Positions 1 through 54,571 of a stretch of 54,571 bases of DNA are shown here, piece by piece. The notes beneath the pieces were generated by a model. The model was not told the DNA's origin. It was given only the letters and a program-made list of their open reading frames with translations, and ran no database searches. Made by a program: the position numbers and the translations under genes. The stretch's first letter is position 1. The number at the start of each line of letters is the position of its first letter. Origin of the DNA: Eubacteriales bacterium (GTDB taxonomy: Bacteria > Bacillota > Clostridia > Oscillospirales > CAG-272); the NCBI GenBank assembly GCA_045612865.1, contig JAZKZW010000089.1:1-54571 (forward strand), in the 5' to 3' direction.

Positions 1-1
1 C

Positions 2-460
2 ACTATGAACCCCGGTACAGACTACTTCTCCTGGAAGATGTTTGTATCCATCATTCCTCCAGTGCTTTCTCTTGCTCTCGGTACTATCGCAGGTCTTGCA
101 AGATATACCAGAGCCGAGCTTTGCGAGGTTCTTACTCAGGAGTATATGCTCCTTGCGAGAACTAAGGGCTTGACAAGAGGACAGGCTACAGTTCGCCACG
201 CGATGAGAAACTCAATGGTGCCTATCTTCCCCATGATTCTTGGTGAATTCATAGGTATCATCGGCGGTTCTCTTATCGTTGAGCAGATCTTCGGTATTCC
301 CGGTGTTGGCGGTCTCTACCTTGCATCTATCACTGCGCTTGACTACAACGTTTACCTGCTTCTCAACTCCTTCTATACCCTCGTAGGCCTTGCCTCCGGT
401 ATCGTAGTTGACCTTAGCTATGGCTTTGTAGATCCTAGAATAAGAATGGGAGAAAGATAA
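2..460 (+). CDS. oppB: Oligopeptide ABC permease OppB (5'-truncated by window edge)
   Basis: ARYTRAEL..EYMLLARTKGL (EAA-loop region), VEQIFGIPGVG, C-terminal DPRIR; frame open to the window edge; TAATG overlap with oppC. Confidence 0.93.
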   Translation, partial: TMNPGTDYFSWKMFVSIIPPVLSLALGTIAGLARYTRAELCEVLTQEYMLLARTKGLTRGQATVRHAMRNSMVPIFPMILGEFIGIIGGSLIVEQIFGIPGVGGLYLASITALDYNVYLLLNSFYTLVGLASGIVVDLSYGFVDPRIRMGER

Positions 461-2061
461 TGGAAAAGAATGTAAACATTAAGAATATACCATTAGAAAA
501 GCTCCGCTTTGCAGATCCCGGACGTAGAACCGGTGATAAGAAGTTTGATACCAAGCCTATGAGCTATGCAAAGGACGTATTCAGAAGATTCTGTAAGAAC
601 AAGTCCTCTGTAGTTGCGGCTGTAATCATCATCCTTCTTGTGCTCTTCGCTATTTTTGTTCCTGTTTTCTGTGAGACAACTTATTCTAAGGCACTTACAG
701 ATACCACATATCTTACCTACAGAAACCTTCTTCCAAGAAACGAAATGTTTGTAGGCACCGGATTCTGGGATGGTGGTAAGGACACTACAATTAACAGAAA
801 CCGTTATAACACACTTAAGGCTCTTGAACAGGAGACCGGTTATAAGGCTATTACAAAGCTTGATAAATTCTACATTGAAAACGATACTCAGTACTTTGAT
901 GTAAGAATCGACTCTTATATCACACTCGGTATGGAATATTTAACCCTTACCCGTGAACAGTTCGAGGATATCCAGAGATGGCAGAACGAAACCGGTATTC
1001 AGGTTATTTATCCCGTGGTTGATACCACACTTACAAGAGTTGTAAACAAAAAAGATGAACCCCTTATTGCTGTTAGCAAGCAGCAGGATGCTAACGTTTG
1101 GTACGCTACAGATGCAAAGGGTAACCCCAGATATGAAAACGGCCAGCTTGTTGAATGTTATGCAGATAAAAATGACTTCAGATATTCAGGCTTGCTTTAT
1201 ACCGACACTTATTATAATTACGACAGCCTTCGTGTAGAGAGCGATGACGGTAATTACCTTTACGCTCAGATGTCTCACGTAACAGTTAACGGTAATATCG
1301 TTCCTTCCTACAAGGTAAGAGTATTGCTTAATAACTACTTCCACTACAGATATGGACACGAGGCATCCTTCCTCTTCGGCACTAACCAGAAGGGCCAGGA
1401 TATCCTTACAAGACTTGCAGCCGGTGCTAGATTCTCTCTTATCCTTGCTATTTGCATTTCTGCAGTAAACCTCTTCATCGGTGCTATGTATGGTGCGATC
1501 GAAGGCTTCTACGGCGGAACTGTTGACATCGTGATGGAAAGAATTTCTGATATTCTCGGCGGTATGCCCTCAATGGTAGTTATGTCGCTGTTCCAGCTCC
1601 ACCTTGCATCAAAGGTTGGTCCGGTATGGTCGATGGTATTCGCCTTCATTCTGACCGGATGGCTGGGTATGGCAGGTAGAACCCGTATGCAGTTCTATAG
1701 ATTCAAGCATCAGGAGTACGTTCTTTCTGCAAAGACTCTCGGTGCAAGTGACAGAAGACTTATCTTTAAGCACATCTTCCCCAACGCTATGGGTACACTT
1801 ATCACAGGTTCCGTTCTCTCAATTCCCGGAGTTATCTTCTCCGAGTCCAGCTTGACATACCTCGGTATCGTTAACCTTGAGAGCTCTACACAGACATCTG
1901 TTGGTACACTTCTTTCCGGTGGTCAGGGCGTTCTTTCCACCTACCCACACATTATTTTGTTCCCCGCGTTGTTCATTTCCTTGCTTGAGATTTCGTTCAA
2001 CCTCTTCGGTAACGGTCTCCGCGACGCTTTCAACCCATCACTGAAGGGAATCGAGGATTGA
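460..2061 (+). CDS. oppC: Oligopeptide ABC permease OppC with ~230-aa extracytoplasmic insertion
   Basis: RRFCKNK OppC_N motif, FLFGTNQKGQD, EYVLSAKTLGAS, KHIFPN, GNGLRDAFNP. Confidence 0.93.
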   Translation: MEKNVNIKNIPLEKLRFADPGRRTGDKKFDTKPMSYAKDVFRRFCKNKSSVVAAVIIILLVLFAIFVPVFCETTYSKALTDTTYLTYRNLLPRNEMFVGTGFWDGGKDTTINRNRYNTLKALEQETGYKAITKLDKFYIENDTQYFDVRIDSYITLGMEYLTLTREQFEDIQRWQNETGIQVIYPVVDTTLTRVVNKKDEPLIAVSKQQDANVWYATDAKGNPRYENGQLVECYADKNDFRYSGLLYTDTYYNYDSLRVESDDGNYLYAQMSHVTVNGNIVPSYKVRVLLNNYFHYRYGHEASFLFGTNQKGQDILTRLAAGARFSLILAICISAVNLFIGAMYGAIEGFYGGTVDIVMERISDILGGMPSMVVMSLFQLHLASKVGPVWSMVFAFILTGWLGMAGRTRMQFYRFKHQEYVLSAKTLGASDRRLIFKHIFPNAMGTLITGSVLSIPGVIFSESSLTYLGIVNLESSTQTSVGTLLSGGQGVLSTYPHIILFPALFISLLEISFNLFGNGLRDAFNPSLKGIED

Positions 2062-2065
2062 TAAT

Positions 2066-4255
2066 ATGGAAAAGAAATTAGAAGTAAAAAATTTAAAAAT
2101 ATCATTCAAAACAGTAAACGGTAAGGTTCAGGCCGTTAGAAATATAAACTTTGATTTGCATAAGGGCGAAACTCTTGCCATCGTTGGTGAGTCCGGCTCC
2201 GGTAAGTCTGTTACCTCAAAGTCCATTCTTGGTATTCTTGCAGGTAATGCGATGATCGAATCCGGTGAGATCATTTACGACGGTCAGGACCTTCTCAAGA
2301 TCAGCGAAGAGGACTTCCACAAGATCCGTGGTGACAAAATCGCAATGATCTTCCAGGATCCTATGTCTTCTCTTAACCCCATTATGAAGATTGGTAAGCA
2401 GCTCACCGAGGCTATGCTCCTTAAGGGTAAGGCAAGACAGAAGGCTAGCCGTAATGCATTCAATAGCACACTTGCTCTTCTTAAGAAGACTATGGTTAAG
2501 GCTATTACAGAGGGTGGCTACACCAGCCTTACAGGTAAGAGAATCGAAAGCCTTACCGAAGAACAGATCAGCAAGCTTTGCAAGGATTTCGATACATTCG
2601 AGTTTAAGCATATCGAGCTTGAGCAGAAGTATAATGCAGCTCACGAATCTGCTAACGAGGCTATTCCTCTTATCGACGATGCTCTCTTCCACATTGAGAA
2701 GAATGCATTTAAGAACTGCAAGGCTGATGTTAAGGAAATTTGCACTCTTGCAAAGAAGACAGTTCACGAATACGTTGTGTCTGAGAACGAAGCAAGACTT
2801 CTTCAGCTTGTAAAGGAAATTTCTCGTTGCTACACAATAGAGCACAGAGGCGGCAAGTTTGCAGTTACAGCAAAGAAGCTTGCAGAGCTTAAGGCAATTC
2901 TCACAAGCGCAGTAGCAAAGGATGCACCAGACTTCTTCAGAATGGGTTACTATCTTACATTTGCTGATCAGCCACTTCCAAATATGCCTGTTAAGGAGCT
3001 CAACGAATACCTCCTTAAGTATCTTGACGAGCATTTCATGCTCCGCTTCCTTGGCTTCATTGAAGCAACTCTCAAATATTCTGCAATCATCTACGATAAG
3101 GAAAAGAGAGAAGCTCTTGAATATGCAAAGAGATCTATCAGAACATTTAGTAAGAGTGGTCGCTATCACAAGAAGACTGTTTATGCTTGTGCAAATGCAG
3201 TTATTAAAGAGGTTGAAGAGTCTATTGACAGACTTGAGATCCGCAAGGATAGTATTGCATATACTTTCAAGACCAGCCTTATTCACGCTATCGACAGCTA
3301 CTTTGGCGCGATAAAGAAGAATAAAGCAAGCAAGAAGATTCACGATAAGCAGCAGGCTAAGTATAACCGCCTTGTTAGAATGGGCAAGAAGCCTGACTGG
3401 AAGGTTGTTCCTGCAGCATACATCGATCTCGAAGACGTTAAGCGCGACGTTGTTAGCGTAGTTGAAAGATTTGTTACTCACTATCAGAAGCGCCTTGCAG
3501 AAAGTGCAAATCGTAACTTTGCAAAGGAAACTGTTGACCTTATCGACTTCTTCAAGCAGAATGCTTCCGATACAGTTTACAAGGTAACACAGAGCATGGC
3601 TAAGCGCAAGGCTATCAAGCTTATGGAAGAGGTTGGTATCTCCGAGCCCGCTAAGAGATTCAAGCAGTATCCCTTCGAGTTCTCCGGTGGTATGAGACAG
3701 AGAATAGTTATTGCTATCGCTCTTGCAGCTAACCCCGATATCCTTATTTGTGACGAGCCTACAACAGCTCTTGACGTTACAATCCAGGCTCAGATCCTTG
3801 AGCTTATCAACAAGATCAAAGAAGAGCGTCAGCTCTCAATCATATTCATCACTCACGACCTTGGCGTTGTTGCTAACATGGCTGACAGAATTGCGGTTAT
3901 GTACGCAGGTAAGATCGTTGAGTGTGGTACTGCAGAAGATATATTCTATGCTCCTGCACATCCTTATACATGGGCGCTTCTTTCTTCCATGCCCGACCTT
4001 GATACAAAGGATAAATTGGAAGCAATTCCCGGTACACCTCCTAACATGATCTATCCTCCCGTTGGCGATGCTTTCGCAGACCGTAACAAGTATGCGCTTG
4101 AGATCGACTTCGAGATGCAGCCTCCTATGTTCAAGATTTCCGAAACTCACCAGGCTGCTACATGGCTCCTCCATCCCCAGGCGCCAAAGATCGGTATGCC
4201 AAAGGTTGTTGCCGATAGAATTGAAAGAATGAGAAAACGTGGAGGTAATCAGTAA
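2066..4255 (+). CDS. oppD: Oligopeptide ABC ATPase OppD with ~390-aa insertion
   Basis: Walker A GESGSGKS, IFQDPM Q-loop, FSGGMRQR, ICDEPTTALD, HPYT C-terminal motif. Confidence 0.93.
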   Translation: MEKKLEVKNLKISFKTVNGKVQAVRNINFDLHKGETLAIVGESGSGKSVTSKSILGILAGNAMIESGEIIYDGQDLLKISEEDFHKIRGDKIAMIFQDPMSSLNPIMKIGKQLTEAMLLKGKARQKASRNAFNSTLALLKKTMVKAITEGGYTSLTGKRIESLTEEQISKLCKDFDTFEFKHIELEQKYNAAHESANEAIPLIDDALFHIEKNAFKNCKADVKEICTLAKKTVHEYVVSENEARLLQLVKEISRCYTIEHRGGKFAVTAKKLAELKAILTSAVAKDAPDFFRMGYYLTFADQPLPNMPVKELNEYLLKYLDEHFMLRFLGFIEATLKYSAIIYDKEKREALEYAKRSIRTFSKSGRYHKKTVYACANAVIKEVEESIDRLEIRKDSIAYTFKTSLIHAIDSYFGAIKKNKASKKIHDKQQAKYNRLVRMGKKPDWKVVPAAYIDLEDVKRDVVSVVERFVTHYQKRLAESANRNFAKETVDLIDFFKQNASDTVYKVTQSMAKRKAIKLMEEVGISEPAKRFKQYPFEFSGGMRQRIVIAIALAANPDILICDEPTTALDVTIQAQILELINKIKEERQLSIIFITHDLGVVANMADRIAVMYAGKIVECGTAEDIFYAPAHPYTWALLSSMPDLDTKDKLEAIPGTPPNMIYPPVGDAFADRNKYALEIDFEMQPPMFKISETHQAATWLLHPQAPKIGMPKVVADRIERMRKRGGNQ

Positions 4256-5355
4256 TGGCAAATACACCGAATAATAACGAAGTTTTGCTCAAGGTTGAGC
4301 ACCTCTGCCAGTATTTCGGCTTTAACAAGGCTGTTGACGACGTAAGCTTTGACGTTAAAAAGGGTGAGGTATTCGGACTTGTTGGTGAGTCTGGATGCGG
4401 AAAAACCACAACCGGTCGTTCTATCATTGGTCTTTATGATATTACAGGTGGTAACGTTTACTTTAAGGGCAAGAGAATTGCTACAGGTACAGGTCACTAC
4501 AAGTACACAATTAAAAAGGCTGAAATGAAGATCAAGCAGCTCAAAAAGGATAGAAGATTTGCTAAATTATCAGAGCGCAGAGATATCAGAGATGAGATTA
4601 AGGAAAACCACGAGCTCATCCAGCAGCAAAAGCGCGATATGAAGGTAGCTATCCGTGATAAGAGACATATCGACAAGAAGCTCAGAACAAAGATTCAGAT
4701 GATCTTCCAGGATCCCATTGCTTCTCTTGACCCCCGTATGACAGTTCGCGATATTATTGCAGAGGGACTTATCATCAATGGTATGAAGGATAAGAAGGAG
4801 ATCGACGAGAAGGTATATAAGATCCTTGAGCTTGTAGGTCTTGTAAAAGAGCACGCTTCTCGTTATCCTCACGAGTTCTCCGGTGGACAGAAGCAGAGAA
4901 TTGGTGTTGCACGTGCAGTAATTATGGAGCCCGATCTCATTATCGCAGACGAGCCCGTTTCCGCACTTGACGTTTCTATTCAGGCTCAGGTTATTAACCT
5001 TCTCAACGATCTTCGTCACGAGCTTGGTCTTACCATTCTTTTCATTGCCCATGACCTTTCTGTTGTAAAGTACTTCTCTGACAGAATCGGTGTTATGTAC
5101 TTTGGTAAGATGGTTGAGCTTGCTCCCGCTGACGAGCTATTCAGAAACCCACTTCACCCCTATACTAAGTCACTTCTTTCCGCTATTCCTCTTCCCGACC
5201 CAATGTACGAGAAGAAGAGACAGAGAATCGTTTATAATCCTCTTGCATCCCACGATTATTCTAAGGAACAGCCCAAGATGCATGAGGTTAAGCCCGGACA
5301 CTTTGTATATTGCAACTCCGCAGAATTAAGACAGTACCAGAAGGAATTGAAATAA
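4255..5355 (+). CDS. oppF: Oligopeptide ABC ATPase OppF with short basic insertion
   Basis: GESGCGKTT, FSGGQKQR, ADEPVSALD, HPYTKSLLSAIP. Confidence 0.93.
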   Translation: MANTPNNNEVLLKVEHLCQYFGFNKAVDDVSFDVKKGEVFGLVGESGCGKTTTGRSIIGLYDITGGNVYFKGKRIATGTGHYKYTIKKAEMKIKQLKKDRRFAKLSERRDIRDEIKENHELIQQQKRDMKVAIRDKRHIDKKLRTKIQMIFQDPIASLDPRMTVRDIIAEGLIINGMKDKKEIDEKVYKILELVGLVKEHASRYPHEFSGGQKQRIGVARAVIMEPDLIIADEPVSALDVSIQAQVINLLNDLRHELGLTILFIAHDLSVVKYFSDRIGVMYFGKMVELAPADELFRNPLHPYTKSLLSAIPLPDPMYEKKRQRIVYNPLASHDYSKEQPKMHEVKPGHFVYCNSAELRQYQKELK

Positions 5356-5358
5356 CAA

Positions 5359-5784
5359 ATGGAAAATAAACACAAAAAGCTGATCACTTGGGCTATTGCC
5401 GGCGTAGTATCCCTGATCGCCATATTGCTGGTGACTTCCTACAGAATAAAAACCCCTATATACGATATGTCACAAACACCTCCGGTTCAGATTCAAATGC
5501 CTGTAATTCAGGCTGTTAGTGACGGATTTTTCGTTGCGGGATTGATGTTTACGGGCTTTGGACTTCTGCTCTGGATCTCCACGACAGGAGTGCTTGATAT
5601 CATCACTTATGGTTTCAAATCCTTGCTTTATCTCTTTACTCCTTATCAGAAAAGTAAAGATGAGGGCGGATTTTATGAATACAAGCTTGAAAAAAGGGCT
5701 AAAAGAAAATCTGTGCCCTTCGAGTATTTATGGCTCGGACTTGGCTGGATCGTTGTGTCCTTTATATTAACTTTATTCGTATAA
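5359..5784 (+). CDS. DUF3899-like membrane protein at the end of the opp operon
   Basis: Three hydrophobic segments, DGFFVAG..GVLDIITYG pattern, 3 bp after oppF; DUF3899 genes are typical opp neighbours. Confidence 0.65.
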   Translation: MENKHKKLITWAIAGVVSLIAILLVTSYRIKTPIYDMSQTPPVQIQMPVIQAVSDGFFVAGLMFTGFGLLLWISTTGVLDIITYGFKSLLYLFTPYQKSKDEGGFYEYKLEKRAKRKSVPFEYLWLGLGWIVVSFILTLFV

Positions 5785-5798
5785 AAATATATAGTTTT

Positions 5799-5839
5799 AA
5801 GAGGCTATCTCGGCGCAATATCCGGGGTAGCTTCTTTTT
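5799..5839 (+). terminator. Rho-independent terminator of the opp operon
   Basis: AAGAGGCTATCTCGG / CCGGGGTAGCTTC stem (with G-U pairs) followed by a T run. Confidence 0.75.
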
Positions 5840-5874
5840 GTTTTTCGCTTTTTTCTAATGTTTACAAAAAGTTA

Positions 5875-5903
5875 TTGAATTGTATTATATATTATGGTAT
5901 AAT
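5875..5903 (+). promoter_or_regulatory. sigmaA promoter of the transglutaminase-like gene
   Basis: TTGAAT-17 bp-TATAAT with extended TG. Confidence 0.7.
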
Positions 5904-5936
5904 AAAGCATAACAGTAAATTAAAGGAGAGATTTTT

Positions 5937-7475
5937 ATGAAAAGTATTCTCAAAAGATTGTTGGTTTTGATTTTTGCTTTTATTATAGTGCTTTCTATGA
6001 CATCTTGTGATGCTATTCTTGGGATATTGCTTGGCGGAAATATAGATGATACCGAGCCTAAAGATGATGCAATTGTCGATACCGGTGTGGAAATTTTATC
6101 TGATAAAAACCAGACTTTAAGCCCTACAAATCCCTACTATGGTTTACAAAGTGGTTATAATTTCAATACAACCTTGACCGATGATGAAGTACACGTAGTT
6201 TCAAGCTATGCGGAAATTGACGCAGTTTTTGATTATGCTATTGCTAACTGCTATAAGTCTGTAAAGTTTGATTTCAAAAATATGCTTACCGGCTTTAAGG
6301 ATGTTGAGGATTTCTTCTTAAACGGATATTTAAAAAATGAAAATAAAGAGCTGAGTCACCTTGCTTATTATGAGTATTCATTTGCAACACGTTATCCTAC
6401 CTTCACGCTGATATATGACACAGAAACAGCGTCTTGCGTGATTCCTCAAACAGTAAAAAATACATATAAAAACTATAAAAACGGTAATATGCTGGTTCGT
6501 GATTATCTTGATGGTGAACCAAAGAGATCGGCTGATTTTGAGGATTTTGCTATAACCAAGAATAATGCAGGAACTATGGCGGTTTATAACTCCGAGAGCT
6601 TGTGGTGGGCACTTGAGCACAACTATCTCCCTGTGTTCCCGGCAAAAAATACCAAGGCAGAGGCCTTTTATGAGGAGGCAAAGAGCATTCTTAGAAGCAT
6701 CGTAAACGACGATATGACAGACTATGAAAAGGCTCTTGCAATTTATGAATACCTTGTTGATATGGTAAGCTATGACTATGATGCCTTGGACGCAGCCGAA
6801 AGTGAGAGCGGACCAAACAACGTTTGCTATTTCCTCGAGGGTGTGTTTGAATATAAGAGAGCGGTATGTGACGGAAAGAGCAAGGCATTTGTTCTCCTTT
6901 GCAGAATGGAAGGTATCGAGTGTGTTCGTGACTGGGGCGAATCTTATATACCAAATCAATCCGGCCATGCTTGGAACTACATTAAAATTGATGGCGTGTG
7001 GTATATGGTAGATACTACAGCAGGTGATGCAGGAATTAATTTTACCGATCTGAACAAAAAGGCGGAGATTGCTGACTATGCCTTCTTCCTTTGCCCTGTA
7101 AACACCTATAAGAAGGGTGCTGGATATAGTGACACCAACTATATATATAGCGGAATTTGGGACGATCTCCTTGAGGGAAATAACAACAACTCAAATAGAG
7201 CGAGCAAATATTATGAAGTTGACGTTGATGCAAATGGTAATGATTTTGTAATCAGCACATATAGAGAGCTCAATTATATAGTTGATGCAATGTTTGACGC
7301 AACAGGTGATGAGATTTATAAGAACTACTCATTAAAGTTTACTCCTGTGGGCAATGACATAAAAAATAATATCTTTACATATCTTGATGACGCTATTGAT
7401 GTTGCAAACGTGGATTATTACATCTACGACTACACAGATGTTGGTTATTATCTGGTACTGTTCATAGCGAAATAG
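5937..7475 (+). CDS. Transglutaminase-like (Cys-His-Asp) lipoprotein
   Basis: Lipobox MTSC; AVCDGKSKAF, GHAWN, WYMVDTT triad motifs; RBS AAAGGAG. Confidence 0.85.
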   Translation: MKSILKRLLVLIFAFIIVLSMTSCDAILGILLGGNIDDTEPKDDAIVDTGVEILSDKNQTLSPTNPYYGLQSGYNFNTTLTDDEVHVVSSYAEIDAVFDYAIANCYKSVKFDFKNMLTGFKDVEDFFLNGYLKNENKELSHLAYYEYSFATRYPTFTLIYDTETASCVIPQTVKNTYKNYKNGNMLVRDYLDGEPKRSADFEDFAITKNNAGTMAVYNSESLWWALEHNYLPVFPAKNTKAEAFYEEAKSILRSIVNDDMTDYEKALAIYEYLVDMVSYDYDALDAAESESGPNNVCYFLEGVFEYKRAVCDGKSKAFVLLCRMEGIECVRDWGESYIPNQSGHAWNYIKIDGVWYMVDTTAGDAGINFTDLNKKAEIADYAFFLCPVNTYKKGAGYSDTNYIYSGIWDDLLEGNNNNSNRASKYYEVDVDANGNDFVISTYRELNYIVDAMFDATGDEIYKNYSLKFTPVGNDIKNNIFTYLDDAIDVANVDYYIYDYTDVGYYLVLFIAK

Positions 7476-7498
7476 TGCAAATAGCGTAACCTTATTTT

Positions 7499-7533
7499 GA
7501 GGGCTGCTCTAAAACGGCAGCCCTCTCTTTTTT
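7499..7533 (+). terminator. Rho-independent terminator
   Basis: GAGGGCTGC / GCAGCCCTC stem plus T run. Confidence 0.8.
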
Positions 7534-7559
7534 ATTTTGTAAACAATTATTAAATACGG

Positions 7560-7588
7560 TTGACAAATACCCCCATAGGGTATATAAT
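7560..7588 (+). promoter_or_regulatory. csoR-copA sigmaA promoter with CsoR operator in the spacer
   Basis: TTGACA(7560-65)-17-TATAAT(7583-88); ATACCCCCATAGGGTAT (7567-7583) fits the TACC-n7-GGTA C/G-tract CsoR operator. Confidence 0.9.
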
Positions 7589-7622
7589 ATAATTAAAACA
7601 AACATAATTTAAGGAGTGCTTT

Positions 7623-7916
7623 ATGGAAAATTGTTGCGAAAAAACAAAAAAGCGCGCCGATGATGAAAAGCGCGCCCTGATCAACAGGCTATCCAGGATC
7701 GAGGGGCAGGTAAGAGGCATAAAGTCCATGGTAGAGGATGATAAATACTGCGTTGACATATTGACCCAGACCGCGGCTGTTTCGTCGGCTATTGGCTCTT
7801 TTTCTCGCGAGATTCTTGAGGCTCATATAAGATCCTGCGTTATAGACGGGGTAAAAAGCGGAGATAATGAGAAAATAGAAGAGCTGATTTCTGTGATTGA
7901 GAGGTTTATGAAATGA
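7623..7916 (+). CDS. csoR: Copper-sensing repressor CsoR
   Basis: [23 protein letters not shown] (Cys/His/Cys Cu(I) ligands). Confidence 0.93.
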
Positions 7917-10417
7917 TGGAAAAAAGGCACTTTGATGTTTTGGGTATGAGCTGTGCTGCCTGCTCGGCTAGGGTGGAGCGCGCGGTATCTGTGGTGGCAG
8001 GAGTAGAGGAATGCCAGGTAAATCTTCTTGCAAATTCAATGACAGTGGTGGGGGATGCGCTGACAGAAAATATTATTTCCGCGGTAGAAGATGCGGGATA
8101 CTCTGCGACGTTGAAAGGTGATAAAAGTCCTCAAAAAGAAAATAAAAGTTTACAAAATAGTGAAAAAACTGTTCTTATAAGGCGACTTGTTGCATCGCTT
8201 GCATTGATGATTCCCCTGATGTATATCTCTATGGGTCACGTTATGTGGAGAGCCTTTTTGCCCGGGGTGCTAGCAAAAAATCCCTTGGCTATTGCTATCG
8301 TTGAGATGCTGCTTGCTGCCGCTGTTATGGTAATCAACCAAAAGTTCTTTATAAACGGTTTTAAGGGTGTAATTCATAAGTCGCCCAATATGGACACTCT
8401 CGTTTCTCTTGGCTCGGGTGCTTCGTTCCTTTATAGCGTTTGGGTGCTGTTCTCTATGAGCGCGGAATGTGTGTCAGGAAATGTATCTACGGCATACCAC
8501 CACCTTCACGGACTTTATTTTGAATCTGCCGCAATGATATTGACCTTGATTACTGTTGGAAAGCTTCTTGAGGCACTAGCAAAAGGCAGAACCACCGATG
8601 CTATAAACAGCCTGCTTGAGCTGTCGCCAAAAACTGCAACAGTAATAAGAGATGGGGTGGAGCTGACTGTGCCTGCAGAGGAGGTTATGGTTGGCGAGGT
8701 GTTTGTTGTAAGGCCCGGTGAGATGATCGCCGTTGACGGAGTTGTTGTTGAGGGCGAGAGCCAGATTGTGGAGTCAGCGCTTACCGGCGAGAGCTTACCT
8801 GCTGAAAAGACTGTGGGTTCATCTGTTTTGGCAGCGACAGTAAATCAGTCCGGATTTTTGAAATGCAGAGCTACAAGGGCGCTAAACGAAACCACCTATT
8901 CAAAGGTAATCAAAATGGTGGAGGAGGCATCTGCCAGCAAAGCACCAATTGCCAAGCTCGCGGACAAGGTATCGGGCGTTTTTGTACCCGTTGTTCTTTT
9001 GCTTTCTGCACTTACTCTGGCGGTTCATATCTTACTTAAGTCGGACGTTGAGGTTGCGATTTCCTCGGCTATTGCGGTACTGGTTGTCAGCTGTCCTTGT
9101 GCTCTCGGACTTGCGACTCCTGTTGCCATTATGGTAGGCTCCGGCGTTGGTGCAAGGCTTGGTATTCTCTATAAAAATGCTACCGCTCTTGAGCTTTCGG
9201 GTAGGGTGAGGACCGTTGTGTTTGATAAGACCGGAACCGTTACAAACGGCGACATGAGAGTGGTGGATGTTATACCCTGTGATGCTTCTCGCAGAGATGA
9301 TCTGCTGTTTTATGCGGCGGCTGTAGAAAAAATGAGCGAGCATCCAATTTCGGTTGCAATTAAGAAATATGTAAATAAAGATTTGCAAAATGTTGATATT
9401 TCAGGCTTTAAAGCAGTGAGCGGCAGCGGAGTGTTTGCCAAGGTAAACGGAAAAGATGTTATGGGCGTCAACCTGAAAACCGCTACCGAAAGAGTGTCTA
9501 TAAATCCCAAATATGTGACCTTGGGCGAAGAACTTTCGGAGGGAGGAAAAACACCTCTTTACTTTATTTTGGACGGCGATTTGATAGGCATTATATCGGT
9601 TGCAGACACCCTGCGTGAAACTGCGGTATCGGCTGTCGGCGAGCTTCGAGAGATGGGTATAAAAACCGTTCTTCTCACCGGCGATAACAAACGAGTTGCA
9701 AGGGCTATTGGCACTCCCCTCGGCGTGGATGAAATCATATCGGACGTGCTTCCGAACGATAAGGAGGAGGTAGTTCGCACCCTTATGAAAGATGGCAGAG
9801 TGATGATGGTTGGAGATGGCATTAATGATGCGCCCGCCCTTACTCGCGCTGATGTTGGCGTTGCCATTGGTGGAGGTACGGATATTGCAATAGAGTCCAG
9901 CGACGTTGTGCTGATGAGCGATGATGTAAAGGATATTCCCAGAGCTATCAGGCTTGGCAAACGCGTGCTTTTGAACATCAAGGAAAATCTTTTCTGGGCA
10001 TTTATTTATAACATTGTTGGTATTCCGCTTGCTATGGGAGCTTTCAGGGGCATCGGACTTGAGCTTACACCTATGTTTGGCGCGGCGGCTATGAGCGTAT
10101 CCAGCTTTATTGTTGTTATGAACGCTCTGCGATTAAATATGTTTGAAAGAAGAAAAAATACAGAAATAAAAGAAGAAATCAAAGAAGAAATTATAACCGA
10201 AAAGGAGATATTAACTATGACAGTTGAACTTAAAATTGAAGGAATGATGTGCCCCCATTGTGAGGCTAGAGTAAAGTCGGTTCTTGAGGCGCAGAGCGGA
10301 GTTAGCGAAGCAATCGTTAGCCACAATGACGGTACTGCAAAAATCAGCGGTGAGGACCTTGACAGAGATTTACTTGCAAGTGCGGTTGAGGGCGCGGGAT
10401 ACAAGGTAGTTGGCTGA
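7913..10417 (+). CDS. copA: Cu(I)-exporting P1B-type ATPase with N- and C-terminal HMA domains
   Basis: [38 protein letters not shown] and MxxSS motifs; C-terminal GMMCPHC. Confidence 0.95.
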
Positions 10418-10446
10418 TAAGTTGTTAAAAATAAATAAATTTTTTT

Positions 10447-10477
10447 CGGGCGATCGATTTTGGTCGCCTCTTTTTTT
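10447..10477 (+). terminator. Rho-independent terminator after copA
   Basis: GGCGATC / GGTCGCC stem plus T run. Confidence 0.65.
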
Positions 10478-10517
10478 GTCTAAAATGTACACAAAACGCG
10501 CCCGTGTAAAAAAACAC

Positions 10518-10546
10518 TTGAAAAACAGAGGGATTTTTGATATAAT
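10518..10546 (+). promoter_or_regulatory. sigmaA promoter of the Na/Pi cotransporter
   Basis: TTGAAA-17-TATAAT with extended TG. Confidence 0.75.
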
Positions 10547-10602
10547 GTTATCGTGAAATTCTGCGGACTTTTTGTTCGTGTGTTTTTTCGAAAGGAAATA
10601 CT

Positions 10603-12342
10603 ATGGATATTTTAGGACTTTTGTGCGGCTTGGCCCTGTTCCTTTACGGAATGGACGTTATGGGTGACGCGCTGAAAAAGAGCGCAGGCTCAAGCCTTAA
10701 AACAATTCTTGGAAAAATGACATCTAATCCCGTTAAGGGCTTTCTTCTTGGACTTGGCGTAACAGCCGTGATCCAGTCCTCCTCTGCTACTACGGTTATG
10801 GTAGTTGGCTTTGTTAACTCAGGCACTATGACACTTCTTCAAGCTGTTGGAGTTATTATGGGCGCAAACGTTGGTACTGCTGTAACATCCTGGCTTACCG
10901 GTCTTTCCGGCGTTGGCGATGCTCTCAAGTGGCTTAAGCCCGATTCCTGGATTCCCTTTGTGGCTGTTATAGGCATTTGCCTTATTATGTTTGTTAAGAG
11001 AGGACGTAAGAAGGATATTGGCTTCATTCTCATCGGCTTTGCCGTGCTTATGGTAGGTATGGATATGATGAGTGGTGCAGTTAGCGAGCTTAAGGACAAT
11101 GAATCTTTCAAGAGTATTCTCACTACGTTCAATAACCCAATCTTAGGCGTGCTTGCAGGATGTATCTTAACTGCTATAGTTCAGTCATCATCTGCGTCGG
11201 TTGGTATTTTACAGTCGCTTACTACCACGGGTGCTATTACCTTTGGCACTGCCATTCCAATCATTATGGGACAGAATATCGGTACTTGCGTTACTGCAAT
11301 GATTTCTTCTGTTAGCGCAAATAGAAATGGTAAGAGAGCTGCCCTTGTTCACTTGTATTTTAACATCATTGGTGTTGTTTGCTGGCTTTCAATCTACTAT
11401 ATATTCTGGGCGATTTTTGATCAGATAAAGGCATTTGCACTAGGTCCTATCGATATGTGGGGCGTTGCCGCAGTGCATACTATCTTCAAGGTGCTTTCTG
11501 TTGCCCTTATCTCTCCCTTCTATAAGCAGCTTGAAAAGCTTGCGGTTCTCACCATTAAGGACAAAGAGGATGATGAGGATGAAAAGAGCAGTCCCCTCGA
11601 CGAGCGTCTTATTCTTACTCCTTCTATCGCCGTTGAGCGTGCAAATGAGGTTACAGGCGCTATGGCAACTGTTTCCTGTAAGGCTATAAGAAATGCTGTT
11701 TCCGTATTTAACTCCTATGATCCTAAGCTTGCCGAAAAGGTCAGAAAACAGGAAAATAAAGCAGATAATTACGAGGACAGCCTTGGCGCATATCTCATTA
11801 AGATAACCGAAAATAATGTTGATGACCAGGATTCTAAGCAGATAACAAAGCTTCTTCACATTATTGGTGACCTTGAGCGTATCTCCGACCACGCGGTGAA
11901 CATTGTTGAATCTGCAGAGGAAATAGCAGACAAGAAGCTTGAATTCTCCAATGAGGCTAAGCGTGAGATATCTGTTCTTAGTGAGGCAGTTCTTGAAATC
12001 TTGAGTCTTACAGAGCAATCATTTATTGAAAACGATGTTGAAAAAGCAAAGATGGTTGAGCCTCTCGAGCAGGTTATTGACGGACTTAAGAACAAGATAA
12101 AGAAAAATCATATCCGCCGTCTTCAGGCTAATGAATGTACAATAGAGCATGGATTTGTTCTTGCCGACATTCTTAATAACTTTGAGAGAGTATCAGACCA
12201 TTGCTCCAATATTGCGGAATGTGTTATTGAAATTTCCGAGAGGGAGATCATAGATAGCCATAAATATATGCGTGAAATGAAGCGTGATAACTCCTTGTTT
12301 GATGAAAAATACAAAGAATATAAAGGAAAATACACCATTTGA
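10603..12342 (+). CDS. Na+/phosphate cotransporter (NptA/YjbB family) with tandem PhoU domains
   Basis: Two QSSS motifs, GANVGT / GQNIGT, C-terminal DLERISDH and NFERVSDH. Confidence 0.92.
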   Translation: MDILGLLCGLALFLYGMDVMGDALKKSAGSSLKTILGKMTSNPVKGFLLGLGVTAVIQSSSATTVMVVGFVNSGTMTLLQAVGVIMGANVGTAVTSWLTGLSGVGDALKWLKPDSWIPFVAVIGICLIMFVKRGRKKDIGFILIGFAVLMVGMDMMSGAVSELKDNESFKSILTTFNNPILGVLAGCILTAIVQSSSASVGILQSLTTTGAITFGTAIPIIMGQNIGTCVTAMISSVSANRNGKRAALVHLYFNIIGVVCWLSIYYIFWAIFDQIKAFALGPIDMWGVAAVHTIFKVLSVALISPFYKQLEKLAVLTIKDKEDDEDEKSSPLDERLILTPSIAVERANEVTGAMATVSCKAIRNAVSVFNSYDPKLAEKVRKQENKADNYEDSLGAYLIKITENNVDDQDSKQITKLLHIIGDLERISDHAVNIVESAEEIADKKLEFSNEAKREISVLSEAVLEILSLTEQSFIENDVEKAKMVEPLEQVIDGLKNKIKKNHIRRLQANECTIEHGFVLADILNNFERVSDHCSNIAECVIEISEREIIDSHKYMREMKRDNSLFDEKYKEYKGKYTI

Positions 12343-12394
12343 TTTTGACGGATAACACCCGAATTTTAAATGACAATGTTAAAAGTGCAGTCCA

Positions 12395-13711
12395 ATGAAT
12401 AACGAAATTGTTCCAAAAAATGTAAACTATAGTTATGATAGGTACTATAAAACAGCAAAATATCCTATCAGACAACCAATATATCTCACCTGGCTTATTT
12501 GGGTTTTATCACAGATAATGCTTCTTGGCAAGAAAAAGAAAATCGAGCGCGTTGGTATGGAGGGGCTCAAGCCGCCATATATGATTTTATCAAATCACCT
12601 GTCCTTTGTGGATTTTGAGCTTGTTGCCCTTGGCACCTATCCCCAGCGAATGAATAATGTTGTTAATGTTGATGGCTATTATCTTCGCCCCTGGCTTATG
12701 GAATGGATCGGCTCTATCGGCACAAGAAAATTCACCTCCGATATTCATCTTATCAAGTCCATAAGAAAGGTTCTTTCCCGCGGTGACGTTCTTACCATGT
12801 ACCCGGAGGCAAGATATTCCCCTTGTGGAATAACGTCCTATCTTCCCGATTCTCTCGGTATGCTTATCAAGAGATGTAAGGTGCCAATCGTTCTTGTTAT
12901 GCAGAGAGGTAACCACCTCCATATGCCTGCATGGAATGTTAAAAATGTAAGAAAGGTGCCTATGCACACGACCATCAAGCTGGTTCTCACCGTTGAAGAT
13001 ATAGAGAAGATGTCCGCAGAACAAATCAATGCCTTCATCAGAAAAGAGATGAGCTACGACGAGTATAAGTACCAGAAGGATAACGGAATTCTTATCACCG
13101 AGCCAAAGAGAGCAGAGGGTCTGCACAAGGTTCTTTACCAGTGTCCACATTGTATGACCGAGTCTAAAATGAACTCACAGGGCGCAGAGCTTTACTGCGA
13201 GGAATGTGGCAAGAGATGGACGCTCAATGAGGATGGTACACTTTCTGCTAATGAGGGTGAAACCGAGTTCTCTCACGTTCCTGATTGGTTTAATTGGGAA
13301 AAGGAGCAGGTAAGAGAACAGATCGAGTCCGGTGAATATAAGTTTGAGGACGATGTTGAGATCTATTCACAGCCCGGATGCTACAGCTTCCCCTACCTTG
13401 GAAAGGGTACTCTCACCCACAATGAAAAGGACGGCTTTGTTGTCAGAGGAAGCTATAAGGGAGAAGATTTCTGTATCCACAGAACCCCCATACAAACCAG
13501 CGGACTTCACGTTGAATATGATTTCCCAAAGATAAAGCCCTTGGCAGATTGTATTGACGTTTCTACCGAGAATGACTCATTCTACTGCTATCCTACAAAG
13601 GCGAATGTGATTACAAAGCTTGCCTTTGCCACCGAGATAATTTATGAGCGATGCCAGCAGAATGCGATTAAAAAGAGAAGAGCTGTTTCTAAAGAAGAAA
13701 TAGCAGAATAA
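12395..13711 (+). CDS. PlsC-like lysophospholipid acyltransferase with CxxC..CxxC Zn-ribbon extension
   Basis: NHLSFVD (HX4D), YPEAR, CPHC and CEEC. Confidence 0.8.
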   Translation: MNNEIVPKNVNYSYDRYYKTAKYPIRQPIYLTWLIWVLSQIMLLGKKKKIERVGMEGLKPPYMILSNHLSFVDFELVALGTYPQRMNNVVNVDGYYLRPWLMEWIGSIGTRKFTSDIHLIKSIRKVLSRGDVLTMYPEARYSPCGITSYLPDSLGMLIKRCKVPIVLVMQRGNHLHMPAWNVKNVRKVPMHTTIKLVLTVEDIEKMSAEQINAFIRKEMSYDEYKYQKDNGILITEPKRAEGLHKVLYQCPHCMTESKMNSQGAELYCEECGKRWTLNEDGTLSANEGETEFSHVPDWFNWEKEQVREQIESGEYKFEDDVEIYSQPGCYSFPYLGKGTLTHNEKDGFVVRGSYKGEDFCIHRTPIQTSGLHVEYDFPKIKPLADCIDVSTENDSFYCYPTKANVITKLAFATEIIYERCQQNAIKKRRAVSKEEIAE

Positions 13712-13716
13712 TAAAC

Positions 13717-13780
13717 GGAGCAAGGCTCAAATGTGGATAATATGAAAACTATTATTTGCATTTTACGGGCTTTGCTCTTT
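13717..13780 (+). terminator. Long imperfect hairpin/terminator after the acyltransferase
   Basis: GGAGCAAGGCTC-AAATGTGGATAAT pairs with ATTATTTGCATTT-GGGCTTTGCTCT, followed by T-rich sequence. Confidence 0.6.
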
Positions 13781-13930
13781 GTTTTTCTATAGGATGACAA
13801 AAGATATTAGGGATAAAATTCTGAACAAAACCGAACTGAAAATCAATAAATTGGACAAAAAAAGAAAGAGCTACAATGCCGCGAAAATGCAGTAAAGTGG
13901 CTCTTTTTTAGTTATGTAAAAATGCTTTAT

Positions 13931-14548
13931 TTAGTTTTTCTTCAGTACACCTTCGAGCAGGGCGGGCATAAGAGTGTTGTCGATCATATTTTCTATCTCT
14001 TCCGCGCTCATATTCTCGAACATAGCGCGCAGACCAAGGAAATTGGAAATACCCATCAGCGCATAGGCAACAGTTGTGTGGTCAACGGTATTAACCTCGT
14101 CAAAGCTCTTGGCAAGCCCCTTTGTATAGCTTTTTGCAAAGGAAACGTAGTAATCTATGAACATATTTTTGTCGATAGAAAGGCTTCCCCAGATAATGTT
14201 GTAAACATTAGGATTTTGCACAGCGTATTTAACGAAACATTTAATACCCTCGCGCTCGCACTCATATCTGCTGGAGCACCCTGCGATACTATCAGAGAGT
14301 CTGGATTTTATTTCGTGCTGGTATTTTTCCATCAAATATCTGTAGATGTCGGTTTTTGTATTAAAGTATATGTAGAAAGTTCCTACAGCGGTGCTCGCTC
14401 TCTTGCAAATGTCGGAAATTGAGGTCTGATAAAAGCCCACGTTTGTGAAAAGCTCCTCTGCCGCCTCTATAATTTTATGCATCTTGGCCAAACCCAGCTT
14501 TGTCTTTGGTTGGTTGACACCTTTTACGGTTAATGTTGAAGTTGACAT
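13931..14548 (-). CDS. TetR/AcrR family regulator, divergent from the catabolic cluster
   Basis: IIEAAEELF..GFYQTSISDICKRA..GTFYIYF..K HTH; start re-called to ATG 14548 (RBS AAAGG). Confidence 0.92.
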   Translation of the reverse strand: MSTSTLTVKGVNQPKTKLGLAKMHKIIEAAEELFTNVGFYQTSISDICKRASTAVGTFYIYFNTKTDIYRYLMEKYQHEIKSRLSDSIAGCSSRYECEREGIKCFVKYAVQNPNVYNIIWGSLSIDKNMFIDYYVSFAKSYTKGLAKSFDEVNTVDHTTVAYALMGISNFLGLRAMFENMSAEEIENMIDNTLMPALLEGVLKKN

Positions 14549-14573
14549 TGTGATACCTTTCGTTAAAAAAATC

Positions 14574-14608
14574 AATGTTATTATAACATTTCTTTCGGCA
14601 AATTGCAA
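14574..14608 (-). promoter_or_regulatory. tetR promoter with a palindrome over its -10 box
   Basis: Minus strand TTGCAA-17-TATAAT with extended TG; AATGTTA-TTA-TAACATT at 14574-14590. Confidence 0.7.
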
Positions 14609-14679
14609 TAGGTTTCGGTAATATTTTTGTATATTTTTCACTAAAATTATTTACTAACTTTTAATTTTTACATTATATA

Positions 14680-14708
14680 TTGACAAGAAAATTCGAATGT
14701 TATATAAT
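14680..14708 (+). promoter_or_regulatory. Consensus sigmaA promoter of the maoC-bcd-etf operon
   Basis: TTGACA(14680-85)-17-TATAAT(14703-08). Confidence 0.88.
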
Positions 14709-14718
14709 ATAAGTGTAA

Positions 14719-14865
14719 AAAATATGAATGATATTCAACATTTTTGGTGTAAATTTGGCGTACGCCTATTTTTTGGCCACAAAATATGAACTTTATTCAC
14801 ATTCTTAACTCGGAGTACAATGCGTACTCATTTTTTGGCTTCAAATTATGAACAAAATTCATTTT
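14719..14865. repeat. Degenerate 62-bp tandem repeat carrying three TGAA-N5-TTCA palindromes (putative operators)
   Basis: TGAA-N5-TTCA at 14725, 14787 and 14849; the first two units also share GCGTAC and TTTTTTGGC. Confidence 0.8.
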
Positions 14866-14888
14866 TACTATTTCAGGAGGAAATAACA

Positions 14889-15296
14889 ATGACATTCAAT
14901 GAACTTCAGGTAGGTCAAAAAGCATCGGTGCAGAAGACCTTTACAGCTGCGGACCTTACCCTCTTTGCAGGTGTGAGCCTTGACGTTAACCCAATCCACA
15001 TGAGCGACGAATATGCAAAGAACACAGTATTCGGCAAGAGAATCGTACACGGTATTCTTACATCCGGTCTTATCTCTGCTGTTCTTGCTAACAAGCTCCC
15101 CGGCCCCGGTACAATTTATCTTGGTCAAGACCTTCGCTTCGTAGCTCCCGTTTTCGTAGGTGACGATATTACCGCGGAAGTAGAGATTGCAGAAATCCGC
15201 GAGGACAAGAAGATCATTAAGCTTAATACAACCTGCTACAACCAGGACGGCAAGGCAGTTATTACAGGTATGGCAACCGTTAAGTTCAACGGTTAA
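14889..15296 (+). CDS. MaoC/PhaJ-type (R)-specific enoyl-CoA hydratase
   Basis: FAGVSLDVNPIH hydratase-2 motif, IVHG, LPGPGTIY; start re-called to 14889 after RBS CAGGAGG. Confidence 0.9.
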   Translation: MTFNELQVGQKASVQKTFTAADLTLFAGVSLDVNPIHMSDEYAKNTVFGKRIVHGILTSGLISAVLANKLPGPGTIYLGQDLRFVAPVFVGDDITAEVEIAEIREDKKIIKLNTTCYNQDGKAVITGMATVKFNG

Positions 15297-15305
15297 GGAG
15301 GAAAT

Positions 15306-16439
15306 ATGGCAAACTATAAGTCAATTCTGTTTGAACAGATGATAAAGGACTTCGCTGAGACAGAGGTTAAGCCCCTTGCACAGGAAGTTGACGAGGAAGA
15401 AAGATTCCCAAAAGAAACAGTAGAAAAGATGGCAAAGATGGGCCTTATGGGTATCATCATTCCTAAGGAATACGGCGGAGCAGGCGGCGACTACAATATG
15501 TATATCTCTGCGGTAGAAGAGCTCTCCAAGCATTGCGGAACTACAGGCGTTATCCTTTCTGCACACACATCTCTTTGTGCAGCTCCTATCCTTGAATACG
15601 GAACAGAGGATCAGAAGAAAAAGTACCTTCCCGACCTTGCAAGCGGCAGAAAGATCGGCGCTTTCGGTCTTACAGAGCCTAACGCAGGTACAGATGCAAG
15701 TAACCAGCAGACAGTAGCTGTTGAAAAAGAGGACCACTATCTCCTTAACGGAAGCAAGATCTTCATCACAAACGCAGGCTACGCATCTACATATATCATC
15801 ATCGCAGTTACCGGCAAGGGACCAAAGGGTCCTGAAATGTCCGCATTTATCGTTGAGAGCGCATTTGACGGCTTCTCTGTAGGTAAAAAGGAAAAGAAGA
15901 TGGGTATCCGTGGTTCTTCTACCTGTGAGCTTATCTTTGATAATGTTAAGGTTCCAAAGGAAAACCTCCTTGGTAAGCGTGGCGATGGCTTCAAAATTGC
16001 TATGAAAACTCTTGACGGCGGCCGTATCGGTATCGCAGCACAGGCTCTTGGTATTGCAGAGGGCGCTCTTGATGCAACCGTTGCATACGTTAAGTCCAGA
16101 AAGCAGTTTGGCAGACCTATCTCCGCATTCCAGAATACACAGTTCCAGCTTGCAGATATGGCAACAAAGGTTGCTGCAGCAAAGGGTCTTGTTTATGCAG
16201 CTGTAAACGCAAAGCAGAACAAGCTTCCTACTCTTTCTGTAAATGCAGCACAGGCAAAGCTCTTCGCGGCTGAGGTAGCTATGGAGGTTACCACTAAGGC
16301 GGTTCAGCTTCACGGCGGCTATGGCTACACACGTGAATATCCTGTTGAGAGAATGATGCGTGACGCAAAGATCACAGAGATCTACGAGGGTACCAGCGAG
16401 GTTCAGAGAATGGTAATCTCCGGCGCACTCCTTAGATAA
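15306..16439 (+). CDS. bcd: Butyryl-CoA (short-chain acyl-CoA) dehydrogenase
   Basis: FGLTEPNAGTD, GSKIFITN, KMGIRGS, QLHGGYGY, IYEGTSEVQR; adjacent to etfBA. Confidence 0.9.
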   Translation: MANYKSILFEQMIKDFAETEVKPLAQEVDEEERFPKETVEKMAKMGLMGIIIPKEYGGAGGDYNMYISAVEELSKHCGTTGVILSAHTSLCAAPILEYGTEDQKKKYLPDLASGRKIGAFGLTEPNAGTDASNQQTVAVEKEDHYLLNGSKIFITNAGYASTYIIIAVTGKGPKGPEMSAFIVESAFDGFSVGKKEKKMGIRGSSTCELIFDNVKVPKENLLGKRGDGFKIAMKTLDGGRIGIAAQALGIAEGALDATVAYVKSRKQFGRPISAFQNTQFQLADMATKVAAAKGLVYAAVNAKQNKLPTLSVNAAQAKLFAAEVAMEVTTKAVQLHGGYGYTREYPVERMMRDAKITEIYEGTSEVQRMVISGALLR

Positions 16440-16454
16440 GCGAGGTAAAACAGA

Positions 16455-17240
16455 ATGAAAATTATTGTATGTATCAAGCAGGTGCCTAACACCACCGAAA
16501 TTAAAATCGATCCAATCACCAATACACTTAAGCGTGACGGTGTTCCAAGTATTATAAACCCAGACGATAAGACCGCTATCGAGGCTGCCCTCCAGCTCAA
16601 AGAAAAGCACGGCGCAACCGTTACAGTTCTTACAATGGGTCCTGCCCAGGCAGAGAAGGCTCTTCGTGAAGCTCTCGCTATGGGTGCAGATGAGGCTTTC
16701 CTTCTTACAGACAGAGCCTTTGCAGGTAGTGATACACTCGCTACATCCACAATTATCGCAGCAGCTATCAGAAAGCTTGGCGCAGACATCGTATTCTGTG
16801 GCAGACAGGCTATCGACGGTGATACAGCTCAGGTTGGTCCTCAGATCTCCGAGCATCTCGGTATCCCACAGATCACTTACGCGGCAGCTATTGACTATGA
16901 CGCAGCAAGAGAAACTCTCATCGTTAAGCGTCAGTTCGAGGACAGATATCAGACTCTCGAGGTTCGCGGTCAGTGCCTCGTAACAATTCTTTCAACTCTC
17001 GATCAGCCCAGATATATGAACGTTTGGGACATCGTAAATCAGGACGAGAAGGAAATCGGAATCATCACATTTGCAGACCTTGATGTTAAGAAAGAAGACA
17101 TCGGTCTTGGTGGTTCTCCCACAAAGGTTAAATCCACAGCAACAAAGCAGTTTGACAAGACAATCGAAACTCTCGAGCTTGATCCCGAAACTGCAGCAAA
17201 GACAATTGTTGACGCTCTCAAGGCGCGTCATCTTATATAA
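16455..17240 (+). CDS. etfB: Electron transfer flavoprotein beta subunit
   Basis: VCIKQVP, NPDD, AGSDTLAT, GRQAIDGDTAQVGP. Confidence 0.95.
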   Translation: MKIIVCIKQVPNTTEIKIDPITNTLKRDGVPSIINPDDKTAIEAALQLKEKHGATVTVLTMGPAQAEKALREALAMGADEAFLLTDRAFAGSDTLATSTIIAAAIRKLGADIVFCGRQAIDGDTAQVGPQISEHLGIPQITYAAAIDYDAARETLIVKRQFEDRYQTLEVRGQCLVTILSTLDQPRYMNVWDIVNQDEKEIGIITFADLDVKKEDIGLGGSPTKVKSTATKQFDKTIETLELDPETAAKTIVDALKARHLI

Positions 17241-17254
17241 GGAGGTACAGATAA

Positions 17255-18220
17255 ATGGCAAAGAATATTTGGGTATTCTGCGAACAGCGTGATGGCGAAA
17301 TCCAGAATGTATCTCTTGAGCTTATCGGCGTAGCAAGAGAGCTCGCTGAAACTACAAAAGAAAAGGTTTGCGCAATGCTTCTCGGTCACAATATTACCGA
17401 CAAGGCTGCTGACCTTATTGCACACGGTGCAGACGAGGTTTGTGTTGTTGATGATGCAAATCTTGCACACTTCGTAACCGAGCAGTACGCACAGGCGGTT
17501 ACACACATTTCCAGAAAATATGAGCCTTCCGTAATCCTCTTCGGTGCAACAAGCATCGGCCGTGATCTTGCTCCCAGACTCTCTGCAAGACTTAAGACAG
17601 GTCTTACCGCAGACTGTACAAAGCTTGAGATCAATGAGGAAGGTCAGCTCTTTATGACAAGACCTGCATTTGGTGGTAACCTCTTTGCTACCATCATTTG
17701 TCCCGACCACCGTCCCCAGATGTCAACAGTTCGTCCCGGCGTTATGAAGAAGCTTGAAAGAGACGATTCCCGCACAGGTGAGGTTGTTGTTGAAAAGATG
17801 GATTGGGATACATCCAAGTTTGCTGTAACCGTTGTTGAGGAGGTTAGATCCACTCAGTGCGCAGGTAAGATCGAGGATGCAAAGATTCTTGTTTCTTGCG
17901 GTCGTGGCGTTAAGGATGTTGCTCCCGCATACGAGCTTGCAGGTAAGCTTAAGGGCGCAGTTTCTGCTTCCCGTGCTCTTGTTGACGTAGGCATTATTGA
18001 GCATTGCAACCAGGTTGGTCAGACAGGTAAGACCGTTCGTCCCGAGGCATATCTTGCATTTGGTATCAGCGGCGCTATCCAGCACCTTGCAGGTATGGAA
18101 GAATCTGAATATATCGTAGCTGTAAACACCGATAAGAATGCTCCTATCTTTAAGGTAGCTAACCTCGGTATCGTTGCAGACGCAGCTGCAGTATTCAAGA
18201 ACATCAACAAGCTCCTTTAA
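17255..18220 (+). CDS. etfA: Electron transfer flavoprotein alpha subunit
   Basis: GLTADCT, RPAFGG, QVGQTGKTV, GISGAIQHLAGM. Confidence 0.95.
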   Translation: MAKNIWVFCEQRDGEIQNVSLELIGVARELAETTKEKVCAMLLGHNITDKAADLIAHGADEVCVVDDANLAHFVTEQYAQAVTHISRKYEPSVILFGATSIGRDLAPRLSARLKTGLTADCTKLEINEEGQLFMTRPAFGGNLFATIICPDHRPQMSTVRPGVMKKLERDDSRTGEVVVEKMDWDTSKFAVTVVEEVRSTQCAGKIEDAKILVSCGRGVKDVAPAYELAGKLKGAVSASRALVDVGIIEHCNQVGQTGKTVRPEAYLAFGISGAIQHLAGMEESEYIVAVNTDKNAPIFKVANLGIVADAAAVFKNINKLL

Positions 18221-18283
18221 TACAAAAAAGCAAACAATTATTAACAAAGAACATAAAAAATAAAGAAATGCGAGGAAAAGACC

Positions 18284-19489
18284 ATGAATAAGGTTTATTT
18301 AGTAAGCGCTAAAAGAAGCGCTATCGGCAGCATGCTTGGCACGCTCAAAGATCTTTCTCCCACATATCTTGGCGCAGAGGTTCTTAAGGCTGCCTTGGCA
18401 GAAGGTGGTGTTAAGCCCGAGTGGCTTGATGAGGTGGTTGTAGGAAACGTTCTTCCTGCCGGTGTAAAGCAGGGTCCTGCAAGACAGGTTGCTATCGGAG
18501 CAGGTGTTCCCGTTGAAATTCCCGCGTATTCTATCAATATGGTATGCGGAAGCGGTATGAAGGCTGTTATGAACGCAACCGTTGCTATCAAGTCTGGCAT
18601 GGCTGATCTCGTTGCTGCAGGTGGTACTGAAGTAATGAGCGGCGCACCTTATCTCGTTCCCGGTAAGACACGCTGGGGCGCAAAGATGGGTGATATGAAG
18701 CTTCTCGACCATATGATTCTCGACTCTCTCACAGATGCCTTCGGCAATATGCACATGGGTATCACAGCAGAGAATGTTGCAGCAAGATTTGGCCTTACAA
18801 GAGAGATGCAGGATGAATTTGCTATCAACTCTCAGAGAAAGGCTATTGAGGCACAGGATGCCGGTAAATTCAAGAATGAGATCCATCCTCTTACAGTTAA
18901 AGCAGGTAAAAAAGAGATAGTATTCGATGCTGATGAATATATTAACAGAGCAACAACTCTTGAAAAACTCGGTACACTTCGTCCTGCATTCAAGGCTGAT
19001 GGTACTGTAACAGCAGGTAACGCTTCGGGTATTAACGACGGCGCAAGCTTTGTTATCCTTGCCAGCGAGGCTGCAGTAGAAAAGTATGGTCTCAAGCCTA
19101 TGGCAGAGGTTGTTGGTATCGGTCAGGGTGGCGTTGAGCCCGACGTTATGGGTCTTGGTCCCGTTCCTGCAGTAAGAAACGCTCTTATCAACGCAGGTAT
19201 GAAGCTCTCCGAAATCGAACTTCTCGAACTTAACGAGGCATTTGCAGCCCAGTCCCTTGGTGTTGTAAGACTTCTCTCCGAAGAACATGGCGAATCCGAG
19301 GAGGCTATCCTCTCCCGTTGTAACGTAAACGGCGGTGCAATTGCTCTTGGTCATCCCGTTGGCGCAAGCGGAAACAGAATTATCGTAACCCTCGCTCACG
19401 AGCTCAGACGTAGCGGTAAGACATACGGTCTTGCTTCTCTCTGCATCGGTGGCGGTATGGGTACAGCAGTAGTACTTAAAAGAATTTAA
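18284..19489 (+). CDS. thl: Acetyl-CoA C-acetyltransferase (thiolase)
   Basis: VCGSG, NEAFAAQ, GHPVGASG, CIGGG. Confidence 0.95.
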   Translation: MNKVYLVSAKRSAIGSMLGTLKDLSPTYLGAEVLKAALAEGGVKPEWLDEVVVGNVLPAGVKQGPARQVAIGAGVPVEIPAYSINMVCGSGMKAVMNATVAIKSGMADLVAAGGTEVMSGAPYLVPGKTRWGAKMGDMKLLDHMILDSLTDAFGNMHMGITAENVAARFGLTREMQDEFAINSQRKAIEAQDAGKFKNEIHPLTVKAGKKEIVFDADEYINRATTLEKLGTLRPAFKADGTVTAGNASGINDGASFVILASEAAVEKYGLKPMAEVVGIGQGGVEPDVMGLGPVPAVRNALINAGMKLSEIELLELNEAFAAQSLGVVRLLSEEHGESEEAILSRCNVNGGAIALGHPVGASGNRIIVTLAHELRRSGKTYGLASLCIGGGMGTAVVLKRI

Positions 19490-19503
19490 TGGAGGAATTA
19501 ACT

Positions 19504-20223
19504 ATGAGATTAGAAAATAAAGTTGCAATCGTAACCGGCGGCGCTAAAGGTCTTGGCGGTGAAATGGCTATGACTTTCGCAAGAGAAGGCGCAAAGGTTA
19601 TTGCAGTTGATATGGCTCCCCTTTCCTATGAGTGTGAGGGTGTAGAATTCTATCAGCTTAACGTTACCGATTCCGAAGCTTGTCACGCACTCTTTGAGTA
19701 TGCAAAGGAAAAATACGGTAGAATCGATATCCTCGTTAACAACGCAGGTATTACCCGTGACTCTATGACAAGAAAGATGACAGATGATCAGTGGGATCTC
19801 GTTATCGACATCAACCTTAAGGGTGTGTTCAATCTCACTCGCTACGTTGGTCCTTACATGGAAGAGATCGGCGGCGGTAGCATCATTAACATTTCCTCTG
19901 TTGTTGGTGAATATGGTAATATCGGTCAGGCTAACTACGCTGCTTCCAAGGCAGGTGTTATCGGTCTCACAAAGACTTGGGCTAAGGAATTTGCAAGAAA
20001 GGGCGTTCCCGTAAGAGTAAACGCTATCGCTCCCGGCTATATCATGACAGATATGATGAAGACAGTTCCGGAGGATCTCCTTAAGAAGTTCGCAGGTCTT
20101 ACAATGCTTGGCAGACTTGGCCAACCCGAGGAAATCGCAAAGGCAGCTCTATTCCTTGCAAGTGATGACTCCTCTTATGTAACAGGTCACGTTCTCTCCG
20201 TTAACGGCGGTATGAGATTGTAA
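19504..20223 (+). CDS. FabG/PhaB-family SDR, putative (R)-3-hydroxyacyl-CoA dehydrogenase
   Basis: TGGAKGLG, NNAGITRD, NYAASK; start 19504 after GGAGG; Asp at the end of beta2 (AVDM). Confidence 0.88.
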   Translation: MRLENKVAIVTGGAKGLGGEMAMTFAREGAKVIAVDMAPLSYECEGVEFYQLNVTDSEACHALFEYAKEKYGRIDILVNNAGITRDSMTRKMTDDQWDLVIDINLKGVFNLTRYVGPYMEEIGGGSIINISSVVGEYGNIGQANYAASKAGVIGLTKTWAKEFARKGVPVRVNAIAPGYIMTDMMKTVPEDLLKKFAGLTMLGRLGQPEEIAKAALFLASDDSSYVTGHVLSVNGGMRL

Positions 20224-20288
20224 TTCAAAATTACTCATAAATATCCAAAAATGCAAATAATTATTTGCAAACAGAAAGGAATTTGATC

Positions 20289-21311
20289 ATGGTAAATGTA
20301 GGTATTGTTGGCGTTGGTACATACCTTCCCAAAAATATAATGACCGCAAAGGAAATCTCTGAAGCCACCGGTGGCGTATGGAGCGAGGACGCGGTTAGAT
20401 CAAAGCTCGGTATTAATCAGAAATACGTTCCCTCAAACGATCCCTGTGACGGAACTCAGGAAATGGGCGCTCTTGCAGCTCTCAAGTGCCTTGAAAACAC
20501 AGGCGTAGATCCAATGGAAATCGACGTTATCCTTTGTATCACAGAGGAGTGGAAGGAATATCCTCTCACAACTTCTGCTTGCTACGTTCAGGATAGAATC
20601 GGCGCAAAGAACGCTTGGGGTATTGACGTTCAGAACCGTTGCTGCACAGCAGTTTCCGCAATGAAGCTTGCAAAGGATATTCTTATCGCAGACGACGAGG
20701 TTAACACAGTTCTCGTTTGTGGTGGTTACCGTAACTGCGATTTCATCGACTACACAGATAGCGGTGTATCCTTTATGTTCAACCTTGGCGCAGGCGGCGG
20801 CGCAATCCTTCTTAAGAAAAATTATGGCAAGAACCTCCTTCTCGGCACACATCTTATGTCCGATGGCTCCGTAGTTCATACCTGTGGCTCCAAGGTTGGT
20901 GGTATTCTCGAGCCTGTAACTCCTGAAAACTATAAAGAATTCGGTATGCTCCGTCTTATGGACTCTCCCAAGATGAAGGGCCTTCTTAACACAGTTTCAA
21001 TGCCTAACTGGTATCACTGTATTGATGAAGCTCTCCGTAAGTCCGGAAAGACTCGCGCAGATATTGACTTCCTTGACATTCTCCACATTAAGCGCTCCGG
21101 TCATATGGCTATGCTTGCAGACCTCGGTCTTACCGAAGACAAGTCTCTCTACCTTGAAGATTATGGCCACATCGGTCAGATCGACCAGATCCTTTCTCTT
21201 GAGCTCGCTCTTAAGGAAGGTAAGGTTAAGGACGGCAGCACCGTTTGCATGATCGCGGCAGGTATCGGTTATACATGGGCTGCAAATATTATTCAGTGGG
21301 GTGAAATGTAA
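20289..21311 (+). CDS. KAS-III/FabH-fold acyltransferase (PRK06840-like), non-canonical active site
   Basis: GVGTYLP, DVQNRCC, ILHIKRS, YGHIGQID (His where FabH has the GN Asn), AAGIGYTW; start 20289 after GAAAGGA. Confidence 0.85.
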   Translation: MVNVGIVGVGTYLPKNIMTAKEISEATGGVWSEDAVRSKLGINQKYVPSNDPCDGTQEMGALAALKCLENTGVDPMEIDVILCITEEWKEYPLTTSACYVQDRIGAKNAWGIDVQNRCCTAVSAMKLAKDILIADDEVNTVLVCGGYRNCDFIDYTDSGVSFMFNLGAGGGAILLKKNYGKNLLLGTHLMSDGSVVHTCGSKVGGILEPVTPENYKEFGMLRLMDSPKMKGLLNTVSMPNWYHCIDEALRKSGKTRADIDFLDILHIKRSGHMAMLADLGLTEDKSLYLEDYGHIGQIDQILSLELALKEGKVKDGSTVCMIAAGIGYTWAANIIQWGEM

Positions 21312-22222
21312 TGCAGTTAATCGCATATTTGCAGATATTGATTGGTGTTATACCTTCAATGTGTGTGGGCATTCTTGCTACCTTTGCGGTTACTTTAATA
21401 TTTAAGACAAGCTACACAACCAACTTTGCACAGGGTGTTATTTCCGCTCTTGGTGCTTATGTTGCTGTTGAATTTGCTCTCGAGAGAGGTTGGCCTCTTT
21501 GGGCTGGTGCTCTTGCAGGTGTAGTTGTTGCCTTTGTTATTGGCGTTGCTATCGACGTTCTTATTTTCCGTAATGGTAGATATGTAAATGCTATCGGTAA
21601 GCAGATTATCACAATGGGACTTATATCTATTTTCGTAGGTGTTATTCCTTTTGTTTTCAAGGTTGCTCATTACGAATCCGTTCCATCAATCCCCTTCATT
21701 CACCTTACAAAGGGTATTCAGATTGGTGAAATTTTCATACAGTATAACACCTTAGTAAACGTTGCCATCACAGCTGTAATGCTTGTTGCAGTATTTGTTA
21801 TGCTCCAGAAGTCTAAATGGGGACTTTCCGTAAGAGCTACTGCAAGTAACGAGATCGTTGCAGGTATGATGGGTATTAACACAAAGGTCATCACCGCTAT
21901 TTCCTGGGGTATCGCAGGTGCGTTTGGTGCTATTGCAGCTACCATGTACATCGGTAACGTTACTCTTTCCAGCGGTTACATTATGACCACAACTCAGATA
22001 AACGCTTTCCTTGCAGGTATCCTTGGTGGCTTTGCTACCTTCTATGGTCCTGTTTTCGGAGCAGTCATCATTTATTTGCTTAATGCGATCGTAGGTTGCA
22101 TCTGTATCCACGTTCCCGAGCTTTCAACCTGGAAGTCAGCTATAGTTTATCTTGTAGTTATGCTTCTTGTTCTTTGGAAGCCACAGGGCTTATTCGGAAA
22201 GAAAATGGTTAAGAAGGTGTAA
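21311..22222 (+). CDS. HAAT/Liv-type ABC permease (LivH-like)
   Basis: NFAQG, GLSVRATASN..AGMMGIN, ILGGF. Confidence 0.9.
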   Translation: MQLIAYLQILIGVIPSMCVGILATFAVTLIFKTSYTTNFAQGVISALGAYVAVEFALERGWPLWAGALAGVVVAFVIGVAIDVLIFRNGRYVNAIGKQIITMGLISIFVGVIPFVFKVAHYESVPSIPFIHLTKGIQIGEIFIQYNTLVNVAITAVMLVAVFVMLQKSKWGLSVRATASNEIVAGMMGINTKVITAISWGIAGAFGAIAATMYIGNVTLSSGYIMTTTQINAFLAGILGGFATFYGPVFGAVIIYLLNAIVGCICIHVPELSTWKSAIVYLVVMLLVLWKPQGLFGKKMVKKV

Positions 22223-22225
22223 TGT

Positions 22226-23338
22226 ATGATTAGTAAGACAAATAAAGATTTATCAAAGGCTCTCTTTAAGCAGGAGAGAGATCGTGCAGATGTTGAAAAG
22301 GCAATGAGCTTCCTCGAAAAGCTCCGCAAGCAGCCGGTGTATTCTTATGGTGTGTTTGCAGTTGTCCTTGTTCTCACTCAGATGTTGTCCAAAATGGGAC
22401 TTATAAGCTCCAGCTTCGTTACAGCTATAGGAACCACTCTTATTTATTGTATCGTTGCTCTCGGTTTCTGCCTTCTTCTCGGTTATTCCGCCCTTGCGTC
22501 TCTCGGTACTGCAGGATTTATCGGTATCGGTGCATACAGCGCGTACTACTGTCTTGTAGAATGGGATCTCAACATTGCTATGGCGTTTGTTATGGCTATC
22601 GTTGCTGCTCTTGTAGTAGGTGTTGTAGTAGGATATATTTCTCTCCGAATCGAAGGTATCTATCTTGCTATCGTAACTCTTGGTATTGCACAGATTCTTA
22701 AGGAAGCGCTTTCCGCTATCCAGGATACTATCAAGATCAAGGGATCACAGCTTACACTTTTCGGCATGGAAAGCATGAAGCTTAAAACAGACTCCGTGTT
22801 CTATATTCTTGTAGCAGTTATGTTCATTCTTATGGTTATAACTCATCACCTTATGGACAGCCCCACAGGTCGTGCAATGCTTGCAATGAAGAACTCTACT
22901 TCTGCGGCACAGGCCTTCGGCATCTCGCTTCTCAAGTATAGACTCCTGGCGTTTATTATCTCAATCGTTTATGCATCTATAGCCGGCGTTCTCTATATGA
23001 TGTACGTTCGCTATGTATCAAATTCCTCAAGTACACTCTTCACTTTGTCAACTTCGCTTAACATTTTAGGTGCAGTTATCATTGGTGGTACAAAATCTAT
23101 TTGGGGAACTATCGGTGGAACATTTATTATCTACGGTATCGATCAGCTCTTCTTACAGGATATTGAATTCTTCCGTGAGAACCCAACGCTCATCACCCTC
23201 TTCTGTGGTATTCTCGTAGTTATAGTAGTAATGTTCTATCCCGGTGGCTTGGCACAGCTTGTTCTTGAAATCAAGGCAAAGATATCCAAAATCCGTAAAA
23301 AGAGAAGGGAGGCACGATATGGCAAGGATCTTGGCTAA
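22226..23338 (+). CDS. HAAT/Liv-type ABC permease (LivM-like)
   Basis: LRIEGIYLAIVTL, SPTGRAMLAMK, IIGG, PGGL. Confidence 0.9.
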   Translation: MISKTNKDLSKALFKQERDRADVEKAMSFLEKLRKQPVYSYGVFAVVLVLTQMLSKMGLISSSFVTAIGTTLIYCIVALGFCLLLGYSALASLGTAGFIGIGAYSAYYCLVEWDLNIAMAFVMAIVAALVVGVVVGYISLRIEGIYLAIVTLGIAQILKEALSAIQDTIKIKGSQLTLFGMESMKLKTDSVFYILVAVMFILMVITHHLMDSPTGRAMLAMKNSTSAAQAFGISLLKYRLLAFIISIVYASIAGVLYMMYVRYVSNSSSTLFTLSTSLNILGAVIIGGTKSIWGTIGGTFIIYGIDQLFLQDIEFFRENPTLITLFCGILVVIVVMFYPGGLAQLVLEIKAKISKIRKKRREARYGKDLG

Positions 23339-24740
23339 AATAATTCCTTCCGCAGCGGAGCGTGTAACAAAGCTTCGCCAGTCCCGTGAGTGGGCAGAGG
23401 TCGAGCTCGATTCTCTTGAGGAAAGATATGAAGAAGTAAAAAGCAAAAAGCTTGAAAAAAAGCTTCGCAAGTTAGTAAAGAGAGCTTCTGTTGCTGAATT
23501 CTTTGCTTGCGACAAGGCTGAATACCTCGATAAGGTAAACGAGAAAAAGCTTCGTGAATTCGATATTAAGAATTACCTCTCTTACAGAGCGGCTAACCAC
23601 GGAGTTGCAAAGAAAATATTTGACGGCATCAAGAAAAAGAGAAGCTGGAAGGGCGACCTTAAATCCCTCCGCGGAAAAATCAGTGCCGTAAAGAATAAAA
23701 GACAAAGATATATTGCAGTGCTTAAGGGTTGCAAGAATATCGGTCTTAAGATACTTCCAAAAGGTAATAAGGAAAGATACGATCGAATCAACAGCACAAT
23801 GGAAGGCAGATATACCTCTTATAAGAGTGCCCTTGATGCAAGATACGCTAAGGTTTTGGATAAACATGAGGCAAAGCTTGAGCGTAAGATCAAAGCTGTT
23901 GATAGAAAAATCGGCAGACTTTCCGGTGGTATCGGCAGTCGCAAAAATGCACTTCCAAAGGATGTTGCACTCTCCGTTAGAGGACTTAAGATGTACTTCG
24001 GTGGACTTAAAGCCGTTGATGATCTTAGCTTTGACGTAAAGAGAGGCGAGATCTTTGGTCTTATCGGTCCTAACGGTGCGGGAAAAACTACAGTATTCAA
24101 CTGTATCACACAGTTCTATAAGCCTACAGCAGGAGAGCTTCTCTTTGCAGGTAAGGATGGTGAAGTAATTACCCTCACCGATTACAAGGTTCACGACATT
24201 ATCCTCAAGGGTATTGCAAGAACCTTCCAGAATATCGAGGTAGTTAAAGAGGTAACAGTTCTTGAGAACCTTCTTATCGCTGCTACCCGAAAATACACCA
24301 GCAATCTCTTCACACAGATGCTCCATCTTCCAAAACTCAAGAGAGAAGAGAAGATTATCAGAGCAAGAGCAGACAAGGTTCTCAAATATATGGATCTTGG
24401 CTCCTACCGTGATAGACTTGCGTGGGGTCTGCCCTATGGTGTTCTTAAGCGCATAGAGATTGCAAGAGCTCTTATGTGCAATCCTCAAATGATTATTCTT
24501 GACGAGCCTGCCGCAGGTCTTAACGAATCTGAAACAAAGGATCTTGCTGATCTTATCAACAGAATTCGTCGTGATTTCGGCTGTACTATCCTTCTCGTTG
24601 AGCACGATATGAGCCTTGTTATGAATATATGTGACCATATTTGCGCTATATCCTTCGGTAAGAAGCTTGCGTATGGTACTGCAGCACAGGTTCAGGCCAG
24701 CAAGGAAGTACAAGAGGCCTACTTAGGCACGGGAGGTTAA
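23319..24740 (+). CDS. LivG-like ABC ATPase with ~215-aa basic N-terminal extension
   Basis: GPNGAGKTT, ARTFQN, LPYG, LDEPAAG, VEHDM, EAYLG; start 23319 after GGGAGG. Confidence 0.9.
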   Translation: MARILAKIIPSAAERVTKLRQSREWAEVELDSLEERYEEVKSKKLEKKLRKLVKRASVAEFFACDKAEYLDKVNEKKLREFDIKNYLSYRAANHGVAKKIFDGIKKKRSWKGDLKSLRGKISAVKNKRQRYIAVLKGCKNIGLKILPKGNKERYDRINSTMEGRYTSYKSALDARYAKVLDKHEAKLERKIKAVDRKIGRLSGGIGSRKNALPKDVALSVRGLKMYFGGLKAVDDLSFDVKRGEIFGLIGPNGAGKTTVFNCITQFYKPTAGELLFAGKDGEVITLTDYKVHDIILKGIARTFQNIEVVKEVTVLENLLIAATRKYTSNLFTQMLHLPKLKREEKIIRARADKVLKYMDLGSYRDRLAWGLPYGVLKRIEIARALMCNPQMIILDEPAAGLNESETKDLADLINRIRRDFGCTILLVEHDMSLVMNICDHICAISFGKKLAYGTAAQVQASKEVQEAYLGTGG

Positions 24741-24741
24741 T

Positions 24742-25458
24742 ATGGCATTACTTGAAATTAAGAACTTAAAGGTTTCTTACGGCTTTATTGCCGCCCTCAA
24801 AGGAATAAACATCAATGTTGAGAAGGGAAAGATCGTTGCGCTTCTTGGTTCTAACGGAGCAGGTAAGACAACAACACTTCGTGCTATCTCCGGTGCAATC
24901 AAGCCCGAGGGCGGAAGCATCATTCTCGACAAAAAGGACATATCCGGTCAGCCCACATACAAGGTTGCTAAAGCCGGCATTACCCAGTCTCCCGAAGGCC
25001 GTCTTCTTTTCCAGGAGCTCACCGTTGAGGAAAACCTCAGAGTTGGTGGATACCAGATCAAGGATAAGAACGAGCTTGAGCGCAACTTCCAGAGAGTTTA
25101 CAAGCTTTTCCCTGTACTCAAGGAAAGACGTAATCAGATAGCAAACACACTTTCGGGTGGAGAGCAGCAGATGGTTGCCATTGGCCGTGCTCTTATGTCT
25201 AATCCAAAGGTTCTTCTTCTTGACGAGCCTTCACTCGGTCTTGCGCCCCTCGTTATAGAGGAAATTTTCAAGGCCTTTGTAAAAATTCGTGAGGAAGGAA
25301 CTACAATTCTGATCGTTGAGCAGAACGCTCTCCAGACTCTCAAGATTGCAGACTATGCATACGTGCTTGAGCTTGGAAAGATCAGCTTGGAAGGTCCTGC
25401 AAAAGAGCTTATGACTAACAAGAAGCTCATCGACGCTTACCTCGGCGGCGGAAAATAA
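24742..25458 (+). CDS. LivF-like ABC ATPase
   Basis: GSNGAGKTT, LSGGEQQM, LDEPSLGLAP, VEQN, AYLG. Confidence 0.93.
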   Translation: MALLEIKNLKVSYGFIAALKGININVEKGKIVALLGSNGAGKTTTLRAISGAIKPEGGSIILDKKDISGQPTYKVAKAGITQSPEGRLLFQELTVEENLRVGGYQIKDKNELERNFQRVYKLFPVLKERRNQIANTLSGGEQQMVAIGRALMSNPKVLLLDEPSLGLAPLVIEEIFKAFVKIREEGTTILIVEQNALQTLKIADYAYVLELGKISLEGPAKELMTNKKLIDAYLGGGK

Positions 25459-25523
25459 TAATTTACGGTGATTAAAGCGCTAGCTTTAACATAAAAAACA
25501 AAACAAAAAAAGGAGAAAAAAAC

Positions 25524-26948
25524 ATGAAAAAGACACTCAAACTCATCGCTGCGCTTGCACTTGTAGCAAGCATGGTACTCTGTATGGCAAGCTGTGACGC
25601 ATTGACCAACTTTATCAATGGTCTTACAGGCAAAGCTCCCGAAGTAGCTGCACAGGGCGTAGACACAGAAAACCACGTTATCCATGTTGGTAACACAGCA
25701 GCAACATCCGGTGCTTTCGCATCAGTTGGCGTTCCCTTCAACTACGGTCAGGAAGCATACTTCTGGTACTTCACTAACCACACCGATGGTTACAAGGATG
25801 CAGACGGCAACAAGTACACAATCGAAATGCATCACTATGATGACGGCTTTGATGGCGTAAAGGGTAAGACCTATACTCAGAAGCTCGTTGAAGAAGACAA
25901 GGTATTCGCACTTGTTGGTCACTTCGGTTCTAACACTGTAGGTGCAACTGTTGACTACATCGAAGAGCAGGAAATTCCTATGGTTTACGGTGTATGTGGC
26001 GTTTCTGATCTCTACGAAACAGAGAGAAACATTATGACAGTTCAGCCTATCTATGATACTGAAGGTCAGTCCATGGTTGCTACCGCTTTCGCATCTGTTG
26101 AAGCAGGCGGTCTCGGCGCAAAGAAGCTCGGCGTTATCTCTACAACTGATGAAGCTGGTAGAGGTATGCTCAACGGTATCAAGATCGAAGTTAAAAAGCT
26201 CGGCAAGGGCGGTGCTACCGTTTACCAGGAAGTAGCTGCTGACGCTACAGATTATGTTGCAGCTGTTACAGCTCTTAAGTCTGCTGGTTGTGATGTAGTT
26301 ATCATCGCTGCTAACCAGGCTCCCTTCGTTAACATTGCTAACTCTTTCGTAGCTGCACAGTATGACAACGTTAAGCTCCTCACTTCCTATGTTTCTGCTA
26401 ACGCAGCTACAATGGGAGGTCTCGTTCTTACAGGTGCTATCAGCGCAACTCGTGAAGTATATGCAGGTGCATGGCTTGTTACAGGTTCTGTTCCCGCTCC
26501 TGAATTCAAGGGCTGGAATGACTTCGTTGAGTACGTTAAGATCATGACTATGTATGACAAGGCTCACGACGTTCCTCTTCTTCCTATGACTGATCCTACA
26601 TACGGCGCATTCATCGCTTACTGGTTCGGTACAGAGGCTTGGGCAGCTGAAGGCGTAAGCGCATACTTCCTCAACTCCTATGCAATGGCTGGTTTCGTTT
26701 CCGGTAACGTATTCTGCCAGGGTCTCTCCAGAATGAGCGGCAAGACTCTTACTTGGGAAGGCTACATCGCAGCTATGGAATCCGCTCCCGTTAACGTTCC
26801 TATGGGTCAGTCCGTAAGCTACGCTGACGGTCAGAGAGTTGGTATCGACTCCCTCGCAGTTAACAAGTACACTCTCGCTAACCTTGGCGCTGGTGAACTC
26901 TATCGTGGTATCACAGATCTCAAGACACTTGAGGACGCTTGCAAGTAA
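25524..26948 (+). CDS. HAAT-family substrate-binding lipoprotein
   Basis: Lipobox MASC; IHVGNTAATSG, YDDG, LVEEDKVFALVG type-I PBP motifs. Confidence 0.88.
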   Translation: MKKTLKLIAALALVASMVLCMASCDALTNFINGLTGKAPEVAAQGVDTENHVIHVGNTAATSGAFASVGVPFNYGQEAYFWYFTNHTDGYKDADGNKYTIEMHHYDDGFDGVKGKTYTQKLVEEDKVFALVGHFGSNTVGATVDYIEEQEIPMVYGVCGVSDLYETERNIMTVQPIYDTEGQSMVATAFASVEAGGLGAKKLGVISTTDEAGRGMLNGIKIEVKKLGKGGATVYQEVAADATDYVAAVTALKSAGCDVVIIAANQAPFVNIANSFVAAQYDNVKLLTSYVSANAATMGGLVLTGAISATREVYAGAWLVTGSVPAPEFKGWNDFVEYVKIMTMYDKAHDVPLLPMTDPTYGAFIAYWFGTEAWAAEGVSAYFLNSYAMAGFVSGNVFCQGLSRMSGKTLTWEGYIAAMESAPVNVPMGQSVSYADGQRVGIDSLAVNKYTLANLGAGELYRGITDLKTLEDACK

Positions 26949-27016
26949 TTAACACTTGAAAAACAAAAACGACCTAAAACAGGTCATAAATGTAAATTAA
27001 ATTTTACAAAACTTTA

Positions 27017-27044
27017 GCGATGAAGGGCATAGTCCCTTCATCGC
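27017..27044 (+). other. Perfect 11-bp hairpin without U-tract after the SBP gene (likely mRNA-stabilising)
   Basis: GCGATGAAGGG-catagt-CCCTTCATCGC. Confidence 0.7.
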
Positions 27045-27180
27045 CCTCTAATAAAAAGACGACTAGTATATCAAAAAAATAAAACAAAAAAACACAATCT
27101 ATAACTTTGAATATAATTCGCAAAATGCGATTCTTATAAATTTTACTAACAGAAAACACTATTAAAAAGGAGATATACAA

Positions 27181-28488
27181 ATGGCAAAGTATGTATCAAT
27201 CAATGAAGCGCTCGCACTTGTAAAGGACAACGATTATATCGTTACAGGTCTTGGCTCTGCAGAGGGCAGAGAATTTATGACAAACCTTCACACGATTGCA
27301 GACAGAGTAAAAGGAGTTATGGTTTCCAACTGTCTTCCCATGGGAGCATACGAATTCATAGTAAATCCCGAATATAAAAATAGCTTTACAACAGAGGGCT
27401 GGTTCTATACCCCCGTTCTTCGTAAGGCGCATAAAAATGGTAATGTATCCTTCATTCCTAACCACCTTCACCTCGCATCAAAGAAGAGACTCTTCTACCG
27501 TGAGCCCGACATTTACGTTGGTATCGCTTCTATGCCCGATAAGCACGGCTATGTTTCTCTCTCTATTTCCAATACATACGAGATGGCTATGATCAAGAAG
27601 GCGAAGATCGTTATTCTTGAATGTAACCCCAACGCGCCCAGAACCTTTGGTGACGTTCAGATCCACCTTGACGATGTTCACTACGTTGTTAATGTTGATT
27701 ATCCTATTCCCGAGATTGCAGACGTTGAGCCTAACGAAAAGGATCTTATCATCGGTAAGCTTATCGCAGAGATGGTTAATGACGGTGACTGCATCCAGCT
27801 CGGTATCGGCGGTATTCCCAACGCGGTTGCTGCAAGCCTTTATGGCAAGAAGGATCTTGGCGTTCATACAGAAATGCTTACCAGCGGAATGGTTAAGCTT
27901 GCAAAGGCAGGCGTTATCAACGGTAAGTGCAAGCAGATAAACCAGGGTAAGATGGTTGCCGCTTTCGCTATGGGTACAAAGGAGCTTTACGACTTCATCG
28001 ATGATAACCCCTCTGTTGAAATTCTTGACGGTGCTTGGGTAAACGATCCATATACCATCATGCAGAATGATAACCAGGTTTCTATTAACACAACTCTTGA
28101 GGTTGATATTACAGGTCAGTGCTGCTCCGAGTCTATCGGTTCTGTTCAGTTCTCCGGTACAGGCGGACAGTCTGATACAGCAGTTGGTGCGCAGAAGTCC
28201 AGAAACGGTCGCTCCATCATTGCTCTTTACTCCACCGCTATGGTTAAGGATCCCGTAACAGGCGAGAGAGTTGAGACCTCAAAGATCGTTTGCCAGCTTA
28301 AGGCAGGTGCTGCAGTTTCCCTCTCCAGAAACGATGTTGACTATCTTGTTACCGAGTACGGCTGCGTATCCCTTCGTGGTACATCTATCGCAGAGCGTGC
28401 AGAGAGAATTATCTCGGTAGCTCACCCCGCATTCAGAGAGCAGATCAGAAAAGAAGCTCTTGCACTTGGCATCATTGCTGACAGATAA
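27181..28488 (+). CDS. Family-I acyl-CoA:acetate CoA-transferase (Cat2/AbfT/But-like)
   Basis: QLGIGGIP, HTEM (catalytic Glu), SGTGGQ, VTEYG, SVAHP. Confidence 0.9.
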   Translation: MAKYVSINEALALVKDNDYIVTGLGSAEGREFMTNLHTIADRVKGVMVSNCLPMGAYEFIVNPEYKNSFTTEGWFYTPVLRKAHKNGNVSFIPNHLHLASKKRLFYREPDIYVGIASMPDKHGYVSLSISNTYEMAMIKKAKIVILECNPNAPRTFGDVQIHLDDVHYVVNVDYPIPEIADVEPNEKDLIIGKLIAEMVNDGDCIQLGIGGIPNAVAASLYGKKDLGVHTEMLTSGMVKLAKAGVINGKCKQINQGKMVAAFAMGTKELYDFIDDNPSVEILDGAWVNDPYTIMQNDNQVSINTTLEVDITGQCCSESIGSVQFSGTGGQSDTAVGAQKSRNGRSIIALYSTAMVKDPVTGERVETSKIVCQLKAGAAVSLSRNDVDYLVTEYGCVSLRGTSIAERAERIISVAHPAFREQIRKEALALGIIADR

Positions 28489-28502
28489 ATAGGTGAAAAT
28501 GT

Positions 28503-29324
28503 ATGGCAAAGTTTACATTTGATGGCTATGAAGTCTATTACGAGGTACACGGCGACCACGGCGAGCCACTTCTTATCCTTAACGGAATTATGATGTCCAC
28601 CGCCAGCTGGAAGCCTTTCCTTGGCGAATTTTCAAAAAATAATATTACCGTTTTAGTTGACTTTCTCGACCAGGGACAGAGCTCTCGCATAGCCCCCGGA
28701 TATAATCACGAGCTCCAGGTCAGAGTTCTTGAGGAGCTTTTCAAGGTTCTTCCCTATGAGAAGATGAGCATTATGGGCATATCCTATGGTGGCGAGGTTG
28801 CAATTCAATTTGCGGTAAAAAATCCCGATAAGGTAAGAAGACTTATCCTTGCCAACACCTGTGCGCGTACGTCCGATTGGCTCCGCAAGATTGGTGACGG
28901 CTGGAACGCAGTTGCAAAAACCGGTAGCGGCGAGGCGTATTACCTTACAACAATTCCCGTAATTTATTCCACAGCATTTTACGAGAGGGAAGCGGCTTGG
29001 ATGGAAAGACGCGAGGGAGTTCTTATTCCTTACTTCTCCCGTCCTGATGTTCAGGAGAGCCTTATTCGCTTGACTGATAGCTCTCGTGACTATGATTACA
29101 CAGACAGAGTTCACGAAATCAGCTGCCCCACACTCGTTATCTCCTGCTCCGAGGACTGCCTTGTGCCACCAACCGAGCAGATAATTCTTCACCAAAAAAT
29201 TAAAGGTAGCGCCTATGTTACCATCAACGGCTCCGGTCACGCAAGTATGTATGAGGATCCCGCGTCCTTTGCAGCCTTGGTTCTGGGCTTCACAAATCTT
29301 TCCGACGACGGAATTAAAATCTGA
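28503..29324 (+). CDS. Alpha/beta-hydrolase (esterase / enol-lactonase-like)
   Basis: LNG oxyanion loop, GISYGG nucleophile, SED acid, GHA His. Confidence 0.85.
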   Translation: MAKFTFDGYEVYYEVHGDHGEPLLILNGIMMSTASWKPFLGEFSKNNITVLVDFLDQGQSSRIAPGYNHELQVRVLEELFKVLPYEKMSIMGISYGGEVAIQFAVKNPDKVRRLILANTCARTSDWLRKIGDGWNAVAKTGSGEAYYLTTIPVIYSTAFYEREAAWMERREGVLIPYFSRPDVQESLIRLTDSSRDYDYTDRVHEISCPTLVISCSEDCLVPPTEQIILHQKIKGSAYVTINGSGHASMYEDPASFAALVLGFTNLSDDGIKI

Positions 29325-29338
29325 TTTGGAGAAAAAAT

Positions 29339-30214
29339 ATGAAAAAGTATAGAGTTTCAATAGGTAAAGAAGATATTGCCTTTATCGATGAGGGCCAGGG
29401 CGAGGTTGTTTTGCTTGTTCACGGAAACATGTCCTCCTCCGTGCATTTTAAGCCCCTTATCGACCGTATTAAGCATAAATATAGATGCGTTGCTATAGAT
29501 CTTCGCGGCTTTGGCGACTCCAGCTATAATAACAGATTTGACACTCTTGATGAGCTTGCAGAGGATGTTAATGCCTTCACAGAAAGAATGGGCATCAAGA
29601 GCTATTACCTCGTTGGTTGGTCTAACGGTGGTGGTGTTTCTCTCAAGCTTTGTGCAAAGTATCCTGAAAAGGTAAAGAAGTTCTTTGACATCGAGGGCGC
29701 AGGTCACAAGGGATATCCCCTTTATCAGAAGGAAAACTATGTTTCCACAGGCAAGGCTTATCCATCAAAGGAGGCTATGGCAGAGGATCCCATCCAGGTT
29801 GCTCCCGCAGTTCGTATTTTTGAAAAGGGTGATGCTGTTAGCATGACAGCTATCTGGGACGCTACAATCTACACAGTTAATAAGCCCTCCAAGGCAGAAA
29901 ACGATTTCTATATGTCCGAAACATTGAAGCAGAGAAACCTTGTTGACCTTGACTGGGCTCTTGCAAATCTCAATATGTCAGACGAATATACTCCCTACGG
30001 ACTTGGTGACGGCACTATAAAGAATATCAAGTGTCCTGTTGCGCTCACAATGGCAGATAAGGATATCGTAGTTCCTGATTATATGGTTCTTGATAACTAC
30101 AACGCCCTTGGCGACCTTGCAACCCTTCTTCCTTATGAAAACTGCGGTCACTCTCCTCTGATTGATTGCCCTGATCGCCTTGCTAAAGACGTACTGGAGT
30201 TCTTCGGAAAGTAA
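29339..30214 (+). CDS. Alpha/beta-hydrolase resembling Bacillus intracellular PHB depolymerase PhaZ
   Basis: HGNMSSS, DLRGFG, GWSNGG, KGYP, EDPIQVAP, QRNLVD, DIVVP, CGHSPLIDC; colinear with the B. thuringiensis PhaZ sequence as I recall it. Confidence 0.75.
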   Translation: MKKYRVSIGKEDIAFIDEGQGEVVLLVHGNMSSSVHFKPLIDRIKHKYRCVAIDLRGFGDSSYNNRFDTLDELAEDVNAFTERMGIKSYYLVGWSNGGGVSLKLCAKYPEKVKKFFDIEGAGHKGYPLYQKENYVSTGKAYPSKEAMAEDPIQVAPAVRIFEKGDAVSMTAIWDATIYTVNKPSKAENDFYMSETLKQRNLVDLDWALANLNMSDEYTPYGLGDGTIKNIKCPVALTMADKDIVVPDYMVLDNYNALGDLATLLPYENCGHSPLIDCPDRLAKDVLEFFGK

Positions 30215-30230
30215 GGTTTATAAAAAAGCT

Positions 30231-30995
30231 ATGATTTTAGCAATTGATATTGGAAATACTAATATAGCTATTGGCGGTTTTTATGGAGAAGAGCTGCGCT
30301 TTGTTGCCAGAATTTCTACCGACCCAACCAAAACTGCAGACGAGTATTCCAGCAAGATTTTGCATATGCTATCTCTCTACGGTCTTGATAGAGCAGAGGT
30401 TTCGGGCGCTATTATTTCATCGGTAGTTCCTCCCTTGAACTCTATTATGACCAAGGCTATAAAGACTATTTACGGCGTGGATTCTCTAATGGTTGGCCCC
30501 GGAATAAAAACGGGAATAGGAATCCATTGCGACAACCCCGCATCTGTAGGCGCAGACCTTATTTGTGCCTGTGTTTCAGCCCATTATCTTCACGGCTCGC
30601 CATCTCTTATAATTGATATGGGAACGGCTACTAAAATGATGGTAGTGGACAAGAATGGGGCTTTTATTGGTGTGTCAATTATGCCTGGGGTTATGATGGG
30701 TCTTCTCGGGTTGTCCTCCGGAACTGCTCAGCTCCCCCAGGTTAGTTTAGATGCTCCTACAAGAGTCATCGGTAAGAATACTGCCGATTGTATGAAGTCG
30801 GGTGCCATATACGGCAATGCAGCAATGATAGACGGTATGATAGATCGCTTTAACGAGGAATATGGCGAGAGGCTTCCTGTTTATGCTACGGGTGGTTACT
30901 CCCATTCTATCATCAAGCATTGTAAGCACGAGATCACCATTGATGAGAACCTTGTTCTTCACGGTCTTTATATCATTTATAAGAAAAATGTATAG
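30231..30995 (+). CDS. coaX: Type III pantothenate kinase
   Basis: IDIGNTN, SSVVP, VGAD, IDMGTAT, ATGG; start re-called to 30231. Confidence 0.93.
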   Translation: MILAIDIGNTNIAIGGFYGEELRFVARISTDPTKTADEYSSKILHMLSLYGLDRAEVSGAIISSVVPPLNSIMTKAIKTIYGVDSLMVGPGIKTGIGIHCDNPASVGADLICACVSAHYLHGSPSLIIDMGTATKMMVVDKNGAFIGVSIMPGVMMGLLGLSSGTAQLPQVSLDAPTRVIGKNTADCMKSGAIYGNAAMIDGMIDRFNEEYGERLPVYATGGYSHSIIKHCKHEITIDENLVLHGLYIIYKKNV

Positions 30996-31005
30996 TTAGA
31001 TGCTT

Positions 31006-31041
31006 AAAAGGTGGTGCTTTTTTCTTAGGTGCCGCCTTTTT
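31006..31041 (+). terminator. Terminator closing the catabolic cluster
   Basis: AAAAGGTGGTGC / GTGCCGCCTTTT stem plus T run. Confidence 0.7.
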
Positions 31042-31136
31042 ATATGTTTTTTATTTCAAAATGGGTTGAACTTATTGTTTATATGTGCTATAATATAGCC
31101 AGATAGAATTATTTGCGCTTATAAAGGAGAGAAATA

Positions 31137-31442
31137 ATGATACACAACAAACTTGTAAGAAATAAAATTCCAGAGGTTATCATAGAGTCCGGCAGAAATT
31201 GCAAAACTAAAATACTATCTGACAAAGATTATGTCTTCGAGCTTGAACGCAAACTCTCCGAAGAGGTGCACGAATATAAGCTTGACAAAAACCCCGATGA
31301 GCTTTGCGACGTTATTGAGGTTGTTTATGCTCTGGCTGTGGCAAGGGGTATATCTGTTGAGGAGCTGGAGGCAAAGCGTATTGCAAAGCGTGAGCTCCGT
31401 GGCGGATTCGACGAAAAGGTATATCTTATAGAGGCTGACTGA
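31137..31442 (+). CDS. MazG-like nucleoside triphosphate pyrophosphohydrolase (COG4997-like)
   Basis: NKLVRNKIP, KLSEEVHE..ELCDVIE, KRELRGGF; own sigmaA promoter at 31066-31094. Confidence 0.8.
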   Translation: MIHNKLVRNKIPEVIIESGRNCKTKILSDKDYVFELERKLSEEVHEYKLDKNPDELCDVIEVVYALAVARGISVEELEAKRIAKRELRGGFDEKVYLIEAD

Positions 31443-31491
31443 TAGCTCGGCAGTAGTATCGCTGATAACTTTATTAAAAATGAATAAAAAT

Positions 31492-31536
31492 AAAAAACCA
31501 TCGCTTCAACACGTTTTATGAGAGGCGGTGGTTTTT
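31492..31536. terminator. Bidirectional terminator between convergent genes
   Basis: AAAAACCATCGCTTC / GAGGCGGTGGTTTTT. Confidence 0.7.
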
Positions 31537-31601
31537 GTGCTTTTTTGTAAAATATAGTTTACTTATATTAGGTTTTTTATGCTTGAAACAGTGTTTGTTC
31601 T

Positions 31602-31961
31602 TTACTGCGCGTATCTATAAAACATTGCTGAACCAAGATAAAGTGCAGCTAGAATTATGAAGTAAATACCAAAGCTATTTGATGCAAAAATGAGGGTCGC
31701 AACTGCGATTGAGGTTAAAACAACACCCTCAAAAACAAAGGTCTTTCTGCCCTGATAGACTATGGAGCACACCCCTGTTATAAGGCATAAAAGAGAGATT
31801 CCGAGCCTTGCAAGATACTGCAAAAATCCTAAAAACTCGTGCTCGTGGAGCGACCAGTCAAAGGAAAGCACCAGGCGGCCTTCAATAATTATGAAAACGA
31901 GGGCAACAAGCGCAACAAGAGAGCTTGCTATGATAAATAGTATTGTAGCTGCCTTTTTCAT
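31602..31961 (-). CDS. Small four-TM hypothetical membrane protein
   Basis: Hydrophobic 119 aa; ATGA overlap with the PI-PLC stop codon. Confidence 0.7.
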   Translation of the reverse strand: MKKAATILFIIASSLVALVALVFIIIEGRLVLSFDWSLHEHEFLGFLQYLARLGISLLCLITGVCSIVYQGRKTFVFEGVVLTSIAVATLIFASNSFGIYFIILAALYLGSAMFYRYAQ

Positions 31962-32863
31962 CTGAAGTTCACCTCCCAGATTGCCTTGGAAATTTCGCTT
32001 GTTATAAAATCACATACAATAACGCCCTGTGGACGCTGCTCTTTGCTTAGCCTTTCCAGTAGCCAAGGGTTAATATCCTTTGCGGGAGTGGCGGCGTATG
32101 TTGGTGGGAATCCGCTTGTAAGATAACAGCTTGTAAAGTTAAGCGTGAGTCCGTGCCGGCACGTATCCGCAACAGCCATAGTGCGCTCTATATCGGAAAT
32201 TTTGGTATCCACATTGTCAATCTTATAGTTATCCTGAACATATAGCTCGCCGAGGGTAAAGCTTGTTGAATCAGCCCAGCCGTCATAGGCAGGAATACCC
32301 ATAGTTGAATCTGCATATCTTGAAATTATGTAAATTTTTCCCCTTGCCTCGCCAACGGTTTTTGGGAGAGTTCTGTCCTTTGAAATTATATCGTATTCAG
32401 AGAGCTCTTCTTCAAGCAAGGCGGAAAAACTGCCCTCCGGACGCTTTGCATCAGCATCCTCCTTAATAGAAATGAATAAAAACTCTGTGGGATTTTCTTC
32501 GATAAACTCAACAATGTCCTCCAGCGTGTCATCAAAATCTGTGCGCTGATCAACAAAGCTGTGTACAATTCTGAAATCGTCCTCTACAAGCTTGAGTCTT
32601 ATATCAAGAAATCTTACGCCGATGTAGAGTTGATCCTCAATTGAGAGAGATTGGCATTTTCCTGCAACGTCGGCAATGGAATAAAGGGCTCCCGAGTCGT
32701 GTGTGCCGGGAATGGATAGTTCATTTATCGCCCTGTCATCCTCCAGCTGTGACATCCAGCGAACACCCTTATGCGTTGTGGGGCTTTCGAGCGGAGCGAG
32801 AGCAAAAAGGGCTATTGCAAATATAATGGCTATGCTGAATAGGTAGTTTACAATATTTTTCAT
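31958..32863 (-). CDS. Phosphatidylinositol-specific phospholipase C X-domain protein, exported or anchored
   Basis: LSIPGTHDS, GVRFLDIR, IVH, RGKI; N-terminal hydrophobic helix; start re-called to 32863 (RBS AAAGGAGA). Confidence 0.85.
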   Translation of the reverse strand: MKNIVNYLFSIAIIFAIALFALAPLESPTTHKGVRWMSQLEDDRAINELSIPGTHDSGALYSIADVAGKCQSLSIEDQLYIGVRFLDIRLKLVEDDFRIVHSFVDQRTDFDDTLEDIVEFIEENPTEFLFISIKEDADAKRPEGSFSALLEEELSEYDIISKDRTLPKTVGEARGKIYIISRYADSTMGIPAYDGWADSTSFTLGELYVQDNYKIDNVDTKISDIERTMAVADTCRHGLTLNFTSCYLTSGFPPTYAATPAKDINPWLLERLSKEQRPQGVIVCDFITSEISKAIWEVNFR

Positions 32864-32951
32864 AGATATATCTCCTTTCGGTATTATTTTACCATATTTT
32901 CCAATGGTTTTCAATAAAAAAATGTTAACTTTTGTGCGAGAACAAAAAAAC

Positions 32952-32980
32952 TTGCAATCACAAAGTGGGCGTGGTATAAT
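32952..32980 (+). promoter_or_regulatory. sigmaA promoter upstream of the ECF sigma gene
   Basis: TTGCAA-17-TATAAT with extended TG. Confidence 0.7.
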
Positions 32981-33048
32981 ATAGTAAACACATAAAATTT
33001 TGTGCATTTTTCTTGAATTTTTATAAAATGTAATTTTTTTGATATTGT

Positions 33049-33075
33049 TGTAACCTTTTGCGGATTTTTTGCGTC
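33049..33075 (+). promoter_or_regulatory. Putative autoregulatory ECF promoter
   Basis: TGTAAC-17-CGTC, SigX/SigW-like ECF consensus. Confidence 0.7.
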
Positions 33076-33132
33076 ATATATAGTGAAAGCGCTTTTTTAA
33101 TATTGAACCTGAAGCTTTCTGTATTTTGAGAG

Positions 33133-33696
33133 GTGGGTGATATAGTGGAAGATAAAAGAATAATCGATTTATATTTTGCCAGAAATGAAGAGGCGATAGC
33201 CAGAACAGAGGAGAAGTATGGAAAGCTTCTTTTCAGCCTTTCTTACGGGATTTTGAATTCGGAGGGCGATGCAGAGGAGTGCGTCAGCGATACATATATG
33301 AGAGCCTGGCAGCTGATACCTCCAACAAAGCCAAACTATCTTTCTGCTTTTCTCGCAAAGATAACAAGAAATCTATCGCTTACAAGATACAGGGAGAATA
33401 AAAAGCGCCGCAGCATTCTCACAACCGAGCTGATTTTTGACGAGATGCTTGAATGTGTTTCCGATAGTCGTGCTGATGCAGTTGATGATATTGCCCTTCG
33501 TGATGCCTTGAATAAATTTCTTTCCATTCTTGACCAAAAGCGAAGAGTGATTTTTATGAAAAGGTATTTCTTTATGAAGAGTATAAAGGATATTTCAAAG
33601 GATGTGGGCGTTAGCGTTGCTAATGTAAAAACTATTTTGAGCCGTACTCGTAATATGCTGCGTGACTATCTTGAAAGAGAGGGCATAAATCTATGA
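33133..33696 (+). CDS. ECF sigma-70 factor
   Basis: DAEECVSDTY..AFLAKITRN (region 2), IFMKRYF..VKTILSRTR (region 4); true start may be GTG 33145. Confidence 0.92.
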   Translation: MGDIVEDKRIIDLYFARNEEAIARTEEKYGKLLFSLSYGILNSEGDAEECVSDTYMRAWQLIPPTKPNYLSAFLAKITRNLSLTRYRENKKRRSILTTELIFDEMLECVSDSRADAVDDIALRDALNKFLSILDQKRRVIFMKRYFFMKSIKDISKDVGVSVANVKTILSRTRNMLRDYLEREGINL

Positions 33697-35639
33697 AGAA
33701 AAATGAGAGGCTCATGGAGGCAATGAGCTTTGTTGATGAAAAATATGTTAAGGAGGCTGAAGGTAAAATGAAAAATGGAAAATCATCGCGTTTTGGATTT
33801 TTTAAGGTTGCGGGCTTGGTTGCGAGCCTGGCTATATTTGTCGGTATAGGATTATTCTTGTTCCTGCCAACTAATGGCGGCGCTATGGATGTAAGCGCAT
33901 ATTCAGGCTCGGCATATTATCCATTGATTGAAAAGCTGGAGCCCTATCGCCACGAGAAGACAAAAAAGCCTTATGATAATAACTTTGAGCTTTTGGGAAT
34001 GGTTTTCAGGGAGATATTTTTCTCAGGCTTTGGTGGCGTGATGAAAGATGATGCTATGGGCACTGCGCCGGCTCCTGAAATGGGAAGCGACAGTCTTTCC
34101 GGCGAGTATCTTGAGGTAACAGACAACCAGGTGTCCGGCGTTATTGAAGCCGATATTATCAAGGCAACCGATAAGCATATATTTAAGTTAACCAGTTATG
34201 GTGCTTTGAAAATTTATAGCATGGACGGAGGGAACAGCAGTCTTATCAGCGAATTCCATATACTCCCCCTTGAAGACGAAAAGCGCTTTTTCCAAGCCGA
34301 GGATATGAAGGATATGTACCTCTCTCTTGACGGCAAAAAGATTATCATTATAAGAGAATACACATCCTGCGACGAGGTAAAGCGAGTTGGCATTATTTCA
34401 ATAGATGTTTCCGACCCAAAAAATCCTGAAAAGACTGGTGAATTGTCAATAGACGGAGATTACAAAACTTCAAGACTTGTTGGTGATAAGCTCCTTATGG
34501 TAAGTGAGTTTTACTTTAATATCAAGACCGTGGATTACAGCGATCCCAAAACATATATTCCTACGGTTACAAGGGACGGCAAAAAGAGCCTTCTTGTGAT
34601 GGATGAGATCTTCGCTCCCGAGCAAATTGACGGAACAAGATACAGTGTTGTTGCTTCGGTAGATATTAATAACTTTGAGATTTCCGGCGTAAATGGACTA
34701 CTAAACTTTACAGAAAACGTATATGTTTCAGAAAATAACGTTTATGTCACAAGAACATATAACAACAAAAATGATGAAAACGGACAAAAAATCACCGAGC
34801 GTATGAGCGACATTGTTGCCCTCGGATACACCAATCGTGGTCTTGAAAGAAAGGTATTTACCACCCCCGGATCTATTCTCAACCAGTACAGTATGGACGA
34901 GAGGGAAGGCTATCTAAGAGTTGTTACATCCACTATGAAAACCATTGAAGAGAGCAACTTCTCTGTTTCATCTACAAGAATTTCAGAGTGCGCAAGCCTT
35001 TATGTTTTCGACCTCTCGGAGGGTAGTCTGGTTGCGTCTGTAGAAAACTTTGCGCCCAATGGTGACGAGGTTGTTTCTGCAAGATTTGACGGTGACAGCC
35101 TGTATGTTTGCACCGCTATTGTAGTGACAATGACCGACCCCGTTTACTTCTTTGACCTTTCGGATTACAGCAACATTACCTACACGGATACAGGCATTAT
35201 ATCAGGATTTTCCACATCTCTTATTAACCTTGGTGAGGGCTTCCTTCTTGGCATAGGCAGAGAGGATCGGAGATATAATAAGGTTGAGGTTTATGAGGAG
35301 TTCGCAGGTCAGGTAAGGTCTGTTGCGGTGTTTGAATTTGACGGAGTGTACATTGAGGACTACAAGAGCTACTTTGTAAACAGAGAGGAGAATCTCTTTG
35401 GCTTTGCGGTGTATGGAGGAAGCAAATATACCTGCCACTATCTGCTTTTGAACTTTGATGGATACGAGCTTAACGTGGTTTCATCGGTAATGTTGTCAGA
35501 AAACGGTTATTATGATGAAGCTGCGAGCTGCCGTGCTATTCTCCGTGAAAATTACCTCTATCTTGTCACCGACGGTGGTATGAGGGTGGTTGATATATCC
35601 GTTTCCGGCGCAAATCAGGTGATTGCCACATTGGCTTAA
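33693..35639 (+). CDS. Membrane-anchored beta-propeller protein, probable anti-sigma/sensor
   Basis: LMEAMSFVDEKYVKEA anti-sigma-like N-terminus, one TM helix, TDNQVSGVIEADIIK, NQYSMDE, SARFDGD, TDPVYFFDLS (Beta_propel-like); ATGA overlap with the sigma gene. Confidence 0.8.
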   Translation: MKKNERLMEAMSFVDEKYVKEAEGKMKNGKSSRFGFFKVAGLVASLAIFVGIGLFLFLPTNGGAMDVSAYSGSAYYPLIEKLEPYRHEKTKKPYDNNFELLGMVFREIFFSGFGGVMKDDAMGTAPAPEMGSDSLSGEYLEVTDNQVSGVIEADIIKATDKHIFKLTSYGALKIYSMDGGNSSLISEFHILPLEDEKRFFQAEDMKDMYLSLDGKKIIIIREYTSCDEVKRVGIISIDVSDPKNPEKTGELSIDGDYKTSRLVGDKLLMVSEFYFNIKTVDYSDPKTYIPTVTRDGKKSLLVMDEIFAPEQIDGTRYSVVASVDINNFEISGVNGLLNFTENVYVSENNVYVTRTYNNKNDENGQKITERMSDIVALGYTNRGLERKVFTTPGSILNQYSMDEREGYLRVVTSTMKTIEESNFSVSSTRISECASLYVFDLSEGSLVASVENFAPNGDEVVSARFDGDSLYVCTAIVVTMTDPVYFFDLSDYSNITYTDTGIISGFSTSLINLGEGFLLGIGREDRRYNKVEVYEEFAGQVRSVAVFEFDGVYIEDYKSYFVNREENLFGFAVYGGSKYTCHYLLLNFDGYELNVVSSVMLSENGYYDEAASCRAILRENYLYLVTDGGMRVVDISVSGANQVIATLA

Positions 35640-35663
35640 TCATCAAAATCATTAATTGAATAA

Positions 35664-35708
35664 TAAGAGCCCGAGGTTAGCGTGTATCAAAGACTTCGGG
35701 TTTTCTTT
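35664..35708 (+). terminator. Terminator after the ECF operon
   Basis: AAGAGCCCGAGGT / ACTTCGGGTTTTC stem plus T run. Confidence 0.65.
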
Positions 35709-35775
35709 ATTAATTAGCAGCGCGTGTGGTTATATTTACTAAAATTCCGGGTGTTTTTTTGTAGATTATGCGAAC

Positions 35776-35804
35776 TTGCAATTTGATATTAAAAGTGTTA
35801 TAAT
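35776..35804 (+). promoter_or_regulatory. sigmaA promoter of the glycan locus
   Basis: TTGCAA-17-TATAAT with extended TG. Confidence 0.75.
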
Positions 35805-35911
35805 CTATAATGACAAAATGGGCGAGTGCGCCTTTTTATAGGTGAGTTGCTTTTTTGTCGTTTTATCGGTTATTTAATTTAACGCCCTAAAATGGGCAGA
35901 AGGAGATTTAT

Positions 35912-37918
35912 ATGAAAAATATTCGAACCAAGCTTGTTTTGATCCTGACAATTGTTTCAATGCTTCTCAGCCTGACCTCTTGTGACTGGTTGATGAACAT
36001 TTTTGATCAGTTCAAGCCAACCGAAGAGGGTAAGCAGCCACCTGTTGTTACCTCTGATTCCTTGTATGTAAAAAAGGTAGAAAATCTTTCCGATGATTTT
36101 ATTATGGGTATGGACGCGTCCTGTGTACCATCCTTGGAAGCCAGCGGAGTGAAGTACTACGATCATGATGGCGTGGAAAAGGACGTTTACCAGATCTTGT
36201 CCGAAAACGGAATCAACTATATCAGAGTTCGTATTTGGAATGATCCTTTTGATCGCAACGGCAACGGATACGGCGGTGGAAACTGCGATATCGAAAATGC
36301 GATAGCAATTGGTAAAAGAGCTACAGAACACGGCATGAAGATGTTGGTTAACTTCCATTACTCCGACTTCTGGGCTGACCCTGCAAAGCAGATGGTTCCA
36401 AAGGCTTGGAGAGGTATGGATATTGACGAAAAAACCGATGCTTTATATGCTTACACCAAGGAATGTCTTGAAAAGCTTGTAGCAGCAGGCGTTGACATCG
36501 GTATGGTACAGATCGGCAACGAAACCAACGGATATATGTGTGGTGAAAAGAACTGGATGAACATTGCAAAGCTTATGAACGCAGGTTCCAAGGCAACAAG
36601 AGAGGTTTGTCCCGATGCTCTTATCGCGGTTCATTTTGCTAATCCCGAGAAGGTTTCAAATTACAAAAATTACGCATATTATCTTGCTTCCCAGCAGGTT
36701 GATTACGACGTATTTGCGTCCTCCTATTATCCCTACTGGCACGGCACTCTTGATAATCTCACAAGTCTTTTGAACGAAATCTCTAAAAATTACGGTAAAA
36801 AGGTAATGGTTGCTGAGGTTTCTTACGCTTACACTGCGGCTGATACAGATTTTAACGGTAATACCATCGGTGACGGAAGCGCTGTAACAAAGGATTATCC
36901 ATACAGCATTCAGGGACAGGCAAATCTCGTTAGAAACGTTGTTGATGCTTGTGTTAACGGTATGACCGATTGTATAGGCGTGTTCTACTGGGAAGGCACT
37001 TGGATCTCCGTAGGAACTAACAGCTGGGAAGAGAACTCTGCAAAATGGGAGCAGTATGGCTCCGGCTGGGCATCCTCCTATGCGGCAGGCTATGACCCTA
37101 ACGATGCAGGAAAGTATTACGGCGGTTGCGCTGTAGAGAACCAGGCATTTTTCGATGAGAACGGATGTGCGATTGAATCTCTCAAGGTATTCGCACTTAT
37201 GAAAAACGGCAATGTTGTAGAAAACAAGCCTGATGCAATTGAAGATGTAAATCTTATTGTTGACCTTAACGGCGACATCGTTCTTCCCGAAACTGTAAAT
37301 GCAATTATGCTTGATAACTCAAAGCAGGAGATTCCTGTTGTTTGGAACAGCTATAACGAGGAAGAAATGAAGTCAAACGGCCCTGCAAAATACATCATTA
37401 AGGGTGTAGCAGGAGGAATGGAAGCTACCTGCGTGGTAGCAATGGTAGAGTATAACTTCCTTAAAAACTGGAGCTTTGAGGATGATGCCGAGGGCACAGG
37501 ATGGACTGTAAATGCACTCAAAAAGTTTGACGAGCTTTATGTAGAGGACAAGGTAACCGACTCTATAACAGGAACAAAGCACTATCATTTCTGGGGCGCA
37601 GGCACCGATGCGGTAGAGTTTGAGCTTGAACAGACTGTTGATTCTCTTAAGGCGGGCAAGTATAATTATACCATCTCTATTATGGGTGGTGACGGCGGAA
37701 ACACCGAGATCTACTCTTATGTTAAAATTAACGGAAAGATAGTTTATACCGCTGATTTGACAATAACTGTTTACAATGAATGGCATACTGCCACAATTTC
37801 TAATATAACTGTTAACGATGGCGATGTTGTTACCGTTGGTATTTATGTTAAGTGCTCCGGTGCAGGAAACGGTGCGTGGGGTAAGATTGATGACGCTATG
37901 CTCAACTCGGTAAAATAA
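35912..37918 (+). CDS. GH53 endo-beta-1,4-galactanase lipoprotein with Ig-like and CBM-like C-terminal domains
   Basis: Lipobox LTSC; YIRVRIWNDP, FHYSDFWADP, QIGNE, SSYYPYWH, VAE, FYWE. Confidence 0.92.
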   Translation: MKNIRTKLVLILTIVSMLLSLTSCDWLMNIFDQFKPTEEGKQPPVVTSDSLYVKKVENLSDDFIMGMDASCVPSLEASGVKYYDHDGVEKDVYQILSENGINYIRVRIWNDPFDRNGNGYGGGNCDIENAIAIGKRATEHGMKMLVNFHYSDFWADPAKQMVPKAWRGMDIDEKTDALYAYTKECLEKLVAAGVDIGMVQIGNETNGYMCGEKNWMNIAKLMNAGSKATREVCPDALIAVHFANPEKVSNYKNYAYYLASQQVDYDVFASSYYPYWHGTLDNLTSLLNEISKNYGKKVMVAEVSYAYTAADTDFNGNTIGDGSAVTKDYPYSIQGQANLVRNVVDACVNGMTDCIGVFYWEGTWISVGTNSWEENSAKWEQYGSGWASSYAAGYDPNDAGKYYGGCAVENQAFFDENGCAIESLKVFALMKNGNVVENKPDAIEDVNLIVDLNGDIVLPETVNAIMLDNSKQEIPVVWNSYNEEEMKSNGPAKYIIKGVAGGMEATCVVAMVEYNFLKNWSFEDDAEGTGWTVNALKKFDELYVEDKVTDSITGTKHYHFWGAGTDAVEFELEQTVDSLKAGKYNYTISIMGGDGGNTEIYSYVKINGKIVYTADLTITVYNEWHTATISNITVNDGDVVTVGIYVKCSGAGNGAWGKIDDAMLNSVK

Positions 37919-37936
37919 TAAAATTGGAGAATAAAA

Positions 37937-39595
37937 ATGAAGGTAAAAATGTTCAAGAGAATAGTTGCTCTTCTTTTAACAACTATAATGATTTTTTCTG
38001 TAACATCCTGTGATGTATTAAACAATGTTTTGGACAGCTTCCTTGGAAGTGGTGAGGATGAAGGCCCCAATGAAGAAACTCCACACGAGCCTGTGCTTGA
38101 CCCTATCAATGACGATAACAGAACATTCTATCAGATATTTGTAGAGTCCTTTGCAGATTCCTCTAATGATACTGTAGGCGACCTTCGCGGTATTATCGAA
38201 AACTTTGATTACCTCAACGACGGTGATATTACCTCCGGCAAGAGCCTTGGCGTACAGGGCATCTGGCTTTCCCCCATCTTCTCATCTCCCTCCTATCACA
38301 AGTATGATGCTAAGGATTATTACACTATCGACTGGAGATTCGGAACAGAGGCTGATTTGGTTGAGCTTATCGAGCTTTGCCACTCCAGAAACGTAAAGAT
38401 TATTCTTGACCTTGCTATCAACCACACATCAAACCAGCACAAGTGGTTCCTTGAGTTCAAAGAAGCACGTCTTAACGGCGATAAGTCTAACAAATACTAC
38501 AACTACTATTCTTGCGCAACAGAGGCAGGAAAGAAGCCCGGTATTCAGTACCAGAAGATAGCAGGTATAGATTGCTACTATGAATGTAACTTCACCGGTG
38601 ATATGCCCGAGCTTAACTTTGACAATCAGGAAGTAAGACAGGAAATGCTTAATGTAGCAAAGTACTATCTCGACCTCGGAATTGACGGATACCGTTTTGA
38701 CGCTATTAAGTACGTTTACTATAACGATACTGCAAAGTCCGTTGCATTCTGGGACTGGTATATGAAGGAGCTTCGCGCTTACAAGAGCGACATTTATGCA
38801 GTTGGTGAATGCTGGTCCGGCGACAGCGAGGTTGAAAAGTATTACGGCGCGTTGAACTGCTTTAACTTTACAATGGCAGGTACATCCGGTACATACGCTA
38901 ACACTGCAAAGGGCATCAACAGCGTTTATAATTTCGCAAGCTACTTTGAAAGCTACCAGAATCGTATTAAGGCAAAGAGCTCTGATGCAATGGTAATGAG
39001 CTTCCTTTCCAACCACGACCAGGATAGAATTGCAGGAACATTTGTTAACGAAAATTATATGAGAATTGCTGCTAATCTCTACCTTCTCACCTCCGGTTCT
39101 CCCGTTATCTATTACGGTGAAGAGCTTGGTATGCGCGGATCCAGAGCAACAGAGGCAACCGACGCTAACCGCAGACTTGCTATGCTTTGGGGTAACAGCT
39201 ATACTCCCAGAAACCCCATCGGAACTACATACCCCGATGATAAGCAGATCAAGGATACCGTAGTTGACCAGATGGCAAATGAAAACAGCCTTTACAACTA
39301 CTACTGCCGCCTTCTCGCTATCAGACATAAGTATGAGCCTATTGCAAGAGGTAATTATAAGGCTATCAGCTGTGGCAACAACAAGCTTGGTGGTTTCCTT
39401 GTTGAATATAAGGGCGAATACATCGTTATCATCCACAACACATCAACAGCTGATATGACATACGACCTTTCCAGATGCTCTGCACTTACAGGAAAATCTA
39501 TCGATGAGCTTTGCGATTACATCGGCGCAGGTAGAGCAACTCTTAACGGTAACCTCCTTACCATCAGCGGTCAGACATCTGTAATTCTTAGATAA
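37937..39595 (+). CDS. GH13 alpha-amylase-family lipoprotein
   Basis: Lipobox VTSC; DLAINHTS, DGYRFDA, VGECW, FLSNHD, YYGEELGM. Confidence 0.92.
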   Translation: MKVKMFKRIVALLLTTIMIFSVTSCDVLNNVLDSFLGSGEDEGPNEETPHEPVLDPINDDNRTFYQIFVESFADSSNDTVGDLRGIIENFDYLNDGDITSGKSLGVQGIWLSPIFSSPSYHKYDAKDYYTIDWRFGTEADLVELIELCHSRNVKIILDLAINHTSNQHKWFLEFKEARLNGDKSNKYYNYYSCATEAGKKPGIQYQKIAGIDCYYECNFTGDMPELNFDNQEVRQEMLNVAKYYLDLGIDGYRFDAIKYVYYNDTAKSVAFWDWYMKELRAYKSDIYAVGECWSGDSEVEKYYGALNCFNFTMAGTSGTYANTAKGINSVYNFASYFESYQNRIKAKSSDAMVMSFLSNHDQDRIAGTFVNENYMRIAANLYLLTSGSPVIYYGEELGMRGSRATEATDANRRLAMLWGNSYTPRNPIGTTYPDDKQIKDTVVDQMANENSLYNYYCRLLAIRHKYEPIARGNYKAISCGNNKLGGFLVEYKGEYIVIIHNTSTADMTYDLSRCSALTGKSIDELCDYIGAGRATLNGNLLTISGQTSVILR

Positions 39596-39633
39596 TTGTC
39601 AATAAAACTTTACAAAACAGAGGGTTTTGTTCA

Positions 39634-41439
39634 ATGGAAAACAAATTTATAGTGAACATCATTCACCGTCCCGAGCTTTCTCCCGAATATGCGGAGAAGG
39701 CCCTTGGCGGGGCAAAGGGCGTAAGAGATGAGTCTCTTGATATCTTCCGTTTCCAGCAGGATACCGCCCATAAATACGGCCTTAAAACCACAATTCAGAT
39801 AACCTACGCATCTCTTTTCTCCGATATAATAATCGACCTTGCAAAAGAGGAGCACGAAAAATACGGCGACGAAATAGGTCTCTCTTTGCTTGGTCTTCCT
39901 TGTCCCGAGTTTAGGGCAAAGTATCACACCGAGGACTTCTGTATCTGGATGTTTGACGAGAAGACAAAGGAAGAGATCATAGACGACGTTTTCGGCAAGT
40001 TCTATGAAAAGTTCGGCTTCTATCCCGAGTCCACAAGCTCCTATTTCCTCGACGCATATACCATTAACTATATAAAGGAAAAATACCCATCCGTAAAGTG
40101 TGCGGTAGCTACCTGCTGGGAGGAGGGCCCAAAGGCTTATCATACCTGTAACAACTCCTGGTACACCTTTATGGACGGCGGTCCTTGGAATCCTTGGATT
40201 CCATCAAAGATAAACTCTCATTGTCCTGCATCCGATGCAGATGATGACTCCGGCATTGTTGCTATTCCTCATCTTTCCCGCGACCTTATGGCTTGCTTTG
40301 ACGGTAACGGCTCCAACTTTGGAACTCACCCACAGAACGTGCTTCGCGGAATGATCTATTACAACGATGAGGGCGAGTTTGAATACCCCTATCTCTACAA
40401 CCTTGTTGACCAATACCGCCATCTTGGAAAGTATAACGATGGATACAGCTATAATATGATGTTTGTTGGTCCCGGTTGGCTTAACCGTCGTGGCAGATGG
40501 GAGGCGCCATACGAGCTTTTGGCAAAATCCTATGATGACGGAATGAAGTATTATGGCAAGCTTAAGAGCGAGGGCAAGCTTATTGATATGACTATGAGTG
40601 AGTTTGCAGACTTCTATCGCTCCTGCCATACCGATTATAACCGTGGCGAGTGCGCTCTTTGGAAGGACATTCTTTACGGAAGCCAGAAGGAGTATTTCTG
40701 GTATGCAGACCCTGCAATGAGAACCTGCTTTGACTTTAACCAGGGCGGCGCAATGATCGACCTTCGTCCCTATATCGCAAGAATTCCTCAGAAAACAGGT
40801 ATCGGAACAGAAAATGTTTACGACGCATCCCATCCCTACCTTATTCAAATTAACTATCGCGCAGGCTACTTCACCCACTATGCAGGCGCAGGCACTATCA
40901 AGTCCTGTAAGGTAAGCGCAAGAGGTGTAAGTGCAGATCTCTGTCTTACAAGAACAATGGCTAGATTTGAGAGAGTAGATGGTGGCGTTTGCCTTATTAC
41001 AGACCCTGTTACCCTCGACCTTGGCGGTCTTTCTGTTGTTGTTGAGTCCAGATTCACAATTCCCGACGGTAAAGGCGAGGTTATCACCGAGAGAATAATC
41101 CTTAATGACCTTGGTGGTGAGTCTGTAACATTTGAGGAATACTTCACAGGCGGATTTGGTACTACCGAATATCAGGCTGATATGACAAATCTTACCCTTG
41201 GCGTTGACTCCGAGAGCATGCAGTTCTCCTATCACGGCAAGAAAATCATTAAAAACAACGCATCTCGCGCCTATGTAGAGATTCCCGAGGTTATGACTGT
41301 AGTTGAAATGGGCGGAGATAATGATGAGGCGCTTGTAGAGGAGGGAATAGCATTCTCCCCTGTATATCACCTTGCAACTAAGAAAACTATAAGCAAAGGA
41401 GGAGTAAAAACATGGCTCAGGCTTCAAAAGGTAAATTAA
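39634..41439 (+). CDS. Hypothetical 601-aa cytoplasmic protein, possible GH/deacetylase-type barrel
   Basis: Long ORF with host codon usage inside the glycan operon; GDEIGL and FYEKFGFYP patterns; no signal peptide. Confidence 0.8.
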   Translation: MENKFIVNIIHRPELSPEYAEKALGGAKGVRDESLDIFRFQQDTAHKYGLKTTIQITYASLFSDIIIDLAKEEHEKYGDEIGLSLLGLPCPEFRAKYHTEDFCIWMFDEKTKEEIIDDVFGKFYEKFGFYPESTSSYFLDAYTINYIKEKYPSVKCAVATCWEEGPKAYHTCNNSWYTFMDGGPWNPWIPSKINSHCPASDADDDSGIVAIPHLSRDLMACFDGNGSNFGTHPQNVLRGMIYYNDEGEFEYPYLYNLVDQYRHLGKYNDGYSYNMMFVGPGWLNRRGRWEAPYELLAKSYDDGMKYYGKLKSEGKLIDMTMSEFADFYRSCHTDYNRGECALWKDILYGSQKEYFWYADPAMRTCFDFNQGGAMIDLRPYIARIPQKTGIGTENVYDASHPYLIQINYRAGYFTHYAGAGTIKSCKVSARGVSADLCLTRTMARFERVDGGVCLITDPVTLDLGGLSVVVESRFTIPDGKGEVITERIILNDLGGESVTFEEYFTGGFGTTEYQADMTNLTLGVDSESMQFSYHGKKIIKNNASRAYVEIPEVMTVVEMGGDNDEALVEEGIAFSPVYHLATKKTISKGGVKTWLRLQKVN

Positions 41440-41672
41440 ACTTCAGATGTCCATCATGCTTTATGAGAGATATCGACATTGATATGTTCTTTGACGGTGA
41501 AAAGAGCGAGTATTACTGCCTTCGCTGCGGATTTACAGGCAAGGAGGAGGACGTTCTTCGTCTTAACGAGGCGGCAAGATACCGTTATCGCGCAATGAAA
41601 ATGCGTGTTGTTGACTTTGGCGAGGATAACGAGCCACCTAAATTCGTACCCCACAGGAGGGGCGAGCAATGA
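41412..41672 (+). CDS. Small Zn-ribbon protein
   Basis: CPSC..CLRC; RBS GGAGGAG; overlaps both neighbouring genes. Confidence 0.75.
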   Translation: MAQASKGKLNFRCPSCFMRDIDIDMFFDGEKSEYYCLRCGFTGKEEDVLRLNEAARYRYRAMKMRVVDFGEDNEPPKFVPHRRGEQ

Positions 41673-42763
41673 TACTCGGAATTGATGCGTCAACCTATCT
41701 CGAGGAGCTGGACCACGGCGCAAAATATTATGATGGCAATATCGAGATAGATCCCCTTGACGCTTTCGTTAAAAATGGCGTTAACTATATGCGAATCCGT
41801 GTTTGGAACAATCCCTACGGAGAAAATGGCGAGCCCTATCTTGCAGGAACTGCTGATCTTGAAAATTACATCAAGCTCGGAAAGCTAGCTAAATCAAAAG
41901 GCTACCATCTTTATATGGATCTTCATTACTCGGACTTCTGGGCAGACCCCGGAAAGCAGTTTATTCCAAAGGCTTGGAGAGATTATACCCTTGACGAGCT
42001 TTGCGAGTCGGTTTACAGCTTTACCAAGTATTGCCTTGAGGTGTCTGTTCGAGAAGGAGTTGCTCCCGAGATGATTCAGGTAGGTAATGAGATAACAAAC
42101 GGTATTTTGTGGCCTGTTGGAAAGCTTGAGGTTGACGGAAAAAGAGGAAATTATGAGAACTTCATAAAGCTTATAAAATCCGGATGCCGTGCCTGTCGTG
42201 AAATTCTTCCCGATGCAAAAATAATGCTTCACCTTGAGCGCAGTAATGACCAGGCTGTTTACCAGGAATTCTTTAGCGAGATGGAGGGTGCTAATGTTGA
42301 TTTTGACATAATCGGAGCATCCTATTATCCATTCTGGCACGGTACTCCCGATGAGCTTTTTGCTAACCTTGAAAAATGCAAGAGATTTGGTAAGGAGATC
42401 GTCATTGCCGAGCTTGGCTACGGATTTACCACAGAGGGATATTTCCTTAACGGCAAGGAGTGCCGACTTGTGGTGGATGAGAGCCTTTCCCGCGTTCCCG
42501 GCTTTACAGATATTTATCCTATGACTCCCGAGGGGCAGAGAGGCTTTGTACATTATATTATGAAACGTGCCCGCGAAAGCGGAATAGACGGAATCTTTTA
42601 TTGGGAACCGATCTGGCTGCCCGGAGAGGGAATATGCTGGGCTTCCGAGGAGGCGCAAAGGTATATCCACGAGGAGGGAAAATCCACTCATAACGAATGG
42701 GCAAATCAGTGCCTGTTTGACTACGATGGAAGAAAGCTCCCCGCCTTTGATGAGTTCAAATAA
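41669..42763 (+). CDS. Second, cytoplasmic GH53 galactanase
   Basis: MRIRVWNNP, LHYSDFWADP, QVGNE, SYYPFWHG, IAE, FYWEP; no signal peptide. Confidence 0.92.
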   Translation: MILGIDASTYLEELDHGAKYYDGNIEIDPLDAFVKNGVNYMRIRVWNNPYGENGEPYLAGTADLENYIKLGKLAKSKGYHLYMDLHYSDFWADPGKQFIPKAWRDYTLDELCESVYSFTKYCLEVSVREGVAPEMIQVGNEITNGILWPVGKLEVDGKRGNYENFIKLIKSGCRACREILPDAKIMLHLERSNDQAVYQEFFSEMEGANVDFDIIGASYYPFWHGTPDELFANLEKCKRFGKEIVIAELGYGFTTEGYFLNGKECRLVVDESLSRVPGFTDIYPMTPEGQRGFVHYIMKRARESGIDGIFYWEPIWLPGEGICWASEEAQRYIHEEGKSTHNEWANQCLFDYDGRKLPAFDEFK

Positions 42764-42889
42764 TTGACTTTTTTACCGTACTAACAAATAAAAAACAAAT
42801 GGCTAAATTCGTCAATTGGCATTTTGACAAAAAAATATCAGTCGGTTTTGTTCAAAGTGACGAAAATGCCTAAATTAAGGTTATTCTTA

Positions 42890-42918
42890 TTGACAAAAAT
42901 AACTAGTGATGATATAAT
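42890..42918 (+). promoter_or_regulatory. Consensus sigmaA promoter of the sugar ABC operon
   Basis: TTGACA-17-TATAAT with extended TG. Confidence 0.85.
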
Positions 42919-42973
42919 ACTATACGCGCAGAATGCGTAATAAAAAAATTTTTTTATAGGAGGATTACTCAAA

Positions 42974-44563
42974 ATGAAAATGAGTAAGATTTTATCCCTT
43001 GTACTTGTAATCGTTATGCTTTTCAGCATGACAGCATGTTCTTTGGATTCCGTTAAGGGTTACCTTGAAGGTATTCTTGGCACTCAGGAAAAGCCCGAAG
43101 AAAAGCCCGAAGAAAAGCCCGAAGAGAACCCTCTCGCTGGTACATATGACATTACCATGTGGGTTTCCGAGCTTGAAGGCGTAGACCTTCTCTTCCAGAG
43201 CCAGATCGATGCTTTCGAAGCAGCTAACCCTGGTATCATTATCAACGCTGAAATCGAAGGCGTTACAGAGGCTGACGCAGCTACTAAGGTTATCGCTGAC
43301 CTTGCTACAGCTCCCGATATGTACTGCTTCGCACAGGACCAGCTCGCTCGTCTCGTTCAGACAGCAGCTCTTGCAGGCCCCAACGATACAGTTGCAGCTC
43401 GTCTTAGAGAAACTAACGACGCAGGTTCCGTAGCAGCAGCTTCCGTTGCTGGTAAGATGTATGCATATCCTATGACATCTGACAACGGTTACTATCTCTA
43501 CTACGATACAAGCATCATCTCTGCTGAAGAAGCAAAGAGCCTTGAGTCCATCATCGCTAAGTGTGAAGCAAACGATCTCGAGTTCCACTATGCTCTTGAG
43601 AACGCTTGGTACACAGCTTCCTTCTTCTTCGCAACAGGTTGCCATTCCAACTGGACAATGGATCCTTCCGGTAACTTCACATCTGTTGATGATACATTCA
43701 ACTCTGCAGCAGGTCTTGCATCCATGAAGGGTATGCAGATGCTCACTCACTCCAAGTCTTATGTTTCTGACGCTGATAACTTTGCTAACGTAGGTGCTAT
43801 CGTTACAGGTATCTGGCACGCAGGTAAGGCAGAAGAGCACTTCGGTGACAACCTTGGCGCAACAAAGCTTCCTTCCTTCACAGTTGATGGTGAAACATAT
43901 CAGCTCGGTTCCTTCTCCGGTAACAAGCTTCTCGGTGTTAAGCCTCAGGCAGATTCCAAGAAGGCTCTCGTTCTCGCTCTCCTTGCAGAGTTCCTTACAA
44001 ACGAACAGTGCCAGAGCGAAAGATTCGAATCCTTCCAGTGGGGTCCTTCCAACAAGGCAGCTCAGGCTTCTGATGCAGTTCAGGCTAACATCTCTCTTGC
44101 AGCTCTTGCAGCTCAGAACGAGCACGCTATTCCTCAGGGCCAGATCCACGGTTCTTGGTGGGATATCGGTAAGACCCTTGGTGCAGACGCTAAGGCAGCT
44201 ACTACAGATGCAGAGCTTCAGGAAGCTCTTGACGCTTACGATGCATCCATCGCAGCTCTCTTCCAGATGAGCGAAGAAGAAAAGAAGGCTTGGTCCGTAA
44301 TCGGTTCCATCTGCGGTACTTCTTGGGATACAGACTTCCCAATGACTAAGGTTTCTGAAAACGTATTCGAATCTGAAGTTCTTACACTTACTGCTGGTCA
44401 GGAGTATAAGGTTCGTCAGGGTAAGTCCTGGGATATGAACTTCGGTAGCGACGGTTCTGTTGGTGGTCCTAACTGCGTAGTTGAGACATCCGGCAAGTAC
44501 ATCGTTCGTCTTACTATCCTCAGCGAAACATCCGCTAGAATCGAACTCGTTCCTGCAAACTAA
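42974..44563 (+). CDS. Maltodextrin/galacto-oligosaccharide-type SBP lipoprotein with an extra ~90-aa C-terminal module
   Basis: Lipobox MTAC; PDMYCFAQD, MYAYP, LYYD, GIW, LPSF; C-terminal WSVIGS..W..YKVR..W. Confidence 0.88.
   Translation: MKMSKILSLVLVIVMLFSMTACSLDSVKGYLEGILGTQEKPEEKPEEKPEENPLAGTYDITMWVSELEGVDLLFQSQIDAFEAANPGIIINAEIEGVTEADAATKVIADLATAPDMYCFAQDQLARLVQTAALAGPNDTVAARLRETNDAGSVAAASVAGKMYAYPMTSDNGYYLYYDTSIISAEEAKSLESIIAKCEANDLEFHYALENAWYTASFFFATGCHSNWTMDPSGNFTSVDDTFNSAAGLASMKGMQMLTHSKSYVSDADNFANVGAIVTGIWHAGKAEEHFGDNLGATKLPSFTVDGETYQLGSFSGNKLLGVKPQADSKKALVLALLAEFLTNEQCQSERFESFQWGPSNKAAQASDAVQANISLAALAAQNEHAIPQGQIHGSWWDIGKTLGADAKAATTDAELQEALDAYDASIAALFQMSEEEKKAWSVIGSICGTSWDTDFPMTKVSENVFESEVLTLTAGQEYKVRQGKSWDMNFGSDGSVGGPNCVVETSGKYIVRLTILSETSARIELVPAN
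43088..43123 (+). repeat. 3 x 12-bp in-frame tandem repeat (EKPE linker)
   Basis: GAAAAGCCCGAA x3. Confidence 0.9.
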
Positions 44564-44584
44564 TTTATAATTATTTATACCTTT

Positions 44585-44685
44585 GGCGGGGGGCTTAGCT
44601 CCCCGTCCCTTGGTAGGATAAGGCATTGTTAGCCAATGTACAATGAGGACGAACAGTTGTCTTGTCTATTGGCTAATAATGCCTT
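44585..44685 (+). other. Two intergenic stem-loops between the SBP and permease genes
   Basis: GGCGGGGGGC/GCTCCCCGTC hairpin, then 18-bp stem AAGGCATTGTTAGCCAAT / ATTGGCTAATAATGCCTT (44620-44685). Confidence 0.75.
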
Positions 44686-44738
44686 CTCAATTAAGAAAAG
44701 GAGTTAGTATAAACTAAAATCGGTTTATATTTTGATTT

Positions 44739-46352
44739 ATGAAAAGATTAAACGATTTAGAGTATTTAAAGCTGAATAAATTTTCGGCTTTTATGTACAA
44801 CGTCGGGATGTTCTTATTCAGCACAATTCCTGCGTGGTGCGTAAAGCTTGTTAAAAAGGTTTGGTCTCTGTTCCTTGGTCTTGGTAAATTCCTTACCGGC
44901 GAAATTAAGGACATTGTATCCACCTTTGTTAAAGGTAACTGGGCTGTTAAGCTCTCCTTCCTTGTTTTTGGTCTTGGTAACATCTTCTATGGACAGGTAA
45001 TGCGTGGTATTTTGTTCCTCGTGTTTGAAATCGTGTTCCTTTGGTTCATGTTCCTTCCCGAAGCAGGTGGTTTGGTATGGCTCACAAAATGCCAGTGGTT
45101 CCAGACAGGTAACACCGTTGGTAACAAGGGTCCTGAAACCGTTATGGACGGATATTGGTATAATGGTGAATTCTATGGTTCAGAAGCAACTATTTATCAC
45201 GATGACTCTGTAAGAGTTCTCTTCTATGGTTTGCTTACAATTGCGTTCATCGCTGCGTTTATTTACACTTGGAGACTCCAGGTTAAGCAGTGTAGAATCT
45301 GTATGGACATTACCGCCAGCGGTAAGAAGGTTAAGAGTGGTAAGGAAGACCTTGAGTCCCTCCTCGATGACCAGTTCCATAAGACTCTTCTTGCAGTTCC
45401 TGTATTAGGTATCGTTGTATTTACAGTACTTCCCATCATTTATATGATTCTTATCGCCTTCACTAACTACGGTGACTATAAGGGCGTGTTCTACTCCGGT
45501 ACTTCCAAACTCTTTGAGTGGGTTGGTTTGGCTCACTTTGAAAGCTTCTTTAGTGGTGGTACCGACTTGGGTCAGGCGTTCGGAGATATTCTTATCTGGA
45601 CTCTTACCTGGGCGTTCTTCGCTACATTTACAAACTACTTCCTTGGTATGTTTGTAGCTCTCTTGATCAACAAGAAGGGCATTAAGCTTAAGAAGATGTG
45701 GAGAACTATCTTGGTTATGACCATTGCTATTCCTCAGTTTATCTCTCTTCTTTATGTAAAGAACCTCTTTACACGTTCCGGCTTCTTTGGCAGAATGTTC
45801 ATCTTGAACGGCTTGATTCCTCAGTTTATGCAGCAGGCAAATCAGCTTTCATTCTGGGAGAACCCAATCACTGCAAAGATTCTTGTTATTGTTCTTAACA
45901 TCTGGATCGGTATTCCTTACATCATGCTTATGGCTACCGGTATCTTGATGAACATTCCTGAGGATCTTTACGAGTCTGCAAAGATTGACGGTGCAAACTC
46001 CTTCCAGCAGTTCACAAAGATCACATTGCCCTACATGCTCTTCGTAACAGGTCCTTACCTCCTTACAAGCTTCGTAGGCAACCTTAACAACTTTAACGTT
46101 ATCAACTTCTTAACAGGAGGCGGACCAAGCTATACATCCGTAACCGATGGATTTACCAGTGCCGGTGGTGTAACAATTGGTCATACCGACCTTCTTGTAA
46201 CATGGCTGTATAGAATGACTATGGGCTCTGCAAAGGTAGAGTATTATAACGCATCGCTTATAGGTATCATGGTATTCCTTGTAGTTGCTATTCTTTCCTT
46301 GATAGTTTATAACGTCATCCCATCAACCAAGAATGAGGAGGACTATTCATAA
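44739..46352 (+). CDS. Sugar ABC permease (MalF/GanP-like)
   Basis: WVGLAHF, NIWIGIPY, IPEDLYESAKIDGA, KITLP. Confidence 0.92.
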   Translation: MKRLNDLEYLKLNKFSAFMYNVGMFLFSTIPAWCVKLVKKVWSLFLGLGKFLTGEIKDIVSTFVKGNWAVKLSFLVFGLGNIFYGQVMRGILFLVFEIVFLWFMFLPEAGGLVWLTKCQWFQTGNTVGNKGPETVMDGYWYNGEFYGSEATIYHDDSVRVLFYGLLTIAFIAAFIYTWRLQVKQCRICMDITASGKKVKSGKEDLESLLDDQFHKTLLAVPVLGIVVFTVLPIIYMILIAFTNYGDYKGVFYSGTSKLFEWVGLAHFESFFSGGTDLGQAFGDILIWTLTWAFFATFTNYFLGMFVALLINKKGIKLKKMWRTILVMTIAIPQFISLLYVKNLFTRSGFFGRMFILNGLIPQFMQQANQLSFWENPITAKILVIVLNIWIGIPYIMLMATGILMNIPEDLYESAKIDGANSFQQFTKITLPYMLFVTGPYLLTSFVGNLNNFNVINFLTGGGPSYTSVTDGFTSAGGVTIGHTDLLVTWLYRMTMGSAKVEYYNASLIGIMVFLVVAILSLIVYNVIPSTKNEEDYS

Positions 46353-47227
46353 TGAGTAAAAATAAAAAGTTAAGCCTTGGCGCAAAGGCTAGCAGAAGAA
46401 TTTCCAACACTGCTATTTACATATTGCTTATTGCAATCACAATTATTTGGCTCTTCCCCTTCTTTGGCATCGTTATGGAGTCCTTTAGAGTTGAGTCTGC
46501 AGGTCAGCAGAGCTATATCATTCCCAAGCAGTTTGGCTTTGACAACTATGAATATCTCTTGATGAACAAAGAGAACAACGGCTTTATGAAGTGGTTTATC
46601 AACACTGCTACAGTTGGTGTTGTTACTGCCTTCTTACAGACATTCTTCGTAATTTCAATGAGCTATACACTCTCCCGTCTCAGATTCAAGATGAGAAAGT
46701 GGCTCATGAACTTCATGCTTATCCTCGGTATGTTCCCCGGATTCCTTACATTGATCCTTATCTACAAGGTATTCGCTGATATAGGACTTACAGGAGATAA
46801 TGCTTCGCTTGGTCTTATCATAGTTTACTGTGCATCTTCAGGTATGGGTTACTATGTTTCCAAGGGCTTCTTTGATACAATTCCTAAGAGCCTTGACGAA
46901 GCAGCAAGAGTTGACGGTGCAACCCGTTTCCAGGTGCTTTATAAGGTTATCCTTCCCCTTTCCAAGCCTATCGTAATTTACACCATTCTCATGGGCTTCA
47001 TGGCTCCTTGGGGCGACTATATGTTAGCTAACTGGCTCGCTCACCAGAAGTCTTCAGGCCAGAACGTTGCAACAGATATGATGGAATGGATGGGTAGAAA
47101 CCTTGGACAGCACTACACTCACTTCTGTGCAGGTGGCGTTATCGTAGCGATCCCTGTTATTACTGTCTTCCTTCTCCTTCAGAAATATTATGTTGAAGGT
47201 GTAACAGGCGGCGCAGTTAAGGGCTAA
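46352..47227 (+). CDS. Sugar ABC permease (MalG/GanQ-like)
   Basis: KGFFDTIPKSLDEAARVDGA, GVTGGAVKG. Confidence 0.93.
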   Translation: MSKNKKLSLGAKASRRISNTAIYILLIAITIIWLFPFFGIVMESFRVESAGQQSYIIPKQFGFDNYEYLLMNKENNGFMKWFINTATVGVVTAFLQTFFVISMSYTLSRLRFKMRKWLMNFMLILGMFPGFLTLILIYKVFADIGLTGDNASLGLIIVYCASSGMGYYVSKGFFDTIPKSLDEAARVDGATRFQVLYKVILPLSKPIVIYTILMGFMAPWGDYMLANWLAHQKSSGQNVATDMMEWMGRNLGQHYTHFCAGGVIVAIPVITVFLLLQKYYVEGVTGGAVKG

Positions 47228-47249
47228 TTGAAAGATAGGAGAATTAATA

Positions 47250-48374
47250 ATGGCTTCAGTAAAATTAACTAACGTTAAAAAGATATACGGCAAGAATACA
47301 GTTGCGGTTCAGGACTTCAACCTTGAGATTGCCGACAAAGAATTTGTAGTTTTCGTAGGTCCCTCCGGATGCGGTAAGTCCACAACTCTCCGTATGATCG
47401 CAGGTCTCGAAGACATCTCTGAAGGTACAGTTGAAATCGACGGCGTTGTTGTAAACGACCTTCAGCCTCGTGATCGTGATATCGCCATGGTATTCCAGAA
47501 CTATGCGCTTTATCCTCACCTTACAGTATTTGAAAACATGGCATTCAGCCTTAGACTTAAGAAGACTCCTCAGAAGGAAGTTTACAAGAAGGTTAAGGAA
47601 GCTGCTGAGGTTCTTGGTATTACCGAGTTCCTTACAAGAAAGCCCAGAGCTCTTTCCGGCGGTCAGCGTCAGAGAGTTGCTATCGGCCGTGCTATGGTTC
47701 GTGATTCCAAGGTATTCCTTATGGACGAACCTCTCTCCAACCTTGATGCTAAGCTTCGTAACCAGATGAGAGCTGAAATCATCCTTCTTCGTAAGAAGAT
47801 CGACACAACCTTCATTTATGTAACACACGACCAGACAGAGGCTATGACTCTCGGTGACCGTATCGTTATTATGAAGGACGGCTTCATCCAGCAGGTTGGT
47901 ACACCTACTGAGGTATTTGATATGCCTAAGAACCTCTTTGTTGCTGAGTTCATCGGCGCACCTAAGATGAATACATTCCGCACCAAGCTCGTTTACGAGG
48001 GCGGCAAGCACTATGTAACTCCTTACGGCGCAAAGGTTGCTGTTGACGGCGCAAAGGCAGAAATGCTCAAGGCTAGAAATATCGGTGGCGGCGATGTAGT
48101 TCTCGGTGTTCGTCCCGAGCATATCAAGCTTACTAACAGAAACAACCCTGCTGCAATTCCTTGCAAGATTGAGGTTAACGAAATGATGGGTAGCGAGCTT
48201 CACCTTCACGTTGTTACTTCCAACGGCGACAGACTTATCGTTCGTGTTCCCACTGTTACTCTTGATGATGGTATCAGAAACGCTCTCGTTTACGGTGCAA
48301 CAATTTATGTTACATTCGAGGGTAAGGTTATGCACTTCTTCGATCCTAAGTCCCAGAAGAACCTTCTTATCTGA
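47250..48374 (+). CDS. msmX: Sugar ABC ATPase (MsmX/MalK type)
   Basis: GPSGCGKST, VFQNYALYPH, LSGGQRQR, DEPLSNLDAKLR, GVRPE. Confidence 0.92.
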   Translation: MASVKLTNVKKIYGKNTVAVQDFNLEIADKEFVVFVGPSGCGKSTTLRMIAGLEDISEGTVEIDGVVVNDLQPRDRDIAMVFQNYALYPHLTVFENMAFSLRLKKTPQKEVYKKVKEAAEVLGITEFLTRKPRALSGGQRQRVAIGRAMVRDSKVFLMDEPLSNLDAKLRNQMRAEIILLRKKIDTTFIYVTHDQTEAMTLGDRIVIMKDGFIQQVGTPTEVFDMPKNLFVAEFIGAPKMNTFRTKLVYEGGKHYVTPYGAKVAVDGAKAEMLKARNIGGGDVVLGVRPEHIKLTNRNNPAAIPCKIEVNEMMGSELHLHVVTSNGDRLIVRVPTVTLDDGIRNALVYGATIYVTFEGKVMHFFDPKSQKNLLI

Positions 48375-48390
48375 TAATAATTTTAATTAT

Positions 48391-48431
48391 AAAATGGCAG
48401 CCCTGCTTTTTGGTGGGGTTGCTGTTTTTTT
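48391..48431 (+). terminator. Terminator of the sugar ABC operon
   Basis: ATGGCAGCCCTGC / GTGGGGTTGCTGT stem plus T run. Confidence 0.8.
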
Positions 48432-48765
48432 GTTCGTAGGCAAAATTAAAGTGGAAGCGCTGTAAAAACCGTTTTTCCAAAATCGAGCAAAAACCTAAAA
48501 AAATGCAAATATAAATTTACAAAAACGGCATTATTAGGCTGATTTTTCTGGATATTGGTTTTAGATTGTTTTTTTGTATTTTGTTTTTTTGGGTTATAAT
48601 CTTGATCATCTTTTGAGAAAAAAGTGAAAAAATGCAAAGGCTCGGATAAGTGAATTTACAAAACAATAAATAATTGTCAAAAAAATCTTAAAAACTATTG
48701 CAAAAGCGCAAAAATAATGATAAAATAAATAGAGTAATAATTATAAAATATTTTGGAGGAAAGAT

Positions 48766-49272
48766 ATGGGAATTTTAGAGCTTTTTAATAATGACGTTCT
48801 CATAGCCGCAGTTGCATCTTGGCTTATTGCTCAGATTGCGAAAATCATCATAAATGCTATCGTAACCAAAAGGTTTGACATAAAGAGACTTACCGGAGAC
48901 GGTGGTATGCCATCAGGTCACTCTGCCTTCGTTACCTCCGCTGCGCTGATGGCCGGCTTGACAGCAGGATTGGGTAGCCCTGTTTTTGGTATTGCGCTGG
49001 TTATCGCTATAGTTGTAATGCACGACGCTACAGGTGTTCGCCAGGAGGCAGGTAAGCACGCTATTTCTATCATTGAAATTGTAGATATGATAAACGAATA
49101 TTTGGAATATCTTTCCGAGCACGACAAAAAGATTAAGATCCAAAAGCTCAAGACCCTTGTGGGACACACCCATCTTCAGGTATTCTTCGGCGCGCTCACA
49201 GGTATTATCGTATCTGTACTCTATCTTCTTATTTTCGACAAATTCTACTTAATTACGAATCTTTTTAGCTAA
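48766..49272 (+). CDS. Divergent PAP2 family (DUF212) membrane protein
   Basis: GGMPSGHS, VMHDATGVR, LVGHT..QV..G. Confidence 0.9.
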   Translation: MGILELFNNDVLIAAVASWLIAQIAKIIINAIVTKRFDIKRLTGDGGMPSGHSAFVTSAALMAGLTAGLGSPVFGIALVIAIVVMHDATGVRQEAGKHAISIIEIVDMINEYLEYLSEHDKKIKIQKLKTLVGHTHLQVFFGALTGIIVSVLYLLIFDKFYLITNLFS

Positions 49273-49310
49273 TAAAATATAAAATACAATCCAAAAAGGA
49301 GAAAAACAAA

Positions 49311-50510
49311 ATGAAGGTTTTAGTTATTAACGCAGGTAGCTCATCTCTTAAGTTCCAGCTTATCGATATGGAAAACGAGGCTGTAATTGCAAAGGGTATT
49401 TGCGAGGAGATTGGCGGTAAGTCCAGATTTAAGTACACAGTTCCCGGCAAGGATACTTTTAAGGATACTCCCGATATGCCCAACCACGCAGTTGCACTCC
49501 AGCTCGTTCTTGATACTCTCGTTTCCGAGGATAAGGGCGTTATCGCAACCGTATCTGAAATTGGCGCAGTTGGTCACAGAGTAGTTCACGGTGGTGATAA
49601 GCTCTCCGGTTCTGTACTTGTTACTGACGAGGTTAAGGCTATTATCGAAGAGTGCTGTGACCTTGGCCCTCTCCACAACCCTGCAAACCTTAAGGGTATC
49701 GTTGAGTGCGAAAAGATCATGCCTGTTCCACAGGTAGCTGTATTTGATACATCCTTCCACCAGACAATGCCTGCAGCTTCTTATATGTACGCTCTTCCTT
49801 ATGAGTATTATGAAAAATATAAGATCCGTCGCTATGGCTTCCACGGTACATCTCACAAGTACGTTTCCCAGCGCGCTATCGATATGCTCGGCAAGCCTGC
49901 TGAAGAATGCAACATCGTAACATGCCATCTTGGTAACGGCGCTTCCTTTGCAGCTATCAAGGGTGGTAAGTGCTATGACACATCTATGGGCGTTACTCCT
50001 ACAGAGGGCGTTATGATGGGTACACGCTGTGGTTCTATCGACCCTGCTATCATTCCTTACCTTATGAGAAAGGGTGAGATCACCACTGCAGATGACGTTG
50101 ACAAGCTCCTTAACAAGAGATCCGGTATGCTTGGCGTTTGCGGTATTACCAGCGATAACCAGGAGATCGGCAACCTTGCAGCAGAGGGTAACGAGAGATG
50201 CCAGCTCACAGTTGATATGTATAAGCATCAGCTTTCTAAGTTCGTTGGCTCTTACATCACTTGTATGGGTGGCGCAGATGCTATCGTATTTACAGGTGGT
50301 ATCGGTGAAAACGCAGGCGAATACAGAACAGCAGTTTGCGAAAAGCTCGCATTCATGGGCGTTAAGATTGACGAAGCTAAGAATAAGATCAGAGGCGAGG
50401 AAGTTGAGATTTCTACACCTGATTCTACAATTAAGGTTTACGTTATTCCTACAAACGAGGAGCTTATGATCGCAAGAGATACTCTTGAAATCGTGAACGG
50501 TCTTAAATAA
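49311..50510 (+). CDS. ackA: Acetate kinase
   Basis: INAGSSSLK, GHRVVHGG, PLHN, FDTSFH, YGFHGTSH, HLGNG, FTGGIGEN, TNEELMIA. Confidence 0.97.
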   Translation: MKVLVINAGSSSLKFQLIDMENEAVIAKGICEEIGGKSRFKYTVPGKDTFKDTPDMPNHAVALQLVLDTLVSEDKGVIATVSEIGAVGHRVVHGGDKLSGSVLVTDEVKAIIEECCDLGPLHNPANLKGIVECEKIMPVPQVAVFDTSFHQTMPAASYMYALPYEYYEKYKIRRYGFHGTSHKYVSQRAIDMLGKPAEECNIVTCHLGNGASFAAIKGGKCYDTSMGVTPTEGVMMGTRCGSIDPAIIPYLMRKGEITTADDVDKLLNKRSGMLGVCGITSDNQEIGNLAAEGNERCQLTVDMYKHQLSKFVGSYITCMGGADAIVFTGGIGENAGEYRTAVCEKLAFMGVKIDEAKNKIRGEEVEISTPDSTIKVYVIPTNEELMIARDTLEIVNGLK

Positions 50511-50519
50511 TCAAAGTTA

Positions 50520-50549
50520 AAGTGGCCGTGCCGTAAGGTGTGGCCACTT
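50520..50549 (+). terminator. Hairpin after ackA (weak terminator or stabiliser)
   Basis: AAGTGGCCGTGCC-gtaa-GGTGTGGCCACTT; short U tract. Confidence 0.55.
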
Positions 50550-50586
50550 CTTGCAAAATATCGAAAAAGCGAGAAAAGCATTTAAT

Positions 50587-51090
50587 ATGTACGATGAATT
50601 AACCAAGGTTGACATACAAAAAATGGAGGAGGAGATACGCTATCGCAAGGTAACTCTTGCTCCGGCTCTGGGTGCAGAGCTTAAACGTACACGCGAATTT
50701 GGCGACCTTTCCGAAAATGCGGTATACAAGGAGGCCAAGCGCGAAAAGCGCAAGAACGAGAGCCGTATTCGCTATCTTGAAAATATGATAAGAACTGCAA
50801 AGGTTATCGATATTGACTCCAAGGAGGATCAGGTCTCCCTCTTTGACAAGGTGCTTATTTACAACGAAAAAATGGGCAAGGAAAAGGAGATCGAGATAGT
50901 TACAACCTTACGTCAAAATGCCCTTCTCGGCTATGTTTCAAAGGAGTCGCCTCTCGGAAGCGCTGTTATGGGAAAAAGGGTTGGCGACCGCGTTCTTGTT
51001 GAGGTAAATCCCACAATGTCCTATTATGTTGAGATCAGAAGGATTACAAAGGGTGAGGATAATACCGAGATCCCTATCAGCGGATTCTGA
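50587..51090 (+). CDS. greA: GreA/GreB-family transcription elongation factor
   Basis: GDLSENAVY acidic tip, SKESPLG..GKRVGD; start at ATG 50587 is uncertain. Confidence 0.88.
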   Translation: MYDELTKVDIQKMEEEIRYRKVTLAPALGAELKRTREFGDLSENAVYKEAKREKRKNESRIRYLENMIRTAKVIDIDSKEDQVSLFDKVLIYNEKMGKEKEIEIVTTLRQNALLGYVSKESPLGSAVMGKRVGDRVLVEVNPTMSYYVEIRRITKGEDNTEIPISGF

Positions 51091-51102
51091 TAAAGAAAGG
51101 AA

Positions 51103-53115
51103 ATGTCTGAAATGGCTACTGAAAAAAGAAAGCTAAAAATTTTTGATTATGATCCACGTCTTTTAGAGTTTGAATCGGATATTCAGCTCCGTATGGACAA
51201 TTATTATAACAAGAGAAGAGAGCTGGTTGGTGAGAAGGGTAAGCTTATCGACTTTGCCAACGCCCACGAGTATTTCGGCTTCCATAAGTATGAGGACGGC
51301 ACCTGGGTTTACAGAGAATGGGCGCCCGGCGCAGATGCGCTCTATCTTATCGGAGATATGAACGGTTGGGAACCAAGAGATCTTCGAATGAATCGCCTTG
51401 ATAATGGCGTTTTTGAGCTATATTTGCCAAGAGAGAAAAATCTATATCACGGTTGCCACGTAAAGGTTATGGTTGAGGGGGGCGGCAAATTTGTGGAGCG
51501 AATTCCCGTTTACGCAAAGAGAGTGGTACAGGACAAGGGAACATACGCTTGGTGCGCAGAGATTGTTGACCTTCCTACATACGAGTGGCAGAATGTTAAC
51601 TTCATTCCCGACAAAAAGGTGCTTATCTATGAATGTCATATAGGCATGGCGCAGGAAGAAGAAAAGGTTGGCAGCTATACAGAGTTCCGCGACAAGATAC
51701 TTCCTCGCATCAAGGAGCTTGGATATAACACAATTCAGATTATGGCTATTATGGAGCATCCTTATTACGGCTCCTTTGGCTATCAGGTTTCTTCCTTCTT
51801 TGCTGCTTCTTCACGCTATGGTGATGCAAATGAGCTTAAGAGCCTTATTGATACAGCCCACGGAATGGGTATTGCCGTTCTCCTTGACGTTGTTCACTCT
51901 CATGCTATAAAAAATCCCAATGAGGGTATATTTGAGTTTGATACAACCACCTACCAGTACTTCCACGATGGAGCAAAGGGTCATCACCCCGCTTGGGATA
52001 CAAAGCTCTTTAACTATAATAAAAATGAGGTGCTCCACTTCCTGCTCTCTAACCTTAAGTTCTGGATGACAGAGTATCATTTTGACGGCTTCCGCTTTGA
52101 CGGTGTAACATCTATGCTTTATCACGACCATGGTCTTGGCAAGGCGTTTACCAGCAATGCAGATTACTTCTCCCTTAACACAGATACAGAGGCTGTTACA
52201 TACCTCCAGCTTGCAAACGAGCTTATAAAGGAGGTAAATCCCCACGCTATCACTATTGCAGAGGATATGTCGGCTATGCCCGGTATGTGCATGAAGGTTA
52301 AGGAGGGCGGCTGTGGCTTTGATTTCCGTCTTGCTATGGGACTTCCTGACCTTTGGGTAAGAACTGTCAGAGATAAGCCCGAGGTTTACTGGGACGTTAG
52401 CTGGTTCTGGTGGGAGCTTATAAACCGCCGTCCCCACGAAAAGACTGTTGCATACGTTGAATCCCACGACCAGGCACTTGTTGGCGATAAGACAATGATA
52501 TTCCGCCTCTGCGATGCAGAAATGTACACAGGTATGAGAAAGGATAGCGGATCCGACGTTATCTTCAGGGGAATATCCCTTCACAAGATGTTCAGACTTC
52601 TTACATCAACAGCAGGTGGCGAGGGATATCTTAACTTTATGGGTAATGAGTTTGGTCATCCCGAATGGCTCGACTTCCCAAGAGATGGTAACGGATACAG
52701 CCACTATTACTGCCGCCGTCAATGGAGCCTTGTGGATAACCCCGAGCTTCAGTATGAGTATATGAATGAGTTTGACAAGGCTATGATTCACCTTATTAAG
52801 GATCACGGACTCCTTGGTAAAAAGGAAAAGTATGTAAAGCACGACCTTGATAGACAGGTTATTGTTTATAAGAGGGGCGACCTCCTCTTTGCCTTCAACT
52901 TCCATTCAAATAACTCTTATTCCGACTTTAAGGTTGAGGGTGTTGCAAGAGGAAAATATAAAACTATCCTTTCTACCGACTCTGCAAGATTTGGTGGACA
53001 CGAAAGAATTGCTCTGGATCAGGTATATAATGCAAGAAAGCTTGATACAGATAAAATAGGCTTTGAAATATATCTTCCTGCAAGATGCGCAGTAGTTTTA
53101 AAGGTTGAAAAATAA
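51103..53115 (+). CDS. glgB: 1,4-alpha-glucan branching enzyme (GH13_8-like)
   Basis: YREWAP, YECHIGM, EHPYYGSFGYQV, DGFRFDGVTSM, AEDMS, YVESHDQ, FMGNEFGHPEW. Confidence 0.95.
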   Translation: MSEMATEKRKLKIFDYDPRLLEFESDIQLRMDNYYNKRRELVGEKGKLIDFANAHEYFGFHKYEDGTWVYREWAPGADALYLIGDMNGWEPRDLRMNRLDNGVFELYLPREKNLYHGCHVKVMVEGGGKFVERIPVYAKRVVQDKGTYAWCAEIVDLPTYEWQNVNFIPDKKVLIYECHIGMAQEEEKVGSYTEFRDKILPRIKELGYNTIQIMAIMEHPYYGSFGYQVSSFFAASSRYGDANELKSLIDTAHGMGIAVLLDVVHSHAIKNPNEGIFEFDTTTYQYFHDGAKGHHPAWDTKLFNYNKNEVLHFLLSNLKFWMTEYHFDGFRFDGVTSMLYHDHGLGKAFTSNADYFSLNTDTEAVTYLQLANELIKEVNPHAITIAEDMSAMPGMCMKVKEGGCGFDFRLAMGLPDLWVRTVRDKPEVYWDVSWFWWELINRRPHEKTVAYVESHDQALVGDKTMIFRLCDAEMYTGMRKDSGSDVIFRGISLHKMFRLLTSTAGGEGYLNFMGNEFGHPEWLDFPRDGNGYSHYYCRRQWSLVDNPELQYEYMNEFDKAMIHLIKDHGLLGKKEKYVKHDLDRQVIVYKRGDLLFAFNFHSNNSYSDFKVEGVARGKYKTILSTDSARFGGHERIALDQVYNARKLDTDKIGFEIYLPARCAVVLKVEK

Positions 53116-53642
53116 TGATAAATACTCTAAAATATAAACTTGCATTGTCATTTGCCACCAAAAAGCACGAGGGACAAACGCGCAGAGGTGGAATACCATA
53201 CATTACGCACCCCGTAGCTGTGGCAGAAATGATGGAGCAAAAGGGGCTTAGAGAAGAATATATTTTAGCCGGTCTGTTTCACGATTTGCTGGAGGATACA
53301 GATGCCACAGAGGATGAAATACTCGCTATAGGTGGCAGAGAAGTTCTTTTGGCAGTTAAGCTTTTGACCAAAGAAAATGGCTACGTTATGAGCGAATATA
53401 TAGACGGCATAAAGAAAAATCCTATAGCCAGAGAGGTAAAGGCTGCAGACAGAATACACAATCTTTCCTGTGCTACAGTTTGCTCCGAGGAGTTTAAGCT
53501 TCGGTACATAAAGGAGAGTATTGACTGGTATTTGGACTTTTCTCCCGAGGTAGCGGTGGTGACAAGAAATCTGATTTCCACATTAGAGTCGCCTGATAGC
53601 ATCCCCGAGGAATATTACGCCAAGCTCAAAAATTTTGAATGA
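53115..53642 (+). CDS. Stand-alone RelA/SpoT-type HD hydrolase (Mesh1/SAH-like)
   Basis: HEGQTR, PYITHP, HDLLEDT, VKAADRIHNL. Confidence 0.85.
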   Translation: MINTLKYKLALSFATKKHEGQTRRGGIPYITHPVAVAEMMEQKGLREEYILAGLFHDLLEDTDATEDEILAIGGREVLLAVKLLTKENGYVMSEYIDGIKKNPIAREVKAADRIHNLSCATVCSEEFKLRYIKESIDWYLDFSPEVAVVTRNLISTLESPDSIPEEYYAKLKNFE

Positions 53643-53647
53643 TTTTT

Positions 53648-53677
53648 TAAACGGTTGGACAAGGCTCCAACCGTTTT
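53648..53677 (+). terminator. Rho-independent terminator
   Basis: AAACGGTTGGA / TCCAACCGTTT. Confidence 0.8.
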
Positions 53678-53770
53678 GCTTTTATAGGCAGTTTTAATAA
53701 CTTTAAATGATAAAACAGGCCAGAAGATTATAAAAAATGCAAAAAAATACCTCTACTTTTAAAAAACGGG

Positions 53771-53823
53771 TTGACAAATCCAAATTTTGGTGATATAATA
53801 TACTGCGGTTAGCAGAGGCTAAC
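53771..53823 (+). promoter_or_regulatory. feo promoter with DtxR-family metal-repressor box
   Basis: TTGACA-17-TATAAT (53771-53799); GTTAGC-AGAG-GCTAAC at 53808-53823. Confidence 0.82.
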
Positions 53824-53870
53824 TCCCAAAAGTGTGATAAAAAATAATATATATAAAGGAAGAGAAGATT

Positions 53871-54086
53871 ATGAATTTACGCGAAGCAGCCATTGGTCAG
53901 GAATATCTCATTTCAGAGATCAAGACCGGTGATGATGAGCTTGAAGCGTTCCTTTTCTCTCTCGGTTGCTACAAGGGCGAGGGAATAACCGTTGTATCCC
54001 GCAAAAAAAGTGGAATGGTTATCGCCATAAAGGACGCAAGATACCATATTGATAGCCGTCTTGGCGAAGCTATATCGGTATTTTGA
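53871..54086 (+). CDS. feoA: Ferrous iron transport protein A
   Basis: 71 aa, FLFSLGCYKGE, IKDARY; directly upstream of feoB. Confidence 0.9.
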   Translation: MNLREAAIGQEYLISEIKTGDDELEAFLFSLGCYKGEGITVVSRKKSGMVIAIKDARYHIDSRLGEAISVF

Positions 54087-54105
54087 CTGTTTTTATTTGC
54101 AACAC

Positions 54106-54123
54106 AGTTAGCCTATGCTAACT
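54106..54123. promoter_or_regulatory. Second DtxR-type box, between feoA and feoB
   Basis: AGTTAGC-CTAT-GCTAACT palindrome. Confidence 0.78.
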
Positions 54124-54167
54124 AGAACTATGTGGAATGTTTTTCACGAGATTTTAAGGAGAGAGAT

Positions 54168-54571
54168 ATGAGAATTGCTTTAGCAGGAAATCCCAATTCG
54201 GGCAAAACCACAATGTACAATGCCCTTACGGGAAGTAACGAAAAGGTGGGAAACTGGGCAGGTGTTACAGTTGATATAAAGTCCCACCCAATAAAGAAAA
54301 AGTTTTATGATGGAGAAGATGAGCTTATTATAGTCGATCTTCCGGGCGCTTACTCTATGTCGCCATTTACATCAGAGGAAAGCATTACAAGTGAATATGT
54401 TAAAAATGCAAATCCTGATGTTATTATTAATATTGTAGATGCTACAAATATCAGCCGTAGCTTGTTCTTCACTACACAGCTTCTTGAGCTTGGTGTTCCA
54501 ATGGTTGTTGCCCTCAACAAGAGCGATATTAACGCCAAAAAGCAAACAATTATTGACATAGAGCACCTTTC
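54168..54571 (+). CDS. feoB: Ferrous iron transporter FeoB, N-terminal GTPase domain (3'-truncated; absent from the ORF track)
   Basis: My translation: MRIALAGNPNSGKTT, GNWAGVTV, DLPG, NKSD; RBS AAGGAG. Confidence 0.95.
   Translation, partial: MRIALAGNPNSGKTTMYNALTGSNEKVGNWAGVTVDIKSHPIKKKFYDGEDELIIVDLPGAYSMSPFTSEESITSEYVKNANPDVIINIVDATNISRSLFFTTQLLELGVPMVVALNKSDINAKKQTIIDIEHL

Follow-up and report, generated by a model that had tools for sequence, protein, structure and literature searches.

A run of genes in an Oscillospirales genome (Eubacteriales bacterium, CAG-272; contig JAZKZW010000089.1, assembly GCA_045612865.1) probably forms a self-contained two-part operon under repression by a TetR-family protein, and its carriers are uncultured gut Clostridia. 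Its first part would be a complete C4 acyl-CoA pathway, consisting of a thiolase, an NAD(H)-type FabG/PhaB-like dehydrogenase, a PhaJ-type hydratase, bifurcating Bcd/EtfAB and a CoA-transferase. The second part would correspond to a module widespread in Bacillota, with a Liv-type importer dependent on a substrate-binding protein (SBP), a CoA-transferase of the 4-hydroxybutyrate type, cytoplasmic α/β hydrolases and a KAS-III-like protein. We tentatively propose, at somewhat short of even chances, that (R)-3-hydroxybutyrate (3HB) or its short esters or oligomers are imported, cleaved, activated with CoA and fermented to acetate and butyrate; 3HB esters are our best guess for the substrate.

Organization of the locus

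The window, that is, the whole 54,571-nt stretch of DNA that was analyzed, contains the following features.

13931-14641, - strand: TetR-family regulator, divergently transcribed (Pfam TetR_N, 48.8 bits)
14680-14708, + strand: candidate sigma-70 promoter, TTGACA-17 nt-TATAAT, 12/12 consensus positions
14725-14737, + strand: tentative operator-like palindrome TGAATGATATTCA, read from the sequence, between promoter and MaoC
14787-14799, + strand: tentative operator-like palindrome TGAACTTTATTCA, likewise read from the sequence between promoter and MaoC
14820-15296, + strand: MaoC, PhaJ-type (R)-specific enoyl-CoA hydratase (MaoC_dehydratas, 90.8 bits)
15306-16439, + strand: Bcd, butyryl-CoA-type acyl-CoA dehydrogenase (all three Pfam ACAD domains)
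16455-17240, + strand: EtfB (ETF)
17255-18220, + strand: EtfA (ETF_alpha)
18284-19489, + strand: thiolase, acetyl-CoA C-acetyltransferase (Thiolase_N, Thiolase_C)
19489-20223, + strand: FabG/PhaB-like SDR (adh_short_C2, 221.5 bits)
20265-21311, + strand: KAS-III-like protein, PRK06840 family (NF005308, 443.6 bits, cut-off 315)
21311-22222, + strand: LivH (BPD_transp_2)
22226-23338, + strand: LivM (BPD_transp_2)
23319-24740, + strand: LivG (ABC_tran; the importer set also has BCA_ABC_TP_C)
24742-25458, + strand: LivF (ABC_tran)
25524-26948, + strand: lipoprotein SBP (Peripla_BP_6, 106.7 bits)
27016-27045, - strand in the scan: hairpin with a 12-bp stem, in the gap between SBP and CoA-transferase
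27181-28488, + strand: family-I CoA-transferase, 4-hydroxybutyrate CoA-transferase type (AcetylCoA_hyd_C, 192 bits)
28503-29324, + strand: α/β hydrolase Est1 (Abhydrolase_1; GISYG; no signal peptide, hence cytoplasmic)
29339-30214, + strand: PhaZ-like hydrolase (GWSNG; no signal peptide; cytoplasmic)
30162-30995, + strand: CoaX, type III pantothenate kinase, last gene of the run (Pan_kinase, 199.4 bits)
31006-31040, + strand: terminator-like hairpin after coaX, 14-pair stem, then a T-rich tail
49311-50510: ackA

Every gene that the initial annotation had named, from maoC to coaX opposite the TetR gene as well as ackA at 49311, was recovered in its order and position, and a Pfam domain search of the run agreed with its statement that Hbd, Crt, ACP, FabD, FabF and PhaC are absent from the cluster. 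The run lies on the + strand, facing the TetR gene, and is bounded by the perfect promoter match and the terminator-like hairpin. Intergenic gaps span 0–65 bp throughout the run, with one exception, a stretch of 232 bp that separates the CoA-transferase gene from that of the SBP; it holds no ACP-sized open reading frame, and the 12-bp-stem hairpin in it is possibly a partial terminator or mRNA stabilizer. Promoter-like sites in the region total the same as in shuffled sequences, so we place weight only on the perfect match in the intergenic region; the simple palindrome pattern upstream of MaoC occurs in only five of 32 regions (the window and 31 loci), and Rfam returned zero family matches across 13700-31700. 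Three proteins probably start further in than listed, TetR at M31 or later, MaoC at 14889 rather than 14820 and the KAS-III-like protein at 20289 rather than 20265. The best NCBIfam match of the regulator is the fatty-acid regulator FadR, far under the FadR cut-off. Beyond the operon the window is saccharolytic, with GH53, GH13, a sugar ABC transporter and the glycogen branching enzyme GlgB, pointing to use of galactan and starch and to glycogen; no secreted depolymerase is encoded within the window.

Predicted enzymes and importer

The (R), NAD and bifurcating character of the C4 enzymes is assigned from homology, as are their families. The closest solved relative of MaoC is the (R)-specific enoyl-CoA hydratase PhaJ of A. 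caviae (1iq6, E 3.8e-37), an enzyme acting on C4–C6 chain lengths, and MaoC contains the motif SLDVNPIH, Asp and His included. Among solved proteins the nearest to the SDR are 4nbt (E 5.9e-107) and 4nbu, with 2et6, a (3R)-hydroxyacyl-CoA dehydrogenase, third; 4NBT and 4NBU are NAD-bound according to the available part of PMC5264612. We read the SDR as a putative NAD(H)-dependent (R)-3-hydroxyacyl-CoA dehydrogenase/acetoacetyl-CoA reductase, whose VIAVD would lie at the end of strand β2. The claim that (R)-type families stand in for Hbd and Crt is thus borne out, and, in contrast to the classical clostridial butyrate locus, this operon would proceed via (R)-3-hydroxybutyryl-CoA and not the (S)-form. 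The thiolase exceeds the cut-off of TIGR01930 (454 versus 240.55 bits), and Bcd scores 500.7 bits against NCBIfam AcrC, under the cut-off of 640. EtfB has its best solved relatives in 5ol2_B (C. difficile Bcd/Etf, E 5e-82), 6fah_B (CarD) and 4kpu_B, compared with only ~88 bits against non-bifurcating Etfs, which places EtfAB in the electron-bifurcating group by sequence.

The importer is a HAAT/Liv-type ABC system in which every NCBIfam LivH/M/G/F and Urt match falls under cut-off, and at the N terminus of LivG lies a charged extension of ~215 amino acids that was missing from the earlier description. The SBP has a signal peptide with the lipobox MASC, no NCBIfam match and marginal sequence matches only to solved proteins; the nearest fold to its AF2 model (pLDDT 89.4) is the fatty-acid SBP 4n03, with Leu/Ile/Val and aromatic-acid binders close behind. 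The CoA-transferase scores 290 bits against TIGR03948, under the cut-off of 674.8, and is closest among solved proteins to 3gk7 (E 5.4e-91). Est1 is a generic hydrolase (best NCBIfam match pcaD, 104 bits, under the cut-off of 255.85), and its neighbor passes the intracellular scl-PHA depolymerase equivalog NF050089 by a margin of 4 bits (304 versus a cut-off of 300). With the poly(3-hydroxybutyrate) depolymerase 8ynv as its best solved relative (E 2.2e-59), the PhaZ-like hydrolase is, as judged by homology, a genuine relative of the Bacillus intracellular PHB depolymerase; together with the Liv genes and the SBP, its NF050089 match upholds the reported presence of an importer and a PhaZ-like hydrolase. 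CoaX matches NF009855 (238 bits, cut-off 233), the family match starting at residue 24.

The KAS-III-like protein is the best-conserved product of the locus, at 76–96% identity over 80 loci. Alignment with FabH indicates that Cys and His are retained and that the catalytic Asn of FabH is replaced by His; this Cys-His-His active site is conserved across the PRK06840 family. A nucleophilic Cys with two His is also the arrangement of the decarboxylating KAS I/II enzymes.

Recurrence of the locus and content of the carrier genomes

Of 80 related loci, 24 contain the complete 16-gene set from TetR to PhaZ, and contig or flank edges truncate most of the remainder. The arrangement is not due to chance; this is what the synteny check proposed with the initial annotation yielded. 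The entire cluster is also spanned by two contigs of 18.3 kb and 13.5 kb from an independent bovine gut run. A further 24, more remote loci carry a core of MaoC, KAS3-LivHMGF-SBP-CoA-transferase-Est1 and TetR that stands apart from any butyrate genes; the PhaZ-like gene is limited to the close group, with none in these 24. Across the wider Bacillota the core of KAS-III-like protein, CoA-transferase, importer and esterase recurs with MaoC or SDR. Among 20 KAS3 contexts from other families, neighbors of the gene include a CoA-transferase (14 contexts), LivGF (15), Est1/PhaZ-like hydrolases (10) and MaoC or SDR (15), the last two occurring together in only one. This pattern fits a funnel for (R)-3-hydroxyacyl-CoA, since one of the two enzymes beside the module is expected if its (R)-3-hydroxyacyl-CoA has to be oxidized or dehydrated to enter an (S)-specific pathway of the host. 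In two other taxa, secreted Lipase_2-like proteins adjoin the module.

The suggested search of the genomes for hbd, crt and phaC likewise found none in the carriers: no Hbd, crotonase or PhaC turned up in any of 11 carrier genomes (G422, 99% complete, and ten without stated completeness), and the same searches gave 10 crotonase and 9 Hbd matches in the control Lawsonibacter celer. The window's own genome (70.7% complete) has no crotonase, PhaC_N or class III PhaC, and its sole 3HCDH_N match, of 21.7 bits, lies inside a 706-amino acid frame. Nor did any of 51 genomes from the family to which the window belongs, a set that includes its own genome, give a crotonase match. In each of five carrier genomes the cluster Bcd is the sole Acyl-CoA_dh_N match; RnfD was found in four of five genomes, and KAS I/II in none of five, two of these being 99% complete, for which reason an ACP-dependent role is unlikely. 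As far as gene content reveals, the operon is the only route to butyryl-CoA visible in carrier genomes.

Possible roles of the operon

In the proposed fermentation, the importer would bring in (R)-3HB, its short esters or oligomers, ester bonds would be cut in the cytoplasm by the PhaZ-like hydrolase and Est1, and the CoA-transferase, with acetyl-CoA or butyryl-CoA as CoA donor, would form (R)-3-hydroxybutyryl-CoA. One share would be oxidized by the SDR and split by the thiolase to acetyl-CoA, giving acetate and ATP via AckA; the other would lose water through MaoC and be reduced to butyryl-CoA by Bcd/EtfAB, with reduced ferredoxin for Rnf and butyrate released after CoA transfer. The net conversion would be of two 3HB to two acetate and one butyrate. 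Started from acetyl-CoA, the same enzymes would serve as a butyrate branch for sugar fermenters. The available text of PMC10096456 describes how Ilyobacter ferments 3HB and PHB to acetate and butyrate, and that of PMC7244492 the conversion of D-3HB to butyrate by gut communities. Of the initial proposal, the replacement of Hbd and Crt by (R)-type enzymes, the PhaZ relative and the lack of PhaC stand, but "undescribed pathway" was too strong; it is this gene arrangement that we did not find in the literature. Against 3HB esters count the 4-bit margin of the PhaZ-like match and its restriction to the close group, the generic nature of Est1, the lack of a secreted depolymerase in the window and its otherwise saccharolytic content, an SBP whose model comes about as close to Leu/Ile/Val and aromatic-acid binders as to fatty-acid ones, and the KAS-III-like protein, a condensing-enzyme relative that has no necessary role in this scheme.

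A less probable but serious alternative is an ordinary butyrate branch from sugar-derived acetyl-CoA, running through thiolase, NADH-dependent SDR, MaoC, bifurcating Bcd/EtfAB and CoA-transferase with acetate as acceptor, while a second, independent module of importer, KAS-III-like protein and hydrolases would handle another imported acid or ester and have just the CoA-transferase and regulator in common with the branch. The locus encodes each of the five steps leading from acetyl-CoA to butyrate, the SDR is nearest to NAD-bound, acetoacetyl-CoA-reducing FabG-like enzymes, and the missing Hbd and Crt and the presence of Rnf in four of five genomes agree with such a branch, as does AckA in the window. 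Since the genome has no acyl-CoA dehydrogenase other than that of the operon, the latter may simply be the cell's butyrate branch; and because the rest of the window is given to galactan, starch and glycogen, sugar fermentation explains the thiolase-to-CoA-transferase part equally well. However, an SBP-dependent importer and cytoplasmic esterases would be superfluous for a central branch, yet share its tight transcription unit, and a TetR/FadR-like repressor would be typical of substrate-specific catabolic operons. Moreover, most genera of the family do without the cluster (the PhaZ-like gene is in only two of the 51 genomes, the window's own counted, and a 99%-complete genome labelled as the same genus lacks KAS3), and genomes already equipped with canonical hbd/crt, L. 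celer among them, carry the core module by itself.

It is considerably less likely that the locus serves CoA-dependent chain elongation or acid remodelling, in which the KAS-III-like protein would condense imported, CoA-activated short acids with acetyl-CoA or malonyl-CoA, SDR, MaoC and Bcd-Etf would run an (R), FAS-like cycle on CoA esters, and the hydrolases would act as thioesterases freeing C6 or longer products. The KAS I/II-like Cys and two His, the conservation of KAS3, the highest in the locus, its place nearly always beside the CoA-transferase and the fatty-acid binder as nearest fold to the SBP are consistent with this, and ACP-based FAS is not available in genomes lacking KAS I/II. 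But MaoC or SDR occurs singly in 14 of the 15 other-family contexts having either, so the module alone cannot run an elongation cycle; the cluster has no acetyl-CoA carboxylase or ACP gene, MaoC is nearest to a C4–C6 PhaJ, and the equivalog-level PHB depolymerase match is left unexplained.

Improbable, too, is an (R)-type β-oxidation comparable to that of peroxisomal MFE-2, in which the esterases would release fatty acids or 3-hydroxy fatty acids from lipids or lipid A, these acids would be imported, Bcd/Etf would work oxidatively and thiolase or KAS3 would cleave. MaoC and SDR do resemble the two halves of MFE-2 (compare the third-ranked 2et6), and the TetR/FadR-like regulator, the fatty-acid SBP fold and the Lipase_2-like neighbors would suit it, but the Etf groups with the bifurcating, reductive butyryl-CoA type and the hydratase with short-chain PhaJ, the cluster lacks an acyl-CoA synthetase, and a sugar-fermenting gut anaerobe would have no evident electron sink for fatty-acid oxidation. 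Least probable of all is turnover of the cell's own PHB, with thiolase, SDR and MaoC feeding a polymerase and the PhaZ-like enzyme mobilizing granules: thiolase, PhaB-like SDR, PhaJ-like MaoC and PhaZ equivalog make up the classic PHB-cycle set, and some Clostridia make PHB (according to the available part of PMC5159582), but neither the genome of the window nor any of 12 further genomes gave a PhaC_N match, no class III/IV PhaC exceeds cut-off (the class III search being one without a positive control), GlgB points to a glycogen store, and importer and CoA-transferase are left unexplained.

The operon may give its carriers a way to ferment esters of 3-hydroxybutyrate. It would also account for the apparent incompleteness of such bacteria as butyrate producers.

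Gene organization and C4 acyl-CoA enzymes

Between positions 13931 and 30995, a TetR gene on the minus strand faces sixteen co-oriented genes which, according to Pfam and NCBIfam, encode in order MaoC, Bcd, EtfB, EtfA, a thiolase, a short-chain dehydrogenase (SDR), a KAS-III-like protein, LivH, LivM, LivG, LivF, a Peripla_BP_6 binding protein (SBP), a family-I CoA-transferase, two alpha/beta hydrolases and CoaX. These searches bore out all the gene names that the initial annotation had given to the cluster. The genes discussed individually here are:

19489-20223, plus strand, FabG/PhaB-like SDR
20265-21311, plus strand, KAS-III-like protein
25524-26948, plus strand, SBP, a lipoprotein
27181-28488, plus strand, CoA-transferase
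28503-29324, plus strand, alpha/beta hydrolase Est1
29339-30214, plus strand, PhaZ-like hydrolase

The spacing between cluster genes is 0-65 bp, with the sole exception of a 232-bp gap after the SBP gene, which contains a hairpin and no ACP-sized frame. The region between TetR and MaoC contains a perfect TTGACA-17-TATAAT match, and coaX is followed by a terminator-like hairpin with a 14-pair stem. Given the tight packing, the promoter match and the coaX hairpin, the run looks like a single operon, or like two units meeting at the gap hairpin. The GC content of the cluster (0.41-0.48) is the same as that of the flanks, so there is no island signal, and no riboswitch or other RNA within the cluster matched Rfam at E <= 0.1. 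Two palindromes downstream of the promoter were considered as a candidate TetR operator and set aside, since their pattern, TGAA-N4-6-TTCA, occurs in just five of 32 upstream regions, which does not show conservation. Contigs from the RNA library X12, 90-95% alike, cover 25 of the 30 bins of the cluster region and span the SDR/KAS-III and KAS-III/LivH borders; this cover is not counted as proof of transcription, as there is no silent control stretch and such libraries may contain DNA, and no weight is given to the gaps, which comprise five bins (13700-14899, 28700-29299 and 30500-31699).

For the MaoC protein, a single hot-dog domain of ~135 aa, the best solved relative is Aeromonas caviae PhaJ, an (R)-specific enoyl-CoA hydratase (PDB: 1iq6, E 3.8e-37, residues 25-156 versus 2-133). 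It contains the sequence SLDVNPIH, with the Asp/His pair of the hydratase-2 motif, and its family membership predicts (R)-stereospecificity on crotonyl-CoA. The best solved relatives of the SDR are 4nbt (E 5.9e-107) and 4nbu, two FabG-type enzymes, from Acholeplasma laidlawii and Bacillus sp. SG-1, that PMC5264612 lists as NAD-bound; the SDR is also near 2et6, the (3R)-hydroxyacyl-CoA dehydrogenase part of yeast MFE-2. It scores under the cut-offs of both FabG equivalog models (285.8 versus 296 and 273.9 versus 297.75), and its beta-2 strand ends in VIAVD, from which a preference for NAD(H) is predicted. Thiolase, Bcd and EtfAB occur together in the cluster, as recognized by Pfam and NCBIfam, and EtfB aligns at 229-278 bits with bifurcating Etfs (C. 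difficile Bcd, CarCDE and A. fermentans), versus ~88 bits for non-bifurcating ones. The CoA-transferase is of the 4-hydroxybutyrate type (best solved relative 3gk7, E 5.4e-91) and scores 290 bits against the But family TIGR03948, whose cut-off is 674.8.

The initial annotation had remarked on the missing Hbd and Crt, and this absence proved to extend from the cluster to the genomes. Eleven carriers were searched, namely G422, a 99%-complete genome, and ten genomes reached via loci with the full gene set (completeness is given for G422 only): none of the 11 has an Hbd (3HCDH_N) match at E <= 1e-5, and none has a crotonase, while the same searches returned 10 crotonase and nine Hbd matches in the control, Lawsonibacter celer. 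The window's own genome, a bin 70.7% complete in which the initial annotation had suggested looking for phaC, hbd and crt, has no crotonase (ECH_1), no PhaC and a sub-threshold 3HCDH_N match of 21.7 bits. No crotonase was present in the window's family either, in which 51 genomes, its own among them, were searched. The cluster Bcd is the only acyl-CoA dehydrogenase in each of five carrier genomes, four of which encode RnfD. Furthermore, KAS I/II (PF00109) was not found in any of the five genomes analyzed for it (G422, G424, G451, G453 and the window's own, G000), two of which are 99% complete, and the cluster has none of the fab genes of type II fatty acid synthase (FabF/B, FabD, ACP). In G424, no FabH-like match to the KAS-III query was found either. 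These small-genome gut Clostridia thus seem to be without type II fatty acid synthesis altogether, so that the FabG-like and KAS-III-like proteins would not be part of such a system. On the basis of these data, we consider it highly probable that the thiolase, SDR, MaoC, Bcd/Etf and CoA-transferase constitute a full C4 pathway via an (R)-hydroxy intermediate, the sole visible route by which these genomes could reach butyryl-CoA.

With respect to the bin itself, the flanks of the cluster (1-13900 and 31000-50999) match G422, which belongs to another genus of the same family, at 72-78% nucleotide identity over kilobases. Against G424, 99% complete and nominally of the same genus, they share short conserved pieces only, and G424 is without the KAS-III-like gene. 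The window's genome holds two RnfD genes; the bin may be mixed, or the contig mis-binned.

Conservation of the cluster and of a KAS-III-like core module

When the KAS-III-like protein was used to scan species-representative genomes, 80 loci were obtained, all of them in gut-derived Clostridia, from sheep, goat, yak, deer, chicken and human sources and including two cultured strains. Fifty-six loci form a close group. The whole TetR-to-PhaZ set is present in the same order in 24 of the 80, most of the others being cut by contig or flank ends. Two contigs of 13.5 and 18.3 kb from an independent bovine gut run cover the whole cluster. One locus from a goat-rumen MAG (L042, 7581-9242) has MaoC followed directly by the thiolase, with bcd-etfBA missing and the cluster otherwise intact. 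In 24 more distant loci, mapped by tblastn and including those of Flavonifractor sp. An82 and Lawsonibacter celer, a core is kept with no adjoining thiolase, SDR or PhaZ-like gene: MaoC lies on the opposite strand, followed by KAS-III, LivHMGF, SBP, in some cases a hydrolase, CoA-transferase, Est1 and TetR. The KAS-III-like gene is the best-conserved gene of the locus (76-96% identity). Among the transporter genes two classes can be told apart: the SBP has at least 60% identity to that of the window in 11 close loci and 31-47% in 35, and LivH and LivM split as the SBP does (L002-L055 compared with window positions 21311-26948); the enzymes of the same clusters are ~90% identical. This pattern points to two transporter cassettes, either swapped or representing two substrate variants.

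Beyond these relatives, the KAS-III family model NF005308 has over-cut-off matches in 32 of the 401 genomes sampled from the phylum, including the window's genome. The window proteins were mapped onto 20-kb contexts of 20 of the 35 over-cut-off places, one per genome and spread over families; the tally was made by hand from the map, and related genomes in it are not independent. Near the KAS-III-like gene, 14 of the 20 contexts have a CoA-transferase of the same type, 15 have LivG/LivF and 10 have a hydrolase resembling Est1 or PhaZ. MaoC and the SDR are each found in eight contexts, at least one of them in 15 and both in only one. Genes for sigma-54 PAS activators, sodium:solute symporters and secreted Lipase_2-like proteins also occur nearby; in one context (L114), Bcd-EtfBA-Hbd-Thl and a sigma-54 activator are followed by MaoC-Est1-KAS-III-CoA-transferase. 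The module also stands alone in genomes already holding canonical hbd and crt. That it usually brings along one (R)-type enzyme, a dehydrogenase or a hydratase, is what would be expected of a funnel whose product, (R)-3-hydroxyacyl-CoA, is not accepted by an (S)-specific host pathway. This association of KAS-III-like protein, CoA-transferase, importer and esterase is conserved across many Bacillota families, and no studied member was found in the literature searched. Lawsonibacter celer NSJ-47 and Flavonifractor sp. An82 are cultured carriers of the core.

The KAS-III-like protein scores 443.6 bits against PRK06840/NF005308 (cut-off 315) and falls under the cut-offs of the FabH models. FabH structures are nevertheless its best solved matches (E 4e-25), with weaker matches to CerJ and PqsC, and it has the fold and nucleophilic Cys of FabH, CerJ and PqsBC. 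When aligned to FabH, it retains this Cys and the first His, whereas the catalytic Asn is replaced by His (YGHIG) and the HQAN motif by H-x-K-R. The main paralog shows the resulting Cys-His-His arrangement at every one of the 24 further loci compared, including the related L050, L064, L072 and L074. It further differs from FabH in that its genomic neighbours are CoA-transferase and importer genes and that the carrier genomes, in which KAS I/II was not found, appear to have no type II synthase to prime. In the ESM Atlas it falls in generic KAS-III clusters only, and the family name PRK06840 is not mentioned in the literature searched. In five contexts (L115, L120, L122, L124 and L130), the CoA-transferase is flanked by a further KAS-III paralog, 25-29% identical, which lacks the two His residues and has TQINK and YGY where their motifs would be; the arrangement recalls heterodimeric KAS-III-like enzymes, and this paralog is possibly the non-catalytic partner of a heterodimer.

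The pairing with the CoA-transferase suggests that the KAS-III-like protein acts on the product of that enzyme, the candidate activities being thiolase-like cleavage, condensation or CoA-dependent cleavage of oligomer esters. In the last case, the CoA-transferase would charge the free carboxyl end of an imported 3-hydroxybutyrate (3HB) oligomer, the KAS-III-like protein would cleave the ester bonds of the oligomer with CoA ("thiolysis"), and each bond would yield (R)-3-hydroxybutyryl-CoA with no acetyl-CoA spent. The protein would then be a new kind of ester-to-thioester acyltransferase, and the module a widespread, energy-saving salvage of PHB debris by anaerobic Bacillota that feeds an Hbd/Crt-independent butyrate fermentation in these gut Clostridia, a scheme that we offer as speculation and consider improbable as a whole.

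Hydrolases, importer and a possible substrate

The PhaZ-like hydrolase scores 304 bits against NF050089, the equivalog model of Bacillus-type intracellular scl-PHA depolymerases, a marginal match given the cut-off of 300, and aligns with the solved PHB depolymerase 8ynv over residues 11-287 (E 2.2e-59). Its serine nucleophile lies in the G-x-S-x-G box GWSNG, and its N-terminus, judged by eye, does not resemble a signal peptide; a cytoplasmic location is predicted. Est1, a generic hydrolase by family match, likewise has a Ser nucleophile and no signal peptide. The components of the importer score under the cut-offs of all Liv and Urt models. The lipoprotein SBP matched no NCBIfam model and gave marginal sequence matches to solved proteins; a Foldseek search with its model placed a fatty-acid SBP first, followed at similar scores by Leu/Ile/Val, aromatic-acid and urea binders, an order that does not separate ligand classes.

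LivG begins with a Lys/Arg/Glu-rich extension of ~215 aa (window 23319-23960), apparently coiled-coil and without a Pfam match, and in its 498-aa frame the ABC domain begins at about residue 243. L050 encodes a comparably long LivG (474 aa), while most distant loci have one of normal length.

A secreted PhaZ7-like depolymerase was also considered as part of the module. Secreted Lipase_2-like proteins of 403 and 469 aa, with signal peptides and an AHSKG box, adjoin the KAS-III/CoA-transferase pair in two contexts (L114, 12399-13610, and L121, 6751-8160). In sequence, B. subtilis LipA (E ~5e-9) is a closer match to them than PhaZ7 (E 5e-4 to 6e-3), a lipase model (pLDDT 92.9) has generic lipases as its top hits and PhaZ7 at ranks 11-14 with TM ~0.3, and their relatives comprise at least 791 uncharacterised proteins of anaerobes that bear only generic esterase or acetyltransferase names, so no specific link to PhaZ7 emerged.

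The PHB-depolymerase equivalog, the cytoplasmic esterases behind an importer and the (R)-funnel pattern together make (R)-3HB or its short esters the most economical substrate, from which the disproportionation scheme of the initial annotation, with the stoichiometry known from Ilyobacter, would follow. We tentatively propose that the operon imports and ferments (R)-3HB or its short esters, a reading that is possible but falls short of probable. The main alternative is that the operon serves as the butyrate branch of sugar fermentation, to which an uptake module for something else is attached. The window is otherwise saccharolytic, and against a 3HB-ester substrate count the marginal PhaZ-like match, which is confined to the close group, and an SBP fold equally near several ligand classes. 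We regard this alternative as somewhat less likely than the 3HB reading. Both could hold together, as they draw on the same enzymes. The features outside the operon are:

35912-42763 and 44739-53115, polysaccharide-use neighbourhood with two GH53 galactanases, a GH13 enzyme, a sugar ABC transporter with a MalK-like ATPase, acetate kinase and a glycogen branching enzyme
12395-13711, ORF of 438 aa without a Pfam match, directly upstream of the TetR gene and without an NCBIfam match either
39634-41439, ORF of 601 aa without a Pfam match
42992-44626, minus strand, ORF of 544 aa without a Pfam match
31958-33007, minus strand, ORF of 349 aa with a weak PI-PLC-X (phosphatidylinositol phospholipase C) match, just downstream of the operon and on the opposite strand

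Relation to known systems and significance

As in the clostridial bcs locus (thl, hbd, crt, bcd, etfB, etfA and but/buk), a thiolase, Bcd, a bifurcating EtfBA and a terminal CoA-transferase are united in one operon with the same end points, acetyl-CoA and butyrate. Unlike that locus, the operon has a FabG/PhaB-like SDR and a PhaJ-like hydratase in place of Hbd and Crt, so that the expected intermediate is (R)-3-hydroxybutyryl-CoA; its CoA-transferase is of the 4-hydroxybutyrate type and does not reach the But cut-off; and the operon also takes in genes for an importer, two esterases and a KAS-III-like protein as well as coaX. There is also a likeness to the caffeate respiration system CarABCDE of Acetobacterium woodii, CarD (6fah_B) being the second-best solved match of EtfB. 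In that system, a CoA-transferase charges the imported acid, and a Bcd-like reductase with a bifurcating Etf reduces the enoyl-CoA, a logic that the operon presumably shares. CarABCDE differs in its substrate and has no hydratase, thiolase, esterases or KAS-III-like gene. Some clostridial bcs-like operons contain maoC, but those described in PMC6615313 keep crt and hbd and are under sigma-54 activators, the maoC-bearing one being read there as butyrate synthesis in response to an unknown signal, whereas the operon described here is without crt and hbd and adjoins a TetR gene.

PhaA, PhaB, PhaJ and the Bacillus-type intracellular PhaZ, the types of protein that make up the PHB cycle, are all represented in the window by homology. 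Unlike the PHB cycle, however, no PHA synthase, phasin or PhaR was found (PhaC_N, and class III/IV PhaC over cut-off, are missing from the window's genome and the 11 carriers, the class III search being one without a positive control), and the SDR looks NAD(H)- rather than NADPH-dependent. The joining of PHB-cycle-type genes to Bcd/Etf and an importer suggests catabolism or fermentation, not storage. Such a fermentation is known in Ilyobacter polytropus and I. delafieldii, which convert two 3HB to two acetate and one butyrate anaerobically (PMC10096456, citing Stieb & Schink 1984, Janssen & Harfoot 1990 and Janssen & Schink 1993). Its stoichiometry and branch logic could be run by the operon. 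The Ilyobacter system, however, consists of physiology and enzyme activities in Fusobacteria, with no gene cluster assigned in the accessible part of PMC10096456, whereas the carriers of the operon are uncultured gut Clostridia known here from their genes, and the window encodes no secreted depolymerase.

The physiology of anaerobic 3HB/PHB fermentation, the chemistry of PhaB and PhaJ, the bifurcating Bcd/Etf and the occurrence of maoC in some bcs-like operons are thus already known. In the literature searched, which covered few subscription journals, we found neither an Hbd/Crt-free butyrate operon of this make-up, nor its fusion to an importer/esterase/KAS-III-like module, nor a function for that module. 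In gut metagenomics, butyrate producers are usually recognized by their hbd and crt genes. By this practice, the widespread Clostridia of ruminant, poultry and human guts described here would be missed or scored as incomplete. A survey of gut Clostridia lists, without explanation, 185 species that have the terminal butyrate branch while their upstream segment is incomplete (PMC13106387). The operon may account for some of them, and the (R)-specific bypass would repair predictions of butyrate producers. If the operon does ferment (R)-3HB or its short esters, it would represent the first gene set for anaerobic 3HB/PHB fermentation and would provide a mechanism by which the ketone body D-3-hydroxybutyrate and PHB feed additives are converted to butyrate in the gut.
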